Source of the DNA: Candidatus Gottesmanbacteria bacterium UBA5942
Lineage (GTDB): Bacteria; Patescibacteriota; Microgenomatia; UBA10105; UBA927
Length of the DNA: 61,332 nucleotides
Direction of reading: 5' to 3'
Assembly (NCBI GenBank): GCA_002430725.1
Contig: DJCU01000042.1
Coordinates: 1-61,332 of the forward strand
The notes below the pieces were generated by a model. The model did no database searches. It had not been told where the DNA came from and worked only from the letters and a program-made list of their open reading frames with translations. Both the position numbers and the translations under genes were made by a program. This document shows, piece after piece, positions 1 to 61,332 of this stretch (within the stretch, counting starts at the first letter, position 1; each line of letters opens with the position of its first letter).

Positions 1-525
1 AATGGCGCGTTTGCTGGAATTAATGGGTCGTATTTCTGTCCCGCTGATTACCCGAGTTGTGCAGACAAGAAAAATTCTTTTGACACACTTTTAATGAATA
101 AAAACAAGGTGTATTTTAATTCCGATAATAACGTATATAGCACTGTTCCTGCAGTCATATTTCTGTCCGGCTCTATGCGTTTTGTCGGTCGTTCATTGGA
201 TTGGGGAAGGGACACAAGTCCTGATAGCATGATTGCGATGCAACCACTTCTTATGTCAGGTGGCAATATCGTGTTTGGTGGTGATGGAGATCCAAAGAAA
301 GGGAGCAAGGGAAATAGGAGTTTTGTGGGAAATAAAGGAACAACTGCTTATATTGGGGTCGTGCATAGTGCAACAGTGGCAGAAGTTGCGCATGTCTTAA
401 AAGCAATGGGACTCGAAAACGCGTTGAATTTGGATAATGGTGGCTCAACAGCATTATGGAGTGGGGGATATAAAGTCGGACCTGGAAGAAATATTCCGAA
501 TGCCATCTTGTTTGTAAGAAAGTAA
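1..525 (+). CDS. phosphodiester glycosidase (NAGPA/DUF2233-like) family protein, C-terminal part; 5' end outside window
   Basis: Frame 1 is open from nt 1 (NGAFAGINGSYFCPADYPSCADKK...) into the listed 94..525 ORF. The C-terminal LNLDNGGSTALW block is typical of this family. Confidence 0.55.
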   Translation, partial: NGAFAGINGSYFCPADYPSCADKKNSFDTLLMNKNKVYFNSDNNVYSTVPAVIFLSGSMRFVGRSLDWGRDTSPDSMIAMQPLLMSGGNIVFGGDGDPKKGSKGNRSFVGNKGTTAYIGVVHSATVAEVAHVLKAMGLENALNLDNGGSTALWSGGYKVGPGRNIPNAILFVRK

Positions 526-543
526 TGAGGGTACAATAATTAT

Positions 544-1521
544 ATGGATGAGCCACTAAAACAAAATTCTGAAAATAAATCATCGCTTTCATACGAAGAA
601 ACACCGATTATAGATCCAGTTTCGGGGGAAGTCGCATCTGATCAAGCTTCTGTGTCTGCAAGCGAGCACGAAGATGCTGCGTCTGTAGTACCTGAAGCTG
701 CTCGCGTATTTCAATCTCCTCCTGGGGTGGCCGCAAAGGACGATCCCTTGTCTGGTGACATGCATATAACGGAAGAGCATAAAAAGAAGCCAGCGAAAAA
801 AAATCATATAGGGACAATTTTATTTATCGTTATTCTTTTCGGACTTGGCGTGTGGTTGAGTAGTCAACTACGCACATTTTTTGCACCCTCAGTAGTAGAG
901 GAGACAGTCGTACCAACACTTGCGCCCGTCGCCCGTGTGAGTCCGTCAACGACAAATGTGGCAACTCCTTCCGGCGCTCTGCCATCAGGATCACGCCAGT
1001 TATATAATGTGATAAGCGGGGTAACAAAAAAACCAATTGATGGGTTAACATATCAAATGCCAAGCGAGGTAAAAGCGCCTGTGTGTGATAGTCAAAGTTG
1101 CGCATCACAGGGAACAAATTTGCCTGGTGGCACCCGCTTTACCGTTGCCGCCCGTGGGAAAGGGCAGCTACTTCCAGATTTTCGAGGCGCTATACTCACT
1201 GATGCAGCGGGGCGCGAATTTACTATGAAGCAGGGAGTATTTGGTGGGGTGTTTGCGTACGAGTATACGGGGAATTTTACCGGAAGAACCGGAGGCGGGT
1301 ATACATTTACTGCTATTCGTGGAGTACTCATGCCTGTTTCAGAGACGCTTGCAGTTGAATTTAATCATTTCGCTCCTGCTGGCATCACTTCAGATTTTGC
1401 GAGTGATGATGCTGTGTTTAATGAGATTATCGCTTCATTTAAGACAGGGATCGTAAATACTGCGACACCATCAGTAAGCTTGCCGGCAGTCACTCCTACA
1501 ACGACATCTGCAGGATTTTAA
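544..1521 (+). CDS. hypothetical membrane-anchored protein
   Basis: 325-aa ORF with an acidic/Ser-rich N-terminus, one hydrophobic helix (IGTILFIVILFGLGVWLSS) and a Thr/Pro/Ser-rich remainder. No family recognised. Confidence 0.6.
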   Translation: MDEPLKQNSENKSSLSYEETPIIDPVSGEVASDQASVSASEHEDAASVVPEAARVFQSPPGVAAKDDPLSGDMHITEEHKKKPAKKNHIGTILFIVILFGLGVWLSSQLRTFFAPSVVEETVVPTLAPVARVSPSTTNVATPSGALPSGSRQLYNVISGVTKKPIDGLTYQMPSEVKAPVCDSQSCASQGTNLPGGTRFTVAARGKGQLLPDFRGAILTDAAGREFTMKQGVFGGVFAYEYTGNFTGRTGGGYTFTAIRGVLMPVSETLAVEFNHFAPAGITSDFASDDAVFNEIIASFKTGIVNTATPSVSLPAVTPTTTSAGF

Positions 1522-1530
1522 GTATGCTGG

Positions 1531-3753
1531 TTATTTAATCCAAGGGGAAGTAATAAGCGGCGTGTTATTTGTGGAAAATTTTCGCCAGATTTCTTCGGTG
1601 ACAAATGGCATAAAGGGATGAAGAAGTGTGAGGAATGTTGTGAGTCCATCTTCAAGCGTTTGTAGCGATATCTCTTTTCGCTTTCTTTGTTCAATAGCGA
1701 TATCACAATACCAATGCCAAAATTCATTGTGAACAGTTTCTGCGGCAAGTCCTACTCGAAGCGAGTCGAGCAATTGCGTTATTGTGAGCGCCGTTTCACG
1801 TAGTTTTTTTTGGAAATTTTCATCCTCAATACCAGGTACGTCTTTTGTAGTATCAGCGTTTTGTTTTTCCATATACACGAAACGCGCTGCATTCCAAATT
1901 TTATTGGAGAAATTGCGCATGCCACGGATAGTACTTTCACCGACCGCCTTGTCCTGACCCGGGGTAGAGCTCATGACGAGGGCAATTCTCATGGCATCTG
2001 CTCCGTATTTTTCCACCATGTCGAGGGGGTTGATAACATTTCCTTTTGACTTGCTCATTTTTTGTCCCTTTTCATCACGAACCAACCCATGAAGATAGAC
2101 GGTTTTAAATGGTGATTTTCCAGTTACATAGATACCCAAAAGCATCATTCGCATTACCCAAATTGGTAAAATATCGTAGCCCGTTTCCATAACAGATGTA
2201 GGATAGAATTTCTTAAATAAAGCATCTCCGTTGGCCTCAAGCGTTACGACTGGCCACTGACCGGAGGAAAACCACGTGTCGAATGTGTCGGTTTCCTGTA
2301 TCCATACACCATCCATTGTGGGTTTATCGATGCTTACTACCCATGGTGGACTGTCGGTGTCAGATCCCACGCTCGCGTCAATATGTTGAAGGTTTTTGGC
2401 AATATGCTCATAACCAAATTCGCCTACCCACTGAGAGAGGAGTCCCTGTCTTTGTTTTTTCTCATGATCGAGGAAACTTACCGTAATTTGATGTTCGTGC
2501 CCTTTTGCGTTGTACCAAACAGGAATGCGAATGCCCCATACGATTTGACGACTTATATTCCAGTCGCGGATATTCGTAAGCCAATGACGAAGTATTTTAT
2601 CCTGACCAGCTCCCATCACTGTCGTTTCATTGGTATCCAGTGCGCGAAGCGCTCCTTCAACAAGCGGTTTAGTCTTTATAAAAAACTGAGTGAGTGGCAG
2701 CGGCTCAAGGACTATTTTACATCGGTAACACACGCCAACGTTGTGCGTGTATGTTTCACTTGGTTTTGCAAGGAGGCCTTTTTTATCAAGATCTTTTTCA
2801 ATGATATCCCGAGCAGCTTTAATTTTCATGCCTGCGTACGGGCCTGCAATAGCGGTAAGACGCCCCTGTTTGTCGATGACCTGTAACGGAGCAGGTATTT
2901 CATGTATGTGTCGTTGCCATACGTCAAAATCATTAAAATCATGGTAGGGTGTTATTTTTACCACACCAGTGCCAAACTCCGGATCGACATAGTCGTCAGC
3001 GATAACTTTCAGTTTGAATGTGCCTAATAATCCTTCGACAGCGACCTCTTGACCTATGTAGTTTTTATAGCGCTTGTCCTTTGGATGAACGGCAACTGCA
3101 GTGTCTGCGAATTTTGTTTCCGGACGGGTAGTTGCGAGTACAAATGGTCCGTATTTAATGAAGTAGAGCTTTGTCGTTTCTTCTACATGTTCCACTTCAA
3201 GTTCCGAATATCCTGTGCCGCATTTGGTGCAGTAGTTAATAAGCTTTTGTCCGCGATATATAAGGTTGTCATGATAGAGTTTAATAAATGTTTCTAATAC
3301 TCTTATGACAATGTCTGGGTCAAGGGTGAATTTAAATGTATTCCAATCAGCGGATGCGCCGAGTTTTTTCATTTGATTGACTGCAACACCCGAATTTTCC
3401 TGTACGTAATCCCATATCATCTTGTAAAGCGTTTCACGATCAAAGTTAAACCGACTTTTATCTTGTTTGGCGAGCTTTTTTTCAAATACAAATTGTGTTT
3501 CGATACCGGCATGATCAGTACCGGGCAACCAGAGTGTGCTGTCGCCCTTCATCCGGTGGTATCGAATAAGGATGTCTTCGATCGTGATAAACAGCGCGTG
3601 GCCGATATGCAACGGATCATTTGCATTTGGCGGTGGCATAATAATGGTAAACGGTTTTGAAGAGGGATTGTTGTTGGGTGCAAAGAAACCACCGGATTCC
3701 CACATCTGGTAAATAGCCTCTTCTACCGCTTTTGGATCAAAGTTTTTGTCCAT
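1531..3753 (-). CDS. valS: valine--tRNA ligase
   Basis: Class I aaRS motifs HIGH (PLHIGHAL) and KMSKS, plus the ValRS-like block TTRPETKFADTAVAVHP. I place the start at ATG 3753 (MDKNFDP...), directly after the leader terminator, not at the GTG at 3768 used by the ORF track. Confidence 0.9.
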   Translation of the reverse strand: MDKNFDPKAVEEAIYQMWESGGFFAPNNNPSSKPFTIIMPPPNANDPLHIGHALFITIEDILIRYHRMKGDSTLWLPGTDHAGIETQFVFEKKLAKQDKSRFNFDRETLYKMIWDYVQENSGVAVNQMKKLGASADWNTFKFTLDPDIVIRVLETFIKLYHDNLIYRGQKLINYCTKCGTGYSELEVEHVEETTKLYFIKYGPFVLATTRPETKFADTAVAVHPKDKRYKNYIGQEVAVEGLLGTFKLKVIADDYVDPEFGTGVVKITPYHDFNDFDVWQRHIHEIPAPLQVIDKQGRLTAIAGPYAGMKIKAARDIIEKDLDKKGLLAKPSETYTHNVGVCYRCKIVLEPLPLTQFFIKTKPLVEGALRALDTNETTVMGAGQDKILRHWLTNIRDWNISRQIVWGIRIPVWYNAKGHEHQITVSFLDHEKKQRQGLLSQWVGEFGYEHIAKNLQHIDASVGSDTDSPPWVVSIDKPTMDGVWIQETDTFDTWFSSGQWPVVTLEANGDALFKKFYPTSVMETGYDILPIWVMRMMLLGIYVTGKSPFKTVYLHGLVRDEKGQKMSKSKGNVINPLDMVEKYGADAMRIALVMSSTPGQDKAVGESTIRGMRNFSNKIWNAARFVYMEKQNADTTKDVPGIEDENFQKKLRETALTITQLLDSLRVGLAAETVHNEFWHWYCDIAIEQRKRKEISLQTLEDGLTTFLTLLHPFMPFVTEEIWRKFSTNNTPLITSPWIK

Positions 3754-3950
3754 AAAAAAACTCGTCACTTATATCTTACTATAAGGACGAGTTAGCTGCA
3801 GTTATGCGAACGCTAATACGTGGTACCACCTTACTTGCTTCTCGTACTGCTGTTACGGGCTTACCCGTTCTGATTACTGATCAACAATGAGATATGTTGC
3901 TGACGTTCGTACAGATGGCTCGTCTGATGACTGGTCAGACTCAGGCGCCT
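3754..3950 (-). promoter_or_regulatory. T-box riboswitch leader of valS (tRNA-Val-type UGGU bulge)
   Basis: The minus strand reads AAGUAAGGUGGUACCACG (reverse complement of 3819..3830), matching the T-box core. UAAGG can pair with CCUUA to form an antiterminator around a UGGUACC bulge. The competing terminator is ACUCGUCCUUAU..AUAAGUGACGAGU followed by U7, ending immediately before the ATG. A candidate specifier GAAC-GUC-A is the reverse complement of 3902..3904. Confidence 0.75.
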
Positions 3951-3970
3951 TGTATAGTATACAAACCAAT

Positions 3971-4831
3971 TTATAGTTCGTCTAGCTTTACGTGATCTGT
4001 CTGTTTGTCTTTGATGAATTCGAGATACTTTTCAGTTGTTGATAAGCGCTTATGACCGACCAATTTGCTTATGGTGGTAATTGGTGTTCCTGCCATCAGG
4101 TGATGGGCGATAAAGGTATGACGAAGATCATTTACCTTTGCGTCTTCTATGCCGGCAACTTTGAAATATCGATCAATAGCGGTTCTAATGTTGCGAATAA
4201 GGAGAGGACGACCTGTTTTTGTAATAAATAACGCATGGGATTTTGTGTCGTTGTTTCGTGCCTTAAGCCAGCTATCTAATGCTTCTCGACCAGCGCGATT
4301 TAAGGGAACCATGCGTTCTTCATGTCCTTCCTGTGCTGTGACGTGTAGTTCACTTGGACGAACATCTTCTACCATGAGGTTTGCAAGCTCTCCGATTCGA
4401 AGACCTGTCTGAAGGAAAAGTTCTACAATTGCATGTGTTCGCACATCGCTTCGACATGCATCACGTAAGGCGCGATATTCCAGTTTGGAGAGTATCCGAG
4501 GAGGTTTAATTTCATATTTAGGATGCTCAATGTCACTTGCAGGATCTGAAGCGAGCACTCCAGTCGTTTTAAGGAATCGGTAAAATGTTTTCATGGAGTT
4601 GATTTTTCGAGAAATTGACTTTGGGGTATAGCTGTCGGCGGCAAGCTTTTTTAAGAAAGCCTCAAGCTCCTCACGAGCAACGGTTGTTATTTCTTTTTTG
4701 CCTGCATTCGTAAGGAACGCCACAAGCTGCTCGATATCCTTGCTGTATGCTACGATGGTAGCGTGGGCACGGCGGCGTGATTGGAGGTATTCAACGAATT
4801 GTTTGTGAGCGCCTTTTAAGTCGAGTGTCAT
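3971..4831 (-). CDS. tyrosine site-specific recombinase (XerC/XerD-like)
   Basis: 286 aa with a SAM-like N-terminal domain. The catalytic region has R..(LRHTFIAHHL)..(GHKRLSTTEKY), the typical R-H-R-Y recombinase signature. Confidence 0.85.
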   Translation of the reverse strand: MTLDLKGAHKQFVEYLQSRRRAHATIVAYSKDIEQLVAFLTNAGKKEITTVAREELEAFLKKLAADSYTPKSISRKINSMKTFYRFLKTTGVLASDPASDIEHPKYEIKPPRILSKLEYRALRDACRSDVRTHAIVELFLQTGLRIGELANLMVEDVRPSELHVTAQEGHEERMVPLNRAGREALDSWLKARNNDTKSHALFITKTGRPLLIRNIRTAIDRYFKVAGIEDAKVNDLRHTFIAHHLMAGTPITTISKLVGHKRLSTTEKYLEFIKDKQTDHVKLDEL

Positions 4832-4946
4832 GGTAAATACATTAAAAAGCTAGAGCCGTCTCAGCCTGAGACAGGGAGAAAGGATAACGGTCTATAGCCA
4901 ATTTATTAAAGCCTATAATATCACATACAAGACCTTAACGCAACGT

Positions 4947-5306
4947 ATGCAACCAAGACAGCCTCAAATAGGGAAAATAGTTGTGTGGATAATTAGCCTC
5001 ATTTTGTGCCTAAGTGCCGGTGGCACGATCGTCAACCTGTGGGCACGTCGTGGGATTGTGAGTGAACGGGAGGCTGATCTTGCACGTTTACAACAAGAAA
5101 ACAAAACACTGGAAAATGCGCTACAAGACGCCCGCGGTGAACAATTTGTGGAGAGGGTGGCAAGGGACAAGTTGGGGATGGTTAAACCGGGGGAAACGAT
5201 CGTTATTATGCCTGACTCCGCTGGTAATGAAATAAACGCTGCTCATAATAACAGCAATACTGCGTATTGGCGGCAGTGGTGGGGAATTTTTTTTGATATC
5301 GAGTAA
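4947..5306 (+). CDS. septum formation initiator (FtsB/DivIC-like) protein
   Basis: An N-terminal TM helix, a coiled-coil segment (LARLQQENKTLENALQD) and the conserved ARDKLGMVKPGE block. Confidence 0.7.
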   Translation: MQPRQPQIGKIVVWIISLILCLSAGGTIVNLWARRGIVSEREADLARLQQENKTLENALQDARGEQFVERVARDKLGMVKPGETIVIMPDSAGNEINAAHNNSNTAYWRQWWGIFFDIE

Positions 5307-5316
5307 CGTGTTTGTT

Positions 5317-5391
5317 TGGTGCCAGCGGCAGGGATCGGACCTGCGACAAATGCCTTATGAAGACACTGCTCTACCACTGAGCTACGCTGGC
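5317..5391 (-). tRNA. tRNA with CAU anticodon (elongator Met, or Ile2 if lysidinylated); CCA encoded
   Basis: The reverse complement folds as a cloverleaf: GCCAGCG/CGCUGGC acceptor stem, anticodon loop UUCAUAA, T stem GCAGG/CCUGC, 3' ACCA. The G1-C72 pair argues against an initiator. Confidence 0.85.
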
Positions 5392-5584
5392 GTGAGTCTT
5401 CATATTTTATCAGATTAGAGCCGGAAGGGAAATGAGATTAGTTTATTCCAAAGAGCCAGATGAGGAGATTAGCGTAGTGAAATGATATAATGACAATATC
5501 CATAACCTTTCTGTTCGTATGCTGTTTTTTATAAGTTCAAATAGGTACGTGATAGATAGGATAGGCGGGAGGTGAATGTAGAGT

Positions 5585-6019
5585 ATGGCAGCTAAATTAT
5601 TTGTTGGAGGATTATCTTGGGATACGACAGAAGACACGCTTCGCAATCATTTTGCGCAAGTTGGACCGGTCGCAAGTGCGCAGGTTATTACCGATAAGTT
5701 TACGGGGAAGTCCCGAGGATTCGGTTTTGTCGAAATGACAAGTCCAGATGACGCACAAAAAGCGATTGCCGATTTGAATGGTTCACAATTAGATGGAAGA
5801 TCTATTGTGGTCAATGAAGCTAAGCCGATGGCCCCTCGCGAAAATCGAGGTGGTGGAGGCGGCTACCGAGGAGGTGGCGGCGGATTTGGAGGTGGCAGTC
5901 GTGGCGGTGGTTCAAGAGGTGGATACGGTGGTGGCGGACGACGAGAAGACCGAGGTGGTCGCGGCGGATTTGACCGGCGCGATAATCGCGGAGACGATCG
6001 TGGAGGACGCGACTGGTAA
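5585..6019 (+). CDS. RRM-domain RNA-binding protein with Gly/Arg-rich (RGG) tail
   Basis: RNP2 (KLFVGGL) and RNP1 (RGFGFVEM) motifs, and a C-terminal GGGGYRGGGGGFGGGSRGGGSRGGYGGGGRR tail. Confidence 0.85.
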   Translation: MAAKLFVGGLSWDTTEDTLRNHFAQVGPVASAQVITDKFTGKSRGFGFVEMTSPDDAQKAIADLNGSQLDGRSIVVNEAKPMAPRENRGGGGGYRGGGGGFGGGSRGGGSRGGYGGGGRREDRGGRGGFDRRDNRGDDRGGRDW

Positions 6020-6044
6020 GAGTACTTTTTGAATTCAAAAAGAA

Positions 6045-6078
6045 AAACCATCCTGGGGTAACCTTGGGTGGTTTTTTG
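6045..6078. terminator. hairpin plus T-run between convergent genes
   Basis: AAACCATCC..GGGTGGTTT stem followed by TTTT. It is preceded by an 18-nt perfect palindrome, CTTTTTGAATTCAAAAAG, at 6025..6042. Confidence 0.5.
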
Positions 6079-6082
6079 ATGG

Positions 6083-6328
6083 CTATAGCACAAGTTTTAG
6101 GGTAGCTATTTTTTTGGTTCGCGACCAAGATTTTATTTCTATTTCCCGTTTGAGAGCGTTTGATTTTGTTTTAGCTTGCTCCGTATAAATGATGCGCACT
6201 GGCTTATGAGATCGTGTATATGAGCTTGCAATACCGGCTTGGTGAGCTACCAAGCGCCTGTTAAGGTTATTTGTAATACCTGTATAGAGGCTGTTGTCTT
6301 GGCAAAGAATGATATAAATGAACCACAT
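6083..6328 (-). CDS. GIY-YIG nuclease family protein
   Basis: 81 aa starting MWFIYIILCQDNSLYTGITNNLNRRLVAH, the GIY-YIG/URI signature. Confidence 0.8.
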   Translation of the reverse strand: MWFIYIILCQDNSLYTGITNNLNRRLVAHQAGIASSYTRSHKPVRIIYTEQAKTKSNALKREIEIKSWSRTKKIATLKLVL

Positions 6329-6399
6329 TAATTGTATTATACTCAGCTTGAGGCTAATCTCTCATTCTGATATACTCAAATCAGTTTGAGTTAAGAAAC

Positions 6400-6469
6400 C
6401 GCGGGGTAGTGTAAAGTTGCACAGGAGGCTCATAATCTCCTAGGCCGGGTGCGATTCCCGGCCCCGCAA
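6400..6469 (+). tRNA. initiator-like tRNA-Met (CAU); CCA not encoded
   Basis: The 5' CGCGGGG and 3' CCCCGCAA give the bacterial initiator C1xA72 mismatch. Anticodon loop is CUCAUAA. It has a short 6-nt D-loop and an unusual T-loop, UGCGAUU. Confidence 0.7.
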
Positions 6470-6543
6470 CACAAGACGTTTCGAAGCTATTGCTTTTTTC
6501 TTCTATGGAATTTTTTTCTGAATAATGGAGTATACTAGTCGAT

Positions 6544-7530
6544 ATGGGTGTTTTTCAGCCTTATCTCGAGGTGACGACTACAGCAGGATGTTCTAACACC
6601 TGTTCGTTTTGTCCTCAGCGCTTAACACTTCTCCGAGCACGCGAACTTCATTCACCGATATTGATGACATTTGAGGTATTTAAGGAATGTGTTGATAAAG
6701 TGCCAAAAACGGTTCGCATTGGTTTTGGAGGATTATCCGAGCCGTTCCAGAACCCGCGCTGTTTGGATATGATTGCTTACGTTAAAAAGATGGGGTACGA
6801 GGTTACGGTATATTCTACGTTGGCTCGTCTAACCGAGGAGGGAGTGGTAAAGCTTTTCAAATTACTTTCGTTGTCACCTGAGGGCACTGATAAGCTAATT
6901 ATTCATGTGTCATCCGATGAAATGATTGAGCGTATTCCGGTAAATGAAACAGCAGTGAAAGTAATGGAAATTGCGGTTCAGCACATAACACCAAACGTGA
7001 GTTTCCATTTTCATGGAAAATCAGTCCATGCGAAGCTTCGACCAATATTTCAGAAAGTTGGGATTGAACACCAACCAATTCATACGCGAGCTGGTTTGAA
7101 TCCTATGTTACGTGGTCGTAAAGTAAAACGACTTCGGGGTAGGTTGGCGTGCCCTCTCCATCTTATAAGCAATATTCTTGTTCCTTCTGGGGATGTACTC
7201 GTGTGTTGTCAGGATTTTGGTATGAAACATATAATCGGAAATCTTCGCACAGATAGTTACAGGTCTCTTTTTTCGAGCAAGGGTATGATGGTGGTGAAAA
7301 AGGGCCTAGAAGACGAGCGAATAGATACGCTTTGTCGAACCTGCGATTGGGCTATTAATGCCAATGCCGCAGCGCATTTTTATAATGCACCAAGGTTGAG
7401 GGATCGGATTTTTATGGGAGCAAAAATTGGTTTATATCGAACTTCACCCCCTCTTTACCGTTTACTTCGGAATTTTTTGGGGACAGATATAGGTTCTACC
7501 GATGAACAATTGAAGCGATTTTATTCCTGA
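6544..7530 (+). CDS. radical SAM protein with C-terminal Cys-rich (SPASM-like) region
   Basis: CSNTCSFC (CxxxCxxC) lies near the N-terminus. Further Cys residues follow (CPLH, VCCQD, CRTCDW). Confidence 0.75.
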   Translation: MGVFQPYLEVTTTAGCSNTCSFCPQRLTLLRARELHSPILMTFEVFKECVDKVPKTVRIGFGGLSEPFQNPRCLDMIAYVKKMGYEVTVYSTLARLTEEGVVKLFKLLSLSPEGTDKLIIHVSSDEMIERIPVNETAVKVMEIAVQHITPNVSFHFHGKSVHAKLRPIFQKVGIEHQPIHTRAGLNPMLRGRKVKRLRGRLACPLHLISNILVPSGDVLVCCQDFGMKHIIGNLRTDSYRSLFSSKGMMVVKKGLEDERIDTLCRTCDWAINANAAAHFYNAPRLRDRIFMGAKIGLYRTSPPLYRLLRNFLGTDIGSTDEQLKRFYS

Positions 7531-7546
7531 ATTGATGGCGAGTTAG

Positions 7547-7813
7547 TTACCTGCTTTTTTGTTTATATTTAATGATTATCGGAGCAAGGTACATAATTAT
7601 TCCCGTTACTAGTTGTAAACCAAAAGCTATCGCAAAGTATGTTGCTGTTTTGTAGTGGAGTGATAGCGCAGCACCCTGGTCTACTACTGAAAACAGTGTG
7701 GGATACCTCATAGCAAGACCAGTAAGCATTTGTATTAGCCCAAAAATGATGACAAACAATAGCAATAAACGATGAATTTTTCGTGCGTAATAGGAGAGTT
7801 TGCTCATGTCCAT
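7547..7813 (-). CDS. small hypothetical membrane protein
   Basis: 88 aa with three hydrophobic helices. No family recognised. Confidence 0.5.
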   Translation of the reverse strand: MDMSKLSYYARKIHRLLLLFVIIFGLIQMLTGLAMRYPTLFSVVDQGAALSLHYKTATYFAIAFGLQLVTGIIMYLAPIIIKYKQKSR

Positions 7814-7859
7814 ATATCTATTGTATCAAGACAATACCATTTTTTACATTGACTGATTG

Positions 7860-8178
7860 TGGTATACTACCGTTTACAAGTGAATAAAAGCGTTGATCCG
7901 GAGGGTTGGAACCGGGTCAGTCCCGATAATATCGGGACAAGCTGACTCTTAAATCAAGTACGGAGCCGAAACCGTAAAAAGACAGGAGCGAGTGTCGAAA
8001 GGTTCGGAGCTCGTCAAGAATGAGGTTATTCTCACCTGACGTCCCGCTTTTGAGCGGGATTTTTTGTGAGAATAACAAATAGTAGGGTGGCACCGTTATC
8101 CGCTAGCTGGCGGAGACCCCTGCAAGTTTTTTACCCGTCTTTTATGGCGGACTAAACGATTTGCAGGGGTTTTTTTAT
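7860..8178 (+). promoter_or_regulatory. T-box riboswitch leader (UGGC bulge, consistent with tRNA-Trp) with an extended -10 promoter
   Basis: TGG-TATACT extended -10 at 7860..7868. A long stem III pairs 8025..8035 with 8066..8076. The T-box core AGGGUGGCACCG is at 8084..8095, and UAGGG can pair with CCCUG. The terminator pairs CCCCUGCAA (8117..8125) with UUGCAGGGG (8161..8169), followed by U7. The only UGG followed by a purine upstream is at 7907..7910. Confidence 0.65.
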
Positions 8179-8241
8179 TGTTTTTTTAGAAAGGAGTATC
8201 TATGTCAAAAGAACGTATGGGGATGGATAGAACGAAGGTGT

Positions 8242-9750
8242 TTGCCCCGGAGGTTTTCAAGCACAAGGAAACCACGGGGTATCTTTGGCGATGTTGCATA
8301 CATTCAGTTACGCGGTGAACCATATCAGCAACAGATACAAAAAGATGGCGTAATAATTGAGATAGACACAAATCAAAGCCTTAATGTGTTAGCTAATCAC
8401 ACACATTATCAAGATGGTCTTGAAGAAAAAATTGATGTGGCCAAGGAGCATCTTTCTGATCTCTTCGAACGGGATGGGTACTATACAATTCAGAAAAAAA
8501 TTGAACAAGGTAACAGTCTTACTTTTGATGAAGCTTTTGGATTAGGCGTGTTTGTTTGTGCCGCTCTCAACAAACCGCTCCATGATGCCTTGCAAATGAA
8601 GCTAAAAAATATCATGCCGCTTGATACCCATTTGTTGCAAGCGACCACATTACTTTCTGCAATGTCTACCAAAGAGGCGTATATCGGTCTTTCTGCAGAG
8701 GAGATTGCGGGTATGGTGGCGGCGACTATACACCTCGACACCGTGGCGCGCCCCGCGTATCGTGACCCGCTTATAGCATTTGGCGGCATGGGAGGTGATA
8801 AGGGATATCCACTGAATAGTCATACAACGAAGTTGTTTAGCCTTTCCACGATGGCAGCAATTGCGCTTTCGGTCAGTAACGCTGTACATAAACATCATTC
8901 TTATCCAAATACGTCAAAAGTTGCCGGTCAGAGCGCGATTGAAGCGTTTGGCGCTCGGTCCGATTTTCATACGCCTGAGGCATTGAGCGAGGTGTTGCAT
9001 CAGTCAAATTTATTAATGACGAGTTGCCATAACACGAGAACACTTCACTCGTTGTCGCATAAGTTAAAAGGGGAGACAGTTAATCACGTTATTGGGCCGT
9101 TGGCATTTACCGTGTCTGCGGAAACGCCTGTCCACGCGATGATTGGAGTAAATGAAAAGGTGCATCCTTCAGTTGTTGTTGACGCATTGTCGATACTATC
9201 GGAAAAAGGCTTTCAGCGTTATGAAAATAGCGCTGTGTATTGCGGAACACTCGTTTCTGCTGATGACGACAAAATGTTGGATCCAGGTTTTATGAAGCAC
9301 ATTGTCGTGCTGGATGAGATTGCACCTCCTCCATATAAAACAATTGCTTCGTTTTTGGTGGGCGGGGAGAACGCGGGAACATACATATTATCACCAGAAG
9401 ATTTTTATGATCCCCGCGATTTAGCAGATTTTTCTCCCGCTTCACTCGCAATTCCCAATACGTATGAAGCCATTATGGAAGCAAATAACAGTGCAATAGA
9501 GGGTAAGGATATCACCCGGGCGAAATATCTTGCGATGACAGTGGGATTGGGTATATTTGTCCGCCGATGTCTTACAGACCCCAATGCATTAGACAGAAAG
9601 AAAAAGCGTGTTAATAGAGAAATGCTTCGAAAATGCACAAGACATGGATTAGAGGCGTTGTTATCAGGAAAGGGAAAAGAGCAGTTAGATCGTTATGTAT
9701 CCGTTACAAACAAGTTTGCGGGTAAAGGAGGAGAATATGAATTTATTTAA
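8242..9750 (+). CDS. TrpD-like glycosyltransferase family 3 (anthranilate phosphoribosyltransferase family) protein; start uncertain or frameshifted
   Basis: The block FGGMGGDKG..LFSLSTMAAIALSV..VHKHHSYPNTSKVAGQSAIEAFG resembles the TrpD GTGGD/KHGN core. The ORF-track start at 8161 lies inside the leader terminator. There is a TTG at 8242. A strong RBS plus ATG at 8202 is out of frame by one nt (see findings). Confidence 0.65.
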   Translation: MPRRFSSTRKPRGIFGDVAYIQLRGEPYQQQIQKDGVIIEIDTNQSLNVLANHTHYQDGLEEKIDVAKEHLSDLFERDGYYTIQKKIEQGNSLTFDEAFGLGVFVCAALNKPLHDALQMKLKNIMPLDTHLLQATTLLSAMSTKEAYIGLSAEEIAGMVAATIHLDTVARPAYRDPLIAFGGMGGDKGYPLNSHTTKLFSLSTMAAIALSVSNAVHKHHSYPNTSKVAGQSAIEAFGARSDFHTPEALSEVLHQSNLLMTSCHNTRTLHSLSHKLKGETVNHVIGPLAFTVSAETPVHAMIGVNEKVHPSVVVDALSILSEKGFQRYENSAVYCGTLVSADDDKMLDPGFMKHIVVLDEIAPPPYKTIASFLVGGENAGTYILSPEDFYDPRDLADFSPASLAIPNTYEAIMEANNSAIEGKDITRAKYLAMTVGLGIFVRRCLTDPNALDRKKKRVNREMLRKCTRHGLEALLSGKGKEQLDRYVSVTNKFAGKGGEYEFI

Positions 9751-10558
9751 AGAAGTGTTGCCTATAAGAAAGCCAATCATTGGCATGATACATTTGCCGC
9801 CGCTTGCTGGATACCCAGAACATCAACCAATAAGCGTGACGCGCAGAAGGATTATCAGTGAAGCGAAAAATCTGGAGGAAGGGGAAGTGCACGCCATCAT
9901 GATAGAGAATAATTACAGCACGCCTCATCGTGAGTTTGTAAGGAAGGCGGAAGCGTTGGAAATGAAGCGACTTGTGGATGCTGTCGTACGATCGGTTCGT
10001 ATCCCTGTTGGTGTGGATGTCTTATGGAATGATTTTTACACAGCACTTGATATCTGTAGAAACACCGGAGCCAGATTTATTCGAATAGCTTCGTATGTAG
10101 ATGATGTGATGACAAATTATGGAGTAATGATAGGGAGGGCAGATGAAGCAATGGCGTATCGGAAGCAATTAGGCTTGGAGCGAGGTGTGGCGGTGCTTGC
10201 AGATGTGCAGGTAAAGCACTCTAAAATGATTGATAAATCAAAATCACTACGACAATCGGTCAGGGAAGCAGTGAACAAAGGAGTAGATGCCATCATCATT
10301 ACTGGCACATGGACTGGGGTAGCGCCGATAATGAAAGATTTACATATAGCGCGGCATTTTGGACGGGGACTGCCCATCGTTGTCGGGAGCGGATCGACAC
10401 CTGATAATATGGGTGAGCTTTTTACGAGCGCTGATGCTATTATCGTGGGATCAGCCATCATGACTGATCGGGTTGTCGATAGAAGCAAGCTCGATACGTA
10501 CATGGAACGATATCAATCATTGCGTGTACGCAATTTTAGGAAGAATTCGTTACAATAA
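9737..10558 (+). CDS. BtpA/SgcQ-family TIM-barrel protein
   Basis: MNLFKEVLPIRKPIIGMIHLPPLAGYP... is typical of the BtpA family. AAAGGAGG RBS lies upstream of ATG 9737. Confidence 0.7.
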   Translation: MNLFKEVLPIRKPIIGMIHLPPLAGYPEHQPISVTRRRIISEAKNLEEGEVHAIMIENNYSTPHREFVRKAEALEMKRLVDAVVRSVRIPVGVDVLWNDFYTALDICRNTGARFIRIASYVDDVMTNYGVMIGRADEAMAYRKQLGLERGVAVLADVQVKHSKMIDKSKSLRQSVREAVNKGVDAIIITGTWTGVAPIMKDLHIARHFGRGLPIVVGSGSTPDNMGELFTSADAIIVGSAIMTDRVVDRSKLDTYMERYQSLRVRNFRKNSLQ

Positions 10559-10567
10559 GGAGAATAT

Positions 10568-11962
10568 ATGAATATACCAGTAAATAAACGATTGTTATCA
10601 GGTATCACGCCCAGCGGAGATGGGAGTCTTCATATTGGCAATTACTTAGGAGCAGTACGTCAATTTATTGAATTGGCTAAGTCCAATGAGACATATCTCA
10701 TGGTTGCAGATTTGCATGGGCTTACGACAATTCAGGACAAAAAACAGTTACAACAAAATATTGAAACTCTCATACTTAATGAGTTGGCACTTCTCAAGGG
10801 TTTCATGACGGATGACGAGTTTAATAACATTATTTTTTTCCGTCAGTCGGATGTGCCCATGCATACCGAGTGCCAGTCGATTATCAATAATGTTACCCCG
10901 TTGGGTCTTCTTAAGCGTGCCCATGCATACAAAGATAAGCTCCAGAAGGATGTTATGGAAGATGACATAAACGTGGGGCTGTTTAGTTATCCGATGCTTA
11001 TGGCAGCCGATATTCTCTTATATCAGGCAGATATCGTGCCGGTAGGAAAGGATCAGAAGCAGCATATAGAAATAACTCGAGATATTGCCGGATATTTCAA
11101 CAAGATCTATAAGAAAAATGTGTTTAAGTTGCCAGCTCCATTTATTCCGGAAGAAGTGGCGGTCGTTATGGGAACTGACGGTCAGCGAAAAATGAGCAAG
11201 TCGCTTGGCAATGTTATTGCCATGTTTGAGTCAGAAGAGGTAATTCGGAAACAGGTTATGGGAACGTTTACTGATCCCACACGGAAACATGTGACGGATC
11301 CGGGACATGTCGAAGGCAATATGGTGTTTACCTATCTCGGGTTTTTTGGAGAGCCCTCAAGAGTTAAGAAGATGAAGGAATTATATAAGGAGGGGAAGGT
11401 ATCAGATGTGAAGGTGAAGGAATATCTATATGAAAGTGTGATGACGTATTTCGGGCCCGCACGGAGAGCATATGATGAACTGAAAAATAACCCCGCCTTG
11501 GTTAAGGAAATACTCGCTCGCGGGCAAGAAAGAGCGCTAACTATTGCTATTCAAACAATGAAGCAGGTGCGCGATGTAATTGGAGTGACAACGCAGTATT
11601 CATTTTTTGACTATCAAAAACCGGTATCCGGAAAAACAATTTCCATTGATGAATTTGCTCGAGTGGAGCTTCGTGTCGGGAAAGTACAGGAAGCTAAAAA
11701 TAAAGAGGGAAGCGACAAGCTCATCCGTTTGGTGGTAGACATAGGAGAAGAAAATCCACGGATTATATTTACTGGAGTACGAGGTTTTGGATACACCCCC
11801 GAAGACTTTTTGGGAAAGCAATTTTTCTTTATTACCAATCTCGCGCCTCGCAAAATGATGAATGAAGAGAGTCAGGGAATGATACTTGCGGTTGATGGCG
11901 CTTCTTTGAAGCCCCAATTTGTTTCTGCAGAGGGAATGCCGGTGGGCGCGAAAATACGTTAA
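10568..11962 (+). CDS. trpS: tryptophan--tRNA ligase fused to a C-terminal Trbp111/CsaA-like tRNA-binding domain
   Basis: GITPSGDGSLHIGNYLGA (HIGH-type motif) and KMSKSLGN. The C-terminal ~110 aa (ELRVGKV..DKLIRLVVDIGEE..LAPRKMMNEESQGMILA) match the OB-fold tRNA-binding domain. Confidence 0.9.
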   Translation: MNIPVNKRLLSGITPSGDGSLHIGNYLGAVRQFIELAKSNETYLMVADLHGLTTIQDKKQLQQNIETLILNELALLKGFMTDDEFNNIIFFRQSDVPMHTECQSIINNVTPLGLLKRAHAYKDKLQKDVMEDDINVGLFSYPMLMAADILLYQADIVPVGKDQKQHIEITRDIAGYFNKIYKKNVFKLPAPFIPEEVAVVMGTDGQRKMSKSLGNVIAMFESEEVIRKQVMGTFTDPTRKHVTDPGHVEGNMVFTYLGFFGEPSRVKKMKELYKEGKVSDVKVKEYLYESVMTYFGPARRAYDELKNNPALVKEILARGQERALTIAIQTMKQVRDVIGVTTQYSFFDYQKPVSGKTISIDEFARVELRVGKVQEAKNKEGSDKLIRLVVDIGEENPRIIFTGVRGFGYTPEDFLGKQFFFITNLAPRKMMNEESQGMILAVDGASLKPQFVSAEGMPVGAKIR

Positions 11963-12008
11963 GTCGCGTGTGATAATCTCAGCAGAACATGCTATACTTG
12001 AGGCTCGT

Positions 12009-13892
12009 ATGGCAGAAAAACATGTTCATTCAGCCAAAAAAACCAACGGCAAGAAATCGAAGAACGCTATCCAATTTCAGATGAAGTTTACGCTTAAAAA
12101 CGTAGTAGTTGGGCTTTTTGTTTTATTTTTCCTTTTTTCGTTATTTGGAAGCTTGGGAAGTCAAGCATCTTTGTCTGAAACAAAGCCTCTTTCCACTGTG
12201 ATTGCTGATGTGCGTGAGGGGAAAGTAAAAACTATCGATATAGAGGACACGAAGCTTACGGTTACTCACATTGATGGTACGAAATATATTTCTACCAAAG
12301 AGGCGCAGGATTCGTTGGTAAGTGTTTTTGAAAAATCAGGTGTCGATCCTAAATCCGTTTCGATTAACGTAAAGGATTTATCCATGGGTGCTATTTGGGT
12401 CGGCATCATTTCGAATGTATTGCCATTAGTGTTGACTGTGGTATTTTTTCTCTTTTTGTTTCGACAAGCTAGAGGCGCTCAAGACAACATCTTTCAGTTT
12501 GGTCAGAGCAAAGCGAGAATATGGAATAGAGATTTGCCAAAAGTGACATTTAAGGATGTTGCTGGTGTCGATGAAGCAAAGAAAGAGCTTGAAGAAGTGG
12601 TCGACTTTTTAAAAAATCCCGCAAAATACAAGTTGTTGGGAGCCCGTACCCCCAAAGGAGTTATTCTGGTTGGTCCTTCTGGGACAGGAAAAACCATGCT
12701 TGCAAAAGCGATGGCAGGGGAAGCAAAAACCGCGTTTTATTCAATAGCAGGATCTGAGTTTATGGAGATGTTGGTTGGTGTAGGTGCTGCTCGAGTGCGG
12801 GATTTGTTTGCTCAAGCAAAAAAGAGTGCGCCCGCCATTATTTTTATCGATGAAATCGATGCCATTGGCAGGATGCGGAGTGTCGGTGTGATGGGTGGGC
12901 ATGACGAGCGAGAACAGACGCTTAATCAAATCCTTGTAGAAATGGACGGATTTGAACCAAACACAGCAGTTCTTATTGTCGCTGCAACAAACCGCGGGGA
13001 TTTGTTGGATCCTGCGTTAACGCGACCAGGGAGGTTTGACCGCCGTGTTGTTCTGGATTTGCCTGATCTTGAGGGGCGTAAAGCAATTTTAGGCATTCAC
13101 GCGAAGGGTAAGCCGTTTGAGAAAAATGTTGATTGGAATAAAGTTGCAAAACGCACTGTAGGATTTTCCGGCGCTGATATAGAGAACATGTTAAATGAGG
13201 CGGCTATTCATGCGGCTCGCGGAGAAAAGAAAGAAATTGATATGAAGGACATTGAGGAAGCAGCAACGAAAGTGAAATTGGGGCCAGAAAAAAAGCGATT
13301 GCAGAGCGATCTCGATCGAAAAATGACTGCGTATCATGAAGCGGGGCATGCAGTCGTGAATTATTATAGTCCACATTTGGATCCGGTACATCGCATAAGT
13401 ATTGTTTCTCGGGGCATGGCACTTGGTTTTACTATGGCGCCTCCAGAAAGGGATCGACTTCATGAAACGAAATCGAGATTACTAGAAGAAATGGCGATGA
13501 CAATGGGTGGCAGAGCAGCTGAACAGCTTATATTTAAGGAAATGACCAGTGGAGCTGCCAATGATATTAGTCAGGCAACTCGGATAGCGCGCTATATGGT
13601 GATGGAGTTTGGCATGAGTGACCTTGGGCCAATTAATTTTGGTCCACAAACGGACGTCACCGAGTGGGGGAAAGCGTTTTATGAGCAGCAATCCGTATCA
13701 CAGGAAATGCAGTCTGCTATTGACCGGGAGGTCAAAAAGCTACTTGATGCCGCATACGAGCGCGCAGTCATGGTGGTGAAAAAATATCGAAAAGATTTAG
13801 ATATTATAGCTGAAGAGCTTCTTAAGAAAGAGACCCTCGAAGGTGATGATTTCGAACACTTGCTTGGTGGCGAAAAGAAACGGACACAGTAA
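12009..13892 (+). CDS. ftsH: ATP-dependent zinc metalloprotease FtsH
   Basis: Walker A GPSGTGKT, Walker [12 protein letters not shown] region, and the HEAGHA zinc motif. ATG 12009 (MAEKHVH) is preferred over the upstream TTG. Confidence 0.95.
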
Positions 13893-13896
13893 CCTC

Positions 13897-14853
13897 ATGA
13901 ACCGATTAGTACTCATTGATGGAAATGCCATCATGCATCGGGCGTATCACGCGCTTCCTCCGTTGACCACTCCTGACGGGAAACCCGCACATGTTGTCTA
14001 TGGGTTTGTTTCAATGATCATAAAGATTTTTCATGCGTTAAAGCCTACACATTTTGCTGTCGCATTTGATCGTCCAGGACCGACATTTCGTAACGAATTA
14101 TATAAGGAATATCAAATTCAACGGCCAAAAATGGAAGATGACTTCATAAGTCAAATACCGATGGTGCATGATGTGGTGAAAGCGTTCGGTATCCCCATAT
14201 TTGAGCTTGATGGGTTTGAGGCAGATGACATGATAGGAACTATCGCTAAACAACGAAAAAGTAAAAAAATTGACCAAGTGATTATTGTAACGGGAGATAG
14301 GGACATATTACAGCTTGTTGAAGATGAAAAAGTGTTGGTGTTTATGCCGACTAAAGGGTTGTCTGAAGGGAAGCTATATAGTGAAGCAGACGTACTGGAG
14401 CGTATGGGGGTGGTTCCAAAACGCATTATAGATTTGAAAGCGTTGATGGGGGATGCTTCGGATAATTATCCGGGAGTAGCTGGTATCGGGCCCAAGACCG
14501 CTATTCATCTCCTTAATGAATTTGGATCGGTAGAAAATATTTATACATCACTTGAAAAAAGTAATGTGAGTGATGGGGTGAAAACAAAGTTGCTAGCGGG
14601 AAAAGAGAGTGCGTTTTTAGGAGTGACACTTGCGACAATAAGAACAGACGCACCAATACATTTTGAGCCTGCGAAAGCGGTAATTACCACACTTGATACA
14701 CCAGAGGTTCGAAACACACTGGCATCACTCCGTTTTTCTTCACTGCTTCGCCGTATCAGTGGAGAAGAGTTAGCAACAAGTGAGATGACAAAAGCTCGCG
14801 ATACTACCAAGCAGAAGAAAAAAGAGCATGACGAGCAACAGATGTTATTTTAG
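13897..14853 (+). CDS. 5'-3' exonuclease (Pol I N-terminal/FEN-like domain)
   Basis: LIDGNAIMHRAYHALP, EADDMIGT, GDRDILQL, and the H3TH motif GVAGIGPKTA. Confidence 0.85.
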   Translation: MNRLVLIDGNAIMHRAYHALPPLTTPDGKPAHVVYGFVSMIIKIFHALKPTHFAVAFDRPGPTFRNELYKEYQIQRPKMEDDFISQIPMVHDVVKAFGIPIFELDGFEADDMIGTIAKQRKSKKIDQVIIVTGDRDILQLVEDEKVLVFMPTKGLSEGKLYSEADVLERMGVVPKRIIDLKALMGDASDNYPGVAGIGPKTAIHLLNEFGSVENIYTSLEKSNVSDGVKTKLLAGKESAFLGVTLATIRTDAPIHFEPAKAVITTLDTPEVRNTLASLRFSSLLRRISGEELATSEMTKARDTTKQKKKEHDEQQMLF

Positions 14854-14859
14854 AAAGAT

Positions 14860-15990
14860 ATGAAAATTGCGCTTGTACATGATTATTTGAGGGAATACGG
14901 AGGCGCGGAGCGAGTGGTGGAATCGCTTCACGATATATGGCCAGATGCACCATTATATACTTCGTTTGTAGATTGGCGAGCATTAGGGGAGCACGCGAAG
15001 CGGTTTACGAGGTGGGATATTCGGACAAGTTGGGTGCAGCACAATCCAATTGTAAGAAAATTTCATTCACCATTACGGTTTTTGGCACCGCTCGTTTGGG
15101 GGAGTTTTGATCTTTCTGCGTACGATGTTGTTATCTCGAGCAGTGGATGGTTTATATGTCGCGGTGTTAGCGTCACGAAACCTGCAGTGCATTTTTGTTA
15201 TATTCATCACCCGCCAAGAAATCTGTATGGATACGCTACCGGGAGAACATTCCAAAAGTACAGAGTAGTACGGGCATATGCAGCGTTTATTAATTTTTTT
15301 ATGCGTCAGTATGATTATGTTACTGCGCAGAAAGTGGATTATTTTATCGCTAATTCTCAAGAAATCGCGCGTAGGGTAAAAAAGTTTTATCGTAGGGATG
15401 CTTCGGTTATTTATCCGCCGGTAGACCACAAGCTCACAAAGCTTGGGGGGAAGCAAAAAAGAACATACTATTTAAGCGTGGGGCGTTTGGTATGGGCAAA
15501 GCAAATAGAAGTTATTATTCGGGCAGCCAATGAACGGAAATTGCCGTTAAAAATTGTTGGGACTGGTCCAGAGGAAGCCCTATTGAAGTCTATAGCCGGG
15601 CCGACTGTTGAATTTATGGGTGCTGTTTCTGATGCAAAGCTCATGACACTATATGGAGGTGCCAAAGCAACGATTTTTTGTGCGCTGGATGAGGATTTTG
15701 GTATGGTGCCGATTGAGTCTATGTCATATGGCACGCCGGTTATCGCGCTAAACGAAGGGGGAGTGAGGGAGACGGTTATCGAAGGAAAAACGGGCATATT
15801 TTTTGATACTCCCCATGTTTCATCTCTCGTTGATGCGATAGCGAGGTTTGAAAGCAAAAAAATAGATTGGGAAGATGCTTGTAAAAAACGAGCGGCTGAA
15901 TTTAGTGCAGACCGCTTTCGTAAAGAAATACTAGCGTTCGTGCGTAAGCGAGCTGGCAAGTCTGAGGGAAAAACAATCGGACGGCTTTGA
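14860..15990 (+). CDS. glycosyltransferase family 4 (GT-B)
   Basis: C-terminal EDFGMVPIESMSYGTPVIA..GG..E (E-x7-E-like) motif. Confidence 0.8.
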   Translation: MKIALVHDYLREYGGAERVVESLHDIWPDAPLYTSFVDWRALGEHAKRFTRWDIRTSWVQHNPIVRKFHSPLRFLAPLVWGSFDLSAYDVVISSSGWFICRGVSVTKPAVHFCYIHHPPRNLYGYATGRTFQKYRVVRAYAAFINFFMRQYDYVTAQKVDYFIANSQEIARRVKKFYRRDASVIYPPVDHKLTKLGGKQKRTYYLSVGRLVWAKQIEVIIRAANERKLPLKIVGTGPEEALLKSIAGPTVEFMGAVSDAKLMTLYGGAKATIFCALDEDFGMVPIESMSYGTPVIALNEGGVRETVIEGKTGIFFDTPHVSSLVDAIARFESKKIDWEDACKKRAAEFSADRFRKEILAFVRKRAGKSEGKTIGRL

Positions 15991-16055
15991 GATTTTCCTT
16001 TGGTGTGTTAGGATAAAAACCACCGCAGGGCATATTTTATAAGGAGAAAACAGCG

Positions 16056-16757
16056 ATGGCACAGAGTGCAGACGTTTTTGTACTTTCTTTGGGTGGTTCA
16101 CTGATCGTTCCAAACGGTGGTATTGATACCACTTTTCTTTCCCAATTCCACGAGTTTATTAGAAGACAAGTCTCCGAAAAAAAACGGAGATTTTTTATAA
16201 CAGTGGGTGGCGGTGCGATAACACGTGATTATCAAAAAGCAGCGAGACAAGTGCGCGGTCACGATTTGAGTGACACCGATGCCGACTGGTTGGGGGTGCA
16301 TGCGACCCGCCTGAACGCGCAACTTATTCGTGCAATATTTCAGGATCTCGCTGATCCCAGGGTGATCAAGCACTATGAAATTATTTTAAAAATTCAATCG
16401 CCCGTTGCTATTGCAGCAGGGTGGAAGCCGGGGTGGAGCACTGATTATTGTGCGGTGACAGTGTGTCAGGATTATGGGCTGACACAGGTGGTAAATATGA
16501 CGAATGTCGATCAGGTGTATGATAAAGACCCCAATAAGCATGCAGACGCAAAACCGATAACAAATATTTCATGGGAGGATTACCGCAAGATGGTAGGGGA
16601 TGTATGGAAGCCCGGCATGAATGCACCATTTGACCCTATCGCCAGTAAGCTTGCACAGGATTTGGATGTGACGGTAAAGATAGTGAATGGAAAAGACTTA
16701 TCAAATCTTGAATTGGCGCTCGATGGTAAGCCATTTACCGGCACAACCATCACGTAA
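16056..16757 (+). CDS. pyrH: UMP kinase, archaeal type
   Basis: LSLGGSLIVP..VGGGAITR..NVDQVYDKDPNK..GTTIT-COOH. Length and end motif resemble the archaeal PyrH type. Confidence 0.75.
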   Translation: MAQSADVFVLSLGGSLIVPNGGIDTTFLSQFHEFIRRQVSEKKRRFFITVGGGAITRDYQKAARQVRGHDLSDTDADWLGVHATRLNAQLIRAIFQDLADPRVIKHYEIILKIQSPVAIAAGWKPGWSTDYCAVTVCQDYGLTQVVNMTNVDQVYDKDPNKHADAKPITNISWEDYRKMVGDVWKPGMNAPFDPIASKLAQDLDVTVKIVNGKDLSNLELALDGKPFTGTTIT

Positions 16758-16762
16758 CCTTC

Positions 16763-17824
16763 ATGACCCTGACTTCGTTAGTGCTTTCACATTTCCGCAG
16801 TTATAACAATAAATCCTGGCATTTTTCAGACGGAGCGACTTGTATTGTCGGGCCCAATGCAGCAGGAAAAACCAATGTATTAGAAGCGATTGTAATGCTT
16901 GCTACGGGAAAAAGTTTTCGGGCTGGGCAGGATCGTGATGTTATTTCTTGGGGAGAAGAAATTACTCGTATTGAAGCGAAAGTGGGTAGCAATAAGCTAG
17001 AGGTGATGCTGACTCCGGGGGAAGTGTCTGGGCAACGCTCACCATTAAAAAAATATATGGTCAATGGCGTATCACGCCGGCTAATCGATTTTATGGGACA
17101 CGTGCGAGTTGTTCTTTTTTGGCCAGAGGATCTTGAAATAGTGACAGATAGCCCGAGTGTGAGAAGAAAATATTTGGATATGGTATTAGTACAGACTGAC
17201 CGCGAGTATCGAAGAAACCTCATTTCTTATGAGCGTGGATTACGACAGAGGAATAAACTTCTTGACCTTATCAAAGAGGGAGCGGCCACACGAGGTCAGT
17301 TGTTGTTCTGGGATCAGCTACTCATAAAGGCAGGCGGATATATTACCGAAAAAAGAGCTACCTATATTGAGTTTATAAACGCTACTGTTCTTTCTGATCA
17401 CCGCTATACCATCACGTATGACAAAAGTATTATTTCAGAGGCGCGAATTTTGCAGTACAAAGATGAAGAAGTGGCGGCTAAATCTACACTGGTCGGTCCG
17501 CATAGGGATGATTTTGTTTTGTCGAGTCAGGAAGGACATGGGCGAGACGAGTCTCATGGATTTCGAGACCTAAATAAATTTGGTAGTCGTGGCGAGCAGC
17601 GTCTGGCAGTTCTTTGGTTGAAGCTTGCTGAACTTTCTTATATCGAGAAAGAGACGGGGGAGCGGCCATTGCTGTTATTGGATGATATATTTTCAGAACT
17701 TGATGAGGCACATAGAACCCTTGTGGGGGAGGTGACTGATCAACAACAGACAATTATCACGAGCGCAGATATGTTGAGTATACCCGTTAGTGTCACAAAA
17801 AATGCGACCGTGCTTCGTTTATAA
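16763..17824 (+). CDS. recF: DNA replication and repair protein RecF
   Basis: N-terminal FRSY..GPNAAGKTNVLEAI Walker A, SMC-like signature GSRGEQRLAVLWLKLAE, and Walker B LLLLDDIFSELD. Confidence 0.85.
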   Translation: MTLTSLVLSHFRSYNNKSWHFSDGATCIVGPNAAGKTNVLEAIVMLATGKSFRAGQDRDVISWGEEITRIEAKVGSNKLEVMLTPGEVSGQRSPLKKYMVNGVSRRLIDFMGHVRVVLFWPEDLEIVTDSPSVRRKYLDMVLVQTDREYRRNLISYERGLRQRNKLLDLIKEGAATRGQLLFWDQLLIKAGGYITEKRATYIEFINATVLSDHRYTITYDKSIISEARILQYKDEEVAAKSTLVGPHRDDFVLSSQEGHGRDESHGFRDLNKFGSRGEQRLAVLWLKLAELSYIEKETGERPLLLLDDIFSELDEAHRTLVGEVTDQQQTIITSADMLSIPVSVTKNATVLRL

Positions 17825-17832
17825 TACAACTA

Positions 17833-18720
17833 ATGAAGGAAGTTACTGCTAACGATATCCGATTACTTCGTACTGCAACGCCCAATTCGCACAAAGGGCA
17901 AAATGGTCGGTTGCTTATTATAGGAGGAAGCAGCCTGTTTCATGCTGCTAGTATCTGGGCTCTGGAAGTGGCATCACGTATTGTTGACCTTGTTCACTAT
18001 TCGTCAATTCCGGAGAATAACGATATTGTTAAAGAGGTAAAAAAGGAATTTCGTGACGGCATTGTGATATCGCGAGATGATATAAGTGCTTATATTGAGG
18101 AGGATGACTGTATATTAATAGGGCCAGGCATGGTGCGCGATGAAGAAACCCGCGCACTTACTCACGATCTTCTCGTTTCGTACCCTACAAAGCAATGGGT
18201 TATCGATGCTGGCGCATTACAGATGATGGAGATAGCGGATATCCCCGATCGGGCCATTCTAACACCTCATCATCAGGAATTTGCTGGATTATGGGCTCGA
18301 GTACTTACCCAACACCCGGAGTTCAGTCAGGCGCAAACTGATGAAGATAAGGTGAAACTTTTTGCAAAAACATACCACTGTATTGTGCTGCTTAAGGGGC
18401 ACATAGATATTGTGTGTTCGGGGGGTACGTGCGATGAGCGCGTGTGTATGCCGGGCGAGGTGCGATTGATCACTGGAGGTAATGAGGGTATGACGAAGGG
18501 GGGAACAGGTGATGTATTAGCTGGGCTTATTGCGGCACTAGCCTGTACGAATGACCCCATGCTTGCAGCTATTGCCGGAAGCTTTATTAACAAAGCGGCA
18601 GGTGACACGCTATATCGTTCTGTTGGCCCATTTTTTAATGCTTCTGATTTAGCGTTACAAATACCAAAAACGATGAGGGTCTTGCTTCTGCCAAGTGATG
18701 CGGTTAATATACAGGAATAG
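17833..18720 (+). CDS. NAD(P)H-hydrate dehydratase (YjeF C-terminal/carbohydrate kinase family)
   Basis: HKGQNGRLLIIGGS and GGTGDVLAGLIAAL motifs. Confidence 0.8.
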   Translation: MKEVTANDIRLLRTATPNSHKGQNGRLLIIGGSSLFHAASIWALEVASRIVDLVHYSSIPENNDIVKEVKKEFRDGIVISRDDISAYIEEDDCILIGPGMVRDEETRALTHDLLVSYPTKQWVIDAGALQMMEIADIPDRAILTPHHQEFAGLWARVLTQHPEFSQAQTDEDKVKLFAKTYHCIVLLKGHIDIVCSGGTCDERVCMPGEVRLITGGNEGMTKGGTGDVLAGLIAALACTNDPMLAAIAGSFINKAAGDTLYRSVGPFFNASDLALQIPKTMRVLLLPSDAVNIQE

Positions 18721-18752
18721 TGCGGGAAATTTCACCAGTCGGTGGATGAACT

Positions 18753-19796
18753 ATGTATCACCCTCAGTTTACGATCACTAACAAAATCCTCAAAACTACC
18801 GGTATTATCGAGGCTGCAAAAGAAGTGATAGAGAACAGCCCACTCGTGCCTGCTTGGGAAGCAAAATTCCGCGAAGAAGCACTTGTCCGTACAGTGCATC
18901 ACGGTACTCACATAGAAGGGAATGATTTAACAAAGCATGAGGCAGAAAAAGTGCTCGCTGGACATACGATCGTGGGGAGGGAGCGGGATATTCAGGAGGT
19001 ACTAAACTATCGAAACGTATTGAAATTTATTAGCGATTTCCAAGGGAAGGATATTACAGAGGAAGTGATTAAACATGTACACGCGCTTGTGGCTCACCGC
19101 ATACTTCCCGAAGAACAGGTTGGTGAATACCGAAAAACTCAAGTTGTAGTAAAAAACGCGCAAACAGGAGAAATTACTTTTCGGCCACCCCCTGCAGTAG
19201 AAGTGCCTTTTTTACTTTCCGATTTTGTGGACTGGGTAAATAGTGTGAGTAACGATGATATTCATCCCGCGCTTAAAGCAGGAGTTGTCCATTATGAGTT
19301 AGTAAGGATACACCCGTTCCTTGATGGGAACGGGCGTGTGGCGCGCGCAATCGCAACACTTGTTCTTTTTTGCGAAGGTTATGATATAAAGCGATTTTTT
19401 GCACTAGAAGAACATTATGACCGTGATCCGCTTAATTACTACAACGCGTTGCAAAGCGTTGGACAGACGCAAGGAAATCTTAACGGATGGTTGGAGTATT
19501 TTAGTGAAGGGTTGGCAATTGAGCTTACCCGCATTAAAGAGAAGGTAAAATCACTTTCAACTGATCTGAAAATCAAGAAATCACTTGGTGGGCAGCAGCT
19601 CGCACTCACTGAGCGGCAGATTAAGATTATTGAGTTTGTTCAGGAGCAAGGATTTTTACAGAACAAGGCGTTTTTTGAGTTATTTCCACAGGTTTCTGAA
19701 GATACCGTGCTTCGTGAATTGAAGGACTTGTTAAAAAAGGGTATAGTCAAAAAAGAAGGATCTACGAAAGGCGCAAAATACGTGTTGCGCACGTAA
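18753..19796 (+). CDS. Fic family protein with C-terminal winged-helix region
   Basis: Fic motif HPFLDGNGRVAR (HxFx[DE]GNGR). Confidence 0.85.
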   Translation: MYHPQFTITNKILKTTGIIEAAKEVIENSPLVPAWEAKFREEALVRTVHHGTHIEGNDLTKHEAEKVLAGHTIVGRERDIQEVLNYRNVLKFISDFQGKDITEEVIKHVHALVAHRILPEEQVGEYRKTQVVVKNAQTGEITFRPPPAVEVPFLLSDFVDWVNSVSNDDIHPALKAGVVHYELVRIHPFLDGNGRVARAIATLVLFCEGYDIKRFFALEEHYDRDPLNYYNALQSVGQTQGNLNGWLEYFSEGLAIELTRIKEKVKSLSTDLKIKKSLGGQQLALTERQIKIIEFVQEQGFLQNKAFFELFPQVSEDTVLRELKDLLKKGIVKKEGSTKGAKYVLRT

Positions 19797-19809
19797 TGCG
19801 TGAACAGAT

Positions 19810-19995
19810 ATGGATCTATCGAGCCCTGCCATCACATACGCGTTGCTAATTATCCCTACCTTTTTTGCACTCACTGTTATTTTGCAGGGAATAAGCAAGG
19901 TGGTGAAAGAAGAGGCTGATGGTCCAGTTGCAGTGGGTGTCGGCGTGTTTCTGCTCATTCTCATCGCGGCAGCGTACTTTTTGTTTATTCGCTGA
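19810..19995 (+). CDS. small hypothetical 2-TM protein
   Basis: 61 aa with two hydrophobic helices. Confidence 0.4.
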   Translation: MDLSSPAITYALLIIPTFFALTVILQGISKVVKEEADGPVAVGVGVFLLILIAAAYFLFIR

Positions 19996-20015
19996 TCTGA
20001 GACAAAGATATTGTT

Positions 20016-21731
20016 ATGTTATTTTCCCAGCTTGCTTCATATCTCGGTAAACTCGAGAAAACGAGATCCCGTAATGAAATTACGGAAATTCTCGCTGATC
20101 TTTTTACACATGCAAAAGCAGACGAAATTGGTAAATTGAGTTATCTCCTGCAGGGGAGGGTGGTGCCGCTTTACGAGGCGGTAGAATTTGGAATTGCTGA
20201 CAAGTTTATTATTCGGGCAATTGCGCTTGCTTACAACGTTTCTTCAGAAGATGTGATGAGGGAATTTAAGAAGCTTGGAGATTTAGGCTATGCTGCTCAA
20301 TCGCTTCACAATGGGGTCTCGAAAGGACTGCGCGTTGTCGATGTCTATGAGGCGTTATATTGTATTGCAACGGTGAGTGGTCAAGGGTCACAGGAGAAAA
20401 AAATAGGTTTACTTTCCAATTTACTTATGAAGTTGGATAAGGAGTCCGCATGTTATGTTGTGCGTATTCCTATCGATAAGCTTCGATTGGGTTTTTCTGA
20501 AACGACCATACTAGACGCGTTATCGTGGATGCTAGTAGGCGACAAAACACTGAGATCTACACTTGAGGACGCCTACAACGTGCGGCCAGATATAGGGTAT
20601 ATATCTGAAACCGTAAAGCGCGAGGGGATAGAAGGATTACGTCATGTACGGGCGCGTGTTGGGTCTCCGGTGCTTTCGCAATTATCGCAACGACTCCCAA
20701 ATGCCGATGACATGATTAAGAAAATGGGAGAAGTAGCGGTTGAGCCGAAATATGACGGAGTGAGAGTAGAGCTTCACTTCAAGCGGGGATCGTGGGTGCG
20801 AACGTTTTCAAGAAATTTAGAAAATACCACCGAGATGTTTCCTGAATTAACAAACGTGGGGAACGAGTTGCGCGCAGACGATGTCATTTTAGACGGTGAG
20901 GCAGTTGGGTTAGATCCAAAAACAGGGAAGACGATATCGTTTCAGGAAACAACAACACGAAAAAGAAAACACAATATTGCCGAGGCGAGCAAAAGTGTGC
21001 CGCTCAAATTTTTTGTGTTCGATATTCTCTATAAGAACGGTAAGGATTTATTAAGTGTTCCACTTTCAGAGCGGAGAAAAATACTTGAACATACGGTTGT
21101 TCCGGGGGTATTGCTTGCGATTTCACCACAAATAGTGACTAGTGAAGCAAATGTAGTGCGTTCTTACCATGATAAACAGTTAAAAGCTGGCCTAGAGGGG
21201 GCAATGGTTAAAAAGTGGAATAGTCCTTACGAACCAGGGCGGAGAGGGTATTCTTGGGTAAAATTTAAGGAAGAAGAGGGGAAAACTGGAAAGCTTACTG
21301 ATACGATAGACGCGGTCGTCATGGGATATTATTTAGGAGAGGGGAAGCGAACAGGTTTTGGTATCGGGGCGCTTTTGGTAGGGGTGAAGAAGGCAGATGC
21401 GTACGTAACAGTGACCAAAATAGGTACTGGCGTGAGTGATGAGTTGTGGAAAGCGTTACGAACCAAGCTTCATGCGATAAACACACGCGAGCAGCCGAAG
21501 GAGTACCAAGACGTAAATAAAGTATTTCTTCCTGATGTGTGGGTAAGTCCGCGAGTGGTCGTTGAGCTTGCAGGCGATGACCTCACTAAGTCTCCTTCAC
21601 ATGGAGCGGGGTACGCGGTGCGGTTTCCGCGGTTGGTACGTATTCGTACTGATAAGCGACCCGATCAGGTAACAACGGTAGTTGAGCTCACTGAGATGTT
21701 CACGAATCAAAAGAGCCACACGAAGAAATAA
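20016..21731 (+). CDS. ATP-dependent DNA ligase (archaeal/eukaryotic Lig1-like)
   Basis: Adenylation motif I EPKYDGVRV (KxDG), motif EGAMVK, a C-terminal OB domain and a long N-terminal DNA-binding domain. Confidence 0.9.
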   Translation: MLFSQLASYLGKLEKTRSRNEITEILADLFTHAKADEIGKLSYLLQGRVVPLYEAVEFGIADKFIIRAIALAYNVSSEDVMREFKKLGDLGYAAQSLHNGVSKGLRVVDVYEALYCIATVSGQGSQEKKIGLLSNLLMKLDKESACYVVRIPIDKLRLGFSETTILDALSWMLVGDKTLRSTLEDAYNVRPDIGYISETVKREGIEGLRHVRARVGSPVLSQLSQRLPNADDMIKKMGEVAVEPKYDGVRVELHFKRGSWVRTFSRNLENTTEMFPELTNVGNELRADDVILDGEAVGLDPKTGKTISFQETTTRKRKHNIAEASKSVPLKFFVFDILYKNGKDLLSVPLSERRKILEHTVVPGVLLAISPQIVTSEANVVRSYHDKQLKAGLEGAMVKKWNSPYEPGRRGYSWVKFKEEEGKTGKLTDTIDAVVMGYYLGEGKRTGFGIGALLVGVKKADAYVTVTKIGTGVSDELWKALRTKLHAINTREQPKEYQDVNKVFLPDVWVSPRVVVELAGDDLTKSPSHGAGYAVRFPRLVRIRTDKRPDQVTTVVELTEMFTNQKSHTKK

Positions 21732-21803
21732 AGACGTCATAATGCCCGTAAGTTTGCTCCGTATCAGTAGTCTACGTTATAATATGCGGGAAGTTATTTA
21801 TTT

Positions 21804-22622
21804 ATGAAGCGCCCGCTTTTTTCGATTATTATACCGACACTAAACGAGGAAAAATTCATTCCCAAATTACTTGACTCACTCGTTGCGCAAACCGTAATGG
21901 ATTTCGAGGTTATTGTTACCGATGGTCCATCGAAAGACAAAACAAAACAGGTCGTGTTAGGCTACAAAAAAAAGTTACCCTTAACGCTTATAAGCAGTAA
22001 AAAAGGAAGTTTGCCGTTGCAGAGAAATTTAGGAGCTAGATCTGCAAAAGGGGAGTGGTTTGTTTTTATTGATGCTGATAGCATCTTACATCCGTATTTT
22101 ATCGAGCGAATTATTCTATACATACGTGAGAAGCATCCTGTATTTTTTACTACGTGGGCATTGCCTGATTCTGAGCTTACTCATGACAGTATATTTACGC
22201 TCCTTACGAATATTTACTGGGAAAGCACTGTATTAATCAAACGACCGGTTGCGCCAGGCCCACTTACGGTAGTTGACGCGCAAGCATTCCTCTCTGTTGG
22301 TGGATATGATGAAGCTCACGATTACAATGAAGACGTTGATCTCGGTCTCCGACTACAAGCGCAAGGACATCAATTTTCGATACTCCGGGAATCGCTTTAT
22401 GTTTGGTCTATGCGGCGAATACGCCGTGAAGGCAAAATGAAAGTGATGAACCAATACATCCTTTCGATGCTTCCTGTTCTGATATTCAAAAAGCCCTTAA
22501 GGCATATGCCTGGATATACCATGGGTGGTCATTTATATTCGTCAAAAAAACGCATTCAGCGATCAGTGCTGAAGTCGTATGAGCGGAAACTTAAGGAGCT
22601 CATGAAGGATATCTTCGATTAG
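21804..22622 (+). CDS. glycosyltransferase family 2
   Basis: FSIIIPTLNEE..., a DAD (DxD) motif, and EDVDLGLRL. Confidence 0.8.
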   Translation: MKRPLFSIIIPTLNEEKFIPKLLDSLVAQTVMDFEVIVTDGPSKDKTKQVVLGYKKKLPLTLISSKKGSLPLQRNLGARSAKGEWFVFIDADSILHPYFIERIILYIREKHPVFFTTWALPDSELTHDSIFTLLTNIYWESTVLIKRPVAPGPLTVVDAQAFLSVGGYDEAHDYNEDVDLGLRLQAQGHQFSILRESLYVWSMRRIRREGKMKVMNQYILSMLPVLIFKKPLRHMPGYTMGGHLYSSKKRIQRSVLKSYERKLKELMKDIFD

Positions 22623-22623
22623 T

Positions 22624-22872
22624 ATGCGACTACTCCAAAAATTAATAAGAGTATTGATTAAGGCGTTAATTTTTTTTGCGTCAACCCACCTTGCTATTCT
22701 CGCTTTTCATGCGATGCGATCGAAGGAGTGGGAAGTGTTATCCATGGCTTCCATAATGGATATCAGTTATTTGTATAGCAATCCAAGTTTTATTTATGTG
22801 ATCGAAGGGGGATTGTGGATAGCCCTTGTGTTGCTGCTCATATTTCTTTGGTTTTCAGAGAAAAAGGCATAA
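22624..22872 (+). CDS. small hypothetical membrane protein
   Basis: 82 aa with two hydrophobic helices. It starts 1 nt after the upstream stop. Confidence 0.45.
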   Translation: MRLLQKLIRVLIKALIFFASTHLAILAFHAMRSKEWEVLSMASIMDISYLYSNPSFIYVIEGGLWIALVLLLIFLWFSEKKA

Positions 22873-22930
22873 ATAGCAGAGTGACACATATCATAGCTGT
22901 GGGTGACGCAGTGTTATACTGGTAGGCGAC

Positions 22931-24085
22931 ATGAACATATTACTGGTATCTGACGTGTATCTTCCGACGGTGAGCGGGGTGGCGACCTCTACTGATTCTA
23001 TTGTCCGGTTTATGGTTTCTCAGGGGCATCAGGTGACCCTTGTGTGTCCTCGCCCTCTTGTTTCGTTTGTAGCACCTCGCGTATCTGGGCTAACTATTGT
23101 GTACACTCCGGGAATGGGTGATGCATTGTTTGTTAATAAATCAATGACGCCATTTCCTTTAGGGTTTCCTACGCTGTGGCGTATATTGCGGATGCAAAAA
23201 ATTGACGTCATGCATATACAGGAACCTGGCTCCTTAGGAGTTACCGCACTGTTACTTAGCAAATTTTTTCGGGTGCCAGTTGTGGGAGCGCAACATTTTT
23301 CGTGGATTCAAATAGAGAAGGTTGCCCCTCCTTTACTTCGTTGGATTAGCGTGCCTTTTATGAAGTGGTATGTTCGGATCATATATGGAGGGTTTGCTGC
23401 AATTATGGTGCCGACAAAAACCGCATCGCGTGATCTTTCCGCAATCATTGGGAGAGAGAATCAAATTTATCCTATCTCAAATGGTGTCGACACCGATATC
23501 TATGTGCCGCGAAAAGTGTCACTTTCGCGACTTCGGATAAAATATAAATTGCCAGTGGACGGTTCGGTGTTTCTTTATATCGGCAGGCTTGATGCAGATA
23601 AGAATATCGAAACCATCCTTCGTTCGTTACCTCAGGTGAAGCAAAAGATCCACATGGTGATTGCGGGAGTAGGGAAGCAGAAAGAGCGTTTGTTAAATCT
23701 TTCGCGCGAGTTGGGTATTACGAATATTACGTGGATTGGTGAGGTGCAAAAACAGGCAATAATAGATCTGTATCAGCTTGCAGATGTTTTTGTGATTATG
23801 TCTCCAGTAGAGACACAGAGCATCGTTGCCCTGCAAGCGATTTCATGTGGATTGCCACTCGTTGCAGCGAATGCAGGTGCTCTCCCTGAGCTTGTGGATG
23901 GCACGAATGGGTTTTTGGTAGATGCCAATGACGATAAAACGCTCGCTACTTATCTCGATCGTCTTGCTGCATCACCAGCGCTGCGGAAAAGGATGGGGCA
24001 GCGCAGTCGAGTTATTGGACTTACCCATCATAAGCCTCGAGTGTTAGCAAAACTTGAAGCGTTGTATCAACAAGTCATAGCGTAA
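22931..24085 (+). CDS. glycosyltransferase family 4 (GT-B)
   Basis: N-terminal LLVSDVYLPTVSGV. The C-terminal region (PVETQSIVALQAISCGLPLVA) is the GT4 sugar-donor pocket. Confidence 0.8.
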   Translation: MNILLVSDVYLPTVSGVATSTDSIVRFMVSQGHQVTLVCPRPLVSFVAPRVSGLTIVYTPGMGDALFVNKSMTPFPLGFPTLWRILRMQKIDVMHIQEPGSLGVTALLLSKFFRVPVVGAQHFSWIQIEKVAPPLLRWISVPFMKWYVRIIYGGFAAIMVPTKTASRDLSAIIGRENQIYPISNGVDTDIYVPRKVSLSRLRIKYKLPVDGSVFLYIGRLDADKNIETILRSLPQVKQKIHMVIAGVGKQKERLLNLSRELGITNITWIGEVQKQAIIDLYQLADVFVIMSPVETQSIVALQAISCGLPLVAANAGALPELVDGTNGFLVDANDDKTLATYLDRLAASPALRKRMGQRSRVIGLTHHKPRVLAKLEALYQQVIA

Positions 24086-24091
24086 AAGTGT

Positions 24092-25447
24092 ATGGCTGAG
24101 ATTATTGCAGATTTACAGCTCCATTCACGATTTTCTCGTGCTGTTTCCCCAGCGATGACTATCCCTAATATTGCACTTTGGGCAAAAAGGAAGGGTATAG
24201 GCCTTGTCGCAACTGGCGATTGGACACATCCCCAATGGTTTCGTGAGATAGAACGTGATTTAGAGGAAACCGGTAACGGATTACTGCGGTTAAAGGGGGA
24301 TAAGGGCGGGATGCCGCTTTTTTTGCTTGCAACAGAAGTATCGTGCATTTATTCACAGGGAGGGAAGGTGCGGCGTGTGCATACCTTATTATGGGTGCCA
24401 AGTATTGATGCCGCTCGGAAGATAAGTGTAGAGATGACAAAACGGGGGTGTAACCTATTGAGTGACGGCCGACCTATTGTGGGGCTTACGAGTATGCAGA
24501 TAGCTGAGCTTGTTTTTGCTATTGAGCCTCATGCGCTTATTATTCCTGCACACGCGTGGACACCATGGTTTAGTGTTTATGGGAGTTTGGGCGGATTCGA
24601 CAGTATAGAGGAGGCATTTGGTTCGTATGCGAAACATATTTCTGCCGTAGAAACGGGGCTATCGAGTAATCCTATGATGAATTGGCGCATCCCCGAGCTT
24701 GACTCGCGGGCAATTGTGTCGTTTTCTGATGCACATTCTGGTGCAAAACTTGGGCGGGAAGCAACCATTTTTGAAATACCAGAAGGGCAGGTAAGTTATG
24801 ATGCGATATATCAAGCGCTTCGGGTGACCGATAGAAAAAGTCCACAGAAAAGTGCCATCGCATATACTGTTGAGTTTTATCCTGAGGAAGGGAAATATCA
24901 CTATACCGGTCACCGTGCGTGCAATATACGGCAGACTCCAGAAGAAACACGCGAAAAGGGAACAACGTGCCCGGTGTGTGGCAAGCCGCTTACCGTTGGA
25001 GTGATGCATCGAGTTGATGATTTGGCCGGAAGAACCCAGCAGGAAGTAGCGCTCGTTGAGCGTACACCTAAAGACCCGATGTGCAAGGTAAAAATGTATG
25101 GCAGTGATGCATTCCCTCATAGACCACCGTTTATGATGATGGTGCCGCTTATGGAGATAATTGCCGAATCTATCGGATCACCAGTCACCAGTCCAAAAGT
25201 GCAAATGCCATATACCCGCCTTACTGATGAATTGGGTAGCGAGTTTTCGGTGCTTATGCGCGCTGAGGTTCGCGAAATTGCACACATTGCGGGAGAAAAA
25301 ATTGCGATAGGTATTGATCGAGTACGTGAAGGAAAACTCACGATCGATCCAGGATACGATGGGGTGTTTGGTGTCGTAAAAATATGGGAAACGGGAGAAG
25401 AGGGGATTGTTGATAAAAGCCGGGAACAGTTGATGCTAGAAATCTAG
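24092..25447 (+). CDS. PHP-domain, endonuclease Q-like protein
   Basis: N-terminal ADLQLHSRFSRA (PHP His motif). The central GKYHYTGHRAC..CPVCGKPLTVGVMHRV zinc-finger block resembles the EndoQ family. Confidence 0.6.
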   Translation: MAEIIADLQLHSRFSRAVSPAMTIPNIALWAKRKGIGLVATGDWTHPQWFREIERDLEETGNGLLRLKGDKGGMPLFLLATEVSCIYSQGGKVRRVHTLLWVPSIDAARKISVEMTKRGCNLLSDGRPIVGLTSMQIAELVFAIEPHALIIPAHAWTPWFSVYGSLGGFDSIEEAFGSYAKHISAVETGLSSNPMMNWRIPELDSRAIVSFSDAHSGAKLGREATIFEIPEGQVSYDAIYQALRVTDRKSPQKSAIAYTVEFYPEEGKYHYTGHRACNIRQTPEETREKGTTCPVCGKPLTVGVMHRVDDLAGRTQQEVALVERTPKDPMCKVKMYGSDAFPHRPPFMMMVPLMEIIAESIGSPVTSPKVQMPYTRLTDELGSEFSVLMRAEVREIAHIAGEKIAIGIDRVREGKLTIDPGYDGVFGVVKIWETGEEGIVDKSREQLMLEI

Positions 25448-25479
25448 CAAAAATAAAGGATGCCTTTAGGTTCGGGTGA

Positions 25480-25509
25480 TTGACGATACGAAAAAAAACG
25501 TGGTATGTT
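25480..25509 (+). promoter_or_regulatory. sigma70-like promoter
   Basis: TTGACG-N18 (ending in TGG)-TATGTT, upstream of the 25576 gene. Confidence 0.45.
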
Positions 25510-25575
25510 GGGTAAGACCTGCCTGTCGCGCGAAGAAACGCGCAAGCGGTGAGGGAGGATTGGAGGTGATACGAA

Positions 25576-25905
25576 ATGGCAGATAAAGGAAATGAAAACC
25601 TTATGGGAGCAGTCAGTTATCTCCTGGGGTTTGTCACCGGTATTATCATGTTGCTTTTGGAAAAGCAAAGTAAGTTTGTGCGCTTCCACGCAATGCAATC
25701 CACGATATTGTTCGGTGGAGTGTTTGTTGCAAACATAGCGCTCGGATTTTTACCGATTATCGGATGGCTCCTTGGGTTACTGTTGAGCTTTACATCATTT
25801 ATCTTGTGGATCGTGTGTATGTGGAAAGCGTTCCAAGGAGAAATGTATAAAGTACCATACGTTGGAGATATTGCTGAAAAGCAGCTTTCCAAGATGGGGA
25901 AGTAA
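25576..25905 (+). CDS. DUF4870-like small membrane protein
   Basis: GAVSYLLGFVTGIIMLLLEKQSKFVRFHAMQS block and three TM helices. Confidence 0.6.
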   Translation: MADKGNENLMGAVSYLLGFVTGIIMLLLEKQSKFVRFHAMQSTILFGGVFVANIALGFLPIIGWLLGLLLSFTSFILWIVCMWKAFQGEMYKVPYVGDIAEKQLSKMGK

Positions 25906-25970
25906 GTGCTGTGTTGATCAACACATGATTGGCACCTTGGAGAATACGTTATAAAGGGGGTGCTAATCAC

Positions 25971-26597
25971 GTGTTATTCAATGACCGACAACATGCAGGT
26001 ATACTTCTGGCCGAAAAATTAACGGCCTATCAAAACGGTCATGCGCTTATTTTGGGATTGGCTCGCGGGGGGATTGTGACTGCAAAAAGTGTCGCTAATC
26101 AGCTTCATTTACCGATAGACGTGCTTGTTATTAAGAAATTATCGAGCCCACAAGATCGCGAGTTTGCCATAGGCGCTCTGGCTCCGGAGAATGCGGAGAT
26201 AATTCATTGGAAAGATGTGCAGCGATCGGGAGCAGATGAAATATACGTGCGTCATGAAGCCAAGCGTTTATCAAAAGAAATTAGTGCGCTTATGGCAAAA
26301 TATCGAAAAGGAAAGAAGCCGGTAAACGTAGAGGGAAAAATGGTTTTACTCATTGATGATGGAGCTGCAACGGGAGCATCTATGGAAGCTGCAGTGTTGT
26401 GGGCCAAAAGAAAAAAAGCAAAAGATATTGTTGTTGCATTGCCGGTTATTTCTGGGGAAGCTTATCGAAAGCTCCGACCGGAGGTGAGCGATGTTGTGGC
26501 ATGTCACACTGCAGATGTATTCGGTGCGGTAGGTGATTATTACAAATCGTTTCCACAAATTACAGACGAAGAAGTGGTATCCTTAGGAAGGGGGTAA
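25971..26597 (+). CDS. phosphoribosyltransferase family protein
   Basis: PRPP-binding motif VLLIDDGAATGASM. GTG 25971 (VLFNDRQHAG) fits the usual family N-terminus better than TTG 25929. Confidence 0.8.
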   Translation: MLFNDRQHAGILLAEKLTAYQNGHALILGLARGGIVTAKSVANQLHLPIDVLVIKKLSSPQDREFAIGALAPENAEIIHWKDVQRSGADEIYVRHEAKRLSKEISALMAKYRKGKKPVNVEGKMVLLIDDGAATGASMEAAVLWAKRKKAKDIVVALPVISGEAYRKLRPEVSDVVACHTADVFGAVGDYYKSFPQITDEEVVSLGRG

Positions 26598-26603
26598 TAT
26601 AGT

Positions 26604-27194
26604 ATGAAACTTATTGTTGGATTGGGTAATCCGGGGGATAAATATAAAGACACCCGGCACAATGTCGGATTTATGGTCGTTGATAAGTTGGCACATGAGT
26701 TAGGTGGCGCGGATATTCAGTGGGAAAGAAGTTCGAAGCATAAGGCAAGCATCGCAAAGGCTGGAGAAGTTGTTTTGGTAAAGCCTGAGACATTTATGAA
26801 CGCGAGTGGCATCGCGGTAAAAAGTATCGCTGCCTTTTATAAGGCATTACCTGAGGATGTGTGGGTGATACACGATGATCTTGATTTGCCGCTCGGGAAA
26901 ATTCGTATCAGAACCGGTGGTGCGTCTGCAGGGCATCATGGCATTGATTCGGTAATTAAAGAGCTAGGAAGCGATAAATTTACCCGAATTCGTTTGGGTA
27001 TTGGAAAAGGCAAAAGTGGTAGCACTGTTGTGGCTGATCGACAGCTTCATCAATCGTCCGTTATCCGATTTGTGTTATCCCGGTTCGGTCAAAGTGAGGC
27101 AGGCGAATTTAAGCATCTTGTAAAACGGGGAGTAGAGGCAGTGCGGATCGCATTATTTAAAGGTGTGGATCAAGCAATGAATAGATTTAATTAA
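26604..27194 (+). CDS. pth: peptidyl-tRNA hydrolase
   Basis: MKLIVGLGNPG..Y..TRHNVGF, FMNASG, and HDDLDLPLGKIR. Confidence 0.9.
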   Translation: MKLIVGLGNPGDKYKDTRHNVGFMVVDKLAHELGGADIQWERSSKHKASIAKAGEVVLVKPETFMNASGIAVKSIAAFYKALPEDVWVIHDDLDLPLGKIRIRTGGASAGHHGIDSVIKELGSDKFTRIRLGIGKGKSGSTVVADRQLHQSSVIRFVLSRFGQSEAGEFKHLVKRGVEAVRIALFKGVDQAMNRFN

Positions 27195-27200
27195 TGTTAT

Positions 27201-27464
27201 ATGCAAAAAGTGGGCACAATACTGTCAAAGTTTAATCCAGTGGAGGATAAATATATCTCCCGTGAGTTTCAGGCATACGGGATTTATCTTTCGGAAACAC
27301 TCGGGGATTACAAACACAAAGCGCTTTACATACGACTTGCAAAAACGGTGCCCCGCGCAATTTTGGAAAAAGCGCTCTCGTTTGTAAAAGATGCCAGGGC
27401 AAATAATAAGGCGAAGCTTTTTATGTGGAAGATGAAGGAGCTCCGGACAACACCTCAAGAATAG
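27201..27464 (+). CDS. hypothetical protein
   Basis: 87-aa ORF starting 6 nt after the pth stop. No family recognised. Confidence 0.5.
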   Translation: MQKVGTILSKFNPVEDKYISREFQAYGIYLSETLGDYKHKALYIRLAKTVPRAILEKALSFVKDARANNKAKLFMWKMKELRTTPQE

Positions 27465-27558
27465 GAGTAAGCGATAGTGGCCACACTATGATAATGATGC
27501 GAGTGTTTACTCATCCTCACGCTTCATTCTTTGCTGTTTTGCGTTACAATAAATAGAC

Positions 27559-28020
27559 ATGGATAAAGTGAAGGAATTAATCCGCAGCAAGCCTCGTATT
27601 TTTGTATATATTACGGGGGTTTATTTATTGGTAATGGTGCTTATAAAGTGGCTTACCAATCCTTCGCTCGATGCTCTGTGGTTTTTTGTGGGTGGTGCTA
27701 TTGGTATTTATTTTTTGGACGCCGCTGAAATATTTTTTGGGTTACAACCTTCACCTTTTCGCTCGATTGTTTTTGGAACACTATTTGCGGTTGTTGCATT
27801 TTTTGTGGTGACAAGTTCTGCAAGTATGGTTGGGATAGGCTTAGTATTGTCTCTGTATTTACAGATGTTGCTTTGGCAGGTAGGGGAGTGGCGTGTAAAT
27901 AAAAATCTGGACAGTTGGTATCGTATGGTGGCGGGGCCCGTAAGTATATCTACCCAACGGTCTATTCTTATTATCGCGTTTATTATTTTTTTGGTGGAAA
28001 CAATTATATTTGTGCGTTGA
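27559..28020 (+). CDS. hypothetical integral membrane protein
   Basis: 153 aa with 4-5 hydrophobic helices. Confidence 0.55.
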   Translation: MDKVKELIRSKPRIFVYITGVYLLVMVLIKWLTNPSLDALWFFVGGAIGIYFLDAAEIFFGLQPSPFRSIVFGTLFAVVAFFVVTSSASMVGIGLVLSLYLQMLLWQVGEWRVNKNLDSWYRMVAGPVSISTQRSILIIAFIIFLVETIIFVR

Positions 28021-28021
28021 T

Positions 28022-28507
28022 ATGATGCAGCCGGGATCATTATTATGGCAATATCTGAGTGTTGCTGAGCGACAATTGGCTCTTGATGGGCAATTGTTGC
28101 TTGCGGATAGAAAAAATCACCCAAACGAAGAACTCAGTGATTATTCGTATTTAGTTTTCCCGTTTGCCAAACTCTATGAGGGCTTCCTGAAACAGTTGTT
28201 TCGTGATTTGGAAATCATAAGTGATCGCGAGTACGAAAGCGCACATTTTCGTTTGGGAAAAGTATTAAGCCCAAACCTCATTCGTAGGCTAGGTGCAAAA
28301 AGCGCGTATGGAACGGTGACAAAGCGGTATGGGCCTCATCTATCGGATATGCTTTGGAATACATGGAAGCAGGGACGCAATCTCGTGTTTCATTATTTTC
28401 CTCACAATGTACGGCGGCTGAGTTTGGAAGAGGCGACCAATATCATCCACATGATTGTGGACACAATGAGTGAAGCAGTCGACCTTACTCGTCCGATGAA
28501 GAAATAG
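28022..28507 (+). CDS. hypothetical protein with HEPN-like Rx4H motif
   Basis: WKQGRNLVFHYF contains R-N-x3-H, the HEPN RNase signature. The start (ATG 28022 or GTG 28010) overlaps or abuts the upstream stop. Confidence 0.45.
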   Translation: MMQPGSLLWQYLSVAERQLALDGQLLLADRKNHPNEELSDYSYLVFPFAKLYEGFLKQLFRDLEIISDREYESAHFRLGKVLSPNLIRRLGAKSAYGTVTKRYGPHLSDMLWNTWKQGRNLVFHYFPHNVRRLSLEEATNIIHMIVDTMSEAVDLTRPMKK

Positions 28508-28521
28508 TAAAAAAGACATGC

Positions 28522-29232
28522 TTGCAACCAATACCAAAAGCAGAGTATCGTACATATAGGGTGAAAAAAATAAAGGAAAAGCCATCTGTCGATGTTGTAG
28601 AGTCTGCCTATCGTGTATGGGGATGGATTGTGATTGCGTGGGCGTTCTATCGATATTTTGTTCGGCTTCCAGAGTGGGTCGATGAGTTTGTTTTTAAGCC
28701 GATGATATTTGTGCTTCCTGTATTGTGGTATGTCAAAAATCGAGAGAAAAAACCATTTGCTTCATTGGGTCTTACCGCAAAGAATTTATTTACAAGTATT
28801 TATATCGGGTTAGGATTTGGATTTGTTTTTGCAGTGGAGGGGTTGGCGGCTAACGCGATCAAATACGGAAAAATTGAGATTGTACCTATTGCAGCATTTG
28901 AGGAGTATGGCCTAGGCATGCTCATTCTTTTGTCTGCAGCCACTGCATTTTCAGAAGAGTTGTTGAGTCGCGGATTTGTTTTTAGTCGTCTCATAGAGGG
29001 GAAGAGGGGACTCTTTTATGCTGCGTTAATATCCACGCTTATGTTTGTTGTGCTCCATATCCCCATACTGGCTTTTTCACTGAAGCTGCAAGGTGTTGCA
29101 CTTATTCTTTTCTTTGTCACCGATTTTATTTTGGGTTTTGCCAACGCGCTACTTTTTTACAATACAGGCTCATTAGTTGCCCCTATACTTGTCCATATTT
29201 TCTGGAATATGACGGTTGCTCTTTATCTTTAA
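28522..29232 (+). CDS. CPBP family intramembrane glutamic endopeptidase (CAAX protease-like)
   Basis: The EELLSRGF, FVVLH and HIFWN motifs sit in successive TM helices. The start is uncertain (TTG 28522 or GTG 28561). Confidence 0.8.
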   Translation: MQPIPKAEYRTYRVKKIKEKPSVDVVESAYRVWGWIVIAWAFYRYFVRLPEWVDEFVFKPMIFVLPVLWYVKNREKKPFASLGLTAKNLFTSIYIGLGFGFVFAVEGLAANAIKYGKIEIVPIAAFEEYGLGMLILLSAATAFSEELLSRGFVFSRLIEGKRGLFYAALISTLMFVVLHIPILAFSLKLQGVALILFFVTDFILGFANALLFYNTGSLVAPILVHIFWNMTVALYL

Positions 29233-29984
29233 GTAGTGAGCCAGCCGCCATCGACATATAGCGTTGCCCCGGTGGTGTAGGCAGCTTCATCTGACGCGAA
29301 GTAGACAACCGCAGCCGCGATTTCTTCAGATGTGCCAAATCGTTTGATAGGAAGACGTGCAGTCATCCCTTTTTTCGTTTCTTCTGTTGTTCCTTGGGTC
29401 ATTTCTGTTTCTATTCCGCCTGGGCCTATGGCGTTTACCGTAATACCGAGGGGACCCAGTTCTTGCGCTAACGCCTCTGTGAGGCCGATGACGCCACCCT
29501 TACTCGCGCAGTAGTGAGATATCATTGGAAATCCTACTCCAGTGCCACCAGAGGCAATAGAGGCGATGTTGATAATTCGTCCCCATTTGGTTTTCGTCAT
29601 TTCGCGAGCGGCAGCTTGCGCTGCATAAAAGTAACCCTTAAGGTTTGTATCAATAACTTTGTCCCATGCTTCCTCTTTCATGTCCAAGAAAGGGGAGTAA
29701 TCTAAATATCCCGCATTATTGACGAGTATATCGAGTTTACCGAAGGTTGTTATCGCTGTTTGTACTGCCGCATCTACTTCGTTTCGCTTGGTGACATCCA
29801 TTTGTACTGCTACCGCTTCTTTGCCACGTGATTTGATTTCGGCAACGAGTGCTACTAATTTATCCATTCTTCGTGCTGCTACTATCACTTTGGCACCCTG
29901 ATTTGCGAGGAGTATTGCGGTGGCCCTTCCCATGCCACTTGAAGCTCCGGTAACGAGTGCGACTTTTCCTGAAAGGTCAAACAT
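29229..29984 (-). CDS. SDR family oxidoreductase (FabG-like)
   Basis: TGASSGMG Rossmann motif, NNAG, and the S..YxxxK catalytic residues (YCASK). Confidence 0.9.
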   Translation of the reverse strand: MFDLSGKVALVTGASSGMGRATAILLANQGAKVIVAARRMDKLVALVAEIKSRGKEAVAVQMDVTKRNEVDAAVQTAITTFGKLDILVNNAGYLDYSPFLDMKEEAWDKVIDTNLKGYFYAAQAAAREMTKTKWGRIINIASIASGGTGVGFPMISHYCASKGGVIGLTEALAQELGPLGITVNAIGPGGIETEMTQGTTEETKKGMTARLPIKRFGTSEEIAAAVVYFASDEAAYTTGATLYVDGGWLTT

Positions 29985-30000
29985 AGGGTTATCCTCCTTC

Positions 30001-30471
30001 TTATTTCTTTTTTTCTAATGTGTAGCTTTTAAGAAGCAGCGTAAAAATGACAAACATGTTCACGGCGGAAATTGCACACCAGGTACACACTCCTTTAATG
30101 ACGGTAAGTTCGATATAGGTAAACCATGAGACAAAGAGTGCTCCAAATGTCGATATTCCGAGCATACCTTGCAGTGTCCATGGTTTATTTTTTGTGGTAC
30201 GCAAAAATGAAAAGAGTGCAAGCAGTGAGTAGCCCACTAACCCGACCGCTGGAACTGGTATTGTACCGAATAAATAGCTCGCGGGGTGTTTTCTGACAAG
30301 CTCACATCCGCTAGAAACACATACAATGCCGGTTTGGCGAATAAAGCTTTGAGTGACATAGATTGCCATGATAATGCCGAGCAGTGAAAGAAAAAAAACG
30401 ATGCGATTGATATTTCGTGATGTCTTGTTGGGGATTGGATTATTCATATATGTAGTATACAGAATTTCCAT
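30001..30471 (-). CDS. vitamin K epoxide reductase (VKOR) family protein
   Basis: 4-5 TM helices, Cys pair CVSSGC, and CTWC (CxxC) in the last helix. An alternative start is at 30447. Confidence 0.75.
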   Translation of the reverse strand: MEILYTTYMNNPIPNKTSRNINRIVFFLSLLGIIMAIYVTQSFIRQTGIVCVSSGCELVRKHPASYLFGTIPVPAVGLVGYSLLALFSFLRTTKNKPWTLQGMLGISTFGALFVSWFTYIELTVIKGVCTWCAISAVNMFVIFTLLLKSYTLEKKK

Positions 30472-30510
30472 AAATATTATGTGATGTATATCACATCGTA
30501 ATTGTGACCC

Positions 30511-31194
30511 ATGGGTGTATACTTAATGTACGATATGGCTAAAACTAACCCGCAAGCACTGAAAAAAATTGACGCATTTTTTGCTGATTATTCGTCAATG
30601 TCATATAAAAAAGGCGAGCTTATTTTGCGAGCAGAAGATGCGCCGTATGGGGTTTATTACCTTCAGAGTGGTTACGTACGACAATACTTGCTTTCATCCT
30701 CAGGAGAAACATTCATTGTTCATATTTACAAGCCCGGATCATTTTTTCCTTTGACATGGATATTGAATGATACGCCTAATGTATATCATTTTGAAGCGAT
30801 GACCCCAGCCACTCTTACCCGTGCGCCAAAAGATGCATTTTTGTCATTTATGAAAGAGTATCCGGAGGTGCTTTTTTACGCGACACAACGTTTGGCTTTG
30901 GGGTTAGCAGGATTTGTGAGTCGGGTGGCACAGTTGGTGCTTGATGACGCATATACAAAAACAATCCTGCTTATCCTGTATTATGCAGACAATTTCGGTG
31001 AGCAGACAAAAGAGGGGATTGCCCTCAAAGTTCCTTTGACACATCGCGAGATAGCATCATGGATAGGGACAACAAGAGAAACAGCAAGTTTACAGGTAGA
31101 GACCCTCGTTAAAAAAGGATTGTTAGCGACAAAAGGGAGATTGCTTATCGTCCGCAGCGTGCCGATGCTTCAGAAGGAAATCAATAAAGTATAA
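30511..31194 (+). CDS. Crp/Fnr family transcriptional regulator
   Basis: N-terminal cNMP-binding-like beta-roll and C-terminal HTH (REIASWIGTTRETASLQVETLVKKG). Confidence 0.8.
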   Translation: MGVYLMYDMAKTNPQALKKIDAFFADYSSMSYKKGELILRAEDAPYGVYYLQSGYVRQYLLSSSGETFIVHIYKPGSFFPLTWILNDTPNVYHFEAMTPATLTRAPKDAFLSFMKEYPEVLFYATQRLALGLAGFVSRVAQLVLDDAYTKTILLILYYADNFGEQTKEGIALKVPLTHREIASWIGTTRETASLQVETLVKKGLLATKGRLLIVRSVPMLQKEINKV

Positions 31195-31208
31195 GCCTTT
31201 GAGAAGGT

Positions 31209-33470
31209 TTATATACGTACACTTTTTAGTCTTAAAGAATTTCCAACTACAGAAATACTGCTTGCCGCCATGGCAAATGCAGCAAGCGCTGGGTTAAGAA
31301 GCCAGCCAGTGATGGGGTAGAGTGCTCCTGCGGCAACGGGGATGAGTACGACATTGTAGGCAAAAGCCCAGAACAAGTTTTGTTTGATAATTGAGAGCGT
31401 TGCTTTGGAGAGTGTGATGGCGGTAACAACGCTTTTTAAATCTTTATTAAGGAGTGTGATACCAGCGGATTCTATGGCAACATCGGTGCCAGTTCCCATT
31501 GCGATCCCAACATCTGCTCCTGCAAGTGCAGGCGCATCGTTAATACCATCACCAGAAAACGCAACAATTTCACCTTTCGCTTTTAGTTCGTTGATTTTTT
31601 GCGCTTTTTCCTGAGGAAGAACACCTGCAAGCACATGGTCAATGCCGGCCTGATTCGCGATAGCATTGGCCGTACGCTCATTATCTCCGGTGATCATCCA
31701 GACGGTTATATGGAGTCGCTTGAGGGCTGCGACCATGTCTTTTGCGTCATTTTTGAGCGTATCGGCAACCGCGATAAGCCCAAGTAATTGCTTTCCGGAT
31801 GAGAGCAGCATGACTGTTTTTCCTTGTGTTTCTAGCGCTGCAATCTTTTTTTCGTGTGTTTTATATACGACTGATTCGCGTGCCATAAGAAGTCGGTTGC
31901 CGAGGGCAAGCGATTTGCCAGCCACATCCCCGGTGACTCCGTGACCAGCAATTGCGTGAAAAGAGCGTAGTTTTGTAAGCGTGAGGTGTTTGTCTGTCGC
32001 AGCAGAAACGATTGCTTCTGCCAGTGAATGTTCAGAGCCTTTTTCGAGTGAAGCGGCAAGTGACAATATCTCGTTCGCGTTTATTTTTTCGACTGGGATA
32101 ACATCAGTGACGGTAGGTTTGCCGCGGGTGAGGGTGCCGGTTTTATCAAATACCGCAATTCGTATTTTATGAGCAGTTTCTAACGCTTCTGCATCTTTAA
32201 TGAGTACGCCACGTTCTGCACCTCTCCCAGTTCCGACCATAATTGCCGTTGGGGTAGCAAGGCCCAAGGCGCATGGACAGGCGATGATAAGTACTGCAAT
32301 AAGGTTGACAAATGCTTGTGTGGGAAGCCCTATATCGTACCAGATAACAAATGTTGCAACAGAAAGCATGAGCACTACCGGAACGAAATAGCCCGACACC
32401 ACATCAGCGAGTCGTTGGATGGGCGCTTTCGAGCTTTGGGCTTCTGACACCATTGTGACGATCTGGGAGAGCAATGTTTCATTGCCGACCTTTGTGGCGA
32501 CAAAGAGAAAAGTACCGGTACGATTGATAGTAGCTCCGATGACTGTGTCTCCCTGTTTTTTATCGACCGGAATGGATTCGCCCGTTACCATTGACTCATC
32601 GATTGAGCTTGACCCTTCGGAAATAGTGCCATCTACGGGGATTTTTTCACCCGGACGCACTCTGATGATGTCACCTTTTTTTACCTGATCTATAGGGATG
32701 TCAACTTCTTTGTTTCCTTTTACTACTCTGGCTGTTTTTGCTTGCAGATGAAGGAGTTTTTTGATGGCGTCTGACGTGTGAGCCTTTGCCTTTGCCTCTA
32801 AATAGCGCCCGAGAAGGATAAGCGTAATGATAACTGCCGCGGTGTCATAGTACATAGTCATAGGAACGCCAAGTGCTTCCAGCGGCTCAGGAAACAGCGT
32901 GGTGAGCAGTGAATAACCAAACGCTGCGGTTGTGCCAATAGCAATCAAGGTATCCATGCTCGCGGTTCTATTTTTTAGCCCTGACCAGGTCGCCTGATAG
33001 AATGATTTGCCCGCCCAGAACTGGACTGGAATGGTAAGCATAAGGAGAGTGGTAGGGGCGGCTAAAAATTCATAGGCCGCTGCAATACCCGAAAAAACTC
33101 CAGTGAACCATTCGGGGAAGCTCCCTAACATAACGAAGAAGCTTAATACCCCGGAAACGATAACTTTTGTTTTTAGTTCGACAAGCTCGTTTCGTTTGGC
33201 TTCCTCTTTTATATCGTCCGGCGTCATGACAGACCCTGATGCGGTTTTGCGGAGCTCGTCACCCACAACCGCCTTGTAGCCTGCGGCTGCGACTGCACCA
33301 GCCAGAGCTTCCGGTGTTGCGACCGAAGGATCACACTCAACGCTTGCCTGCTCAGAGCCGTAATTTACCGCGGCATCAAATACTCCGGGAGTTTTTTTAA
33401 GCTGCCGCTCTATAAGTCGGGCGCAACTTGAGCAATGCATGCCGATAATAGGGAAAGAGGTTTTTGTCAT
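31209..33470 (-). CDS. copA: copper-translocating P1B-type ATPase
   Basis: HMA domain GMHCSSCA, the TGES, CPC and DKTGTLT motifs, and GDGINDAP. The start ATG at 33470 forms an ATGA overlap with the upstream stop. Confidence 0.9.
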
Positions 33471-33820
33471 ACGATGAGAATTTTTCCGTGATACATATTC
33501 ATACCGCAATGGATGTCGTAGGTGCCTGGTTTGGTTGGGGATAATGTAACGGTTACCTGTTTGTTCAGTGGTAAAAATTTCTTTATTTTAAAATCCGGTA
33601 GCACGATTTCTTCCAGGCAACTGTTTGGATCTTTGCGGGTAAATGTAAGGGTTGCTGGTTTATCGTGGGGGACAGTAATGGTGGATGGTTTATATCCACC
33701 TTCTACGATAATATTCCAAGTGGTTGCGGGGCTGCCTACCTCATCTTTTTTTCCAAAAAAGAACCAGTAGATAAATCCAATAGAAGAAATACCAAGTAAT
33801 GTGACGATGAGCTTATCCAT
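33467..33820 (-). CDS. membrane-anchored cupredoxin-like domain protein
   Basis: N-terminal TM helix and C-terminal [17 protein letters not shown] (Cys/Met/His metal site). Confidence 0.7.
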
Positions 33821-34097
33821 GTTGTTTTTCCATAACCTTCATCACTTCTTCGATGACTTCGTCAGTATTTCCTTTTTTTATTTCTTCCGCGACACAGGTA
33901 ACCAAGTGATTTCGAAGAATTTCTTGGTCTGTGCTTCGAAGTGCTGCTTGTACTGCAAGTGACTGATGGATTATATTGACGCAATAATCTCCATGTTCCA
34001 TCATGCGGATAACACGATTAAGATGCCCGCGTGCTATCTTCATGCGGTGGAGAATTTTTTGTTGTACGGTTTGATTTCGTGGTACTCCTTTTGGCAT
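33813..34097 (-). CDS. csoR: CsoR/RcnR family metal-sensing transcriptional repressor
   Basis: 94 aa with RMKIARGHLNRVIRMMEHGDYCVNIIHQSLAVQAAL, the DUF156/CsoR signature including the conserved Cys and His. Confidence 0.85.
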   Translation of the reverse strand: MPKGVPRNQTVQQKILHRMKIARGHLNRVIRMMEHGDYCVNIIHQSLAVQAALRSTDQEILRNHLVTCVAEEIKKGNTDEVIEEVMKVMEKQHG

Positions 34098-34128
34098 ATA
34101 TGTATTGTTATTTTTTCTAAAATAGATA

Positions 34129-34159
34129 TTGACTTATATCCCCCCAGTGGGGATATAAT
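34129..34159 (+). promoter_or_regulatory. promoter overlapped by a CsoR-type operator palindrome
   Basis: TTGACT at 34129..34134 and TATAAT at 34154..34159. A perfect 9-bp inverted repeat, TATATCCCC-ccagt-GGGGATATA (34135..34157), lies in the csoR/34217 divergent intergenic region. Confidence 0.6.
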
Positions 34160-34216
34160 GATCGTATCATGTTTATGAGAGTTGTCAAGACATCTCTGAT
34201 AAACTAGTAGCACTAT

Positions 34217-35224
34217 ATGCCTAATCTTTGGATTATATATACTACTGGACTCGTTGCAGGAGGGTTGACGTGTATGGCGGTGCAGGGTGGCTTACTCGTT
34301 ACCGCACTTTCATCAGAGGAAGAAACGCATCCTCGTGGGTCACGCGCGTGGGGAGTCGCGGCATTTTTACTCGCAAAGCTTATTTCTCATGCTGCATTAG
34401 GGTTTTTCTTAGGATGGGCTGGTTCACTTGTCGGGTTGTCACCGCGAGTACAGGCGATAGGTATCGGTTTGGCTTCGTTTTTTATGATCGGTACGGCACT
34501 TTCATTTCTTGAGGTGCATCCGCTATTTCGATACTTTGTCATACAGCCACCACGGTTGCTTACGAGATTTATAAGAGGGAGGGCGAAGGCAGGTGGTGTC
34601 TTTGCCCCATTTGTAATTGGATTACTTTCTATATTTATTCCCTGTGGTACGACACAGGCGATGATGGCGCTTGCTGCTGGTACAGGAAGCCCCTGGTGGG
34701 GGATGGCGACATTGTTTGTGTTCGTGTTAGGAACTGCACCACTGTTTTTTCTTCTTGGGGTGTCGATAGATGTTATCAAAGCAACGCTGAAGGATAAGTT
34801 TGGTGTAGTAGCTGCAACGCTCGTGACAGTGCTTGCATTGGTAAACCTTAATGCTGCGCTTACTCTCTATGGTTCGAAAGTGACATTGCATTCGTTAGGG
34901 CGCGCTATGTATTGCACCATAACGTTTTGTCCGGGAGAACGAGGTGGAGGAGAGCCAACGACAGAGCCGGTTATTTCGTTTTGGCTCAATGGATACAGAA
35001 TAGATAATCCAGTTATTCCAAAGGGAGAAGAAATTACTCTTACTCTTACTAATACTGCAGGAGAAGGATGTGTTCAGGCGTTTACGATCCCACAACTGGG
35101 GTTGCAGGAGGTGGTGCCGGTGGGGCAGACAACTACGCTGAAATTTACCGCTCCAGAAACCAGCGGAGAACTCCCATTTAGTTGTAGTATGGGAATGTAT
35201 GGAGGATCATTTATTGTGCAATAA
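34217..35224 (+). CDS. TauE/SafE-like polytopic membrane protein fused to a C-terminal cupredoxin-like domain
   Basis: About 7 TM helices, then GEEITLTLTN..PFSCSMGMYGGSFIV, which parallels the C-terminus of the 33467..33820 product. Confidence 0.6.
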   Translation: MPNLWIIYTTGLVAGGLTCMAVQGGLLVTALSSEEETHPRGSRAWGVAAFLLAKLISHAALGFFLGWAGSLVGLSPRVQAIGIGLASFFMIGTALSFLEVHPLFRYFVIQPPRLLTRFIRGRAKAGGVFAPFVIGLLSIFIPCGTTQAMMALAAGTGSPWWGMATLFVFVLGTAPLFFLLGVSIDVIKATLKDKFGVVAATLVTVLALVNLNAALTLYGSKVTLHSLGRAMYCTITFCPGERGGGEPTTEPVISFWLNGYRIDNPVIPKGEEITLTLTNTAGEGCVQAFTIPQLGLQEVVPVGQTTTLKFTAPETSGELPFSCSMGMYGGSFIVQ

Positions 35225-35236
35225 AGAAAGTTATTT

Positions 35237-35440
35237 ATGAAAACGAAAAAAATTTATGAGATAGAGGGGATGCATTGTTCAAGCTGCGCAATGCTCATTG
35301 AAGGAGAATTGGAAGACCGAGGGATTATTGGAACATGTAACTTTGCGAAGCAAATTGTGACGATCGAAACTGAAGGTGAAATTCACGATGATGTGGTAAA
35401 ACAGGCGGTGATAGCCGCAGGGTATCGTGTTCGAAAATAA
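35237..35440 (+). CDS. copZ: heavy-metal-associated (HMA) copper chaperone
   Basis: 67 aa with GMHCSSCA. Confidence 0.85.
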   Translation: MKTKKIYEIEGMHCSSCAMLIEGELEDRGIIGTCNFAKQIVTIETEGEIHDDVVKQAVIAAGYRVRK

Positions 35441-35559
35441 GGGGTACATACTTCGTTTAGAGCATATCAACAGCCTAAAATAGACGGGGTTTACAGAACG
35501 TTTTCCAGTGGTATACTGAAAATCCTAAATATAACAGGTGATGTTGCAAAGGAGGCAAT

Positions 35560-35868
35560 ATGGCAGATGTAACAGATCAAACATTTGATGCAGAAGTATT
35601 ACAATCCGATAAACCAGTGCTTGTCGATTTTTGGGCGGTATGGTGTGGACCTTGTCAGGTGCAAGGGCCTATCGTTGAAGAGGTTGCTGCGGCAGTAGGG
35701 GATAAAGCAAAGGTGCTCAAGTTAAATGTTGATGAAAATCCTGTAAATGCACAAAAATATGGAATTATGAGTATTCCAACCCTCATGGTATTTAATGGGG
35801 GAAATGTTACCAAGCAGTTTATTGGAGTGACCAGCAAAGACACGCTGCTTGCGGAATTGAATAAATAA
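35560..35868 (+). CDS. trxA: thioredoxin
   Basis: WAVWCGPC active site, 102 aa. Confidence 0.9.
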   Translation: MADVTDQTFDAEVLQSDKPVLVDFWAVWCGPCQVQGPIVEEVAAAVGDKAKVLKLNVDENPVNAQKYGIMSIPTLMVFNGGNVTKQFIGVTSKDTLLAELNK

Positions 35869-35894
35869 ATACTGCCTCGTTTTTTAAAAAAACA

Positions 35895-36845
35895 ATGACC
35901 TACGATGTCATCATCATCGGTTCAGGACCAGCGGGCTACACAGCCGCATTGTATACATCTCGTGCATTTCTTAAAACCCTTGTTTTATCGGGATTTGAGC
36001 CTGGTGGACAGCTTACCACCACGACCGAAGTTGATAATTATCCTGGATTTCCAAAAGGAATTATGGGACCACAGTTGGTGACAGATATGAAAGCCCAGGT
36101 AGAGCGTTTTGGCGCGGAAATAAAACAAGAGGTGGTTACAGAAATTAACAAAGAATCGGTATTTACAATTACAACGCAAAGCGGCAAATACACCGCAAAA
36201 ACAGTCATTGTGGCAACTGGCGCTTCTGCCATGTATCTTGGGTTACCAAGTGAGGAAAAGCTTAAAGGTAAGGGAGTGTCTGCATGTGCCACGTGTGACG
36301 GATTTTTTTTCCGCGGGAAAGTGGTGACGGTCATAGGAGGCGGGGATACCGCCATGGAAGAGGCAACATTTCTTACGAAATTCGCACCAAAAGTAACTGT
36401 TATTCATCGGAGAGATGAATTCCGAGCATCCGCTATCATGCTTGATAGGGCAAAAAAAGACGAGCGAATTACATTTCTTACCAACAAAATTGTTGAGGAA
36501 ATATTGGGAGAAACTGAAGTTACCGGGGTGAGACTGAAGGATGCAAAAACCGGAGAGATGATTGATTACCCCACGCAAGGCGTGTTTTTGGCAATAGGAC
36601 ATAAACCCAATACAGATTTCTTGAAAGGATTTATTGATTTAGATCCTAAAGGATATGTGGCAGTGAAACGAGCTGAAACGCCGTTGTCTCCACAAACGGA
36701 AACGAGTGTGCCCGGCGTTTTTGCAGCCGGGGATTGCGTAGATCCGCGATATCGACAGGCAATTGTTGCTGCAGGACAGGGATGCATGGCAGCAATGGAC
36801 GCGGAGAAATACTTAGAAACTCATGGCACAGAAGATCACGCTTAG
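35895..36845 (+). CDS. trxB: thioredoxin-disulfide reductase
   Basis: GSGPAG FAD motif, CATCDG redox centre, GGGDTAMEEA NADPH motif. Confidence 0.9.
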   Translation: MTYDVIIIGSGPAGYTAALYTSRAFLKTLVLSGFEPGGQLTTTTEVDNYPGFPKGIMGPQLVTDMKAQVERFGAEIKQEVVTEINKESVFTITTQSGKYTAKTVIVATGASAMYLGLPSEEKLKGKGVSACATCDGFFFRGKVVTVIGGGDTAMEEATFLTKFAPKVTVIHRRDEFRASAIMLDRAKKDERITFLTNKIVEEILGETEVTGVRLKDAKTGEMIDYPTQGVFLAIGHKPNTDFLKGFIDLDPKGYVAVKRAETPLSPQTETSVPGVFAAGDCVDPRYRQAIVAAGQGCMAAMDAEKYLETHGTEDHA

Positions 36846-37521
36846 TGTTGCGTCAAAAGAGCAGGTGACCGATAAAGTATATTTCGTCACCTTTACCCTC
36901 GTGTCGCCCCCGAGTATCGATTTCCGTGCAGGACAAAACATGATGCTTATGGTGGCTCCGGGGGTTAATCGGACGATGTCGATCGCATCACCGCCTTCTG
37001 AAGCCCAGTCGTTGCTTATGGTGCATGATGTGAGTCCTATGGGGCCTGGAAGTAAGTGGACATTGGGCTTGCGCGTTGGTGATACAGCGACTATTGTTGC
37101 CCCCACAGGGGGTGTGTTGTCGTTTGTCGAATCACCACGAAAAAAAGTGATGATAGCAACAGGTACCGGGATTGCGCCATTTCGATCTATGATCCTTGAT
37201 TATTTTAACAGGGACGGGCAGGCCAAAATTGAACTTTATTGGGGACAGCGGTTTGAGAAAGATATCTATTGGAAAGAGGAGTTCGACCAGTTACAATCTC
37301 GTCACCCGTCATTTACTTGGCATCAGATATTATCTCAGCCAACTGATGGTTGGGAAGGGCTGCGAGGGCACGTCACTGAACATATGTTTGATCGGGAAAA
37401 AGACATGGTGGAGAGCGAATTTTATCTCTGTGGGAACAAGGGGATGATAGAGGAGGTGCGGGAGCGATTATTAGCACATAATGTACCCAAAGAGCAGATT
37501 AAATCAGAGCTATTTTACTAA
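36823..37521 (+). CDS. FNR-like FAD/NAD(P)-binding oxidoreductase
   Basis: R.MSIAS (RxYS-type FAD motif) and GTGIAPFRSM NAD motif. It overlaps the trxB end by 23 nt. Confidence 0.7.
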   Translation: MAQKITLSVASKEQVTDKVYFVTFTLVSPPSIDFRAGQNMMLMVAPGVNRTMSIASPPSEAQSLLMVHDVSPMGPGSKWTLGLRVGDTATIVAPTGGVLSFVESPRKKVMIATGTGIAPFRSMILDYFNRDGQAKIELYWGQRFEKDIYWKEEFDQLQSRHPSFTWHQILSQPTDGWEGLRGHVTEHMFDREKDMVESEFYLCGNKGMIEEVRERLLAHNVPKEQIKSELFY

Positions 37522-37563
37522 ACAAACTATAGGTATTGAGTACTATTTATAATAGGAGGAATT

Positions 37564-38895
37564 ATGTCTACTATAAACCCATTTTTATCAGCGATGAAGC
37601 AGTTGGACAATGCACATGCAGCGCTTACCAAGGGTAAGAAAAAAAATACCGCTATAGATCAAAAAGTTGCGCAGCTTCGAGAGCCACAACGCATGGTGAA
37701 TGTCTCTATACCAGTTGTCATGGACGATGGTTCGCAGAAAATATTTCAGGGATACCGCGTGCAATTTAATAATAGTCGAGGCGCTTACAAAGGGGGTATT
37801 CGATATCATCACAATGTCAGTCTCGATGAAGTGAAGGCGTTGTCATTTTGGATGGCGATGAAATGCGCAGTAGCAGATCTTCCCCTCGGGGGAGGGAAAG
37901 GTGGCATTATCGTTGACCCCAAATCACTTTCGGTAGGTGAGCTTGAGAGATTGAGCCGAGGATACGGAAAAGCAATAGCAGACATTATTGGCCCTGATAT
38001 TGATGTACCTGCGCCTGACGTGAACACAAATGGAATTATTATGGGGTGGATGGTGGATGAGTTTTTGAAGGTGCAGCGAAAAAAAGCAAAGCTACTTGGT
38101 GTGACGCTGACGAAGCGTGATGAGATGAAGCTAAAAAGCACGTTTACGGGGAAAGCTATTCGCGATGGGGGAAGCGAAGGGCGAGAAGAAGCAACAGGAT
38201 TAGGCGGACTATTTGTGCTCAAGACAATACTAAAAAAACTTCGATTAAAAGGGAGGCTTACCGCAGCGGTACAGGGATTTGGGAATGTTGGGTACAACAT
38301 CGTGAAGTTTTTGGATGAAGCGGGAATTACTGTGGTCGCAGTTTCAGACAGTAAAGGCGGCATTTATGTTCCTGAAGGTATAAATCCTGCTCTTACGCTT
38401 GAGTGTAAAAAGAAGAATGGTCCGCCAGATGGCGGATTAGCGGGATGTTATTGTTCCGGTTCAGTATGTGATTTGAAAAAAGGGAAGCAGGTGACGAATG
38501 ATGCATTGTTGGAGTTGCCGGTCGATATATTGGTCCCGGCCGCGCTTGAAAACGCGATAACCGAAAAAAATGCCAGCAAGGTGAGGGCGAAAGTAGTGCT
38601 TGAGATGGCAAACGGCCCAACAACGCCTGAAGCAGACGTTATTCTTTATAAGAAAGGTATTCCGGTTATTCCCGATATCTTAAGTAACAGCGGGGGAGTG
38701 ACCGTATCAGCATTCGAATGGGAGCAGAACCTGAAAGGGCAGCATTGGACAAAAGCCCAAGTAAATACGAAGCTTGCCAAAAAAATGACTGATGCAGCCG
38801 GGGCGGTGTGGATCGCTTCGGTTTCGCATAAGACAGATTTGCGAACAGCGGCATTTATCGTGGCTCTCGAGCGAATACTCAAAGCCATGAAATAG
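37564..38895 (+). CDS. gdh: Glu/Leu/Phe/Val dehydrogenase family (probable glutamate dehydrogenase)
   Basis: KGGIRYHH..LPLGGGKGGI catalytic-Lys block and GFGNVG Rossmann motif. Confidence 0.85.
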   Translation: MSTINPFLSAMKQLDNAHAALTKGKKKNTAIDQKVAQLREPQRMVNVSIPVVMDDGSQKIFQGYRVQFNNSRGAYKGGIRYHHNVSLDEVKALSFWMAMKCAVADLPLGGGKGGIIVDPKSLSVGELERLSRGYGKAIADIIGPDIDVPAPDVNTNGIIMGWMVDEFLKVQRKKAKLLGVTLTKRDEMKLKSTFTGKAIRDGGSEGREEATGLGGLFVLKTILKKLRLKGRLTAAVQGFGNVGYNIVKFLDEAGITVVAVSDSKGGIYVPEGINPALTLECKKKNGPPDGGLAGCYCSGSVCDLKKGKQVTNDALLELPVDILVPAALENAITEKNASKVRAKVVLEMANGPTTPEADVILYKKGIPVIPDILSNSGGVTVSAFEWEQNLKGQHWTKAQVNTKLAKKMTDAAGAVWIASVSHKTDLRTAAFIVALERILKAMK

Positions 38896-38914
38896 TGTAT
38901 TGTTAATTGCTCGC

Positions 38915-38944
38915 TTGACACGTATGCCTACATGACACTACTAT
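38915..38944 (+). promoter_or_regulatory. candidate promoter 1 of the novel cluster
   Basis: TTGACA (38915..38920)-N18-TACTAT (38939..38944). Confidence 0.45.
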
Positions 38945-38975
38945 GGGTATAGAAACGAGCGCTGCCTCAAGCTTG

Positions 38976-39005
38976 TTGACAACCTATCTCATTGTTCGCT
39001 ACAGT
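38976..39005 (+). promoter_or_regulatory. candidate promoter 2 of the novel cluster
   Basis: TTGACA (38976..38981)-N18-TACAGT (39000..39005), just upstream of ATG 39016. Confidence 0.45.
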
Positions 39006-39015
39006 GAAGTTTAGT

Positions 39016-39348
39016 ATGAATACAATAAATCAAAGTTTTGAAAGTAGGCTTACCGATATTGTCCTCAAAATTGAAAAATCTGGTTGGACTGATGAGGACA
39101 AAGAGGCGATGTATGCCAAGATAAGTGAATATCTTCATGAGTCTGTGCTTCCCGTTATTTTGCAGTACGCTCCCAGCGAAGAAGTGAAGGCGATGGCCGC
39201 AGATGCTTCCAAGGCTACGGTTGATGCATATATTGCGCTTATGAAAAAGCCGTTAAGCGATCCTAAGATGTACGAAGAACTCAATAAGACCGTACAGGAA
39301 GTGTTAGACGATGTAGAAACTGCCCTTTCCAAAGGAGGGATAGTATGA
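39016..39348 (+). CDS. small acidic helical protein, family S (S1)
   Basis: Paralog of S2 and S3 (IEKSGWTDEDKEAMYAKI..VLPVILQYAPSEE). Its stop overlaps the next start (ATGA at 39345..39348). Confidence 0.7.
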   Translation: MNTINQSFESRLTDIVLKIEKSGWTDEDKEAMYAKISEYLHESVLPVILQYAPSEEVKAMAADASKATVDAYIALMKKPLSDPKMYEELNKTVQEVLDDVETALSKGGIV

Positions 39349-39869
39349 GCGAACAATCTATGGGTGAGGCCGCAATGAACCCGAGAAGTCGGGCAATTGC
39401 ATATCTTGAGATGAAGCAGAGTGGAAGATTTCAGGGTGGTCGGGAAAAGAATATTAAAACTCCGATTGCTCCAGAAAAAGTTCGGCGTGCAGCTCCGTTG
39501 GTAGAGACGGTGGAGGCCTACGAGCAAATGATTGATAAAATGGGACAAAAGGGTTTTGAAGGTTCACAACAGATGCTTGCAGACTTGCGTCCGGCAGCTT
39601 ACGAGGCGGCACAGGCAGTACAGTTTGGTGCGAGACTTGCGGATATTGCCCTTACCATCGCTATTCCATTTACGAGGATAGGACTTTTGGCAAAAGCGGG
39701 TGGTATATGGGCAACGATGCGATATCGTCCAGCGGAGTGGGCGGTTGGGAAAATGGCGAAAATTGGCGGTGCAGTCGTAACTTCAGAAGCAGTGGCACCT
39801 ATCGTCAATAAAATACTGCATGGCGGAGAACGGGTAAAACCAGGTGAGCCAGCTATGGCAGCCGCATAA
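39345..39869 (+). CDS. partner protein with central hydrophobic Gly/Ala-rich hairpin (B1)
   Basis: AAAGGAGGG RBS lies inside the S1 3' end. Hydrophilic N-terminus, then IALTIAIPFTRIGLLAKAGGIWATM and KIGGAVVTSEAVAPIV. Confidence 0.7.
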   Translation: MSEQSMGEAAMNPRSRAIAYLEMKQSGRFQGGREKNIKTPIAPEKVRRAAPLVETVEAYEQMIDKMGQKGFEGSQQMLADLRPAAYEAAQAVQFGARLADIALTIAIPFTRIGLLAKAGGIWATMRYRPAEWAVGKMAKIGGAVVTSEAVAPIVNKILHGGERVKPGEPAMAAA

Positions 39870-39872
39870 GCT

Positions 39873-40184
39873 ATGGAACAGCGACTTGATGACATCATCA
39901 CGCGTATAGAAGCATCTTCATTGTCTGCAGCCGAAAAAGCGCAGCTTTATGCTGCAATTTCCGGAGGATTGAAAGGCTCTGTGTGGCCGGTACTGATGAA
40001 GCTTGCTCCTCCAGGCGAAATCGATGAAATCCTCAAAGAAACTGATGAGAAGAAAAAAGTAGAGCGGTATAACACACTCATTTCAGGCGTTGTTGATACC
40101 GACAGCTCCTATGCAGAAATAGAAGAAGTAATGAATAAATTATTGGATGAAGTAGATGCTGCCTTGAAGGAGGAGCAGATATGA
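39873..40184 (+). CDS. small acidic helical protein, family S (S2)
   Basis: MEQRLDDIITRIEASSLSAAEKAQLYAAISGGLKGSVWPVLMKLAPP, clearly homologous to S3. It starts 3 nt after the B1 stop. Confidence 0.75.
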   Translation: MEQRLDDIITRIEASSLSAAEKAQLYAAISGGLKGSVWPVLMKLAPPGEIDEILKETDEKKKVERYNTLISGVVDTDSSYAEIEEVMNKLLDEVDAALKEEQI

Positions 40185-40678
40185 CCGAAGTAACTGAAAC
40201 ACCGGTACAAGCGGAGAAAGAGCCAGGAGCAGTCAAGCGTGTTGCTGAGCGGATTAGCACGTTTCTTAAAGAAACATACACCCTTAAAGGGGCAACGGCA
40301 AAAGAAGTGGCGAAATACAACACGTTGTATGCCAGTTTTACTCCGTCACAACGGGAAGAGTTGGTTGCATTTAATGAAAAAGCAATTCATAAAACCGCTA
40401 TGCGTAAGGTTGTCCGCAATTGGGTTATCACCGGTGCGGGACTTGCCGCAGGGTGGGGGATTGCGACTGGTGGACTACCTGCTATGTGGGCATTTATGAC
40501 GAAAACCGCGCCTGTTGCAATTGGTACTGGGCTAGAAGCTATACGAACATGGATGTTTGATCCTCAAAAAACGTTGCTTATAGACGTACCGAATAAATTA
40601 TCTGATATCGCAAAAAATATTGGTGACTTTTTTGCTAAGGGGCCGGGATTACCATCTAAAATTAAAATTATTCCCTAA
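40181..40678 (+). CDS. partner protein with GxxxG-rich hydrophobic hairpin (B2)
   Basis: ATGA overlap with S2 and an AGGAGG RBS. Hydrophobic segment VITGAGLAAGWGIATGGLPAMWAF. Confidence 0.7.
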   Translation: MTEVTETPVQAEKEPGAVKRVAERISTFLKETYTLKGATAKEVAKYNTLYASFTPSQREELVAFNEKAIHKTAMRKVVRNWVITGAGLAAGWGIATGGLPAMWAFMTKTAPVAIGTGLEAIRTWMFDPQKTLLIDVPNKLSDIAKNIGDFFAKGPGLPSKIKIIP

Positions 40679-40705
40679 TAGTGGGGTGCTTATAAAGGAG
40701 GCGGC

Positions 40706-41035
40706 ATGGAAGATAAGTTAAAAGCAATCGTAACACGAATAGAACAAAGCAAGCTTTCTGAAGAAGAAAAGGCAGAGCTTTATACCACAATATCTGAAGG
40801 GCTTCAGGTAACGGTCTGGCCGGTGTTACTCAAATACATGCCGAAAGAGCAGCTTGATTTCCTCGCTGCAGATCCAAAAAGTAGAGTGACAGTAGAAAGT
40901 TACTCGCAGCTCATTACTGATACCATTAAAGATGGTCAGGCGCTTACAGAAATCGACACACTCATGAATGAAGTGCTTACAGAAGTAGATAAAGCACTTT
41001 CAGAAGAGGGGATAGATCAAGTAAAGCCAGTATAA
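40706..41035 (+). CDS. small acidic helical protein, family S (S3)
   Basis: MEDKLKAIVTRIEQSKLSEEEKAELYTTISEGLQVTVWPVLLKYMPK, with an AAAGGAGG RBS. Confidence 0.75.
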   Translation: MEDKLKAIVTRIEQSKLSEEEKAELYTTISEGLQVTVWPVLLKYMPKEQLDFLAADPKSRVTVESYSQLITDTIKDGQALTEIDTLMNEVLTEVDKALSEEGIDQVKPV

Positions 41036-41063
41036 TCTTGCCCAGCAAAGAAAGGATACATCT

Positions 41064-41561
41064 ATGTCAGAAACCGCAATGAACATGGAACCACCAAAAA
41101 AGGGATTGAAAGAGGGATTGCGTCGTGCGTTTACAGTGTCTGGTGCTAAAGAAAAATGGTATCAGGATCACAAAGAAATGGTGGCAAAATACGCAGATGT
41201 GCATAATGGCTTGACCGATGAACAACGATCGGCTGTAATGGCACAAATTGAATCTGACGCCACGAAATCAGCAAAGATTGCAGTCGGAAAACGTACGGGA
41301 GCACTCGCATTGACCTCTGCGGTCGTAGGAACTGCCGGTCTATTGATTGCTAAGCCTGATTTGGCCAGACGGTTTATGGAATGGACACCAAAGATTCTCG
41401 GCAATGAGTTGAGTACTGGAAAAGTCGGAAAAGCAGTATTTACTGGTGCTGACAAAGCACACTCATTTTTAGCAGAGGTATGGACAAGGGCTGGAAGTCT
41501 TAAAGAAGCTGCGTTAGCGCGCGGGAAAGCCTTGTTTACCAAGACTCCGCCAGCAGCTTAA
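41064..41561 (+). CDS. partner protein with hydrophobic segment (B3)
   Basis: Same size (165 aa) and layout as B2. Hydrophobic segment GALALTSAVVGTAGLLIA. Confidence 0.65.
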   Translation: MSETAMNMEPPKKGLKEGLRRAFTVSGAKEKWYQDHKEMVAKYADVHNGLTDEQRSAVMAQIESDATKSAKIAVGKRTGALALTSAVVGTAGLLIAKPDLARRFMEWTPKILGNELSTGKVGKAVFTGADKAHSFLAEVWTRAGSLKEAALARGKALFTKTPPAA

Positions 41562-41647
41562 TTCTACTTCAGTTGGTATAGCCATTCATTTATATTCATG
41601 GTTGTCTCCAATAGACTTTTGTGTTCTACTGGAAAGTAGAGGAAACT

Positions 41648-42325
41648 ATGTCAGAAATTCCCAAAGGCACACAATTTGTCGGTCAGGCAGATGCACGAAA
41701 ATTGCATACAGAGCGGGTAAAACCTGCCGAAACGAAACTATCCCCCGAACAGCAAAAGGTTGCTGAGGTCATGCAAGAAAGTGGGGAAGTGCTGGAAAAA
41801 AAAGTTGTAGACGCGAGAGAAGAGGCTGGGAAAAAACTTCAAGGGTTACATGGAAAAGAGCTGGTCGATGCAGGTAAGAAACAAATGGTTCGAGGACTTT
41901 TGGATACGGTAAAAGCGCAAGTAAAATGGGCTATTGGTGGTGGCATTATTGGCGCAACTCTTGGCGCAGCCGGGAGTAGGGTGTCTGGTGGAGATATGCA
42001 TGATGCTGCCGGGCTGTTAGGTGCAACATGGGCAAGTGGCTCAGCTGCTATTGGTGGTGAGGTGTCAGCACCCCTTGCATATAATAAGAAAGTGGCAGGT
42101 TCTCAGGAATTAACCAAAGTGGGGTGGTCCGATTGGTTAATTTCGGTAGGTTCGAGATTTGCCATTGGGACGCCTATTACACTGTTAACCATGAGATATC
42201 TCCCCTTGGCCGCTGTACAACTTGAAAGTCATGTTTTTCAAGCCATTCTTAATCCGATAACCGTTCGAGGTCTACGAAATGTCATGACCGGCTTACGAGA
42301 GTTGAAAAAGGGAGTTTCAAAATGA
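41648..42325 (+). CDS. glycine-zipper membrane protein (D1)
   Basis: MSEIPKGTQF start behind a GAGGAAA RBS. Hydrophobic segments WAIGGGIIGATLGAAGSRVSGG and AAGLLGATWASGSAAIGG. Confidence 0.7.
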   Translation: MSEIPKGTQFVGQADARKLHTERVKPAETKLSPEQQKVAEVMQESGEVLEKKVVDAREEAGKKLQGLHGKELVDAGKKQMVRGLLDTVKAQVKWAIGGGIIGATLGAAGSRVSGGDMHDAAGLLGATWASGSAAIGGEVSAPLAYNKKVAGSQELTKVGWSDWLISVGSRFAIGTPITLLTMRYLPLAAVQLESHVFQAILNPITVRGLRNVMTGLRELKKGVSK

Positions 42326-42603
42326 GTTTGAAACAAAAAATTAAAGATACTACCCTGTTTACTGATGAGGATAAGATTGCTATCCTTGCTGCAGTCGACA
42401 CCTACGCGTCAGCGGATATAAAAGCGTTAGAGGGCATCATTGATGAGTTTGATATGGTGCACAGTAAAGCTGTTTCTGAGTATAAAAAATCAGTTTCAGA
42501 GGTGCTTCATGATATTGTCATAAAATCCTCTCTTGCTGACCAAAAGAAGTTACAAAGAGCAGCTTCTCTGGTGCAGAGCGGGCTAGACGAACTTCTTCAG
42601 TAA
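42322..42603 (+). CDS. small acidic helical protein, family S (S4)
   Basis: ATGA overlap with D1. N-terminal IKDTTLFTDEDKIAILAAV motif. Confidence 0.7.
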   Translation: MSLKQKIKDTTLFTDEDKIAILAAVDTYASADIKALEGIIDEFDMVHSKAVSEYKKSVSEVLHDIVIKSSLADQKKLQRAASLVQSGLDELLQ

Positions 42604-42610
42604 TTTTTTC

Positions 42611-42637
42611 TTGTCATCATCGTATGTTTGCTATAAT
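42611..42637 (+). promoter_or_regulatory. candidate internal promoter (extended -10) giving a near-leaderless ABC1 mRNA
   Basis: TTGTCA-N15-TGC-TATAAT. The hexamer ends 6 nt before ATG 42644 and there is no SD sequence in between. Confidence 0.4.
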
Positions 42638-42643
42638 CGTTGT

Positions 42644-44812
42644 ATGAATGAACAAGCGCCGAAACCGTTGCGCCATAGGGAGGTTCGTGTTTTGGAACAG
42701 CCCTCCACACCGCCCAAAAATTTAGAAGCGTCTTCGAAATTGCTTCACGCGTTAGAGCAGCAAGATGAGAAAACAATTAGAGAGGGGACAAATGCCCTAG
42801 TAGGCGAAGTGAGCAAAGATTTTGCCCAACATCATGCGCCGCTTACACCTCAGGAAACGTCATCACTTGGTCAGAAAGTAAAAGAGGCGGCTGCTAGCGC
42901 CGGAAAGCGGGTTTCAGAAACTGTTTTTTCACCGGAGATGCAGAAAGATATGGCGGAGTATAAAGATATCGTCTCCGACATAGAAAAAACATATAAGTTT
43001 TCTTCCATCGCACCCGAATTTTATGAAGCTGCGGACAAAATTCGCACGAATACAGTCTTGGAAACGCTCAGTATCTACGGTATTCAACACGCAACAAACC
43101 CCGGACATATCGAAAAGGCTGTTGCCGAAGTCGTGGGGTTTTCAGCCGCGAAAGGGAACTGGGATCGCCTAAAGCGAGCAATGACGATTGCCAAGGAAAC
43201 ATTACCCTATGTGTATGTATTGGGACTTATACCACCGCTTGTGAATGGCAGAAAGATAAGTAAACAGTTTGAAGAAAGCACCATGAAGCTCCGTTCTGCT
43301 ATTAACACTCGGGTTGCGCAGTCGGTGTTTATGCGTGATTTTGAATTTATTCATGACAAGCCGGCATCGGAAATTATGAATATTGTCGATAAAGGAAAAC
43401 AGGCGACTGTCGATCTTATGCGAATAACATATAAAGGGATGTTGCCCAAAATAGCTGCGTTAGGGGCAATTACGACTACCGAGTTTTTGATAGCACCGCC
43501 TGCGGGTATTTTGGGGCTCATTCGTATTCCTTTCCTTGCGCGGCATGGAGAACAAACCGCGCGGAAAATATTAAAAGCGCGGGCAGAAAATTTGAAACGT
43601 AAAGATCTTATCGATGCGCGCGTTATGTCCTCATTGCAGAGTTTGGAAGTGGTGCGTACGACAGACAGTATGGTGAACGCCATGGAAGAACTGCAGAGCA
43701 ATATGTCCAAAAGCGATGAGGTTGATGTTGCGGCAGATTCTTCACGAAGTGACAGAGACAAAAAGGAAGCATATTACGGCCTGGGTTATACGTACGGCAT
43801 CCCAATCGTTGCCGCAGGGTGGGAAGCACTTATGAATTGGGATGCGCTCACCAATAAAAATCCGAAAGCTGATCGTCTCAGCAACCCATCACTCAACGTG
43901 ATGCTCGCGGGCACAAGTACTATGGCACTGGAAGGGATTAATGGCGCGATGATAGAAGAAATGGTGCATGATTATACCGATAAAATACAGCCCGCACTTC
44001 AGGATATTCGGAGGATGAATGAGCTACTAGGACCATACGATCAAGTGGACACTCCAGAAGGCCCACGAGAACAATCGCGAGTACCAGTAGAAAGCTTATC
44101 AAACTTTGATATATCAATTCGTAATTTGCGATTTAAAAACATTCTTCACAACGTTTCGATGGATATTCCTCAAGGGTCGTTTGTGACAATTAAAGGTCAG
44201 TCTGGGATAGGAAAAACTACTTTTTTGCGTCATATGTTGGGGCTTTTTAGCGCGGAGGAGGGGAATGTATCCTACGGTGGGCATGATCTTAATTCAATCA
44301 AAAAATATGGAGAACATTCGATATATTCGCAATTGGCGTATGCCAATCAGAATCCTCAGTATTTTGAAAATATGACCCTTCGGGAAAACCTCTTGTTGTG
44401 GACCAAAAAACAGGTGGATACTGATAAAGTGACACAGGTGCTCCACGACTTACATTTAGATCACATTGCCGACCGTATGGATAGCAATGTGAAGCATTTT
44501 TCAGGAGGAGAGCTTCGGCGGATAGGTATTGCAAGGGCGTTACTCAAAGATCCCAAAGTGCTATTCCTTGATGAACCCACCGCTAACCTTGATGAGGCAT
44601 CTGCAAAGCAGGTGTTGGATATTGTGAAACAAATGCGGAAAACAAGACCAGACATGACAGTTGTCGCAGTGACGCACGATCCTAGCTTTGAAGGAATTGC
44701 AGAAAAGATTATAGACTTTGCAGAAGTGAATAAACCTACGGACATGAAAGCAGAATCATTGGGAAACCGCCAAGTATTTTATGCCTCAAGCGCATCTCCC
44801 TCGAAGAAGTAA
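42644..44812 (+). CDS. atypical ABC transporter fusion protein (N-terminal hydrophilic domain + weakly hydrophobic exporter-like TMD + NBD), ABC1
   Basis: Walker A GQSGIGKTT, Q-loop ANQNPQ, signature FSGGELRR, Walker B LFLDEPTANLD, H-loop VTHD. The middle region resembles a type I exporter TMD (RVAQSVFMRDFEFIHDKPASEIMNIVDKG). Confidence 0.85.
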   Translation: MNEQAPKPLRHREVRVLEQPSTPPKNLEASSKLLHALEQQDEKTIREGTNALVGEVSKDFAQHHAPLTPQETSSLGQKVKEAAASAGKRVSETVFSPEMQKDMAEYKDIVSDIEKTYKFSSIAPEFYEAADKIRTNTVLETLSIYGIQHATNPGHIEKAVAEVVGFSAAKGNWDRLKRAMTIAKETLPYVYVLGLIPPLVNGRKISKQFEESTMKLRSAINTRVAQSVFMRDFEFIHDKPASEIMNIVDKGKQATVDLMRITYKGMLPKIAALGAITTTEFLIAPPAGILGLIRIPFLARHGEQTARKILKARAENLKRKDLIDARVMSSLQSLEVVRTTDSMVNAMEELQSNMSKSDEVDVAADSSRSDRDKKEAYYGLGYTYGIPIVAAGWEALMNWDALTNKNPKADRLSNPSLNVMLAGTSTMALEGINGAMIEEMVHDYTDKIQPALQDIRRMNELLGPYDQVDTPEGPREQSRVPVESLSNFDISIRNLRFKNILHNVSMDIPQGSFVTIKGQSGIGKTTFLRHMLGLFSAEEGNVSYGGHDLNSIKKYGEHSIYSQLAYANQNPQYFENMTLRENLLLWTKKQVDTDKVTQVLHDLHLDHIADRMDSNVKHFSGGELRRIGIARALLKDPKVLFLDEPTANLDEASAKQVLDIVKQMRKTRPDMTVVAVTHDPSFEGIAEKIIDFAEVNKPTDMKAESLGNRQVFYASSASPSKK

Positions 44813-44836
44813 GCTGGGTAGGTTACAATAGGGTAT

Positions 44837-47074
44837 ATGACGGTCGAACGCTCCGTAAAACTACCGTTTCAACCAGAGCGACTTACAAAGGTCGACTCGC
44901 TTCCTTTGGTTTCGCCGAGCACAGTGGCATCAGTAGAGCCAATTGTTGCACAAGTAGTGGAAGGAAAATCTCCCGATACAAAGGATGTTTCTAAGATGGT
45001 CACAGGAGTGGCCAAAGACTTACGCGCCCAAGGTATTCCTGTGTCATCTGAGGATATACGTGAGGTACAGAATCGCGCAGATAAGAGTCTTTCAATATCG
45101 TCATCTAATCCTTCATATCAAGAAAGCGAATCAATGCCGGAGTCAGAAGCATTACCCGATATTAATCTCGATGAATATAAAGCTGTTGTGGAAGACATGG
45201 TGCACAACTATGGTGTCGATACAAAGGAGTGGGGGAAAATTAGTCATGTGTTAGGCGTGACCACCCTGATGGGAGATTTTTTGAGCGGGATGCAGCGACA
45301 ACGTTTTACGACACAAAAAGGTCGTATGCTTATGACGCATCATTTTGGTAAGGTTGCTCGAGAGTTACACCTCCAGAAATTAAGTCCAAAGGGGTTTGTT
45401 GAAAACGTGCCGCGTATGCTCAAAGAGAAGGGGAAAGGATTAGGAAAACTTGTCGTTGAAAGCGCGTGGCCATTTTTAGCAAGCCCTGTGTACTGGCTTA
45501 TGGAGCGTCAGGCGGGGAAGATGGCAGGGAAAATGTTTATGACAGAGCGAACACGTTTGCAGGAGCAAGTAAATAACCGTATCGCGGATTCATTATTTAT
45601 GCGTAATTTTGAATACCTCAATAACACACCATCGGGAGAAATGATGGAGATCATAAATCGTGGGAAAGACGCGACTATTGATCTCATGGCAGCGGTGTAT
45701 GAAGAGCTCATTCCTTTGAAATATGCCATGTGGGGCTCTATCGGAAAACAGCTTATGATAAACAGGTGGGATGCCGCAGCATCACTTGTGAAAAAGGTGA
45801 TACTGGAGGGTAGGGTGAAACCGAACGCACAGCGTATACAACGACAAAATGATGAAGCGCTCAAGCGGTGGGATATCGTCAATACGAAGCTCCTTACGAC
45901 ACTACAAGGGCTTGAAACAGTGCGGACGACTGGTAATGCAGAAGCGGGAAGTGATGTATTGTATCACGCGCTTGCAGAACGTGACTTTGTCGAAGCGGGC
46001 GGTATGCGAGAGAAGCGAAAGCAGGACGTGGCGATGAATAGGCTGCTTGACGTTATGGATATTGGTATCCCAGTGACGACCGAGGGTCTGAAGTTGTGGG
46101 GCGAGATACGAAATGGCGTCAATCAACTAGGAAATCCGTATACAGCATCGGATATGTTTAACAGCATGGCAGACGCTTGGTTTCGTATCACTGGATCTCA
46201 GGCAGAGCAGCAGTATTTGCGGCAAATGTTACTTCAAAAAACGCATTTATTTGTGAACCGGATTATTCCCGATATTCAGGATATTAAACGGATGGAGGAA
46301 GTGTTGGGGTCTTACGATCTTCTTGATCATCCACAAGGTATAAGGGAACAGGCGAGGATGCCTGTTTCTGAACTTAAAAACTTTGATATTAAAGTAGAAA
46401 ATCTCACATTTAAGCACATATTACATGGAGTTAATCTTGATATTCCACAAGGGTCTTTTGTGACAATTAAAGGGCCATCCGGCATTGGTAAAAGTACGCT
46501 ATTCCGTCATCTGGTAGGGCTTTATAGTGGGGAAGAAGGGCAAGTGCGGTACGGAGGAGCTTCGATTGATACGATTAAAAAATATGGCGACCAGTCGTTG
46601 TTTACCAAAATTGCGTATGCCAATCAAAACCCACAGTATTTTGAAGACATGACATTACGGGAAAATTTGTTGTTATGGACAAAAGAAGAGATAGGGGATG
46701 ATCGAATACAGAGCGTCCTTCGTGATCTAAAACTGGATCAGATAATCAACAGGCTTGATACGAAAACAAAACATTTTTCCGGTGGTGAAATGCGGAGAAT
46801 CGGTATCGCGCGTGCGTTATTAAAAGACCCAAAGGTATTGTTTTTGGACGAGCCCACTGCAAATTTAGATGCAGTATCTACTCGTCAGGTGATGCACATT
46901 ATCGAGGAGCTTCGGAAAAATAGACCGGATATGACAGTGGTTGCTATCACCCATGATCCAGTATTTGAAAAGATCGCTGAAAAAATAGTGGATTTTGAAA
47001 AAATAAACAAAAAACCTGAGGGAATATCGTTAGGAGACCATCAGGTGCTGGAAGCAATAGCGAAGCCCAGCTAG
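44837..47074 (+). CDS. atypical ABC transporter fusion protein, paralog of ABC1 (ABC2)
   Basis: Walker A GPSGIGKST, FSGGEMRR, LFLDEPTANLD, ITHD. It is collinear with ABC1 over the TMD-like and NBD regions. Confidence 0.85.
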   Translation: MTVERSVKLPFQPERLTKVDSLPLVSPSTVASVEPIVAQVVEGKSPDTKDVSKMVTGVAKDLRAQGIPVSSEDIREVQNRADKSLSISSSNPSYQESESMPESEALPDINLDEYKAVVEDMVHNYGVDTKEWGKISHVLGVTTLMGDFLSGMQRQRFTTQKGRMLMTHHFGKVARELHLQKLSPKGFVENVPRMLKEKGKGLGKLVVESAWPFLASPVYWLMERQAGKMAGKMFMTERTRLQEQVNNRIADSLFMRNFEYLNNTPSGEMMEIINRGKDATIDLMAAVYEELIPLKYAMWGSIGKQLMINRWDAAASLVKKVILEGRVKPNAQRIQRQNDEALKRWDIVNTKLLTTLQGLETVRTTGNAEAGSDVLYHALAERDFVEAGGMREKRKQDVAMNRLLDVMDIGIPVTTEGLKLWGEIRNGVNQLGNPYTASDMFNSMADAWFRITGSQAEQQYLRQMLLQKTHLFVNRIIPDIQDIKRMEEVLGSYDLLDHPQGIREQARMPVSELKNFDIKVENLTFKHILHGVNLDIPQGSFVTIKGPSGIGKSTLFRHLVGLYSGEEGQVRYGGASIDTIKKYGDQSLFTKIAYANQNPQYFEDMTLRENLLLWTKEEIGDDRIQSVLRDLKLDQIINRLDTKTKHFSGGEMRRIGIARALLKDPKVLFLDEPTANLDAVSTRQVMHIIEELRKNRPDMTVVAITHDPVFEKIAEKIVDFEKINKKPEGISLGDHQVLEAIAKPS

Positions 47075-47085
47075 TGTATTTATTT

Positions 47086-47093
47086 GCTATACT
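47086..47093 (+). promoter_or_regulatory. candidate extended -10 element
   Basis: TGC-TATACT sits in the same TTTGCTATA[AC]T context as 42627..42637 and ends 11 nt before ATG 47105. Confidence 0.35.
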
Positions 47094-47104
47094 CTTTTAT
47101 ATAT

Positions 47105-48112
47105 ATGGATGAAATGCCGGAAATTCCACAAAAAGAACGAGTGGTGATGTCTCCCGAGCTTGCTGAGCGTATTGATCATGCACGGATGGAGATAGCAGCG
47201 CAAGGGCAAGATCCTCAGGCAGTGGCAGGCAGAAATATTGCCGAAATGGGATTTATGAAAGCGTTATGGGAGACAGCGAAGCCACACACCAAAAAATTGC
47301 AGGAAATACAGTTTAAGCAGATAAAGGCGCAAGGAGCTGCGGTGCTGAGCCTTATCCCCATTATCGGTGAAGGAAAAGCATTTTTGAGTACAGTGGGTAT
47401 TACCAAAGGATTTGAAAAAGGAGTACAAACATTTAAAGCAGAAAAAGGACTCCGAAAGCTTAAGGCAATCGGGAAAGGGCTAGGGAGGGCGATGGCAGAA
47501 AACGCACCGGAAGCAGTGAAGGCTGGATCGTTATATGAAAAAGCACGCGCGGGTAGTGTAGTCGCAAGAGAACAAGCGGCAGCAGCGGTGAGAGCTGAAA
47601 ATATTGCAAAAAATATTGCGGTGAGTTCTTACGAAACTGCCCGCGATGCACAGAAAGCGATGAAGGGTGCTGAGAAATGGAATAAAGCTGTGACGAAAGT
47701 TGCAATAAATGAAAGTCTTGATGCAGCTGCTGCAGCTGCAGGAAAAACAGGCATGGGGAAGTGGGCGTTTAAGGAATTTGAAAAAAGAAAATTGTCCGGT
47801 ATGAAAATATTGGGAAATCCTGAGAAACGCGCAGGAATTTGGCATTTTCTCGATTTAACTCCTGATGTACCAGGTTGGCTTTCTCTTACTACTGCAGCTG
47901 GTGAAATGGTGGGAGTCCACGGAATTGATGTAATCCCTGCGGTATTACAGATGGGGAAAAATACGATTGATCAGGTGGCAACGTATGGAAAACTCACGAA
48001 GGACGTCTGGAACTTGGCAGTGACACGTGTGACGGGTAAGGGGAAGGATGTAGCGCGGGCGGCAGCAGTATTTGAGCCAAGACCACCAGTCTCAGCAGGA
48101 GGAATGGCATGA
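47105..48112 (+). CDS. hypothetical protein D2 (Ala/Lys-rich helical middle, hydrophobic IPxxG segments)
   Basis: MDEMPEIPQK (compare D1 MSEIPKG). Hydrophobic segments AAVLSLIPIIGEGKAF and GIDVIPAVLQMG. Confidence 0.65.
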   Translation: MDEMPEIPQKERVVMSPELAERIDHARMEIAAQGQDPQAVAGRNIAEMGFMKALWETAKPHTKKLQEIQFKQIKAQGAAVLSLIPIIGEGKAFLSTVGITKGFEKGVQTFKAEKGLRKLKAIGKGLGRAMAENAPEAVKAGSLYEKARAGSVVAREQAAAAVRAENIAKNIAVSSYETARDAQKAMKGAEKWNKAVTKVAINESLDAAAAAAGKTGMGKWAFKEFEKRKLSGMKILGNPEKRAGIWHFLDLTPDVPGWLSLTTAAGEMVGVHGIDVIPAVLQMGKNTIDQVATYGKLTKDVWNLAVTRVTGKGKDVARAAAVFEPRPPVSAGGMA

Positions 48113-48369
48113 ACAAAAAAATCGCATTAGTTGATCTTATCGAAGTAAGTGTTCTTTTGACCGCTGAACAAAAGTTGTTGCTATTGGATGAGTTACCGGA
48201 GTTTAATGAAAAACAAGTTGCCGCATTGGGTACATTTCTTGCCATGGAACAACAATTTATCAACGAACATAAAGATGAAATATTGACGAATATGAAAGAG
48301 ATCTATAATGACCTTCATCTTGATGAGGCACAAAAAAATCAGGTATTTGTGGGGACAGGGAAACCGTAA
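48109..48369 (+). CDS. small acidic helical protein, family S (S5)
   Basis: ATGA overlap with D2 and an AGGAGG RBS. Motif IEVSVLLTAEQKLLLLDEL. Confidence 0.7.
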   Translation: MNKKIALVDLIEVSVLLTAEQKLLLLDELPEFNEKQVAALGTFLAMEQQFINEHKDEILTNMKEIYNDLHLDEAQKNQVFVGTGKP

Positions 48370-48467
48370 GATAACTATTAACTTTTCACTTTTGACTATT
48401 AACCAGAAGTTCCCGGGTACTTTTTTTAGGTCAACTGTTACCAGTTAAGAGTTAAAGGTTAAAAAGT
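48370..48467 (+). repeat. intergenic copy of a TTAAC-rich palindromic repeat
   Basis: GATAACTATTAACTTTT and GACTATTAACCAGA are identical to 56436..56452 and to part of 56453..56473 inside the 23S intron. Confidence 0.6.
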
Positions 48468-49382
48468 ATGGCCGAAAACTATAGTCAGCAATATCGAGGT
48501 AAAGTAATCCACGTCTATCTCGGAGAAGGGAAAGCAGACCCGCCAAAACCAGAGGTAAAAAAAGCAGACACCTTGTATCACAAGCACATGCAAGAGTTGT
48601 TTGACATTATTGCCCCTGAAGCTGTTTCGGAGCGCATCGATGCGGTCAATACACAAGGTGAATTAGCGACAGCAACTGCGGAATTATTGCGGGAAAAATC
48701 ATCAGCGAGAGAGCGGTATAAAGAACACAAGGATTTTAAGCGGTTTGTTCATGAGTTAGATGGAGAATGGCGCGGAAGAGAGCTACCGCATAAATTAGAA
48801 CGGTTTTTGCTCTTTAGTGTGATGGGAAGCTTTTATACCGGTCTTGATTTTGTATCCAACTATCTTGCTGAAAAAACATTTCTTCGGAAAGACATAACGA
48901 AAATTGGTCTGGGAAAGTCTGGTATTTCATTGGATGCAGCAGACACCAATGGTAACCGTAAAGCGCTTAAAGCCGGGTGGGAGATGCTTTCTGATAAGCT
49001 TATTGGTCTGTTTTCTGATAAATCAGTCAAAGAAACGACAAATCGTGATGATGTGGCATTTGTGTCGCCAATATCTGACGCGTTGGCATCAGTCGGTAAC
49101 ATCGCAGTGTCGCTTGCTACCCCGAGTGATAAAAAGCCTATCCATTGGTTATTAAATTCGATTATTAACCCAGGTTCTATAGAGGCAGGGTTTCGTACGC
49201 TTTCTGCAATTCCATTGGCTGGAGCCAAAGTAGAAAATATGTATATAGCCCTCAATAAGCAGTTGTTGAGAGGGGAGGGTGTTTTACCGTATGGTTTTGA
49301 TGTGGCGCTTACTATGCTTGCTGCCAAAGAAACACAAAAGAAAGATGTGGAATTAGTGTTAGAGCACGTTGCGCAAAAATAG
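48468..49382 (+). CDS. hypothetical protein, family L (D3)
   Basis: Shares the blocks YTGLDFVSNYLAEKTF and IINPGSIEAGFRTLSAIPLAGAKV with D4, D5 and D6. Confidence 0.65.
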   Translation: MAENYSQQYRGKVIHVYLGEGKADPPKPEVKKADTLYHKHMQELFDIIAPEAVSERIDAVNTQGELATATAELLREKSSARERYKEHKDFKRFVHELDGEWRGRELPHKLERFLLFSVMGSFYTGLDFVSNYLAEKTFLRKDITKIGLGKSGISLDAADTNGNRKALKAGWEMLSDKLIGLFSDKSVKETTNRDDVAFVSPISDALASVGNIAVSLATPSDKKPIHWLLNSIINPGSIEAGFRTLSAIPLAGAKVENMYIALNKQLLRGEGVLPYGFDVALTMLAAKETQKKDVELVLEHVAQK

Positions 49383-49383
49383 T

Positions 49384-49701
49384 ATGAAACAAAATATCAC
49401 TCAATTTATCGATATAGTGAGGGAGAGTAAGGTATTAAACGCCGAGCAGAAGAGGGAGCTATTGGATAATCCAGCACTTTTGCCGGAAACATATCGTGAG
49501 CGGATTGCTGAAATACTTACAAACTATAATGATCGGGCACGTGCAAGAGAAATGCAGCTGGGAAGCCGAGTGAATGATGCGACAAAGCGATTTGAGCAAG
49601 CGCTTGATGAGGTTGGAGTTGCTCCCGAGGAGAAGCAACAGCTGTTAGAAAAATTGAGGCAACACACTGCCACATTGACCATGGCAGCGCCCGCGTCTTG
49701 A
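49384..49701 (+). CDS. small helical protein, family S (S6)
   Basis: Its ATG lies 1 nt after the D3 TAG. Motif VRESKVLNAEQKRELLDNP. Confidence 0.65.
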   Translation: MKQNITQFIDIVRESKVLNAEQKRELLDNPALLPETYRERIAEILTNYNDRARAREMQLGSRVNDATKRFEQALDEVGVAPEEKQQLLEKLRQHTATLTMAAPAS

Positions 49702-49737
49702 CCGTAATACGCTAAACAGAGTACTCTGATAAGAGTT

Positions 49738-50823
49738 ATGCAACACAAGGAACAATCATTTTCTCCTCCAAAAGAGTCGTGGTCTTCAGGCGCCCCAAAG
49801 CCTGAGACTGCGCAATCACGTGAGAAATCTTCGTTAAAAAAACTCGGGGATGTGGTCGGTGACGTGCTACGAGATGTGAGTACGGCAAACCAGATGGCTG
49901 CAGATAAATTTGACGGTGATAGCGCGCTTATGCGTACTGCCCGCGGTTTTGTGACGACAGGTATCGGAGTTGGGCTAGAGAAATCCATGAATTTTGTATG
50001 GGACAAGGTGTGGCAGGGTGATATTCCGTTTTATGACAAATCCAAATTCGGGACAGGGATGGCGGAAGCGATGAATAGATTTGCCCAAAAAAGCGACTTT
50101 AACGCCCGCATGTATCACCTGATGAAAGAGGGAACGCAGGATTTGTCGCTTGCCATATTTTATAATTTTCTCGCGTTCCGCTCGCAGCCATTACTCCCTA
50201 AAGCAGAGCCAAAACATTTACTCACCGCATTGACTGCAGATGCTATGGAGGCGTTTGTAAAGCCAATTTCGCCAAATCTGCCGGGTAAAGTGCAATTTGA
50301 TGCACAACGGGGGACAAACGCGATAGTGACAGAGCAAATCGAGGCGCTTGATGACAAGATGGCTCAATTTGCTTCGAGATCCTACTATGACAGAGTAAAG
50401 GATGTACAAGTGTCTCCGATGAGTGATCAAATAGAAAAATTAAAAGAGAGAAAAAAAGCGTTACAGGGAAGGATAGGGGAATTGCATGTCCCAGAGGAGG
50501 GGGGAAATCTCGAGAAATTTATCCATAAGTTTGTCGATATTTCAAATCCTGTAACAGTATTGGGAATTGATATGATTAGTGGAGGTCTTGCTACCCTTAT
50601 TCGTAACTTCAAGGAAGTACGAAAGGTACGGAAAGAAAAAGGCGGATTGGAAGGGAAAAAAGTGTTCATGCCAAAAAAAGAGAATTGGAAAGATCGCGGA
50701 GGTGATCGGAAGCCGTATAACGAAAAGCGTGACTATAGTAAAGATAAAGTATATGTAGGCAAGTCAAATTGGAAAGATAAAAAAATACAGGAGGAATATG
50801 ACCTCAAAGTCGATGATACATAA
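49738..50823 (+). CDS. hypothetical protein, family L (D4), Lys-rich C-terminus
   Basis: TTGIGVGLEKSMNFVWDKVW and ISNPVTVLGIDMISGGLATL blocks. Confidence 0.65.
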   Translation: MQHKEQSFSPPKESWSSGAPKPETAQSREKSSLKKLGDVVGDVLRDVSTANQMAADKFDGDSALMRTARGFVTTGIGVGLEKSMNFVWDKVWQGDIPFYDKSKFGTGMAEAMNRFAQKSDFNARMYHLMKEGTQDLSLAIFYNFLAFRSQPLLPKAEPKHLLTALTADAMEAFVKPISPNLPGKVQFDAQRGTNAIVTEQIEALDDKMAQFASRSYYDRVKDVQVSPMSDQIEKLKERKKALQGRIGELHVPEEGGNLEKFIHKFVDISNPVTVLGIDMISGGLATLIRNFKEVRKVRKEKGGLEGKKVFMPKKENWKDRGGDRKPYNEKRDYSKDKVYVGKSNWKDKKIQEEYDLKVDDT

Positions 50824-51097
50824 AAAAATTCAGGCAACGCGGTTGTTTTCAGATGCACAAAAAGTACAACTTTTGGTGCAGCTTACTGATGCAAGTGAGG
50901 ACGATAAAAAGAAGCTCGAGGAGGGCATTGATGCGTTTGACCGTGAGTACAAAGAAGCCATGGGAAAGCGGGGAGAAGAGATACTGGAACTCCTTACTAT
51001 GATAATGAAGGACATGCCCGAAGAAGAACGAAAAAAGAACCAAGACACGATTGACGAAATTGTGATGGGTACGGCTATTCTTCAGCCACTCAATTAG
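50798..51097 (+). CDS. small acidic helical protein, family S (S7)
   Basis: AGGAGG RBS 4 nt before the ATG. It overlaps the D4 end by 26 nt. Motif IQATRLFSDAQKVQLLVQL. Confidence 0.65.
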   Translation: MTSKSMIHKKIQATRLFSDAQKVQLLVQLTDASEDDKKKLEEGIDAFDREYKEAMGKRGEEILELLTMIMKDMPEEERKKNQDTIDEIVMGTAILQPLN

Positions 51098-51193
51098 CTC
51101 CGGATAGGTAAATAAATCTCTACTTGCTATAGGACTAGTGTTGTGGTACACTCCTGTCTAAACTTCAGCATAAGGCTGAATTTTTGTAATTTT

Positions 51194-51976
51194 ATGAACG
51201 TAGAAACTAAACCACAACGCCAATATTCCGCCTCAGAACAGGGGTTTCAGCGGATTATGAATGAAGGTCCTCACGCCCCCAAAAATGGCGGTGAATACAA
51301 ATCCGGAGATTTCGCAAAGCGCGTATTCTTTAACACCTCGATGCTTGTCGGGGGATTGGGTATCGATTTAGCAGAAAGTGCCGTTGCCAAATGGGCGATT
51401 AACAAGGTATTTGATCCTCGCATCGATGGCCTTAAAGGGACAATATCCCAGTTGGGTCACGCAAAGCCGGAAGGATTTGAAGACAAAATTAGCGCCGCAA
51501 AAGACAGTATCCGCACACAGCATGCTATAAAAGAGGGTGTCAAGTTTATCGAAGAGTGGGGTTCTGACTCTGCTTACGTAGGTGCCACCAACGCGCTTGC
51601 ACGCACGCTCACCGGTGTGCCTGAAGCAACCTATGTTAAAGGAACGGCTGAAGTCGTTTCTGACTGGGCAAATGCAATCATGCAGGTATTCGGCGGCGAC
51701 AAAAAAGTGACGCTGTTGAAATACAAAGGACTCCCACTGTTTGCCACCGAAATGCAGAATTTTGTCAATCCGACCGATGTCGAAGCGGTATTTCGCTTGC
51801 TTGCCGAAATTCCGGGTGTCGGATGGGTGAAAAATAAGCTTGACCACACGGTTGAGCACTCAAAAGTGGTCAAATACGCCAATATTGCTGCCTCAAAAGG
51901 GTTACTTGGCTACCACATTACGAACGCCGGTCAAAAGGCGATCGATAGGGCTGTGGCAGAAGCGCTCGCCAAATAA
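51194..51976 (+). CDS. hypothetical protein, family L (D5)
   Basis: GGLGIDLAESAVAKWAINKVF and FVNPTDVEAVFRLLAEIPGVGWV blocks. ATG 51194 is preferred to GTG 51143. Confidence 0.65.
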   Translation: MNVETKPQRQYSASEQGFQRIMNEGPHAPKNGGEYKSGDFAKRVFFNTSMLVGGLGIDLAESAVAKWAINKVFDPRIDGLKGTISQLGHAKPEGFEDKISAAKDSIRTQHAIKEGVKFIEEWGSDSAYVGATNALARTLTGVPEATYVKGTAEVVSDWANAIMQVFGGDKKVTLLKYKGLPLFATEMQNFVNPTDVEAVFRLLAEIPGVGWVKNKLDHTVEHSKVVKYANIAASKGLLGYHITNAGQKAIDRAVAEALAK

Positions 51977-52053
51977 TCTCCCTAAATTCTTGTTTGTTAT
52001 AGGCTAATTTCTATGGTATAATTTTACATAATGCCATAGGGCATTCTTTTTGT

Positions 52054-52896
52054 ATGACGACCAAAGAAACACCACAAGCCATGCTCAAAGACCCAGTCGC
52101 AAGCTGGAAGCAGGATTTGGTTGCCCACGAGCGGAAGCAGGCAGAAAAGCTCTATCAGGTGGGCGAGTTTTCCCCGTATACCAAAGAGGCGAGGCCGATT
52201 AAATGGGATGCGTTTCGTGACGCAAGTTACGAATGGATATCGAGTCCTGGTACATTCCTCAAAAATATCGGAACGCATGTCCGGAATATCGACACGGATT
52301 TTCGTGGCGGGCGGGATTATGGAAACGCGGGCGAACGTCTCGAGCGGGTGAAAGCGTATGCGGGGATCATCGCACTATTTACCGCGTTTGATGCTGCTAC
52401 AAGCATGCCTCTCATTGGTCTGAAGAAGACAGAAAGAAAAGGAGAAGGACTTACCGCGGATGATCACCGATATAATGCCAATCTTCTTTCATTTATGAAA
52501 CTTATCGATGTACTAAATGATAAATATGCAACAGCATTGGGTAATATGTACGTGGAGGATAAAACGGGGAAGCGGGGATTTATCCATGAGATGTCAGATA
52601 AAGGCGCAGACACCATACAGACAGGATTTGATAAGACAAATGATTTGGTAAATGGTGCAACCCTTGAAGGATATCTTCGTATCATATCCCAGATACCGGT
52701 TGCTGGAGCATTGTTTGAGCAGGGAGTGACCCGAATTTCGGGCTGGCAGGAGAAATCTTCTCTTCATACAGCAACAGGAAAAATGATCTACATGGCGTTG
52801 GGTATTTATATAAAACATATGCGCAGAGCAGTCACTGAAGATGGTAAATCCGCAAAGTTGATATCCCCGGATGTCATTGCCAGATTTGGATTGTGA
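52054..52896 (+). CDS. hypothetical protein, family L (D6)
   Basis: LVNGATLEGYLRIISQIPVAGALF block. A TGG-TATAAT extended -10 lies at 52014..52022 upstream. Confidence 0.65.
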   Translation: MTTKETPQAMLKDPVASWKQDLVAHERKQAEKLYQVGEFSPYTKEARPIKWDAFRDASYEWISSPGTFLKNIGTHVRNIDTDFRGGRDYGNAGERLERVKAYAGIIALFTAFDAATSMPLIGLKKTERKGEGLTADDHRYNANLLSFMKLIDVLNDKYATALGNMYVEDKTGKRGFIHEMSDKGADTIQTGFDKTNDLVNGATLEGYLRIISQIPVAGALFEQGVTRISGWQEKSSLHTATGKMIYMALGIYIKHMRRAVTEDGKSAKLISPDVIARFGL

Positions 52897-52906
52897 TAGT
52901 TGACTG

Positions 52907-52936
52907 TTGACATAAGATAATAACCTCGGTTAAAAT
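52907..52936 (+). promoter_or_regulatory. strong sigma70-like promoter
   Basis: TTGACA (52907..52912)-N18-TAAAAT (52931..52936), preceded by a second TTGACT at 52900. Confidence 0.5.
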
Positions 52937-53086
52937 ACCTTTTGCCTTTGTTCGCCAATATTCGGCGATACGGAATGCGGAGGCAAGACTTTTCTTTTTC
53001 ATGAGAACCACCACATCATACAAAACCAACCGAAATCGGCGATGTTTGCGTGTGACGTAGAGCTTCTTACTTAAGGAGAGAGTCCT

Positions 53087-53113
53087 AATCCCGCATAGAA
53101 GGCGGGATTTTTT
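53087..53113 (+). terminator. rho-independent terminator-like hairpin
   Basis: AATCCCGC-atagaag-GCGGGATT followed by a T-run. Confidence 0.55.
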
Positions 53114-53194
53114 GTCCCTTTTTTGCACATTTAACAATTGGATCAACGGAGAGAACTGCTCAGGTTCGCTTTCGGATCTTTCCTGAGTAGGGAA

Positions 53195-53267
53195 GGGCCC
53201 GAAGTTTACCTGGTTGAACGCTTCATTTGCAATGAAGAGGCAGGCGGTTCGACTCCGCCCGGGTCCA
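53195..53267 (+). tRNA. tRNA-Ala (UGC); CCA not encoded
   Basis: Cloverleaf with GGGCCCG/CGGGUCC acceptor stem and the G3:U70 Ala identity pair. Anticodon loop UUUGCAA, T arm GGCGG-UUCGACU-CCGCC, discriminator A. Confidence 0.9.
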
Positions 53268-53281
53268 CATAGCTCGTGTAT

Positions 53282-53340
53282 CGAGGATACCTATATATAA
53301 TATGTATCCTCGCGACAAGAGCGCGAGTTGCTCTTTAACA
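53282..53340 (+). promoter_or_regulatory. rRNA antitermination-like boxB hairpin plus boxA
   Basis: Hairpin CGAGGATAC..GTATCCTCG at 53282..53312, then TGCTCTTTAACA at 53329..53340, which matches the rrn boxA consensus. Confidence 0.6.
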
Positions 53341-56147
53341 TAACTTTCAAATGACTTTTGTACATTCTCAGGTGAAATTCCTGTTGTACAAAATTGATAG
53401 TAAGTATGAGGTAGTTGCCGCGTAAGGGGGAATGTTTCCTTCTTATCGTGGCCATTTTTGTCGAGGGAACGAGGAACCTGGCTTTGCTAGGTATCTTTTG
53501 TTCTCCGCAACGCTACAAGTCGATAATGGATGCCTTGGGCTGTTGTGCCGAAGAAGGACGTAGTTGGCAGCGATATTCGTCGGGGAGGAGTCAACATCCT
53601 GCGATCCGGCGGTTTCCGAATGGGGAAACCCGCGCATTTATGCGCAGCGTACTATGAAGGCAATCGAAAGATTGAGGGTAGTAGTACTGTAGGGCACCTC
53701 CTGAACTGAAACATCTAAGTAGGGAGAGGAAAAGAAATCGAATGAGATTCCGCAAGTAGCGGCGAGCGAAAACGGAAGAGTCTAAACCATTCCGCAAGGA
53801 GTGGGGTTGTGGGGCTCCTAATATGGGAGAAACATGGATAGCAGAACGTGCCGGAATGCACGACCAGAGAGAGTGAAAGTCTCGTATGCAAAATCTATGT
53901 TTCCTCTATGGAGTTCCCAAGTACCATGGAGCACGAAGGCTTTGTGGGAAGCTGGGGGAACCATCCTCCAAGACTAAACACACAAACAGCACCGATAGTG
54001 AACGAGTACCGTGAGGGAAAGGTGAAAAGCACCCCGGAAGGGGAATGAAATAGTACCTGAAATTGTCGACTAACAAACAGCGAGAGCCGCCGTAAGGTGG
54101 GTGATCGCGTGCCTATTGAAGAATGAGCCGGTGAGTTATTTCGATGTGCGTAGCTTAACCAAGTCAACCTTGGGGAGGCGTAGGGAAACCGAGTCCGAAT
54201 AGGGCGATTTGTACATCGTAATAGACCCGAAACCGGGTGAGCTAACCATGAGCAGGGTGAGTTCCGGAGAAATCCGGAAGGAGGCCCGAACTCGTCAGAG
54301 TTACAAATCTGTGAGATGACTTGTGGTTAGGGGTAATATGCCTATCGAACCCGGAGATAGCTGGTTCTCCCTGAAATATATTTAGGTATAGCGTCTGGTG
54401 AAGTGGTACTGGGGTAGAGCACTCACAGAAACGCCAAGCGAAAGCGAGGTCTTTCTATGAAACTCCGAATACAGATACCGCTATCCAGGCAGTCAGTCAT
54501 GCGGGGCTAAGCTCGTGTGGCTAAAGGGAAACATCCCATGACTTTCGTCTAAGGCCTCTCAGTCTATGCTAAGTGGTTAATGAGGTCGCGGTTTTAAGAC
54601 ACCCAGGAAGTTGGCTTAGAAGCAGCCACCTTTTAAAGATAGCGTAACAGCTCACTGGATGAAAACTGCGGCGCAGAAAATGATCGAGGCTCAAGCATAG
54701 CGCCGAAGACAGAGATTTATTTCAGTATTTATATTGAAGTGAGTGGTAAGGGAGCGTTCTATTTGCAGTGAAGCATATGGCTTAAGCCAGTGTGGAGCGG
54801 ATAGAAGTGAGAATGCCGGCATGAGTAGCGTTAAAAGGTGAGAATCCTTTTTGCCGAATGCGCAAGGTTTCCGAAGCAACGTTCGTCGTCTTCGGGTAAG
54901 TCGGATCTAAGGCGAGGCCACTCTATGGTGGCGTAGCTCGATGTATAACGGGTTGATATTCCCGTACCGATTGTGTGTTGATTAAGACTCAAAGGGGTAA
55001 CGAAGGGGAATAGGTGTGCCGGCTGAAATGCCGCTAAGTTCCAAAGTAGTGAGAATTGGTAAATCCGTTTTCATGTTTAACTAAAGGAACGATGGGGAGT
55101 CCAAGGAGCAATCTGCGGGCAACGTACATAGTTTCGCTTCCAAGAAAAGCCTCGTTGAGGAACACATAGTCGTCCGTACCGCAAACCGACACTGGTGCGC
55201 TGGTGTTAGAGTACCAAGGCAAGCGAGTGAGAGTAGTTCAAGGAACTCGGCAACAAAAGCTGGGCGTAACTTTTTGGAGATGCCCTACCCGGATCGTATC
55301 CGGGTCACAGTAAATGATGCTATGCAACTGTTTAACTAAAACACAGGTCTCTGCGAAGCCGAAAGGCAACGTATAGGGGCTGACACCTGCCCAGTGCCGG
55401 TAAGTTAAAAATGGTTGGTGACCTTCGCAAGTTGGAAGCTAGCTTTTTAAGCTCCGGTGAACGGCAGCAGTAACTATAACTGTTCTATGGTAGCGAAATT
55501 CCTTGTCGGGCAAGTTCCGACCCGCACGAAAGGTAGAATGACATAGCAACTGTCTTGAACTATAACTCGGCGAAATTGAAATGGCTGTGAAGATGCGGCC
55601 TACCCACACTTGGACAAAAAGACCCCGTGAAGCTTTACTGTAATTTGGCACTGAAGACATTATTTTGACTGTCGAGCATAGGAGGGAGCCTTCGGGCAAC
55701 AGTGGAATACCTCTCTTCGAAATGATGAAATCTTACTTATTCCAGCATAAAAATCCTGGAACAGAACACTGTCAGATGGGCAGTTTAACTGGGGAGGTTG
55801 CCTCCAAAAATGTAACGGAGGCGTACAAAGGTTGGCTAACCCTGAATGGAAACCAGGGCGTGTCGTGCAATCGCGGCAAGCCAGCTTAACTGCGAGACGT
55901 ACAGGTCGAGCAGATACGAAAGTAGGTGATAGTGATCCTCGCATCCCTCGTGGGAGGGAGCGGGCTTAACGGATAAAAGCTACTCCGGGGATAACAGGCT
56001 GATCGCTTCCGAGCGTCCACAGCGACGAGGCGGTTTGGCACCTCGATGTCGGCTCATCCTATCCTGGGGGTGGAGAAGCTCCCAAGGGTCCGGCTGTTCG
56101 CCGGTTAAAAGGGTACGCGAGCTGGGTTCAGAACGTCGTAAGACAGT

Positions 56148-56565
56148 AGACCGTGATGAGATAGACTCCATCACAAAGAGCTGTCGGTTTTCCGATGTTT
56201 TATTACGAACCCCATTGAGAATAATAAAAACTGTTATAAAAAACGAAAACACCCCGCCATCATTATATTTATGATGTCGGCGGGGGAAATCTGACTATTT
56301 GCTGGAAACTCTGAGTATCCGGTGGTACTCCGATCATATCGGAGTAATAATCCATCCGGTGCAGACAATCAGCAGGGAAGGCTTTTTTCCACAAAATGTG
56401 GAGGAGAGAACCCTCAGAGACTACATGTCAGACGGAGATAACTATTAACTTTTGACTATTAACAATTAACCAGATAATTCTGGTTAAAAGTTAACTGTTC
56501 ATTGTTAACTGTTGTCATCGAAGATATAGTCCGAACTGCATAGCGATATGCAGGTAACACAATTG
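56148..56565 (+). mobile_element. ORF-less group I intron in 23S domain V
   Basis: The exon reads GAACGTCGTAAGACAGT | intron | TCGGTCTCTATCC, versus the continuous E. coli GACAGTTCGGTC. The intron ends in G. The guide GCUGUC (56180..56185) pairs with GACAGU via a G-U wobble. P7 is GACUA (56293)/UAGUC (56527) in the AAGAUAUAGUCC context. P9 is CUGCAUA-GCGA-UAUGCAG. Confidence 0.8.
56436..56513 (+). repeat. TTAAC-rich long imperfect palindrome inside the intron (second copy of the 48370 repeat)
   Basis: GATAACTATTAACTTTTGACTATTAACAATTAACCAGA-taat-TCTGGTTAAAAGTTAACTGTTCATTGTTAACTGTTGTC. The two arms pair over almost the whole length. Confidence 0.6.
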
Positions 56566-56994
56566 TCGGTCTCTATCCAGTGTGGGCGTTAGATTCTTGA
56601 GGGAGGCTCTCCATAGTACGAGAGGACCTGGAGGGGCGGATCCCTGGTGTGCCTGTTGTCGATCATTCGTGACGGCAGCGCAGGGTAGCTAGATCCGTTC
56701 GGGATAAGCGCTGAAAGCATCTCAAGCGCCAAGCCCATCCCAAGATGAAGAATCGTTATCAGACCCGTTGGAGATGACAACGTTAATAGGCGGAGAGTGT
56801 ACGCACCGCAAGGTGTTTAGCTTATCCGTACTAATCGGTCGATGTTGTGGGGAACAAAGGATTGTTGAGTACTTATCTTTCGGTAGGTATCAACGACCCG
56901 TTCTCCTCGGCTAAGTGACTGCGATTAGGTTGGTTCATTCTCCCTTATGTTGCAATTACCTTTATAATAAAAGACGTTTTATCTTTGAGCCTTT

Positions 56995-57106
56995 CGGTCT
57001 CTTACGCGATGTGGCACCACCCTTTCCCATTCCGAACAGGGAAGTGAAACACATTAGCGCCAACAATACTCGTTTCGCAAGGAACCTGGAAGATAGGTCG
57101 AGGCCG
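56995..57106 (+). rRNA. rrf: 5S ribosomal RNA
   Basis: CCCATTCCGAACAGGGAAGTGAAAC block. The terminal helix pairs CGGTCTC with GAGGCCG. A flanking processing stem pairs ATCTTTGAG (56981) with CTCAAAGAT (57112). Confidence 0.9.
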
Positions 57107-57166
57107 GGGGACTCAAAGATAAAACGAAAGCGTTTATTATTTCATTTGAAAGTTGTGTTAAGCCTG

Positions 57167-57193
57167 AAATCCCGCAGTAGTGCGGGATTTTTT
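57167..57193 (+). terminator. rho-independent terminator of the rRNA operon
   Basis: AAATCCCGCA-gtag-TGCGGGATTT followed by TTT. Confidence 0.7.
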
Positions 57194-57223
57194 GATGGGG
57201 TCAGAGTGAACGGAGCAGGGAGG

Positions 57224-57805
57224 TCATGGTTGCATAACGCGGCTGACGTTTAAAAATGGAATTTCTGACCGGCGGGTGGCCATCATGTACGTTGTCCACG
57301 CGCCAAGATCCGGTAAATGAGCGGAGATATTAATATTTTTACCGAGTTTCTTTACTGCTTCATCAGCAAAATATACCACTGGTTTTAATACTTCTTTTGA
57401 AAGAGTTCCTTTATATAGATTCCGCCATTCCGGTGCTAACATTGCTGTTCCAGTGAGTACATCAGGTGTAGCTTGAGTTTTATAGTCCCGTTGTGCCTCT
57501 TTACTTAGTGGCTCTCGGGGGTGGGTAATGGGGGAAGTGCCGATGACGATAAGTGTTGAACGTAATTTTGAGGCTGGCCAGTTATCCTGAGATGATGTGC
57601 TCAGAAGCGCTGTTCCGATAATTTTTTCTTTGGCAGCAGTAATTTTTTTGGATATCTCAGTAAGCGCCAGGAGCTGTTGCGCTTCGTTTTGTGTTGCATC
57701 GAAAAAAGAATTGGCACGGATGTCCGTAGCGTATAAGACGCAATCACCCTGGGCAATTTTTTCAATTGCCAATGGCTTTTCGGAAGATCGTTCTGTTTCA
57801 GTCAT
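57224..57805 (-). CDS. hypothetical protein
   Basis: 193-aa ORF. No family recognised. Confidence 0.55.
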   Translation of the reverse strand: MTETERSSEKPLAIEKIAQGDCVLYATDIRANSFFDATQNEAQQLLALTEISKKITAAKEKIIGTALLSTSSQDNWPASKLRSTLIVIGTSPITHPREPLSKEAQRDYKTQATPDVLTGTAMLAPEWRNLYKGTLSKEVLKPVVYFADEAVKKLGKNINISAHLPDLGAWTTYMMATRRSEIPFLNVSRVMQP

Positions 57806-57942
57806 GGGTTGATGCGATTATATCACCTGATTGAAGCTTTGGAATAAGGTTGTACACGAGGTGACTATGTATGCTCTCGGTTGAGTAAACCATCCTAATC
57901 GTGTATAATCTCCTCATCCTAAAAGAAAGGCGGAATTAATGA

Positions 57943-59094
57943 ATGGCAAAAACATCAGCAGACAGTAAACCACAAGCGGAGGATACAAAGGCTCCGAAAT
58001 CAAAAACTTCAAAAGGCGCCTCCAGCATGGAGGAACTCTTAAAAAGCACTGGATATCAGCTAAAAGGTCTCAAAAAAGGTGACACCGTCACCGCGACCAT
58101 CACCCGTATTTCAGCGCGCGAAATTGCGCTTGATACCGGCAGTAAGACTGAGGGTGTGGTGATGGATAAAGAGATCGAAAACTATCGCGACATGCTTTCG
58201 AAGCTTAAGGTTGGCGATACAGTTACCGCCCAAGTGATTGTTGCAGAAAACGATCGGGGACAGAGTGTCTTATCTATCCGTAAATCGTTGCTTGAAAAGC
58301 GATGGACAACACTTTCTGATGTGCAAAAGAGTGGAGAATCTGTTGACGTTGTATTGCGTGACCCGGTGCGGGGTGGGGTACTTGTCGATTACGGTGGTAT
58401 TCGCGGGTATATCCCCATGAGTCAGCTCGATGGAACAGTTGCAAAGCAGCTTGATAAATCAGCAGGACGCCGCCTCAAAGTCAAAGTGATTGAGGTAGAT
58501 CCAGCGACAAACAGGCTCGTATTTTCACAGCGCGCGATTACCGAAGAAGCGGTGCTCGCAAAGCAGAAAGAGTTACTCGATGTTATTCCGGTTGATACTA
58601 CCGTTGAGGCCTCAATTACCGGTGTTGCTCCTTTTGGCGCATTTGCCAAATTTACGGTAGAAAAAGAAGGTACGAAACATGAGATAGAAGGGCTTATTCA
58701 TATTTCTGAAATAGCCTGGGAAAAGGTTGATGATCCAAACCAATATCTCAAGGCAGGGGATACGATTAAAGTAAAGATTGCAGGGGTCGATGAGAAAAGC
58801 GGTAAAGTGACCCTATCCGTCAAGCAGCTTTTACCAGATCCATGGGAACATGTCTTGGATATGTTTGAAAAAGATAGCCAAGTCAAAGGAAAAGTTACTC
58901 GTGTAAGCCCTTATGGAATATTTGTGGAGCTTACTCCTGGAGTAGAAGGACTTATTCATATCAGTAAAGTCACCCCTGGAACTGAGCCAAAAGTTGGCGA
59001 AGAGATTACGTGTCTGGTCGAGGATGTGAAGCCAGATCAGCGCAAGATCTCGCTCTCCATGGCGCTTACAGAAAAACCCATCGGATACCGCTAA
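57943..59094 (+). CDS. rpsA: 30S ribosomal protein S1 (four S1 domains)
   Basis: Repeated S1 OB-fold units: GDTVTATI..., GESVDVVLRD..GGVLVDYGGIRGYIP, GLIHISEIAWE, VTRVSPYGIFVEL..GLIHISK. Confidence 0.9.
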   Translation: MAKTSADSKPQAEDTKAPKSKTSKGASSMEELLKSTGYQLKGLKKGDTVTATITRISAREIALDTGSKTEGVVMDKEIENYRDMLSKLKVGDTVTAQVIVAENDRGQSVLSIRKSLLEKRWTTLSDVQKSGESVDVVLRDPVRGGVLVDYGGIRGYIPMSQLDGTVAKQLDKSAGRRLKVKVIEVDPATNRLVFSQRAITEEAVLAKQKELLDVIPVDTTVEASITGVAPFGAFAKFTVEKEGTKHEIEGLIHISEIAWEKVDDPNQYLKAGDTIKVKIAGVDEKSGKVTLSVKQLLPDPWEHVLDMFEKDSQVKGKVTRVSPYGIFVELTPGVEGLIHISKVTPGTEPKVGEEITCLVEDVKPDQRKISLSMALTEKPIGYR

Positions 59095-59213
59095 TCACTT
59101 GGAGGACAAACCGGAGGTTTTTCCCCAAACCCTTATCCCAAAGCAGATGGCGCTCTGTGGTAGACATCTGTCTTTCGAGTATATTTATTTGACTATTGAG
59201 TCGGTTTATACGT

Positions 59214-59891
59214 ATGATGAACTCAATGGAAGCACCACAACCTATGGGATTTCGCGCACAAATGCGCGAGTTATTGAGCAAAGAACCGGTTTCACTCGTT
59301 GCAGTGACCGAACGAAGTCTTCCCCGATTTGAACAAGCGTTGACTGAATTAGGGCAGCAGAGTGCTGGAGAGGCAGGCATGCTTCCTATGACGGGGAATA
59401 CTGGAGAAACGCCTGCAGAGTGGCTCGCAGGGTCTAAAGGTTTATGGCTTTTTGGTGATAAACAGGCTGATTTTACGGACGTTTCCAATGTTTCTGGATT
59501 TGTAAATGTGTATGCCCCTGAGCATAACGGGTCAATCAATGATTGGCTGCTTAAAAGGGGAATGCGTGCATACGATCATGGTGCGGTGCTCGAACTGTCA
59601 TCATTTGCCAAAAACGAAGCAGCAAAAGATATGGAGGTAAGCGCCAATAAGCAGGCACTCGCCAAAGTATTTATGGATGACGCATATAAAGATGTGCGTG
59701 CAGTGACGACTTGGGTTACCCATACTTCAGACAATAAGCTTGATCCATCTGATATTGCTGCAATGAAAAAGCTTGGCGGATGGCCGCTCGGCAGCTTGAA
59801 ATATCACGCTAGCGAAACGGTTGACAGCACCGCGTTTCTTATCACTCGCCGTCAATTTATGGATGCATTAACTGGTGTAAAGCGGCAGTAA
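59214..59891 (+). CDS. hypothetical protein
   Basis: Long ORF with the first ATG at 59214 (TTG at 59196 in the ORF track). No family recognised. Confidence 0.55.
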   Translation: MMNSMEAPQPMGFRAQMRELLSKEPVSLVAVTERSLPRFEQALTELGQQSAGEAGMLPMTGNTGETPAEWLAGSKGLWLFGDKQADFTDVSNVSGFVNVYAPEHNGSINDWLLKRGMRAYDHGAVLELSSFAKNEAAKDMEVSANKQALAKVFMDDAYKDVRAVTTWVTHTSDNKLDPSDIAAMKKLGGWPLGSLKYHASETVDSTAFLITRRQFMDALTGVKRQ

Positions 59892-59928
59892 AGACGAACG
59901 GTTCTCTTCTGGTGTACAATACCTCGGT

Positions 59929-61236
59929 ATGAAGCTACGTACCTCCTATATTTGTCAGCAATGCGGCTATGAAACTCCCCAGTGGTATGGGAAATGTCCC
60001 AATTGCAACGAATGGAATACCCTTATTGAAACGGTCAAAGACGTTGCAACAAACAGTAAACAGTTAACTGTTAACAGTAGAGGAAGCGGCTTGAAGCCGA
60101 TACGTCTTTCAGATGTCAAACACATTGAAAAGAACCGTCTGAAGAGCGGATTTGAAGAATTTGATCGTGTGGTCGGTGGGGGAATTGTCCCGGGCAGTGT
60201 AACACTCCTTGCCGGTGACCCGGGAATAGGGAAATCCACATTACTTCTCCATGTATTGGGGAAGGCGGGCGGTTTGTATGTATCAGGAGAAGAGTCAGCG
60301 GAACAAGTGAAGTTGCGGGCAAAACGGCTGGGGATTGAGGGTAAAAACATATCGATATTGTCGGAAACAAATGTAGAAAACATAGTCAGTTCACTCCAAA
60401 CGCTTACAGCGAACAATTTGGTTATTGTTGATTCTATCCAGACGTTGTCGAGTTCTGAATTGGAGGGGATGGCAGGGTCAGTGGGACAAATAAGGCATAG
60501 TGCGGAGCTTTTAATCGCTGCTGCCAAAGCACAGGGAATACCCATGATTATTGTGGGTCATGTCACGAAAGAAGGAGCGATAGCAGGTCCGAAAGTATTA
60601 GAACACATGGTAGATGCAGTGTTGTATCTTGAGGGGGAGCGGTTTGCGAACGCGAGAATTTTGCGGACACTCAAAAACCGGTTCGGGGCTGTCGAAGAAG
60701 TGGGAATTTTCGAAATGGCAGGTGAAGGGCTAAAGGAAGTAGCCAATCCCTCTGCGCTATTCTTACAAGATCGAGTAAAAAATGTTTCTGGGTCAGCGGT
60801 GACAGTTATCCTTGAAGGAACTCGTCCGATGCTTGTGGAAATTCAGGCATTAGTGGTTTCTACACAACTTGCGATGCCACGGAGGGTGGCAAGCGGTGTT
60901 GATTATAACCGTTTGCAGTTGTTAGTTGCGATTTTATCCAAACGTCTCAATGTACCGCTTGGAGGATTTGACGTATTCGTCAATGTCAGCGGCGGTCTCA
61001 AGATCGCTGAGCCTGCGGCCGATCTAGCGATTGCTATGGCAATTCTTTCATCATTTAAAAATAAAGCGCTTGACCCAAAGGCGGTGGCTTTTGGAGAAGT
61101 TGGCTTATTGGGAGAGGTGCGGAGAGTAGGGAGCGAAGAGCGGCGTATAAAAGAAGCGAAGCGACTTGGGTTTCCAATAGTGTATTCACCACAGACGGTA
61201 CAGAACCTAAAACAAGGGTTTTCTTTATTGGCATAG
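59929..61236 (+). CDS. radA: DNA repair protein RadA/Sms
   Basis: N-terminal zinc finger CQQCGYETPQWYGKCPNCNEWNT, Walker A GDPGIGKST, the KNRFG motif, and a C-terminal Lon-like domain. Confidence 0.9.
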   Translation: MKLRTSYICQQCGYETPQWYGKCPNCNEWNTLIETVKDVATNSKQLTVNSRGSGLKPIRLSDVKHIEKNRLKSGFEEFDRVVGGGIVPGSVTLLAGDPGIGKSTLLLHVLGKAGGLYVSGEESAEQVKLRAKRLGIEGKNISILSETNVENIVSSLQTLTANNLVIVDSIQTLSSSELEGMAGSVGQIRHSAELLIAAAKAQGIPMIIVGHVTKEGAIAGPKVLEHMVDAVLYLEGERFANARILRTLKNRFGAVEEVGIFEMAGEGLKEVANPSALFLQDRVKNVSGSAVTVILEGTRPMLVEIQALVVSTQLAMPRRVASGVDYNRLQLLVAILSKRLNVPLGGFDVFVNVSGGLKIAEPAADLAIAMAILSSFKNKALDPKAVAFGEVGLLGEVRRVGSEERRIKEAKRLGFPIVYSPQTVQNLKQGFSLLA

Positions 61237-61332
61237 GTTTAGGGATAATGCCTTCATATATACTATTGTTCAATTTTTTAGGAGTTCTTCGGGGTGTTCT
61301 GTGAATATGATTATCTAGCTCGTATTTATGCT

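Follow-up and report, generated by a model that had tools for sequence, protein, structure and literature searches.

What does a compact bacterial gene cluster do when nearly all of its products resemble no characterised protein? This question is raised by a locus of Candidatus Gottesmanbacteria bacterium UBA5942, studied here within a window of 61,332 nucleotides, the whole stretch of DNA that was analysed. Eighteen consecutive plus-strand open reading frames lie between gdh (37564-38895) and the rRNA operon, the downstream flank consisting of tRNA-Ala(TGC) (53195-53268), the 23S rRNA gene (53503-56854) and then the 5S rRNA gene. They encode seven small proteins (S1 to S7), nine larger ones (B1 to B4 and D1 to D5) and, in the centre, two ABC proteins (ABC1 and ABC2). 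A first-pass annotation, made from the sequence alone, proposed an undescribed export or membrane-insertion system. Its description was partly confirmed: the run of genes is present as claimed, and the junctions and the ABC pair stood, whereas the strong ribosome-binding sites and the single family of small proteins did not. As to interpretation, the ABC engine, the partner pairs and the synteny held up, and export of a type I-like kind or a toxin/immunity array did not. Our own reading, offered tentatively, is that the cluster may encode a machine for export or assembly that is powered by ABC proteins and includes dedicated chaperone–client pairs; if export or assembly is indeed ABC-driven, the type of machine is probably undescribed. 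Profile and structure searches, regarded from the outset as the way in which novelty could be disproved, placed the accessory proteins in no known machine: all proteins but the ABC pair (16/18) were without match above threshold in Pfam, NCBIfam (searched with the ten genes from S1 to ABC2), PHROGs, PADLOC or PDB.

Gene layout and conservation

The very tight spacing first reported is exact at all seven junctions, namely ATGA start/stop overlaps at 39345, 40181, 42322 and 48109, gaps of 1 nt before 49384 and of 3 nt before 39873, and a 26-nt overlap at 50798. Ribosome-binding sites were overstated, as AGGAGG precedes B1, B2, S3, S5 and S7 only (5 of 18 genes); partial motifs are found before B3, B4, S4 and D2, and none before nine genes. 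Six starts are better placed downstream at ATG codons: S1 (39016), B4 (41648), ABC1 (42644), D1 (47105), S6 (49384) and D4 (51194). Two promoter-like sites lie 5' of S1 on the plus strand (38915-39005), TTGACA-18-TACTAT at 38915-38944 and TTGACA-18-TACAGT at 38976-39005, the second ending 10 nt 5' of the S1 ATG. Additionally, a conserved promoter-like TTGACC-18-TAC(T/G)CT is located 10 nt upstream of the D3 ATG, and D5 has a promoter-like TTGTTA-17-TATAAT at 51994-52022. Neither GC content nor GC skew sets the cluster apart from its flanks.

The cluster is carried by Candidatus Gottesmanbacteria only, uncultivated CPR bacteria of the Microgenomates, in about 18-20 species genomes. Orthology is one-to-one and gene order is fixed across loci, with a conserved core of S3, B3, one ABC gene, D1, S5, D2, S6, D3, S7, D4 and D5; four other species genomes (L001-L004) have the cluster at this same position beside gdh. 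Synteny, which the first-pass annotation had named as a point on which its proposal could fail, is thus strongly conserved. For the 16 genes common to the cluster and locus L001, substitutions in first, second and third codon positions number 329:172:1699, and this third-position excess indicates that all 16 are real genes under purifying selection. The B4-S4 pair is missing from some loci. Variant loci also contain inserted toxin-antitoxin and defence-like genes, identified by eye from the sequences as HEPN/MNT, AbiE-like and PIN genes.

The central ABC pair

ABC1 (42644-44812, plus strand; 722 aa) and ABC2 (44837-47074, plus strand; 745 aa) are half-size paralogues, 45% identical over 525 aa, that match PF00005 with E ~1e-32. 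The layout of ABC1 comprises a helical N-terminal extension of ~190 aa, a divergent, weakly hydrophobic exporter-fold domain and a consensus nucleotide-binding domain (NBD), the last also present in ABC2. Walker A, the Q-loop, an SGGE signature, the Walker B D-E and the H-loop are conserved in both proteins, which presumably form a dimer with two active sites; the tandem arrangement of the paralogous genes suggests a heterodimer, as in heterodimeric type IV exporters. In Foldseek, an AF2 model of the ABC protein (pLDDT 73) aligned over ~600 columns to MsbA, TmrAB, CydDC, Atm1 and PCAT1 with E ~1e-17, a predicted fold of exporter-type (type IV) half-transporters. The pair, with this fold and two consensus sites for ATP, is the only recognisable engine in the cluster, as the idea of an ABC motor supposed. 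Type IV exporters (TmrAB, CydDC, MsbA, Atm1, the PCAT1 core) have the same half-transporter layout, a helical domain followed by an NBD, and share the consensus Walker A, Walker B, signature and H-loop. Compared with these exporters, however, the cluster proteins carry SGGE rather than SGGQ, lack cysteine as a family, have lost most of the hydrophobicity of their membrane helices and have gained the N-terminal helical extension of ~190 residues. PF00664 is matched by neither ABC1, ABC2 nor their close relatives, whereas distant members of the family pass its gathering threshold in the region homologous to ABC1 residues 209-465.

The 'transmembrane' helices of ABC1 and ABC2 are polar, with 0-1 segments at a KD19 of at least 1.5, whereas the same method finds 7-8 segments in membrane proteins of the window (a P-type ATPase and a DsbD_2 protein) and, at a threshold of at least 1.6, 5 segments in a manually entered E. 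coli MsbA sequence. In ABC2, uncharged stretches are all shorter than 16 residues. Loci contain one to three half-size ABC paralogues, and in minimal loci the sole ABC protein is ABC2-like, with a KD19 peak of ~1.1-1.2. The whole family, 45 clusters or representatives among 1.84 billion representative proteins, shows 0-3 weak hydrophobic segments per representative. Some hydrophobic tips are kept and conserved in ABC1-type proteins (e.g. a P..GILG.LR.P.L hairpin). The TM1-TM2 hairpin looks truncated when the sequence is read against the helices of the model, and the membrane domain may lie outside the membrane altogether. An ABC protein without a bilayer span could not export in the usual mode, which counts against export.

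This extreme loss of hydrophobicity across the family, together with the absence of a long uncharged stretch from ABC2, favours a different explanation, in which an exporter-derived ABC dimer, now a soluble or monotopic mechanochemical ATPase, would build or remodel a cytoplasmic or membrane-peripheral helical scaffold with the S, B and D proteins, for example a complex of cytoskeletal, organelle-like or lipid-handling kind, and export nothing. We regard this as rather unlikely. The conserved hydrophobic tips of ABC1-type proteins speak against it; moreover, we know of no soluble protein of type IV exporter fold, which also weighs against this explanation.

A mode of action resembling type I secretion, suggested for the pair at first, is disfavoured. 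Type I secretion and PCAT systems (HlyB/HlyD/TolC; class II bacteriocin exporters) likewise have an ABC engine beside candidate substrates devoid of signal peptides, and the cluster NBDs score against the NCBIfam models LssB, PrtD and bacteriocin_ABC, although these matches cover the NBD and at most the last preceding helix. In contrast to those systems, the cluster contains no C39 or C39-like domain, membrane-fusion protein, outer-membrane component, RTX substrate or RTX repeats, nor any double-glycine leader on reading the sequences, and the ABC membrane domains are too polar.

Partner pairs and cysteine exclusion

The small and larger proteins, all encoded on the plus strand, form seven fixed, translationally coupled pairs of a mostly acidic S protein and a mostly basic B or D protein. 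The stop of S1 (39016-39348; 110 aa from the ATG at 39016) overlaps the start of B1 (39345-39869; basic, 174 aa, 27.6% Gly+Ala, no known domain), and that of S2 (39873-40184; 103 aa) the start of B2 (40181-40678; basic, 165 aa), whereas S3 (40706-41035; 109 aa) is paired with B3 (41064-41561; basic, 165 aa). From there on the larger gene comes first: the stop of B4 (41648-42325; basic, 225 aa) overlaps the start of S4 (42322-42603; acidic, 93 aa), and that of D1 (47105-48112; basic, 335 aa, rich in Ala, Gly and Lys) the start of S5 (48109-48369; acidic, 86 aa); D2 (48468-49382; 304 aa) is paired with S6 (49384-49701; 105 aa), and D3 (49738-50823; basic, 361 aa, carrying a conserved NPVTV and ending in a Lys-rich tail) overlaps S7 (50798-51097; acidic, 99 aa) by 26 nt. 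A larger protein had been reported beside each small one; this holds for the seven pairs, but D4 (51194-51976; 260 aa) and D5 (52054-52896; 280 aa), the last gene of the cluster, have no small partner. Net charges within the pairs (S/partner, in the above order) are -8/+6, -10/+7, -10/+9, -4/+8, -7/+14, -1/0 and -5/+9, so that matching extends to the sole neutral/neutral pair, S6/D2. The start/stop overlaps are kept across species. The two genes of a pair thus behave like dedicated partners, as had been supposed, and the translational coupling and complementary charge of each pair are new here.

The small proteins had been taken for one acidic family. Six are acidic and S6 is not (pI 8.0), and HHalign separates them into family SA (S1, S2 and S3; 98.7-99.8%) and family SB (S4, S5 and S7; 92-99%, with S4-S7 at 99% and S5-S7 at 46%), to which S6 is weakly linked (31-44%). 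Between the two groups no relationship is detectable (~3%), and the stretch L[ST]xE[DEQ]K common to S proteins looks like a generic helix cap. S3 is the most conserved protein of the cluster, its orthologues being 75-99% identical as against 74-87% for gdh. All source-named members of its 96 homologues come from Gottesmanbacteria or Patescibacteria. Conservation beyond that of housekeeping genes is more in keeping with a core subunit, structural or regulatory, than with a chaperone serving a single partner.

By HHalign, paralogy among the larger proteins can be demonstrated only for D2/D4/D5 (87-96%) and for B2/B3 (93%). A motif, NPx[TSD][VIL]x[GA], is common to B4, D2, D3, D4 and more distant D-like ORFs, with a chance expectation in these proteins of ~0.02 occurrences by our estimate from residue frequencies. 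B4 has a C-terminal NPITVRG, D4 an NPTDVEAVFR, and D2 the conserved polar motifs EWRGRELPHKLER, GNRKALKAGWE and NPxxIEAGFR. The 16 accessory proteins are probably all-helical, to judge from their composition; D2, the one accessory protein modelled, came out all-helical at low confidence (pLDDT 55), and Foldseek returned no match for this model.

As first noted for the larger proteins, N-terminal signal peptides are missing, and this holds for all 18 proteins, the N-termini being polar or acidic. The description of the partners as membrane-active applies to B3 and to some B1, B4, D1 and D5 orthologues, but not to D2, D4 and nearly all D3 orthologues, whose hydrophobicity is below transmembrane level throughout. 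The partners carry Gly/Ala-rich segments whose hydrophobicity is close to transmembrane grade or falls short of it; KD19 in the B and D families is mostly 1.1-1.9. B3 is the only partner with a consistent transmembrane-grade segment (residues 78-96; KD19 1.7-1.95 in 6/8 orthologues); B1 has a single borderline hydrophobic segment (residues 98-116), B2 an uncharged Gly/Ala/Trp-rich segment of 28 residues (80-107) and B4 two Gly-rich uncharged segments.

Cysteine is absent from all 18 proteins, an observation that is new here: 0 in 4,424 residues, where 32 are expected from the 0.72% found in 35 other ORFs of the window (P ~1e-14). In-frame TGY codons number 0; the remaining two frames have 146 and 240. 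The orthologues likewise lack cysteine, and cluster-type ABC proteins (~42) have 0-1, compared with 1-9 in distant relatives from other genomic contexts; neighbouring cytoplasmic enzymes contain cysteine. A, E, K and Q are over-represented in the cluster proteins. In some monoderm bacteria, exported proteins are known to exclude cysteine (PMC2823432). Here the exclusion covers the ATPases too, so the simple argument that the substrates are exported is insufficient.

Export, scaffold or toxins

Several of these properties suit a scaffold built without transport: the lack of transmembrane-grade segments in D2, D4 and nearly all D3 orthologues, the fixed, stoichiometric gene set with one-to-one orthology, the conservation of S3 above housekeeping level and a composition rich in A, E, K and Q, as soluble helical bundles typically have. 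Yet such a scaffold does not explain why 18 cytoplasmic proteins should strictly exclude cysteine beside cysteine-containing enzymes, and the transmembrane-grade segment of B3 also argues against it.

It is improbable that the cluster is a bacteriocin or pore-forming toxin array, in which the basic B and D proteins would be ABC-exported membrane-damaging toxins neutralised by the small acidic S proteins. Basic, Gly/Ala-rich proteins with hydrophobic segments do adjoin small acidic partners, an exporter-type engine is present, its NBDs (though only these) score well against bacteriocin-exporter NCBIfam models, and some variant loci harbour toxin-antitoxin or defence-like inserts. However, partners of 165-361 aa are not peptides, neither a C39 peptidase domain nor (on reading the sequences) double-glycine leaders occur, and the S proteins are soluble, unlike immunity proteins against pore-formers, which normally reside in the membrane. 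D2, D4 and D5 show conserved polar motifs and no toxin-like hypervariable ends. The polymorphic toxin/immunity array raised as an alternative in the first-pass annotation is contradicted by one-to-one orthology and fixed order, unlike the strain-to-strain variability of polymorphic toxins, and by conservation of S3 exceeding that of gdh.

A mobile element, prophage remnant or anti-phage defence island with ABC-type ATPases by chance is very improbable and already largely refuted: the inserts recognised by eye and generic PADLOC ATPase-model matches of the ABC NBDs (e.g. mad3, mad8, AriA, LmuB) are outweighed by GC content and skew matching the flanks, the shared gdh-adjacent site in L001-L004, no relatives among 2.9 million viral contigs, zero PHROG or PADLOC matches among the accessory proteins tested, and no integrase or repeats noted.

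In an ABC-powered machine with chaperone–client pairs, the reading that we tentatively prefer, the S proteins would be dedicated cytoplasmic chaperones or adaptors that hold their B or D partner soluble and hand it to the ABC dimer. The dimer, driven by ATP, would deliver the B and D proteins into or across the cell membrane, where they could assemble into a membrane-associated or surface structure. [quoted passage not shown] Their chaperone–substrate pairs (e.g. SscB-SseF; PMC6110835) show the same coupling of a small acidic gene to a larger neighbour, whose hydrophobic segment likewise lies near or below the membrane-targeting threshold. They differ in showing no sequence similarity to the cluster pairs, injectisome, flagellar and type IV secretion genes are absent from the cluster and its immediate flanks, and the host here is a monoderm CPR bacterium. 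The cluster also differs from type VII loci in lacking an FtsK/SpoIIIE-type ATPase (EccC or EssC), its engine being an ABC ATPase, and no protein matches the WXG100, PE, PPE or LXG Pfam models. Type VII pairs (EsxA/EsxB, PE/PPE, LXG-Lap) nevertheless consist, likewise, of adjacent, co-translated small helical proteins of ~100 aa and larger helical ones, with several paralogous pairs per locus, as in the cluster.

The gene cluster, its expression signals and its distribution

The cluster (38915-52896) comprises 18 consecutive plus-strand genes in the order S1 B1 S2 B2 S3 B3 B4 S4 ABC1 ABC2 D1 S5 D2 S6 D3 S7 D4 D5, where S denotes small, mostly acidic proteins, B and D their larger partners, and ABC1 and ABC2 tandem ABC ATPases. 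It is bounded upstream by the glutamate dehydrogenase gene gdh (37564-38895; PF00208 and PF02812) and on the other side by a tRNA-Ala(TGC)/23S/5S rRNA unit. The uninterrupted run of ORFs described in a first-pass annotation was borne out by the ORF calls, and all seven junctions reported there (ATGA overlaps at four of them, gaps of 1 nt and 3 nt, and one overlap of 26 nt) proved exact. Six starts were moved downstream to later ATG codons (S1 39016, B4 41648, ABC1 42644, D1 47105, S6 49384 and D4 51194), because the shorter forms agree with homologue lengths, public gene calls for an identical locus list S1 at 110 aa and ABC1 at 722 aa, orthologue conservation starts at the revised ATGs, and the sole cysteines of the ABC1 and D4 ORFs lie within the discarded N-terminal extensions. 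Substitutions relative to L001, a locus with 91% identity, are distributed over codon positions 1, 2 and 3 as 329/172/1699, and the third-position excess recurs in each of the 16 genes common to both loci, small genes included, which identifies them as real coding genes.

Ribosome-binding sites of the AGGAGG type had been ascribed to most genes; they are present in B1, B2, S3, S5 and S7, but nine genes lack any Shine-Dalgarno motif. Most AGGAGG genes stand second in a coupled pair; the exception is S3, an upstream member. Several of the nine genes carry a -10-like hexamer just upstream of the ATG. This combination, with the hexamer 6-11 nt before the ATG, is found for ABC1 (42626-42643; TATAAT, 6 nt from the ATG), ABC2 (44818-44836; TACAAT, 7 nt), D1 (47085-47104), D3 (49696-49737; TTGACC-18-TAC(T/G)CT, 10 nt) and S1 (38976-39015; TTGACA-18-TACAGT, 10 nt), the last two with a -35 element. 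The promoter-like motifs of ABC1, ABC2 and D3 are kept in three to five orthologous loci. Such motifs suggest internal promoters that would give rise to leaderless or very short-leader mRNAs.

The CPR (Patescibacteria) account for a large part of bacterial diversity and are host-dependent; to our knowledge, almost nothing is known about their cell-surface machinery. The nearest public loci come from MAGs of Candidatus Gottesmanbacteria (CPR, Microgenomates), and an S3 protein identical to that of the window is indexed in 69 blocks of an assembly collection. Scans of one genome per species, covering 185,579 species, found 14 loci with the ABC N-domain as probe, 18 with S3 and 6 with D2, all from the Gottesmanbacteria lineage, and when 1.84 billion representative proteins were searched exhaustively by HMMER with the ABC1 N-domain, just 45 were recovered at E <= 1e-3. 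Records titled 'uncultured Gammaproteobacteria' (L002, L003, L006, L013, L018, L032, L033 and L036) and one titled 'Woesebacteria' (L037) also carry the cluster, at 43-91% protein identity; these labels are probably wrong.

Conservation of synteny, a check proposed in the first-pass annotation, was confirmed by HMM mapping, which recovered one-to-one orthologues in a fixed order across all loci. The conserved operon comprises 11-18 genes. In the most distant loci (L017, L019, L038 and L039) the core consists of S3, a second S3-like gene, B3, one ABC2-like gene, D1, S5, D2, S6, D3, S7, D4 and D5. Between loci, the ABC paralogues range from one to three, the count of pairs formed by an S1/S2/S3-type gene (family SA) and a B gene differs, and the B4-S4 pair is optional. 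The site adjoining gdh is retained in four other species genomes (L001-L004), and the operon belongs to the core genome and is no mobile island. S3 is exceptionally conserved: where a locus has both genes, S3 identity is 75-99% versus 74-87% for gdh; the identities of S3, D2 and D3 match or exceed those of housekeeping genes, and B1, D1 and D4 are the fast-evolving members. In variant loci (L013, L014, L020, L030, L032 and L035) extra genes lie between cluster genes, resembling, as judged by eye, HEPN/nucleotidyltransferase pairs, AbiEi/AbiEii, PIN domains, a thermonuclease and an AAA-ATPase, and the order of the cluster genes is undisturbed by them.

The ABC1/ABC2 pair

The nucleotide-binding domains (NBDs) of ABC1 and ABC2 are canonical. 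Both match PF00005 (E 1.1e-32 and 1.6e-32) and keep the Walker A motif, Q-loop, SGGE signature, Walker B D-E and H-loop, motifs that are invariant in a 27-sequence alignment; a profile search of the PDB matched ABCB1 and other NBDs at E 1e-38. With consensus motifs in both proteins, both ATP sites of a dimer would be competent. Nothing in Pfam corresponds to the N-terminal 465-490 residues, and PF00664 (ABC_membrane) is matched by neither protein nor by any of 28 close homologues. A profile of this N-domain found nothing among PDB sequences and, by HHalign, no sequence-level similarity to E. coli MsbA, the sequence of which was entered by hand.

An AF2 model of ABC1 (pLDDT 73, pTM 0.55) was aligned by Foldseek over ~600 columns with the full-length type IV exporters MsbA, TmrAB (TmrB), CydDC (CydC), Atm1 and PCAT1 (E 1.5e-17 to 1e-15, TM-score 0.45-0.64), and predicts with moderate confidence six long helices before the NBD, in an exporter architecture. 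Four distant ABC relatives (P0164, P0176, P0179 and P0183) score 36-39 bits against a PF00664 cutoff of 28, in the region homologous to ABC1 residues 209-465; as judged from sequence, the link of ABC1 and ABC2 to PF00664 is transitive only. The structural alignment and this transitive link together indicate that the ABC1 N-domain is a divergent exporter-type membrane domain. In front of it lies a ~190-aa helical extension in which Tyr106 and Tyr117 are invariant; this extension matches no Pfam family, including Peptidase_C39, and HHalign did not connect it to the S, B or D families. One of the distant relatives, P0176 (L022, 7633-12349), is a weakly hydrophobic, PF00664-positive protein of 782 aa with 5 Cys; directly upstream lies a 766-aa ORF for which no Pfam match is recorded. 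Its contig is metabolically rich and non-CPR-like, with no S, B or D genes nearby, and P0176 is therefore uninformative on function.

The membrane-type domain is polar. By the hydrophobicity measure KD19, ABC1 has a single segment at or above 1.5 (maximum 1.79), which is the tip of a Pro-Pro hairpin, and ABC2 has none (maximum 1.17) and no uncharged run of at least 16 residues. The same method finds eight segments in the P-type ATPase of the window and seven in its DsbD_2 protein, as well as five in E. coli MsbA, the latter at a threshold of 1.6 and on the sequence entered by hand. All 45 representatives of the ABC family are likewise weakly hydrophobic. Hydrophobic bilayer-spanning helices, a trait of type IV half-transporters, were thus not detected by KD19 in the cluster ABC proteins, and we know of no described precedent for an ABC exporter with a polar membrane domain. 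The two proteins share with type IV ABC exporters the NBD motifs and the predicted exporter fold, but differ from them in their polar helices and in the lack of a PF00664 match. Within the type IV ABC exporter family, the engine of the cluster is a new and highly derived variant, and this exporter derivative is the only assignable component.

Small proteins, their partners and cysteine exclusion

Profile searches, proposed in the first-pass annotation for Pfam and NCBIfam, were run against these and against PHROGs and PADLOC, and matched the ABC NBDs only. The 16 accessory proteins gave nothing above threshold in Pfam or PHROGs, nor in NCBIfam, run on the first ten genes, or PADLOC, run on both ABC proteins and eight accessory proteins. 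In PADLOC the NBDs matched generic ABC-type ATPase models only and the eight accessory proteins had no meaningful match, the best being S7 to PDC-S15 (E 0.006); the defining features of known defence systems are absent from the cluster. A member-by-member Pfam scan of the S4/S5/S7 family (SB) revealed no consistent weak match, and profiles of D2, SA and SB found nothing meaningful among PDB sequences. Sixteen of the 18 cluster proteins are without detectable relatives, and no description of the cluster was found in the literature.

BLASTP and HHalign resolve five paralogue groups: SA (S1, S2 and S3; HHalign 98.7-99.8%), SB (S4, S7 and S5; 92-99%, with S5-S7 at 46% and S6 marginal at 31-44%), D2 with D4 and D5 (87-96%), B2 with B3 (93%), and ABC1 with ABC2. 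At this sensitivity B1, B4, D1 and D3 are singletons. The seven S proteins had been taken as one family sharing an N-terminal motif, but SA and SB are not detectably related by HHalign, and the stretch common to both, L[ST]xE[DEQ]K, looks like a short, generic helix cap. A single family embracing all B and D proteins was also considered, and HHalign did not join them. A C-terminal NPx[TSD][VIL]x[GA] motif is common to B4, D2, D3, D4 and distant D-like ORFs of other loci.

SA genes lie 5' of their partners (S1 then B1, S2 then B2, S3 then B3) and SB genes 3' of theirs (B4-S4, D1-S5, D2-S6, D3-S7); D4 and D5 are without a small partner. The net charges of the paired products are complementary: S1/B1 -8/+6, S2/B2 -10/+7, S3/B3 -10/+9, S4/B4 -4/+8, S5/D1 -7/+14, S6/D2 -1/0 and S7/D3 -5/+9, the sole near-neutral S protein (S6) going with the sole neutral D protein (D2). 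For the most part, the B and D proteins do not exceed the transmembrane threshold in hydrophobicity. B3 alone attains transmembrane grade consistently; D2 and D4, and almost all D3 orthologues, never do. An AF2 model of D2 is all-helical and of low confidence (pLDDT 54.7), and its best Foldseek match in the PDB, at E 0.3, is unusable.

The 18 proteins, with revised starts, contain no cysteine in 4,424 residues, where 32 would be expected from the 0.72% Cys of the 35 other ORFs of the window (P ~1e-14). Mutational bias was rejected as a cause, since TGY codons are common out of frame (146 and 240 in the other two frames, against none in frame); the effect is therefore one of selection on the proteins. 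Sulphur sparing is ruled out by a 1.26-fold enrichment of Met in the cluster proteins. Orthologues in the other loci (L001-L040) are essentially Cys-free, and ~42 cluster-type ABC proteins have no Cys or occasionally one, against 1-9 in distant relatives in other genomic contexts. Exported proteins of some monoderm bacteria are known to have adapted by excluding cysteine (PMC2823432); that the exclusion extends to the ATPases themselves is unusual. The complete absence of Cys from every component, ATPases included, constitutes a rare, evolutionarily maintained, system-wide signature, and points to an unusual operating environment or route of transport.

Comparison with known systems, interpretation and genomic neighbourhood

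Resemblance to type I secretion, suggested earlier, did not hold: the cluster has no C39 or C39-like domain, no membrane-fusion protein and neither RTX repeats nor GG leaders. None of the 16 accessory proteins matches HlyD, Biotin_lipoyl_2 or OEP, and as type I/PCAT substrates the partners (165-361 aa) show no HemolysinCabind match and, on reading the sequences, no GG leader. The EssC/EccC and WXG100 components of type VII secretion are likewise absent, with no match to FtsK_SpoIIIE, WXG100, PE, PPE or LXG in the 18 proteins. Type III apparatus genes are missing from the cluster and its immediate flanks, the scope of the annotation. Of the traits of type III chaperone/substrate pairs, adjacency, acidity and coupling are present in the cluster. 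[quoted passage not shown]

The best-supported model, which we put forward tentatively, is a machine for export or assembly that is powered by the ABC proteins and served by dedicated chaperone-client pairs. It draws on a conserved operon, exporter-fold ABC proteins with active-site motifs, fixed, coupled and charge-complementary pairs, near-threshold hydrophobic segments, the lack of signal peptides and the exclusion of cysteine. The S proteins would hold the B and D proteins soluble and hand them to the ABC dimer, which would drive their insertion or translocation. Such an export or assembly system would represent a new way, based on ABC proteins, in which weakly hydrophobic proteins are moved.

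The main rival, which we consider rather unlikely, is that the ABC dimer has ceased to act as a membrane transporter and that all the proteins together make up a soluble or peripheral complex. Both the polarity of the 'membrane' domain and the conservation seen in S3 are best explained in this way, but the exclusion of cysteine is left unexplained. Were the dimer soluble, it would show that an exporter fold can be repurposed outside the membrane.

It appears unlikely, but deserves mention, that the cluster encodes a hitherto unrecognised kind of ABC-powered protein translocation/assembly system of monoderm CPR bacteria, in which private S chaperones would escort Cys-free B and D clients with sub-threshold hydrophobic segments to a membrane. 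The target could be the membrane of the host cell to which the episymbionts attach and, in the boldest form of this proposal, the weakly hydrophobic, Cys-free ABC proteins might themselves be part of the delivered cargo.

A toxin/immunity array, raised in the first-pass annotation in a polymorphic form, is improbable, as the modules are not variable and strict one-to-one orthologues follow a fixed order conserved in at least 14 loci. A phage or other mobile origin, or one in defence, is very improbable given a GC content and GC skew equal to those of the flanks, the fixed location and the absence of relatives from scans of 2.9 million viral contigs.

Upstream of the cluster (31209-37521) lies a redox/copper gene set. 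A CopA-like P-type ATPase carrying an HMA domain is encoded on the minus strand; the other members are a DsbD_2-cupredoxin fusion, a thioredoxin-reductase-like protein and an FNR-like NAD-binding protein, and these three, together with gdh, are syntenic with the cluster in L001-L004. Downstream, the rRNA unit (53195-57109) contains tRNA-Ala(TGC), 23S and 5S genes with no 16S gene upstream, so that the rRNA genes appear unlinked. Two ORFs 3' of this unit (57224-57805, minus strand, 193 aa; 59196-59891, plus strand, 231 aa) have no Pfam match at E <= 1e-5, and HMM searches show them to be unrelated to the families of the cluster. The 23S gene harbours a group I intron (56189-56553, 84.9 bits), and elsewhere in the window two tRNA-Met(CAT) genes are found ~1 kb apart on opposite strands (5317-5391, minus; 6400-6470, plus).

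Follow-up and report, generated by a model that had tools for sequence, protein, structure and literature searches.

Gene content of the island

The window, that is, the whole 61,332-nt stretch of DNA analysed here, is a piece of Patescibacteria (Gottesmanbacteria) chromosome containing an island of orphan genes between 39.0 and 52.9 kb (~14 kb), at the front of which lie three cassettes that each join a gene for a small acidic protein (S1-S3) to a gene for a larger basic one (B1-B3). In addition to these cassettes, the island holds a pair of reversed order (B4/S4), two divergent ABC half-exporters (ABC1 and ABC2) and three more pairs in which a large basic protein precedes a small acidic one. 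The initial annotation overlooked both the fourth, reversed pair and the remainder of the island, the features of which are as follows.

38915-38944: second promoter-like site, upstream of S1, a pattern match from a consensus scan
38976..39005, + strand: promoter-like TTGACA-18-TACAGT just 5' of S1, likewise a consensus-scan pattern match
39016..39348, + strand: S1, 110 aa, acidic (pI 4.6), all-helical, S family
39345..39869, + strand: B1, 174 aa, basic (pI 9.7), hydrophobic stretch in mid-protein
39873..40184, + strand: S2, 103 aa, acidic, S-family paralog
40181..40678, + strand: B2, 165 aa, basic, Gly/Ala-rich hydrophobic stretch, homologous to B3
40706..41035, + strand: S3, 109 aa, acidic, S-family paralog
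41064..41561, + strand: B3, 165 aa, basic, conserved 78-aa N-domain and mosaic variable C-terminal part with a hydrophobic stretch
41648..42325, + strand: B4, 225 aa, basic, Gly-rich, first gene of the reversed pair
42322..42603, + strand: S4, 93 aa, acidic, helical, ATGA overlap with B4
42644..44812, + strand: ABC1, half-transporter with a canonical C-terminal NBD
44837..47074, + strand: ABC2, half-transporter, paralog of ABC1
47105..48369, + strand: L5 (335 aa, basic) and s5 (48109-48369, 86 aa, acidic), large then small, ATGA overlap
48468..49701, + strand: L6 (304 aa) and s6 (about 49384-49701), large then small
49738..51097, + strand: L7 (361 aa) and s7 (50798-51097, 99 aa, S4 homolog)
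51194..52896, + strand: L8 (to 51976) and L9 (52054-52896), orphan proteins ending the island
53087-53109: terminator-like hairpin past L9, beyond the island end

The open reading frames, including B lengths of 165-174 aa, are as first described, and the ATG start of S1 is backed by an 'MNT' conserved among orthologs. Outside the ABC NBDs, the island proteins have no known relatives among curated families or solved structures: S1-4, B1-4, L5-9 and s5-7 gave nothing above sub-threshold noise against Pfam, NCBIfam, PADLOC and PHROGs, and no Pfam match to LXG, WXG100 or the EssC FtsK/SpoIIIE ATPase was obtained for any gene of the island. A literature search combining Gottesmanbacteria with ABC transporters likewise returned no match. 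The S and B families are restricted to the Gottesmanbacteria lineage (94 clusters among 1.84 billion representatives), and a search of viral contigs for S relatives yielded none.

The small proteins S4, s5, s6 and s7 constitute a second family. Homology between the S proteins and S4/s5/s6 is not established, the match being a 23-column N-terminal motif (E 0.002, probability 12%). B4, which is missing from the closest relative (locus L002), has no sequence relationship to B1-3, its profile similarity to B2/B3 being non-significant, and L9 is a weak paralog of L6. ABC1 and ABC2, which belong to a subfamily restricted to Gottesmanbacteria, probably form a heterodimer. Their NBD matches PF00005 (E 1e-32), with Walker A (GQSGIGKT), signature (FSGGE), Walker B (LFLDE) and H-loop (VTHD) motifs, and its nearest relatives are ABCB and bacteriocin exporters. 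The ~480-aa N-terminal region of ABC1 is divergent, weakly hydrophobic and exporter-TMD-like. No C39 peptidase domain is present in either protein, for which Pfam gave ABC_tran/AAA-type matches alone, and the N-terminal extension of ABC1 in the window contains no Cys.

The S and B protein families

By sequence comparison, S1, S2 and S3 are clearly paralogous over their full length, with BLASTP identities of 44.7% for S2-S3 (all 103 residues, E 3e-27), 38.8% for S1-S3 (E 7e-21) and 32.7% for S1-S2 (E 2e-13); the likeness of S2 to S3, originally noticed over the first ~45 residues, is thus beyond chance and runs the whole length of the proteins. S3 is the most conserved copy, with 99% identity to its UBA6580 counterpart. 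The AF2 model of S3 is confident (pLDDT 87) and comprises five to six helices. In Foldseek searches of PDB and BFVD, every match of this model had E>1 and TM<0.45; the S model gave no match to WXG100 structures and no significant match to TPR-fold chaperones among solved structures. A profile search of PDB retrieved designed helical repeats alone, at E>0.005, so that the family scans, Foldseek and the profile search together reveal neither sequence nor fold similarity between S and known chaperones.

Among the B proteins, no pair of B1, B2 and B3 is significant by BLASTP (the best, B2-B3, reaching E 0.01), but ortholog profiles establish B2 and B3 as homologs (hhalign probability 97.9%, E 5e-13, 119 columns), while B1 remains non-significant against B2/B3 (E 0.06-0.09). 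The description of a single unit repeated three times therefore holds for all S proteins and for B2/B3, whereas B1 shares the architecture alone. Similarly, the hydrophobic stretches on which a hairpin had been proposed do exist in the B proteins, but their Kyte-Doolittle 19-mer maxima of 1.67 (B1), 1.18 (B2) and 1.74 (B3) are borderline and leave a hairpin unestablished, and the membrane topology is ambiguous because both flanks of the hydrophobic segment are net positive. The AF2 model of B is all-helical and of low confidence (pLDDT 54), as would be expected of a protein that needs a partner or a membrane, and is unfit for a fold search. A profile match of B to Staphylococcus protein A (E 4e-6) was traced to a 24-residue helix-cap motif ('L-T-D-E-Q-R...') whose score adds up across tandem domains; as no single stretch is significant, the match was rejected. 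The B N-termini follow the pattern M-[ST]-E...P-[KE]. An acidic, Pro-rich N-terminal signature is common to the ABC proteins and their putative clients, and its presence in the ABC proteins as well argues against a role as export signal.

Conservation and pairing of the cassettes

The cassettes occupy a fixed place between the glutamate dehydrogenase (GDH) and ABC genes, with paralog order kept in at least 11 genomes, and synteny is strict across genomes at 50-90% protein identity. Cassette number, which the initial annotation had suggested comparing between related genomes, is found to range from 1 to 5. Classical toxin-antitoxin (TA) modules are abundant in the same island of relatives. No real direct DNA repeats are detected among the cassettes, and the duplication must consequently be old; tandem duplication followed by divergence, as initially proposed, is borne out for S1-S3 by BLASTP and for B2/B3 by profiles, but B1 homology does not reach significance.

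Orthologs were used to estimate selection, since paralog dS is saturated at 33-45% protein identity. Between the window and UBA6580, dN/dS is 0.01-0.09 for S1, B1, S2, B2 and S3, ratios that are approximate given an ortholog dS of ~1-2, and the neighboring genes for thioredoxin reductase, a ferredoxin-reductase-like protein (FNR) and GDH fall within the same range. These substitution patterns mark S and B as real genes that purifying selection maintains. The diversifying selection suggested earlier is thus unsupported in general, the sole exception being the hypervariable, mosaic C-terminal part of B3. Compared with L002, the window has 99% identity in S3 and 90% in the B3 N-domain, and 33% in the B3 C-terminal part, whose variation is thus not mirrored in S. 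Exchange of this part, with S3 and the N-domain conserved, fits recognition of the N-domain by S.

Several features point to a specific relation between each S and its adjacent B. The S1/B1 and S2/B2 junctions are, as previously noted, ATGA overlaps with an embedded ribosome-binding site (GGAGG 7-8 nt upstream), and this arrangement is conserved in orthologs, the 4-nt overlap being retained at L002, L003, L008, L010, L011 and L013. The two proteins are of opposite charge (pI 4.4-4.6 for S, 9.7-9.8 for B), and the cognate order S1-B1, S2-B2, S3-B3 is kept in L002-L005, L008 and L011. At L015 and L016, the inserted, mobile TA modules lie between the cassettes and other island genes and never directly 3' of S in the loci examined. 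Furthermore, S and B occur naturally as an in-frame fusion (P0172; three contigs, two sources) with a B paralog as its C-terminal part (E 1e-25 against the adjacent B), although this fusion could be an accident of one population. The partner- or chaperone-type relation put forward in the initial annotation accordingly gains indirect support from conserved coupling, cognate pairing, insertion sites and fusion, from which physical binding of S to B is inferred.

The association with the ABC genes is less uniform. Among S-anchored loci with at least 6 kb of downstream flank, seven of ten (the window included) carry ABC genes of the lineage-specific subfamily within 10 kb downstream; at L009, L010 and L012, no ABC gene of this subfamily occurs within 6-10 kb downstream, and housekeeping genes lie downstream of the fusion at L013. 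It is synteny, then, that connects the ABC genes with the cassettes, and through it an exporter role in B handling is suggested.

Interpretation and relation to known systems

The explanation that best fits these observations, which is plausible while still falling somewhat short of probable, is that S is a cognate partner or chaperone of the B N-domain, and B a membrane-associated client that is possibly handled by the ABC exporter. Each cassette would then yield a cognate S-B complex from roughly 1:1 synthesis, with S, a soluble cytoplasmic protein, binding its cognate B at the conserved helical N-domain of ~80 residues and serving as a dedicated partner or chaperone. The basic B proteins, which lack a signal peptide, would associate with or insert into the membrane through the Gly/Ala-rich segment and the variable C-terminal tail, a location suggested by these sequence features. 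Ancient tandem duplication within the Gottesmanbacteria would have given rise to the cassettes, which purifying selection would since have maintained. The heterodimeric ABCB-like exporter could plausibly insert or export both B and the larger L proteins, whose competence in the cytoplasm the small acidic proteins would preserve. Weighing against this explanation are the borderline hydrophobicity of the B segments, the dissimilarity of S to known chaperones and the loci without a nearby ABC gene. Extended to the whole 39-53 kb region, the partner-client reasoning leads to a bolder and, as a whole, unlikely proposal: an undescribed, Gottesmanbacteria-specific delivery system, in which an atypical ABC heterodimer, together with two families of acidic chaperones (S1-3; S4/s5/s6/s7), would insert or export basic membrane-active clients (B1-4, L5-9), with strains exchanging the exposed C-terminal portions of these clients.

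Alternative readings of the cassettes must be weighed against a dedicated S-B partnership. A tandem, type II-like TA array, with a membrane-damaging toxin in B and an acidic protein antitoxin in S, would account for a small acidic gene overlapping a larger basic gene downstream, as in type II operons, and for the hydrophobic segment in B, and classical TA modules abound in the relatives' island. Genuine TA families, however, are typically mobile and cross phyla, whereas S and B form a vertically inherited, lineage-restricted family without viral-contig relatives, hold strict synteny and paralog order, evolve under housekeeping-like purifying selection and match no toxin, antitoxin or defence family (Pfam, NCBIfam, PADLOC), and S has neither a DNA-binding fold nor any PDB fold match; this reading is quite unlikely. 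An unlikely explanation, too, is a bacteriocin or polymorphic-toxin locus, with B as an exported membrane-active antagonist bearing glycine-zipper-like segments, S as immunity protein and ABC1/ABC2 as exporter. Like class II bacteriocin loci, the island sets tandem small genes beside an ABCB/PCAT-like ABC exporter, the NBDs being close to those of bacteriocin/ABCB exporters, and it offers small-residue-rich hydrophobic segments, multiple tandem paralogs in variable number (1 to 5) and an inter-strain mosaic in the B3 C-terminal part. Unlike those loci, it lacks both a C39 domain and, on inspection of the B N-termini, a double-glycine leader, and the ABC1 extension is free of Cys; B is large (165-174 aa), its 78-aa N-domain is conserved and overall dN/dS is low. 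Moreover, S lies upstream, is translationally coupled and in one lineage is fused to B, a fusion that would be unusual between toxin and immunity protein, and between the window and L002 it does not follow the variation of B3. The toxin/immunity interpretation offered initially is therefore disfavored, both by this divergence in B3 beside a nearly invariant S3 and by the lack of any match to a toxin, antitoxin, immunity or defence family.

A stronger contender, though still a doubtful one, is that the S-B complexes are structural or regulatory membrane-associated assemblies of the Gottesmanbacteria envelope (scaffolds or anchors, for instance) that act independently of the ABC proteins, with co-location merely reflecting a conserved island specific to the lineage. 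Strong purifying selection and vertical inheritance are in keeping with this, as are the four loci with S/B genes and no nearby ABC gene (L009, L010, L012 and L013) and the many hypothetical families enriched in Microgenomates for which a membrane location is predicted (PMC6744442). Against it stand the ABC genes downstream of most S-anchored loci with sufficient flank, and several loci are limited by contig ends. Sigma/anti-sigma operons combine this gene order and overlap with an architecture of N-domain, TM and variable tail, and by analogy B might be a single-pass membrane protein whose cytoplasmic N-domain sequesters S, which would then be a small ECF-type transcription factor. Given an S of 103 aa that is acidic (pI 4.4) and has no Sigma70_r2/r4, helix-turn-helix or fold match, and a B without an anti-sigma domain match, such a scheme is very improbable.

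The genomes of CPR/Patescibacteria are tiny, and ultra-small bacteria of the Gottesmanbacteria type are lipid-auxotrophic. Within a genome of ~1.2 Mb, the island devotes ~14 kb, more than 1%, to conserved genes under purifying selection. Of the protein families enriched in CPR, the majority are hypothetical, with a membrane location predicted for many (PMC6744442). A defined module in which a small acidic partner and a putative membrane-associated client occur together with a natural fusion, an ABC exporter and C-termini that vary between strains provides a testable entry into CPR dark matter. If it is a delivery system, it could act at host-cell contact or in membrane and lipid handling; even as no more than an orphan membrane complex, it would be a clean, new pair of protein families that merits a family entry.

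Among known transporters, the type IV-fold exporters of the ABCB6/Atm1 kind resemble ABC1/ABC2 in their canonical NBD, in its position after the membrane domain (putative in ABC1/ABC2) and, for ABCB6, in an alignable ICL1-TM3-TM4-ICL2-like stretch, the ABCB6 TMD being the sole, weak profile match of the N-terminal region (E 0.04-0.06). ABC1/ABC2 differ from these exporters in having no Pfam match to PF00664 (ABC_membrane), in membrane segments of very weak hydrophobicity (maximum KD 1.17 in ABC2), in a hydrophilic N-terminal extension of ~190 aa and in belonging to a subfamily confined to Gottesmanbacteria.

For the S-B pairs, the relevant comparison is with secretion chaperone/adaptor-client pairs, such as a T3SS class II chaperone with its hydrophobic translocator, or the small helical targeting factors Lap1/Lap2 with the LXG toxins of T7SSb. 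S and B share no sequence or fold similarity with these pairs, and the island differs from T3SS and T7SSb in that its sole ATPases are ABC half-transporters and its host is a CPR bacterium. The likeness is instead one of organization: in both cases, the gene for a small acidic, all-helical protein adjoins and is translationally coupled to that of a larger client, the client combines a conserved helical N-terminal region with a variable or hydrophobic C-terminal part, and several paralogous pairs lie beside a dedicated ATP-driven exporter.

Paralogy and properties of the S and B proteins

The six reading frames S1, B1, S2, B2, S3 and B3, arranged as three tandem cassettes of a small S gene followed by a B gene, are present as the initial annotation described, and the S copies are unambiguous full-length paralogs (BLASTP 33-45% identity, E 2e-13 to 3e-27). 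Pairwise comparison of B1, B2 and B3 gave no significant similarity; when ortholog alignments are compared, B2 and B3 prove homologous (hhalign 97.9%, E 5e-13), and no relationship of B1 to either is detectable. The proposed three-fold repeat of one S/B unit is thus supported for S1-S3 and for B2/B3, with B1 sharing only the architecture, and the accompanying reading of tandem duplication followed by divergence is correct. No DNA-level repeats are left among the cassettes, which indicates that the duplication is ancient.

The S proteins are acidic, with pI 4.4-4.6, and their B neighbours basic, with pI 9.7-9.8. The hydrophobic stretches attributed to B1-B3 exist, but since their Kyte-Doolittle 19-mer maxima (1.67, 1.18 and 1.74, respectively) are borderline for a transmembrane helix and both flanks carry net positive charge, the hairpin ascribed to them, or even a membrane-spanning segment, is conjectural. 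Pfam, NCBIfam, PADLOC and PHROGs contain no significant match for S or B, nor does the PDB when searched by sequence profile. The AlphaFold2 model of S3 (50 homologs) is confident (pLDDT 87, pTM 0.70) and comprises five to six helices, with nothing similar found in the PDB or BFVD; the B3 model is entirely helical and of low confidence (pLDDT 54).

An S-family profile retrieved 151 proteins from a collection of 5.8 billion, and an exhaustive HMMER pass with it over 1.84 billion cluster representatives gave 94 matches, nearly all stand-alone and of about 103 aa; the B2/B3 profile found 22 proteins. Named S/B homologs belong to Candidatus Gottesmanbacteria or Patescibacteria (some records are mislabelled Gammaproteobacteria), and no S-family member derives from a viral contig. 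Two of the proteins found by the profile search, P0225 (464 aa) and P0235 (104 aa), have signal-peptide-like hydrophobic N-termini and 2-5 tandem units of about 35 residues, SF[IL]R.LI.RIK.SD[ML].D.[DE]K..LYQRIRNYL, which match S residues 5-35, so the N-terminal helix-turn-helix unit of S exists also as a repeat module.

The island and its chromosomal setting

The window encodes a bacterial 23S rRNA, a 5S rRNA and tRNAs, and a group I intron typical of CPR bacteria lies inside the 23S rRNA gene (56189-56553; Rfam RF00028, 84.9 bits). These rRNA and tRNA genes, the Gottesmanbacteria and Patescibacteria homologs, and a 1.17-Mb contig that carries the S3 protein identify the window as chromosomal DNA of a CPR bacterium rather than a mobile element. 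The island, flanked by a glutamate dehydrogenase gene on one side and tRNA-Ala/23S/5S genes on the other, has a syntenic counterpart in all 11 genome loci. Its features, and insertions at the loci of relatives, are:

38976 to 53087, same strand throughout: co-directional block from a promoter-like site to a terminator-like hairpin (sequence pattern)
39345-52896: shared N-terminal signature, without signal peptide, on B1-4, L5-7 and ABC1-2
41562-42643: interval with B4 then S4, directly after B3, in reversed order with an ATGA overlap
42644-44812 and 44837-47074: ABC1 and ABC2, two paralogous ABC proteins, after B4/S4
Downstream of ABC1/ABC2: L5/s5, L6/s6 and L7/s7, three further pairs, large basic then small acidic
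Downstream part of the island: L8 and L9, two more orphans
L015 1339-9538; L016 1-9988 and 12305-17401; L005 416-1049; L006 8474-9171; L009 8074-8783: toxin-antitoxin (TA) and defence insertions between lineage-specific cassettes

ABC1 and ABC2 each have a canonical C-terminal nucleotide-binding domain (NBD), nearest to those of ABCB-type and bacteriocin exporters, and their subfamily is confined to Gottesmanbacteria. Their N-terminal regions of about 480 residues have no Pfam ABC_membrane match; an NBD-free profile matched solely, and weakly (E 0.04-0.06), the ICL1-TM3-TM4-ICL2 region of ABCB6. The hydrophobicity of these exporter-like domains is unusually low, and segments of strong hydrophobicity are nearly absent (maximum Kyte-Doolittle value of ABC2, 1.17). 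Both proteins also carry a hydrophilic N-terminal extension of about 190 aa, and some relatives have three consecutive ABC paralogs.

B4 (225 aa) is basic and Gly-rich and S4 (93 aa) acidic and helical. The pair occurs in the window, L003, L004 and L006 and is missing from UBA6580, the closest genome (locus L002), where ABC1 lies directly 3' of B3 (10860-11039); B4/S4 is a recently gained or lost cassette. A second family of small proteins comprises S4, s5, s6 and s7 and has only a short N-terminal helix-cap motif in common with the S family. L6 (48468-49382) and L9 (52054-52896) are weakly paralogous, at 23% identity across about 180 aa (BLASTP E 7e-4); duplication has therefore also affected the island's large proteins.

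Non-homologous island proteins, among B1-4, L5-7 and ABC1-2 and in orthologous loci, have in common an acidic, Pro-rich N-terminus, M-[STA]-E ... (h-x-G-x-G-x-x)-P-[KE], which may serve in processing, in targeting or in the initiation of translation. The first 25 residues of island proteins contain 2.8 Glu versus 1.0 (p 1.6e-8), and Glu occupies position 3 in 17/45 versus 4/56 (p 2e-4).

In relatives, the island is a frequent insertion site for modules of TA and defence type (MazE/PIN, Phd/PIN, VapBC-like, AbiEii, MNT/HepT, HEPN, ParE). The more distant L015 and L016 hold many classical TA modules (MazE/PIN, Phd/PIN, AbiEii, MNT/HepT), placed between cassettes and other island genes, with none directly 3' of an S gene.

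Copy number, selection and the B3 C-terminus

Cassette number was compared among relatives by counting S genes per locus in the 11 genome loci and others, and it varies: one S gene in L006, L007, L009 and L010, three in the window, L002-L005, L011 and L013, four in L008 and five in L012. The order S1-B1, S2-B2, S3-B3 is kept among orthologs. At 10275-10875 of L006, where S is present once, the B homolog that follows it is broken into two overlapping frames (64 and 144 aa), a frameshift reflecting a pseudogene or an assembly error; the corresponding homolog in L007 and L009 is one gene (187-190 aa).

Between window and UBA6580 orthologs, S1, B1, S2, B2 and S3 show 86-99% protein identity and dN/dS of 0.01-0.09, ratios that are rough because dS is near saturation, and the neighbouring genes for thioredoxin reductase, a ferredoxin-reductase-like protein (FNR) and glutamate dehydrogenase (GDH) span the same range. 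These values clearly point to purifying selection, and the diversifying selection originally proposed is wrong except for the C-terminus of B3. B3 is the exception (dN/dS 0.26): its N-domain (78 residues) is 90% identical to that of UBA6580 but its C-terminal part, comprising the hydrophobic stretch and tail, only 33%. That part is 62% identical to its counterpart in L005, whose own B3 N-domain clusters with other genomes. The C-terminus of B3 is therefore mosaic, an exchangeable module attached to an N-domain that is conserved.

S as a proposed dedicated partner of B

The ATGA overlap was confirmed at S1/B1 and S2/B2, with GGAGG upstream, and the overlap is found again in orthologous cassettes from six or more further genomes; translational coupling of S and B is conserved, their charges are complementary, and cognate pairing is preserved between genomes. 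In P0172 (223 aa), from the exhaustive search, residues 1-96 are an S domain and the remainder a B paralog, matching the B protein encoded just upstream at the same locus (BLASTP E 1e-25). The fusion is in frame and occurs on three contigs, which come from two sources of data; S-S tandem fusions (P0143, P0002) also exist. Along with the TA insertions of L015 and L016, none of which directly follows an S gene, these features are evidence for joint action of S and B.

The model with the best support makes S a dedicated cytoplasmic partner, of the chaperone or adaptor type, for B. The conserved N-domain of the cognate B would be the site that S binds; B itself would be a membrane-associated client whose variable C-terminal end is presumably exposed, and the adjoining ABC exporter would insert or export the B and L proteins. 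On synteny, with ABC genes downstream in 7/10 S-anchored loci with enough flank (window included), this exporter is the obvious candidate machine. Substrate/chaperone is accordingly the better of the two options first offered, and the S-B fusion supports it. The other, in which the cassettes are toxin-antitoxin or bacteriocin/immunity modules, loses weight because no family match exists, inheritance is vertical and syntenic, constraint is like that on housekeeping genes, a C39 peptidase domain and a double-glycine leader are both absent and, most importantly, S3 is unchanged despite the swapped variable part of B3. A sigma/anti-sigma pair is rejected because S has no sigma domains, and a plain structural membrane complex, independent of the ABC genes, is a possible alternative to the chaperone or adaptor model.

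S and B are two paired protein families, restricted to one lineage and previously undescribed, for which we infer a function, within an undescribed island. Although CPR genomes often contain orphan islands, the S/B island is unusually well defined and testable.

Follow-up and report, generated by a model that had tools for sequence, protein, structure and literature searches.

A tandem pair of ABC proteins with an exporter-like fold and unusually polar helices in a conserved Patescibacteria gene cluster

Two adjoining ABC genes in an 18-gene cluster

The window, by which we mean the whole stretch of 61,332 nucleotides analysed here, comes from a groundwater Patescibacteria genome and carries two adjoining ABC ATPase genes, ABC1 (42644..44812; 722 aa) and ABC2 (44837..47074; 745 aa), which like all features below lie on the + strand. 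Both ORFs are placed and sized as in the sequence-only reading of this DNA, and we take the ATG at 42644 as the start of ABC1; the mechanical ORF opens at a TTG at 42611, but the ortholog in a related locus (L001) is 721 aa long. The products are paralogs, each a half-size ABC protein built like a type I exporter (a helical domain followed by a nucleotide-binding domain, NBD; type IV fold), and are 45% identical by BLASTP over 525 aa beginning at residue 202 of ABC1 and residue 227 of ABC2. ABC1 consists of an extension (residues ~1-100), a diverged exporter-type helical domain (~103-470) and a C-terminal NBD.

The family is tiny, with 68 representatives among 1.84 billion proteins, and every close relative found belongs to the Patescibacteria; NCBI annotates relatives as 'ATP-binding protein/permease'. 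Orthologs of ABC1 are 82% identical in L001, 62% in L084 and 46% in L082, and homologs of ABC2 are full-length at 45-99% identity. The ORFs are intact in all relatives, some of which have a third ABC paralog, and the two genes are adjacent in every relative examined. Adjacent paralogs whose neighbourhood is kept in this way make the heterodimer proposed in the sequence-only reading plausible.

The pair sits in a syntenic 18-gene operon whose remaining genes encode orphan proteins, the orthology being collinear gene by gene in L001, L082 and L084. Two promoter-like sites precede the first gene (38915..39005; consensus matches only, in counts not above those in shuffled sequence), and a terminator-like hairpin with a T-run follows the last (53087..53118). 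Upstream of ABC1, three small acidic proteins of one family (A) alternate with basic partners: copy 1 (39016..39348), whose stop overlaps the next start by 4 nt, precedes a 174-aa partner (39345..39869) with a weakly hydrophobic stretch at residues 98-116; copy 2 (39873..40184), again with a 4-nt overlap, precedes a 165-aa partner (40181..40678) with the Gly/Ala-rich segment VITGAGLAAGWGIATGG; and copy 3 (40706..41035) precedes a paralog of that partner, also 165 aa (41064..41561) and hydrophobic over residues 78-96 (Kyte-Doolittle 1.74). A basic protein with glycine-zipper-like stretches follows (41648..42325; start probably the ATG of MSEIPKG), and then, immediately 5' of ABC1, a small acidic protein of family B, type B3 (42322..42603).

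Immediately 3' of ABC2 lies a gene for a basic Ala/Gly/Lys-rich protein (47105..48112; start probably the ATG of MDEMPEIPQKE), with orthologs in 3/3 related loci, followed by a small acidic family B1 protein (48109..48369) and by a helical 304-aa protein of family C (48468..49382), the best-conserved accessory protein of the cluster, with invariant EWRGRELP, GNR and NP..IE motifs. The series continues with a small B2 protein (49384..49701), a basic 361-aa protein also having orthologs in 3/3 related loci (49738..50823), a small acidic B3 protein (50798..51097) and two family C paralogs (51194..51976 and 52054..52896), the second being the last cluster gene.

The pattern that recurs along the operon is thus one of small acidic proteins of ~100 aa paired with basic, weakly hydrophobic partners, several pairs overlapping by 4 nt; net charge runs from -4 to -10 in the small proteins (one copy +1) and from +4 to +14 in the larger partners bar one. 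Signal peptides and strong transmembrane segments are absent from most cluster proteins, and Pfam and profile searches detected no relatives of known function for the accessory proteins, whose families are as narrowly distributed as the ABC pair; the structure model of one of them is unreliable (pLDDT 53). The cluster encodes neither a membrane channel nor anything else recognisable as part of a secretion system, and an export route is therefore missing.

Intact ATPase domains behind an exporter-type helical domain

The NBDs (44144..44728 in ABC1, 46388..47005 in ABC2) contain the sole Pfam family found in either protein, ABC_tran, at residues 501-647 of ABC1 (E 1.2e-32) and 529-675 of ABC2 (E 1.6e-32). 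Every motif quoted in the sequence-only reading is present in our alignment (GQSGIGKTT / GPSGIGKST, AYANQNPQ, FSGGE[LM]RR, LFLDEPT, ANLD and THD), and its estimate that the two NBDs are about two-thirds identical agrees with the 58-78% identity counted over three NBD blocks. In ABC2 numbering, K552, Q597, S648-G649-G650-E651, D671-E672, D678 and H706 are invariant in 27/27 aligned sequences, and by these motifs the ATPase sites of both proteins are intact. Against the NCBIfam families the best scores fall far below every cut-off, e.g. 137-143 vs 435 bits for CydD.

The helical domain of ABC2 (residues 113-490; 45173..46306), delimited from the model, profile alignment and hydropathy, comprises an elbow helix (113-125) and equivalents of TM1 (129-176), TM2 (184-255), TM3 (266-308), TM4 (310-365), TM5 (368-426) and TM6 (437-490). 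The AlphaFold model places six long helices ahead of the NBD, with a mean pLDDT of 72.9 and a pTM of only 0.52. A comparison with MsbA, Sav1866 and PCAT, suggested by the sequence-only reading, was made with this single-chain model, and Foldseek matches it to the exporter fold: full-length exporters make up all top 50 matches listed (TmrAB at 9e-18, Sav1866, Atm1, MsbA, PCAT1), over 578-654 aligned columns and with TM-scores of 0.40-0.60 normalised by target. The helical stretches picked out in the sequence-only reading, RVAQSVFMRDFEFIHD.../RIADSLFMRNFEYLNN... and QSLEVVRTT/QGLETVRTT, align to the exporter ICL1 and ICL2 regions.

Profile comparison gives a less direct picture. Pfam ABC_membrane has no direct match to ABC1 or ABC2, and TMD-only hhalign of their family against ordinary exporters is weak (P 0.0095), so it is the model and transitive links that carry the case for a homologous helical domain. 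The links run through a distant group, matched by the non-NBD profile (E 1e-33 by hhalign, down to 5e-29 in a library search); four of its members score above the ABC_membrane gathering cut-off of 28 bits (37.9, 37.6, 29.6 and 28.4), and the group aligns to ordinary exporters through TM3-TM6. The hhalign alignment of the family itself to ordinary exporters begins at the ICL1 motif and continues to the C-terminus. The modelled fold, the Foldseek matches and this transitive homology together identify the predicted domain as a diverged exporter TMD (ABC_membrane, type I exporter/type IV fold). Many of its residues are invariant across sequences as low as 37% identity, and the invariant or nearly invariant ones concentrate in VNNRIADSLFMRNFEFL and LQGLETVRT.GNAEAGSD, the coupling regions; the alignment thus has ICL1 and ICL2, which would couple the domain to the NBD, strongly conserved.

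The first ~200 residues had been described as a hydrophilic extension diverged between the two copies. They are hydrophilic and diverged, but they are not all extension: because residues ~113-255 of ABC2 are the equivalents of the elbow helix, TM1 and TM2 (model and profile alignment to distant relatives), the added part is ~108 aa in ABC2 and ~100 aa in ABC1. That of ABC2 (residues 1-108; 44837..45160) is modelled as a small helical domain (27-85) that leads into a disordered linker (86-112). Its sequence is kept in orthologs but shows only weak similarity to the N-termini of ABC1-type paralogs (alignment, local HMM search). Pfam finds no family in the first 500 residues of ABC1 or 528 of ABC2 even at E <= 10, and a PDB sequence search with the non-NBD profile gave no match. 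The suggested likeness to the C39-like domains of type I secretion transporters found no support: the model has no more than the small helical domain and the linker there, no C39 match turned up in Pfam or among PDB sequences, and no HlyD/MFP-like partner is encoded nearby.

Polar helices where exporters cross the membrane

Hydropathy was measured in 19-residue Kyte-Doolittle windows only, with runs defined by a mean >=1.6. The earlier impression of few and weakly hydrophobic segments is confirmed: ABC1 has one segment >=1.6 (281-299) and three weak ones, and ABC2 has none above 1.2. Windows >=1.6 are absent in 24/27 family members, many ABC2 orthologs having none above 1.2, and each of 12 ordinary exporters taken as controls has 5-10 such runs. 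The alignment columns in which ordinary exporters average above 2.0 have a mean of 3.22 in exporters and of 0.90 in the family, whose means are 0.1-0.5 over TM3/4 and about -0.1 to -0.3 over TM5/6, against 1.2-1.9 in exporters. The membrane-equivalent stretches of ABC2 are rich in Lys, Glu, Arg and Gln, and polar insertions of variable length, up to ~30 residues, occur in the alignment at all three hairpin tips. As far as sequence can tell, the segments with which ordinary exporters span the bilayer are here polar and indel-tolerant.

The only clearly hydrophobic stretch in either protein is a 34-residue hairpin of ABC1, MLPKIAALGAITTTEFLIAPPAGILGLIRIPFLA (residues 266-299; 43439..43540), at the TM3-TM4 hairpin tip with Pro-Pro at the turn and a Kyte-Doolittle maximum of 1.79. 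Its hydrophobicity is retained in ABC1 orthologs (1.79, 1.64, 1.43; hydrophobic in 4/4 genomes examined), and many distant relatives have a hydrophobic hairpin at the same position. It is a candidate membrane anchor and could be a true transmembrane helix pair.

A possible mechanochemical role

Because the exporter fold is kept, the greasy segments are largely lost and the cluster of orphan proteins is conserved, the pair is probably an unusual ATP-driven machine and not an ordinary transporter. We hypothesize, with a probability of about 0.45, that ABC1 and ABC2 form a heterodimer that works as a mechanochemical ABC motor, anchored peripherally and serving the 18-gene cluster. The two would pair with each other (in some relatives possibly with the third paralog) without forming a 12-helix translocation pathway, and would lie on the cytoplasmic side of the membrane, attached at most through the ABC1 TM3-TM4 hairpin and the other, weakly hydrophobic tips of ABC1. 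Opening and closing of the helical domains, driven by ATP, would act as a mechanical device, probably on the co-conserved operon products. Among these are seven acidic helical proteins of ~100 aa, and translational coupling joins several of them to basic proteins that lack signal peptides and have weakly hydrophobic, Gly/Ala-rich stretches. We infer that the cluster proteins serve as clients, of which operon co-location is no proof; the most likely job would be to take the basic proteins from their small partners and then deliver them to, insert them into or release them at the membrane, with the diverged N-terminal domains as docking sites.

A fully cytosolic, non-transport ABC ATPase (a chaperone, disaggregase, regulator or assembly factor) with no functional tie to the membrane would likewise account for the polar helical domain and for the fact that most cluster proteins lack signal peptides and strong transmembrane segments, but is unlikely given the hydrophobic hairpin conserved in the ABC1 lineage and distant relatives and the Gly/Ala-rich hydrophobic stretches of several partners. 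Quite unlikely, too, is a conventional membrane-embedded heterodimeric exporter (e.g. of lipids, peptides or drugs) whose low-hydrophobicity helices are stabilised by packing or by partner proteins: the exporter fold, the intact coupling regions, the permease annotation of relatives and the four weakly to clearly hydrophobic stretches of ABC1 at the expected tip positions would suit it, but the low hydropathy of ABC2 and nearly all its orthologs, its Lys-, Glu-, Arg- and Gln-filled membrane-equivalent stretches, the TM3-TM6 means and the long polar tip insertions would not. The non-transport, mechanotransducing ABC that the sequence-only reading offered as its alternative fits this evidence better.

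Lipid synthesis is absent in many Patescibacteria, and lipid flippases such as MsbA are among the closest structural matches listed; a lipid-handling machine of a lipid-scavenging organism, its chamber extracting or loading inner-leaflet lipid and the basic, helical, Ala/Gly/Lys-rich proteins of the cluster serving as amphipathic carriers, nevertheless seems improbable, as it draws on composition and the whole cluster contains no domain for lipid binding or lipid metabolism. An artefactual exporter likeness, or decay of the genes as transporter remnants in a reduced genome, would fit the missing ABC_membrane match and the low pTM but is scarcely credible in view of intact ORFs in all relatives, helical-domain residues invariant down to 37% identity, independent links to ABC_membrane and conserved synteny.

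The proposed motor combines features of several known systems. With the type I exporters, heterodimeric (TmrAB, TM287/288) or homodimeric (Sav1866, MsbA, Atm1), which are the best Foldseek matches listed, the pair shares a helical domain of six long helices with ICL1/ICL2 coupling regions followed by a transporter-type NBD and, in the heterodimeric case, half-size paralogs encoded by neighbouring genes. One ATP site is degenerate in TmrAB and TM287/288, whereas both sites of ABC1/ABC2 are canonical; unlike type I exporters, the pair has helices polar in their membrane-spanning thirds, an extra N-terminal domain of ~100 aa and no direct ABC_membrane match. Mechanical work outside a membrane pathway, as proposed here, would recall the soluble ABC ATPases (ABCE1, ABCF/EttA/Uup, UvrA, Rad50/SMC), but these carry tandem NBDs or coiled coils and lack an exporter-type helical domain, and each ABC1/ABC2 chain has a single NBD that follows a domain derived from ABC_membrane. 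In MacB, LolCDE and FtsEX, as in our proposal, ATP-driven movement is passed to partners instead of moving substrate through the TMD; those systems combine an FtsX/MacB fold and true transmembrane helices with NBDs that are either separate or N-terminal, and ABC1/ABC2 lack an FtsX domain.

The small acidic helical proteins adjoining larger basic ones recall the chaperone-client pairs of specialised secretion systems (type III chaperones, type VI Eag chaperones, PE/PPE pairs), as would the translational coupling and the hydrophobic stretches in the larger proteins. The cluster proteins show no sequence or profile similarity to these pairs, so this is an analogy only, and the ATPase linked to chaperone-client secretion systems is of a class other than ABC1/ABC2. 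PCAT1, which is among the structural matches listed for the model, and HlyB likewise join an exporter core to an N-terminal cytoplasmic domain potentially docking cargo, and multiple small proteins are co-encoded. They differ in that the N-terminal domain of ABC1/ABC2 is small, helical and without C39 similarity, no membrane fusion protein is present, the transmembrane part is non-hydrophobic and the co-encoded proteins lack obvious leader-peptide features. The conserved cluster of paired small acidic and larger basic proteins, to which the sequence-only reading did not refer, may lend some plausibility to its idea that each N-terminal domain docks a cargo or adaptor complex of its own.

An exporter fold with live ATPase motifs

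ABC1 (722 aa; 42644-44812) and ABC2 (745 aa; 44837-47074), adjacent paralogs on the plus strand, pair an exporter fold and live ATPase motifs with coupling regions that are conserved and a helical domain that is polar; they belong to a rare family and lie in a conserved orphan operon. Both are intact neighbouring ORFs with a single Pfam ABC_tran domain (PF00005) at the C-terminus. The nucleotide-binding domain (NBD) of each carries all the motifs quoted in the sequence-only reading of this DNA (Walker A, Q-loop, signature, Walker B with the catalytic Glu, D-loop and H-loop), and neither these motifs nor the catalytic residues vary across 27 aligned family sequences. The signature is FSGGE in place of LSGGQ. 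From residue 202 of ABC1 and 227 of ABC2 to the C-terminus the two proteins are 45% identical, and their NBDs are about two-thirds identical, as had been judged by eye.

By the agreement of a predicted structure, Foldseek matches and transitive profile homology, the middle part of both proteins is an exporter-type helical domain. The AlphaFold model of ABC2 (mean pLDDT 72.9, built from 27 sequences) predicts an elbow helix at residues 113-125 and six long helices at residues 129-176, 184-255, 266-308, 310-365, 368-426 and 437-490, followed by the NBD. The top 50 Foldseek matches listed for this model in the PDB are all full-length type I exporters, among them TmrAB (9e-18), Sav1866, Atm1, MsbA, CydDC, McjD and PCAT1; the alignments span 578-654 columns with target-normalised TM-scores of 0.40-0.60. 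Direct searches gave less: ABC_membrane (PF00664) had no match in Pfam with whole ABC1 or ABC2 at E<=0.01 or with their first 500 and 528 residues at E<=10, the non-NBD profile matched no exporter in the PDB, and a TMD-only hhalign comparison with 12 ordinary exporters was weak (P 0.0095). Searched exhaustively with HMMER, 1.84 billion representatives yielded only 68 proteins matching the non-NBD profile, including a distant group of ~770-790 aa with matches down to 5e-29. This group supplies the intermediate, with four of the ten members tested passing the Pfam ABC_membrane gathering score and the group aligning with ordinary exporters through TM3-TM6 and with the family's non-NBD profile at E 1e-33. 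The latter alignment begins at ABC2 residue 108, at the elbow helix, and reveals that the TM1-TM2 hairpin carries an insertion of ~35 residues. In full-length hhalign, RIADSLFMRNFE... fell on the ICL1 motif of ordinary exporters and QGLETVRT on their ICL2 motif; together with the model, Foldseek and the transitive homology, this bears out the likeness to exporter TMDs and intracellular loops that the sequence alone had suggested.

ABC1 and ABC2 are a variant on the ABC exporter architecture and lie outside every characterised exporter family, because hydrophobic TM helices were not found and no family-level cut-off was reached. NCBIfam matches are at the NBD level only and far under every cut-off. 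The best were CydD (137-143 bits vs a cut-off of 435) and CydC (132-135 vs 329), in matches covering the NBD end alone.

Several other identities were considered and rejected. That of a CydDC thiol/heme exporter was set aside on the scores below cut-off and the incomplete coverage, and that of a soluble tandem-NBD protein on domain content, since ABCE, ABCF and Uup have two NBDs per chain and no exporter-type helical domain, whereas ABC1 and ABC2 have one ABC_tran per chain and such a domain. For an anti-phage defence ABC or OLD-type ATPase, PADLOC matched the generic NBD only (mad3, mad8, AriA) and the partner genes were unmatched. A scan of genome contigs with the full-length alignment, keyed on the generic NBD peptides IGIARALLK and DEPTANLD, recovered only unrelated ABC proteins with 30-37% identity confined to the NBD, and a full-text literature search found no description of ABC1/ABC2-like proteins.

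Polarity of the helical domain and the N-terminal extension

The transmembrane domain is the defining feature of ABC exporters. With hydropathy judged by 19-residue Kyte-Doolittle windows, six hydrophobic membrane-spanning helices per half-transporter were not found in ABC1 or ABC2: only one segment of ABC1 (residues 281-299) rises above 1.6, and no window of ABC2 exceeds 1.2, in keeping with the weak hydrophobicity first noticed where six TM helices would be expected. The segment belongs to a hydrophobic hairpin of 34 residues, turning at Pro-Pro, which ABC1 and its orthologs retain. Runs of windows of at least 1.6 are absent from 24 of the 27 family sequences and number one in the other three, compared with 5-10 in each of 12 control exporters. 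In the wider set of 68 representatives a hydrophobic stretch is either missing or, typically, single, and it lies mostly at the TM3-TM4 tip. At hhalign-aligned columns where the average of ordinary exporters exceeds 2.0 (mean 3.22) the family mean is 0.90; the TM3/4 equivalents of the family score 0.1-0.5 and those of TM5/6 about -0.1 to -0.3, against 1.2-1.9 in exporters. Conservation is lowest at the three hairpin tips, where polar insertions reach ~30 residues, and outside the NBD it is highest in the ICL1 and ICL2 regions.

The polar tips and windows across the family make a full 12-helix bilayer pathway very unlikely. A conventional exporter of odd composition has the predicted fold in its favour and the family-wide polarity against it. 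A purely cytosolic role would suit the polarity and sits less easily with the hairpin retained by ABC1, through which peripheral or hairpin anchoring seems plausible. Lipid handling would be compatible with the structural matches, which include MsbA. That the exporter likeness is an artefact, or that the genes are decaying, is a poor match to the intact ORFs and the conserved cluster.

The N-terminus was described in the sequence-only reading as a hydrophilic part of ~200 aa. Of this part the true extension amounts to ~108 aa in ABC2 and ~100 aa in ABC1, the rest being the polar equivalents of TM1-TM2 by the model and the profile alignment. In the ABC2 model the extension forms a small all-helical domain (residues 27-85) with a disordered linker; it is kept among orthologs, with weak similarity between the paralog lineages. 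The suggested comparison with C39-like domains did not hold. There was no Peptidase_C39 match, the N-terminal parts have no relative in Pfam or in a PDB profile search, whether C39 or other families searched, and a C39 or C39-like docking domain was therefore rejected with Pfam, the PDB profile and the model all against it. PCAT and HlyB have an N-terminal C39 peptidase or C39-like domain where ABC1 and ABC2 have the small helical domain, and they are co-encoded with an HlyD-family membrane fusion protein or leader-bearing peptides, whereas none of these was matched among the 16 accessory proteins in Pfam and NCBIfam.

The surrounding cluster, its distribution and a possible function

The ABC pair lies inside 18 same-strand genes (about 39016-52896, 14 kb) between the glutamate dehydrogenase gene and tRNA-Ala/23S, flanked by promoter-like sites and a terminator-like hairpin that are consensus matches only. 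The 16 accessory proteins had no relatives in Pfam, NCBIfam, PADLOC or PDB profile searches. They include small proteins of family A (three acidic proteins of ~105 aa) and family B (four of 86-110 aa), several of whose genes share 4 nt with the gene that follows; a likeness of family B to ribosome recycling factor, its best match (E 0.001), was taken as helical-composition noise. For the most part their partners are basic, 165-361 aa long and free of a signal peptide, with weakly hydrophobic stretches rich in Gly and Ala; three of the partners form family C, of larger helical proteins, and two upstream partners are mutual paralogs. An orphan family C protein of 304 aa (48468-49382; predicted structure of low confidence, pLDDT 53) has strikingly invariant EWRGRELP, GNR.A..G, TN...F.S..S and NP..IE...R....P..G..E motifs, whose pattern resembles a functional or catalytic site rather than a fast-evolving effector. 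Most proteins of the cluster (38992-52896), both ABC proteins included, begin M-[STADN]-E with a Pro within ~10 residues (for example MSEQSMG, MSETAMNMEPPKKG, MSEIPKG, MDEMPEIPQKE, MAENYSQQ, MTVERSVKLP and MNEQAPKP), and this start may be either a shared tag or the organism's usual N-terminal bias.

The closest relatives of the two ABC proteins are, in the sources that give a name, 'Patescibacteria group bacterium', and one related contig originates from Hainich groundwater. The accessory families are equally narrow in distribution (22 and 66 clusters, none with a name other than 'hypothetical'), and family-specific patterns found four loci in 241 million metagenome records. The cluster is collinear gene by gene in relatives with an ABC2 identity of 54-71%. 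Two of these encode a third ABC paralog of 643 or 775 aa and, between the ABC genes, a further gene of 254-275 aa (7230-9981 in locus L001; 3415-5742 and 9157-9984 in locus L084), both of which the window lacks, so the possible dimer set differs between genomes. AbiEii-family genes flank the L084 cluster, which a Fic/DOC-domain protein gene adjoins (17180-18220); the window encodes another Fic/DOC-domain protein at 18753-19796. Distant relatives of the ABC protein at loci L087 (10001-12349, P0127) and L086 (1065-3386, P0117) are single genes in other genomic contexts (in L087, aspartokinase, PEPCK, LeuA and two-component genes). They have a longer N-terminal extension (~225 aa), pass Pfam ABC_membrane and show one hydrophobic hairpin only, and from their contexts and architecture the polar-exporter arrangement may not be restricted to Patescibacteria. 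A 766-aa neighbour of the L087 relative, considered as its partner, is unrelated to the family.

We infer that ABC1 and ABC2 probably form a heterodimer, which would be placed at the inner face of the membrane; the N-terminal domains would serve as docking sites, and the ATP cycle would act mechanically on the co-encoded protein pairs in their delivery, insertion or release at the membrane. A bolder reading, with a probability of roughly 0.3, is that the pair is a heterodimeric motor, soluble or with a monotopic anchor, whose TMD-derived helical domain has become a cytoplasmic ATP-driven clamp. The clamp would power a lineage-specific apparatus of chaperone-like and membrane-active proteins in episymbiotic Patescibacteria, possibly for protein delivery into their own or a host membrane, and the pair may be the first exporter fold to work outside the bilayer. 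A conserved family that retains the fold, the coupling helices and two live ATPase sites while its membrane part has turned polar would show that the exporter fold can be reused as a non-transport motor, and would offer a natural water-soluble model of NBD-to-helix coupling. The ABC pair is also the sole handle of known biochemical activity on a cluster whose other 16 of 18 genes are orphans. Since its 14 kb compare with relatives' contigs of ~1.2 Mb, the cluster may take up roughly 1% of the genome, a large investment in a reduced genome that suggests an important lineage-specific function.

The rest of the window

The window represents part of the chromosome of a Patescibacteria (CPR) bacterium, with three tRNAs and housekeeping genes for LeuRS-type and TyrRS synthetases, FtsH, RecF, an ATP-dependent DNA ligase and glutamate dehydrogenase. 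At 53195-57109 tRNA-Ala is followed by a 23S rRNA with a group I intron (56189-56553) and then by 5S; the 16S is apparently unlinked from 23S-5S, because no 16S lies upstream in the window and the ABC cluster is there instead. A copper/redox gene group occupies 31209-36845, comprising a P-type ATPase with an HMA domain (31209-33509, minus strand), a DsbD_2-cupredoxin fusion (34217-35224), thioredoxin (35560-35868) and a thioredoxin reductase-like protein (35895-36845), and the same genes precede the cluster in the related locus L082. Two tRNA-Met (CAU) genes, one on each strand, are ~1 kb apart, at 5317-5391 (minus) and 6400-6470 (plus).
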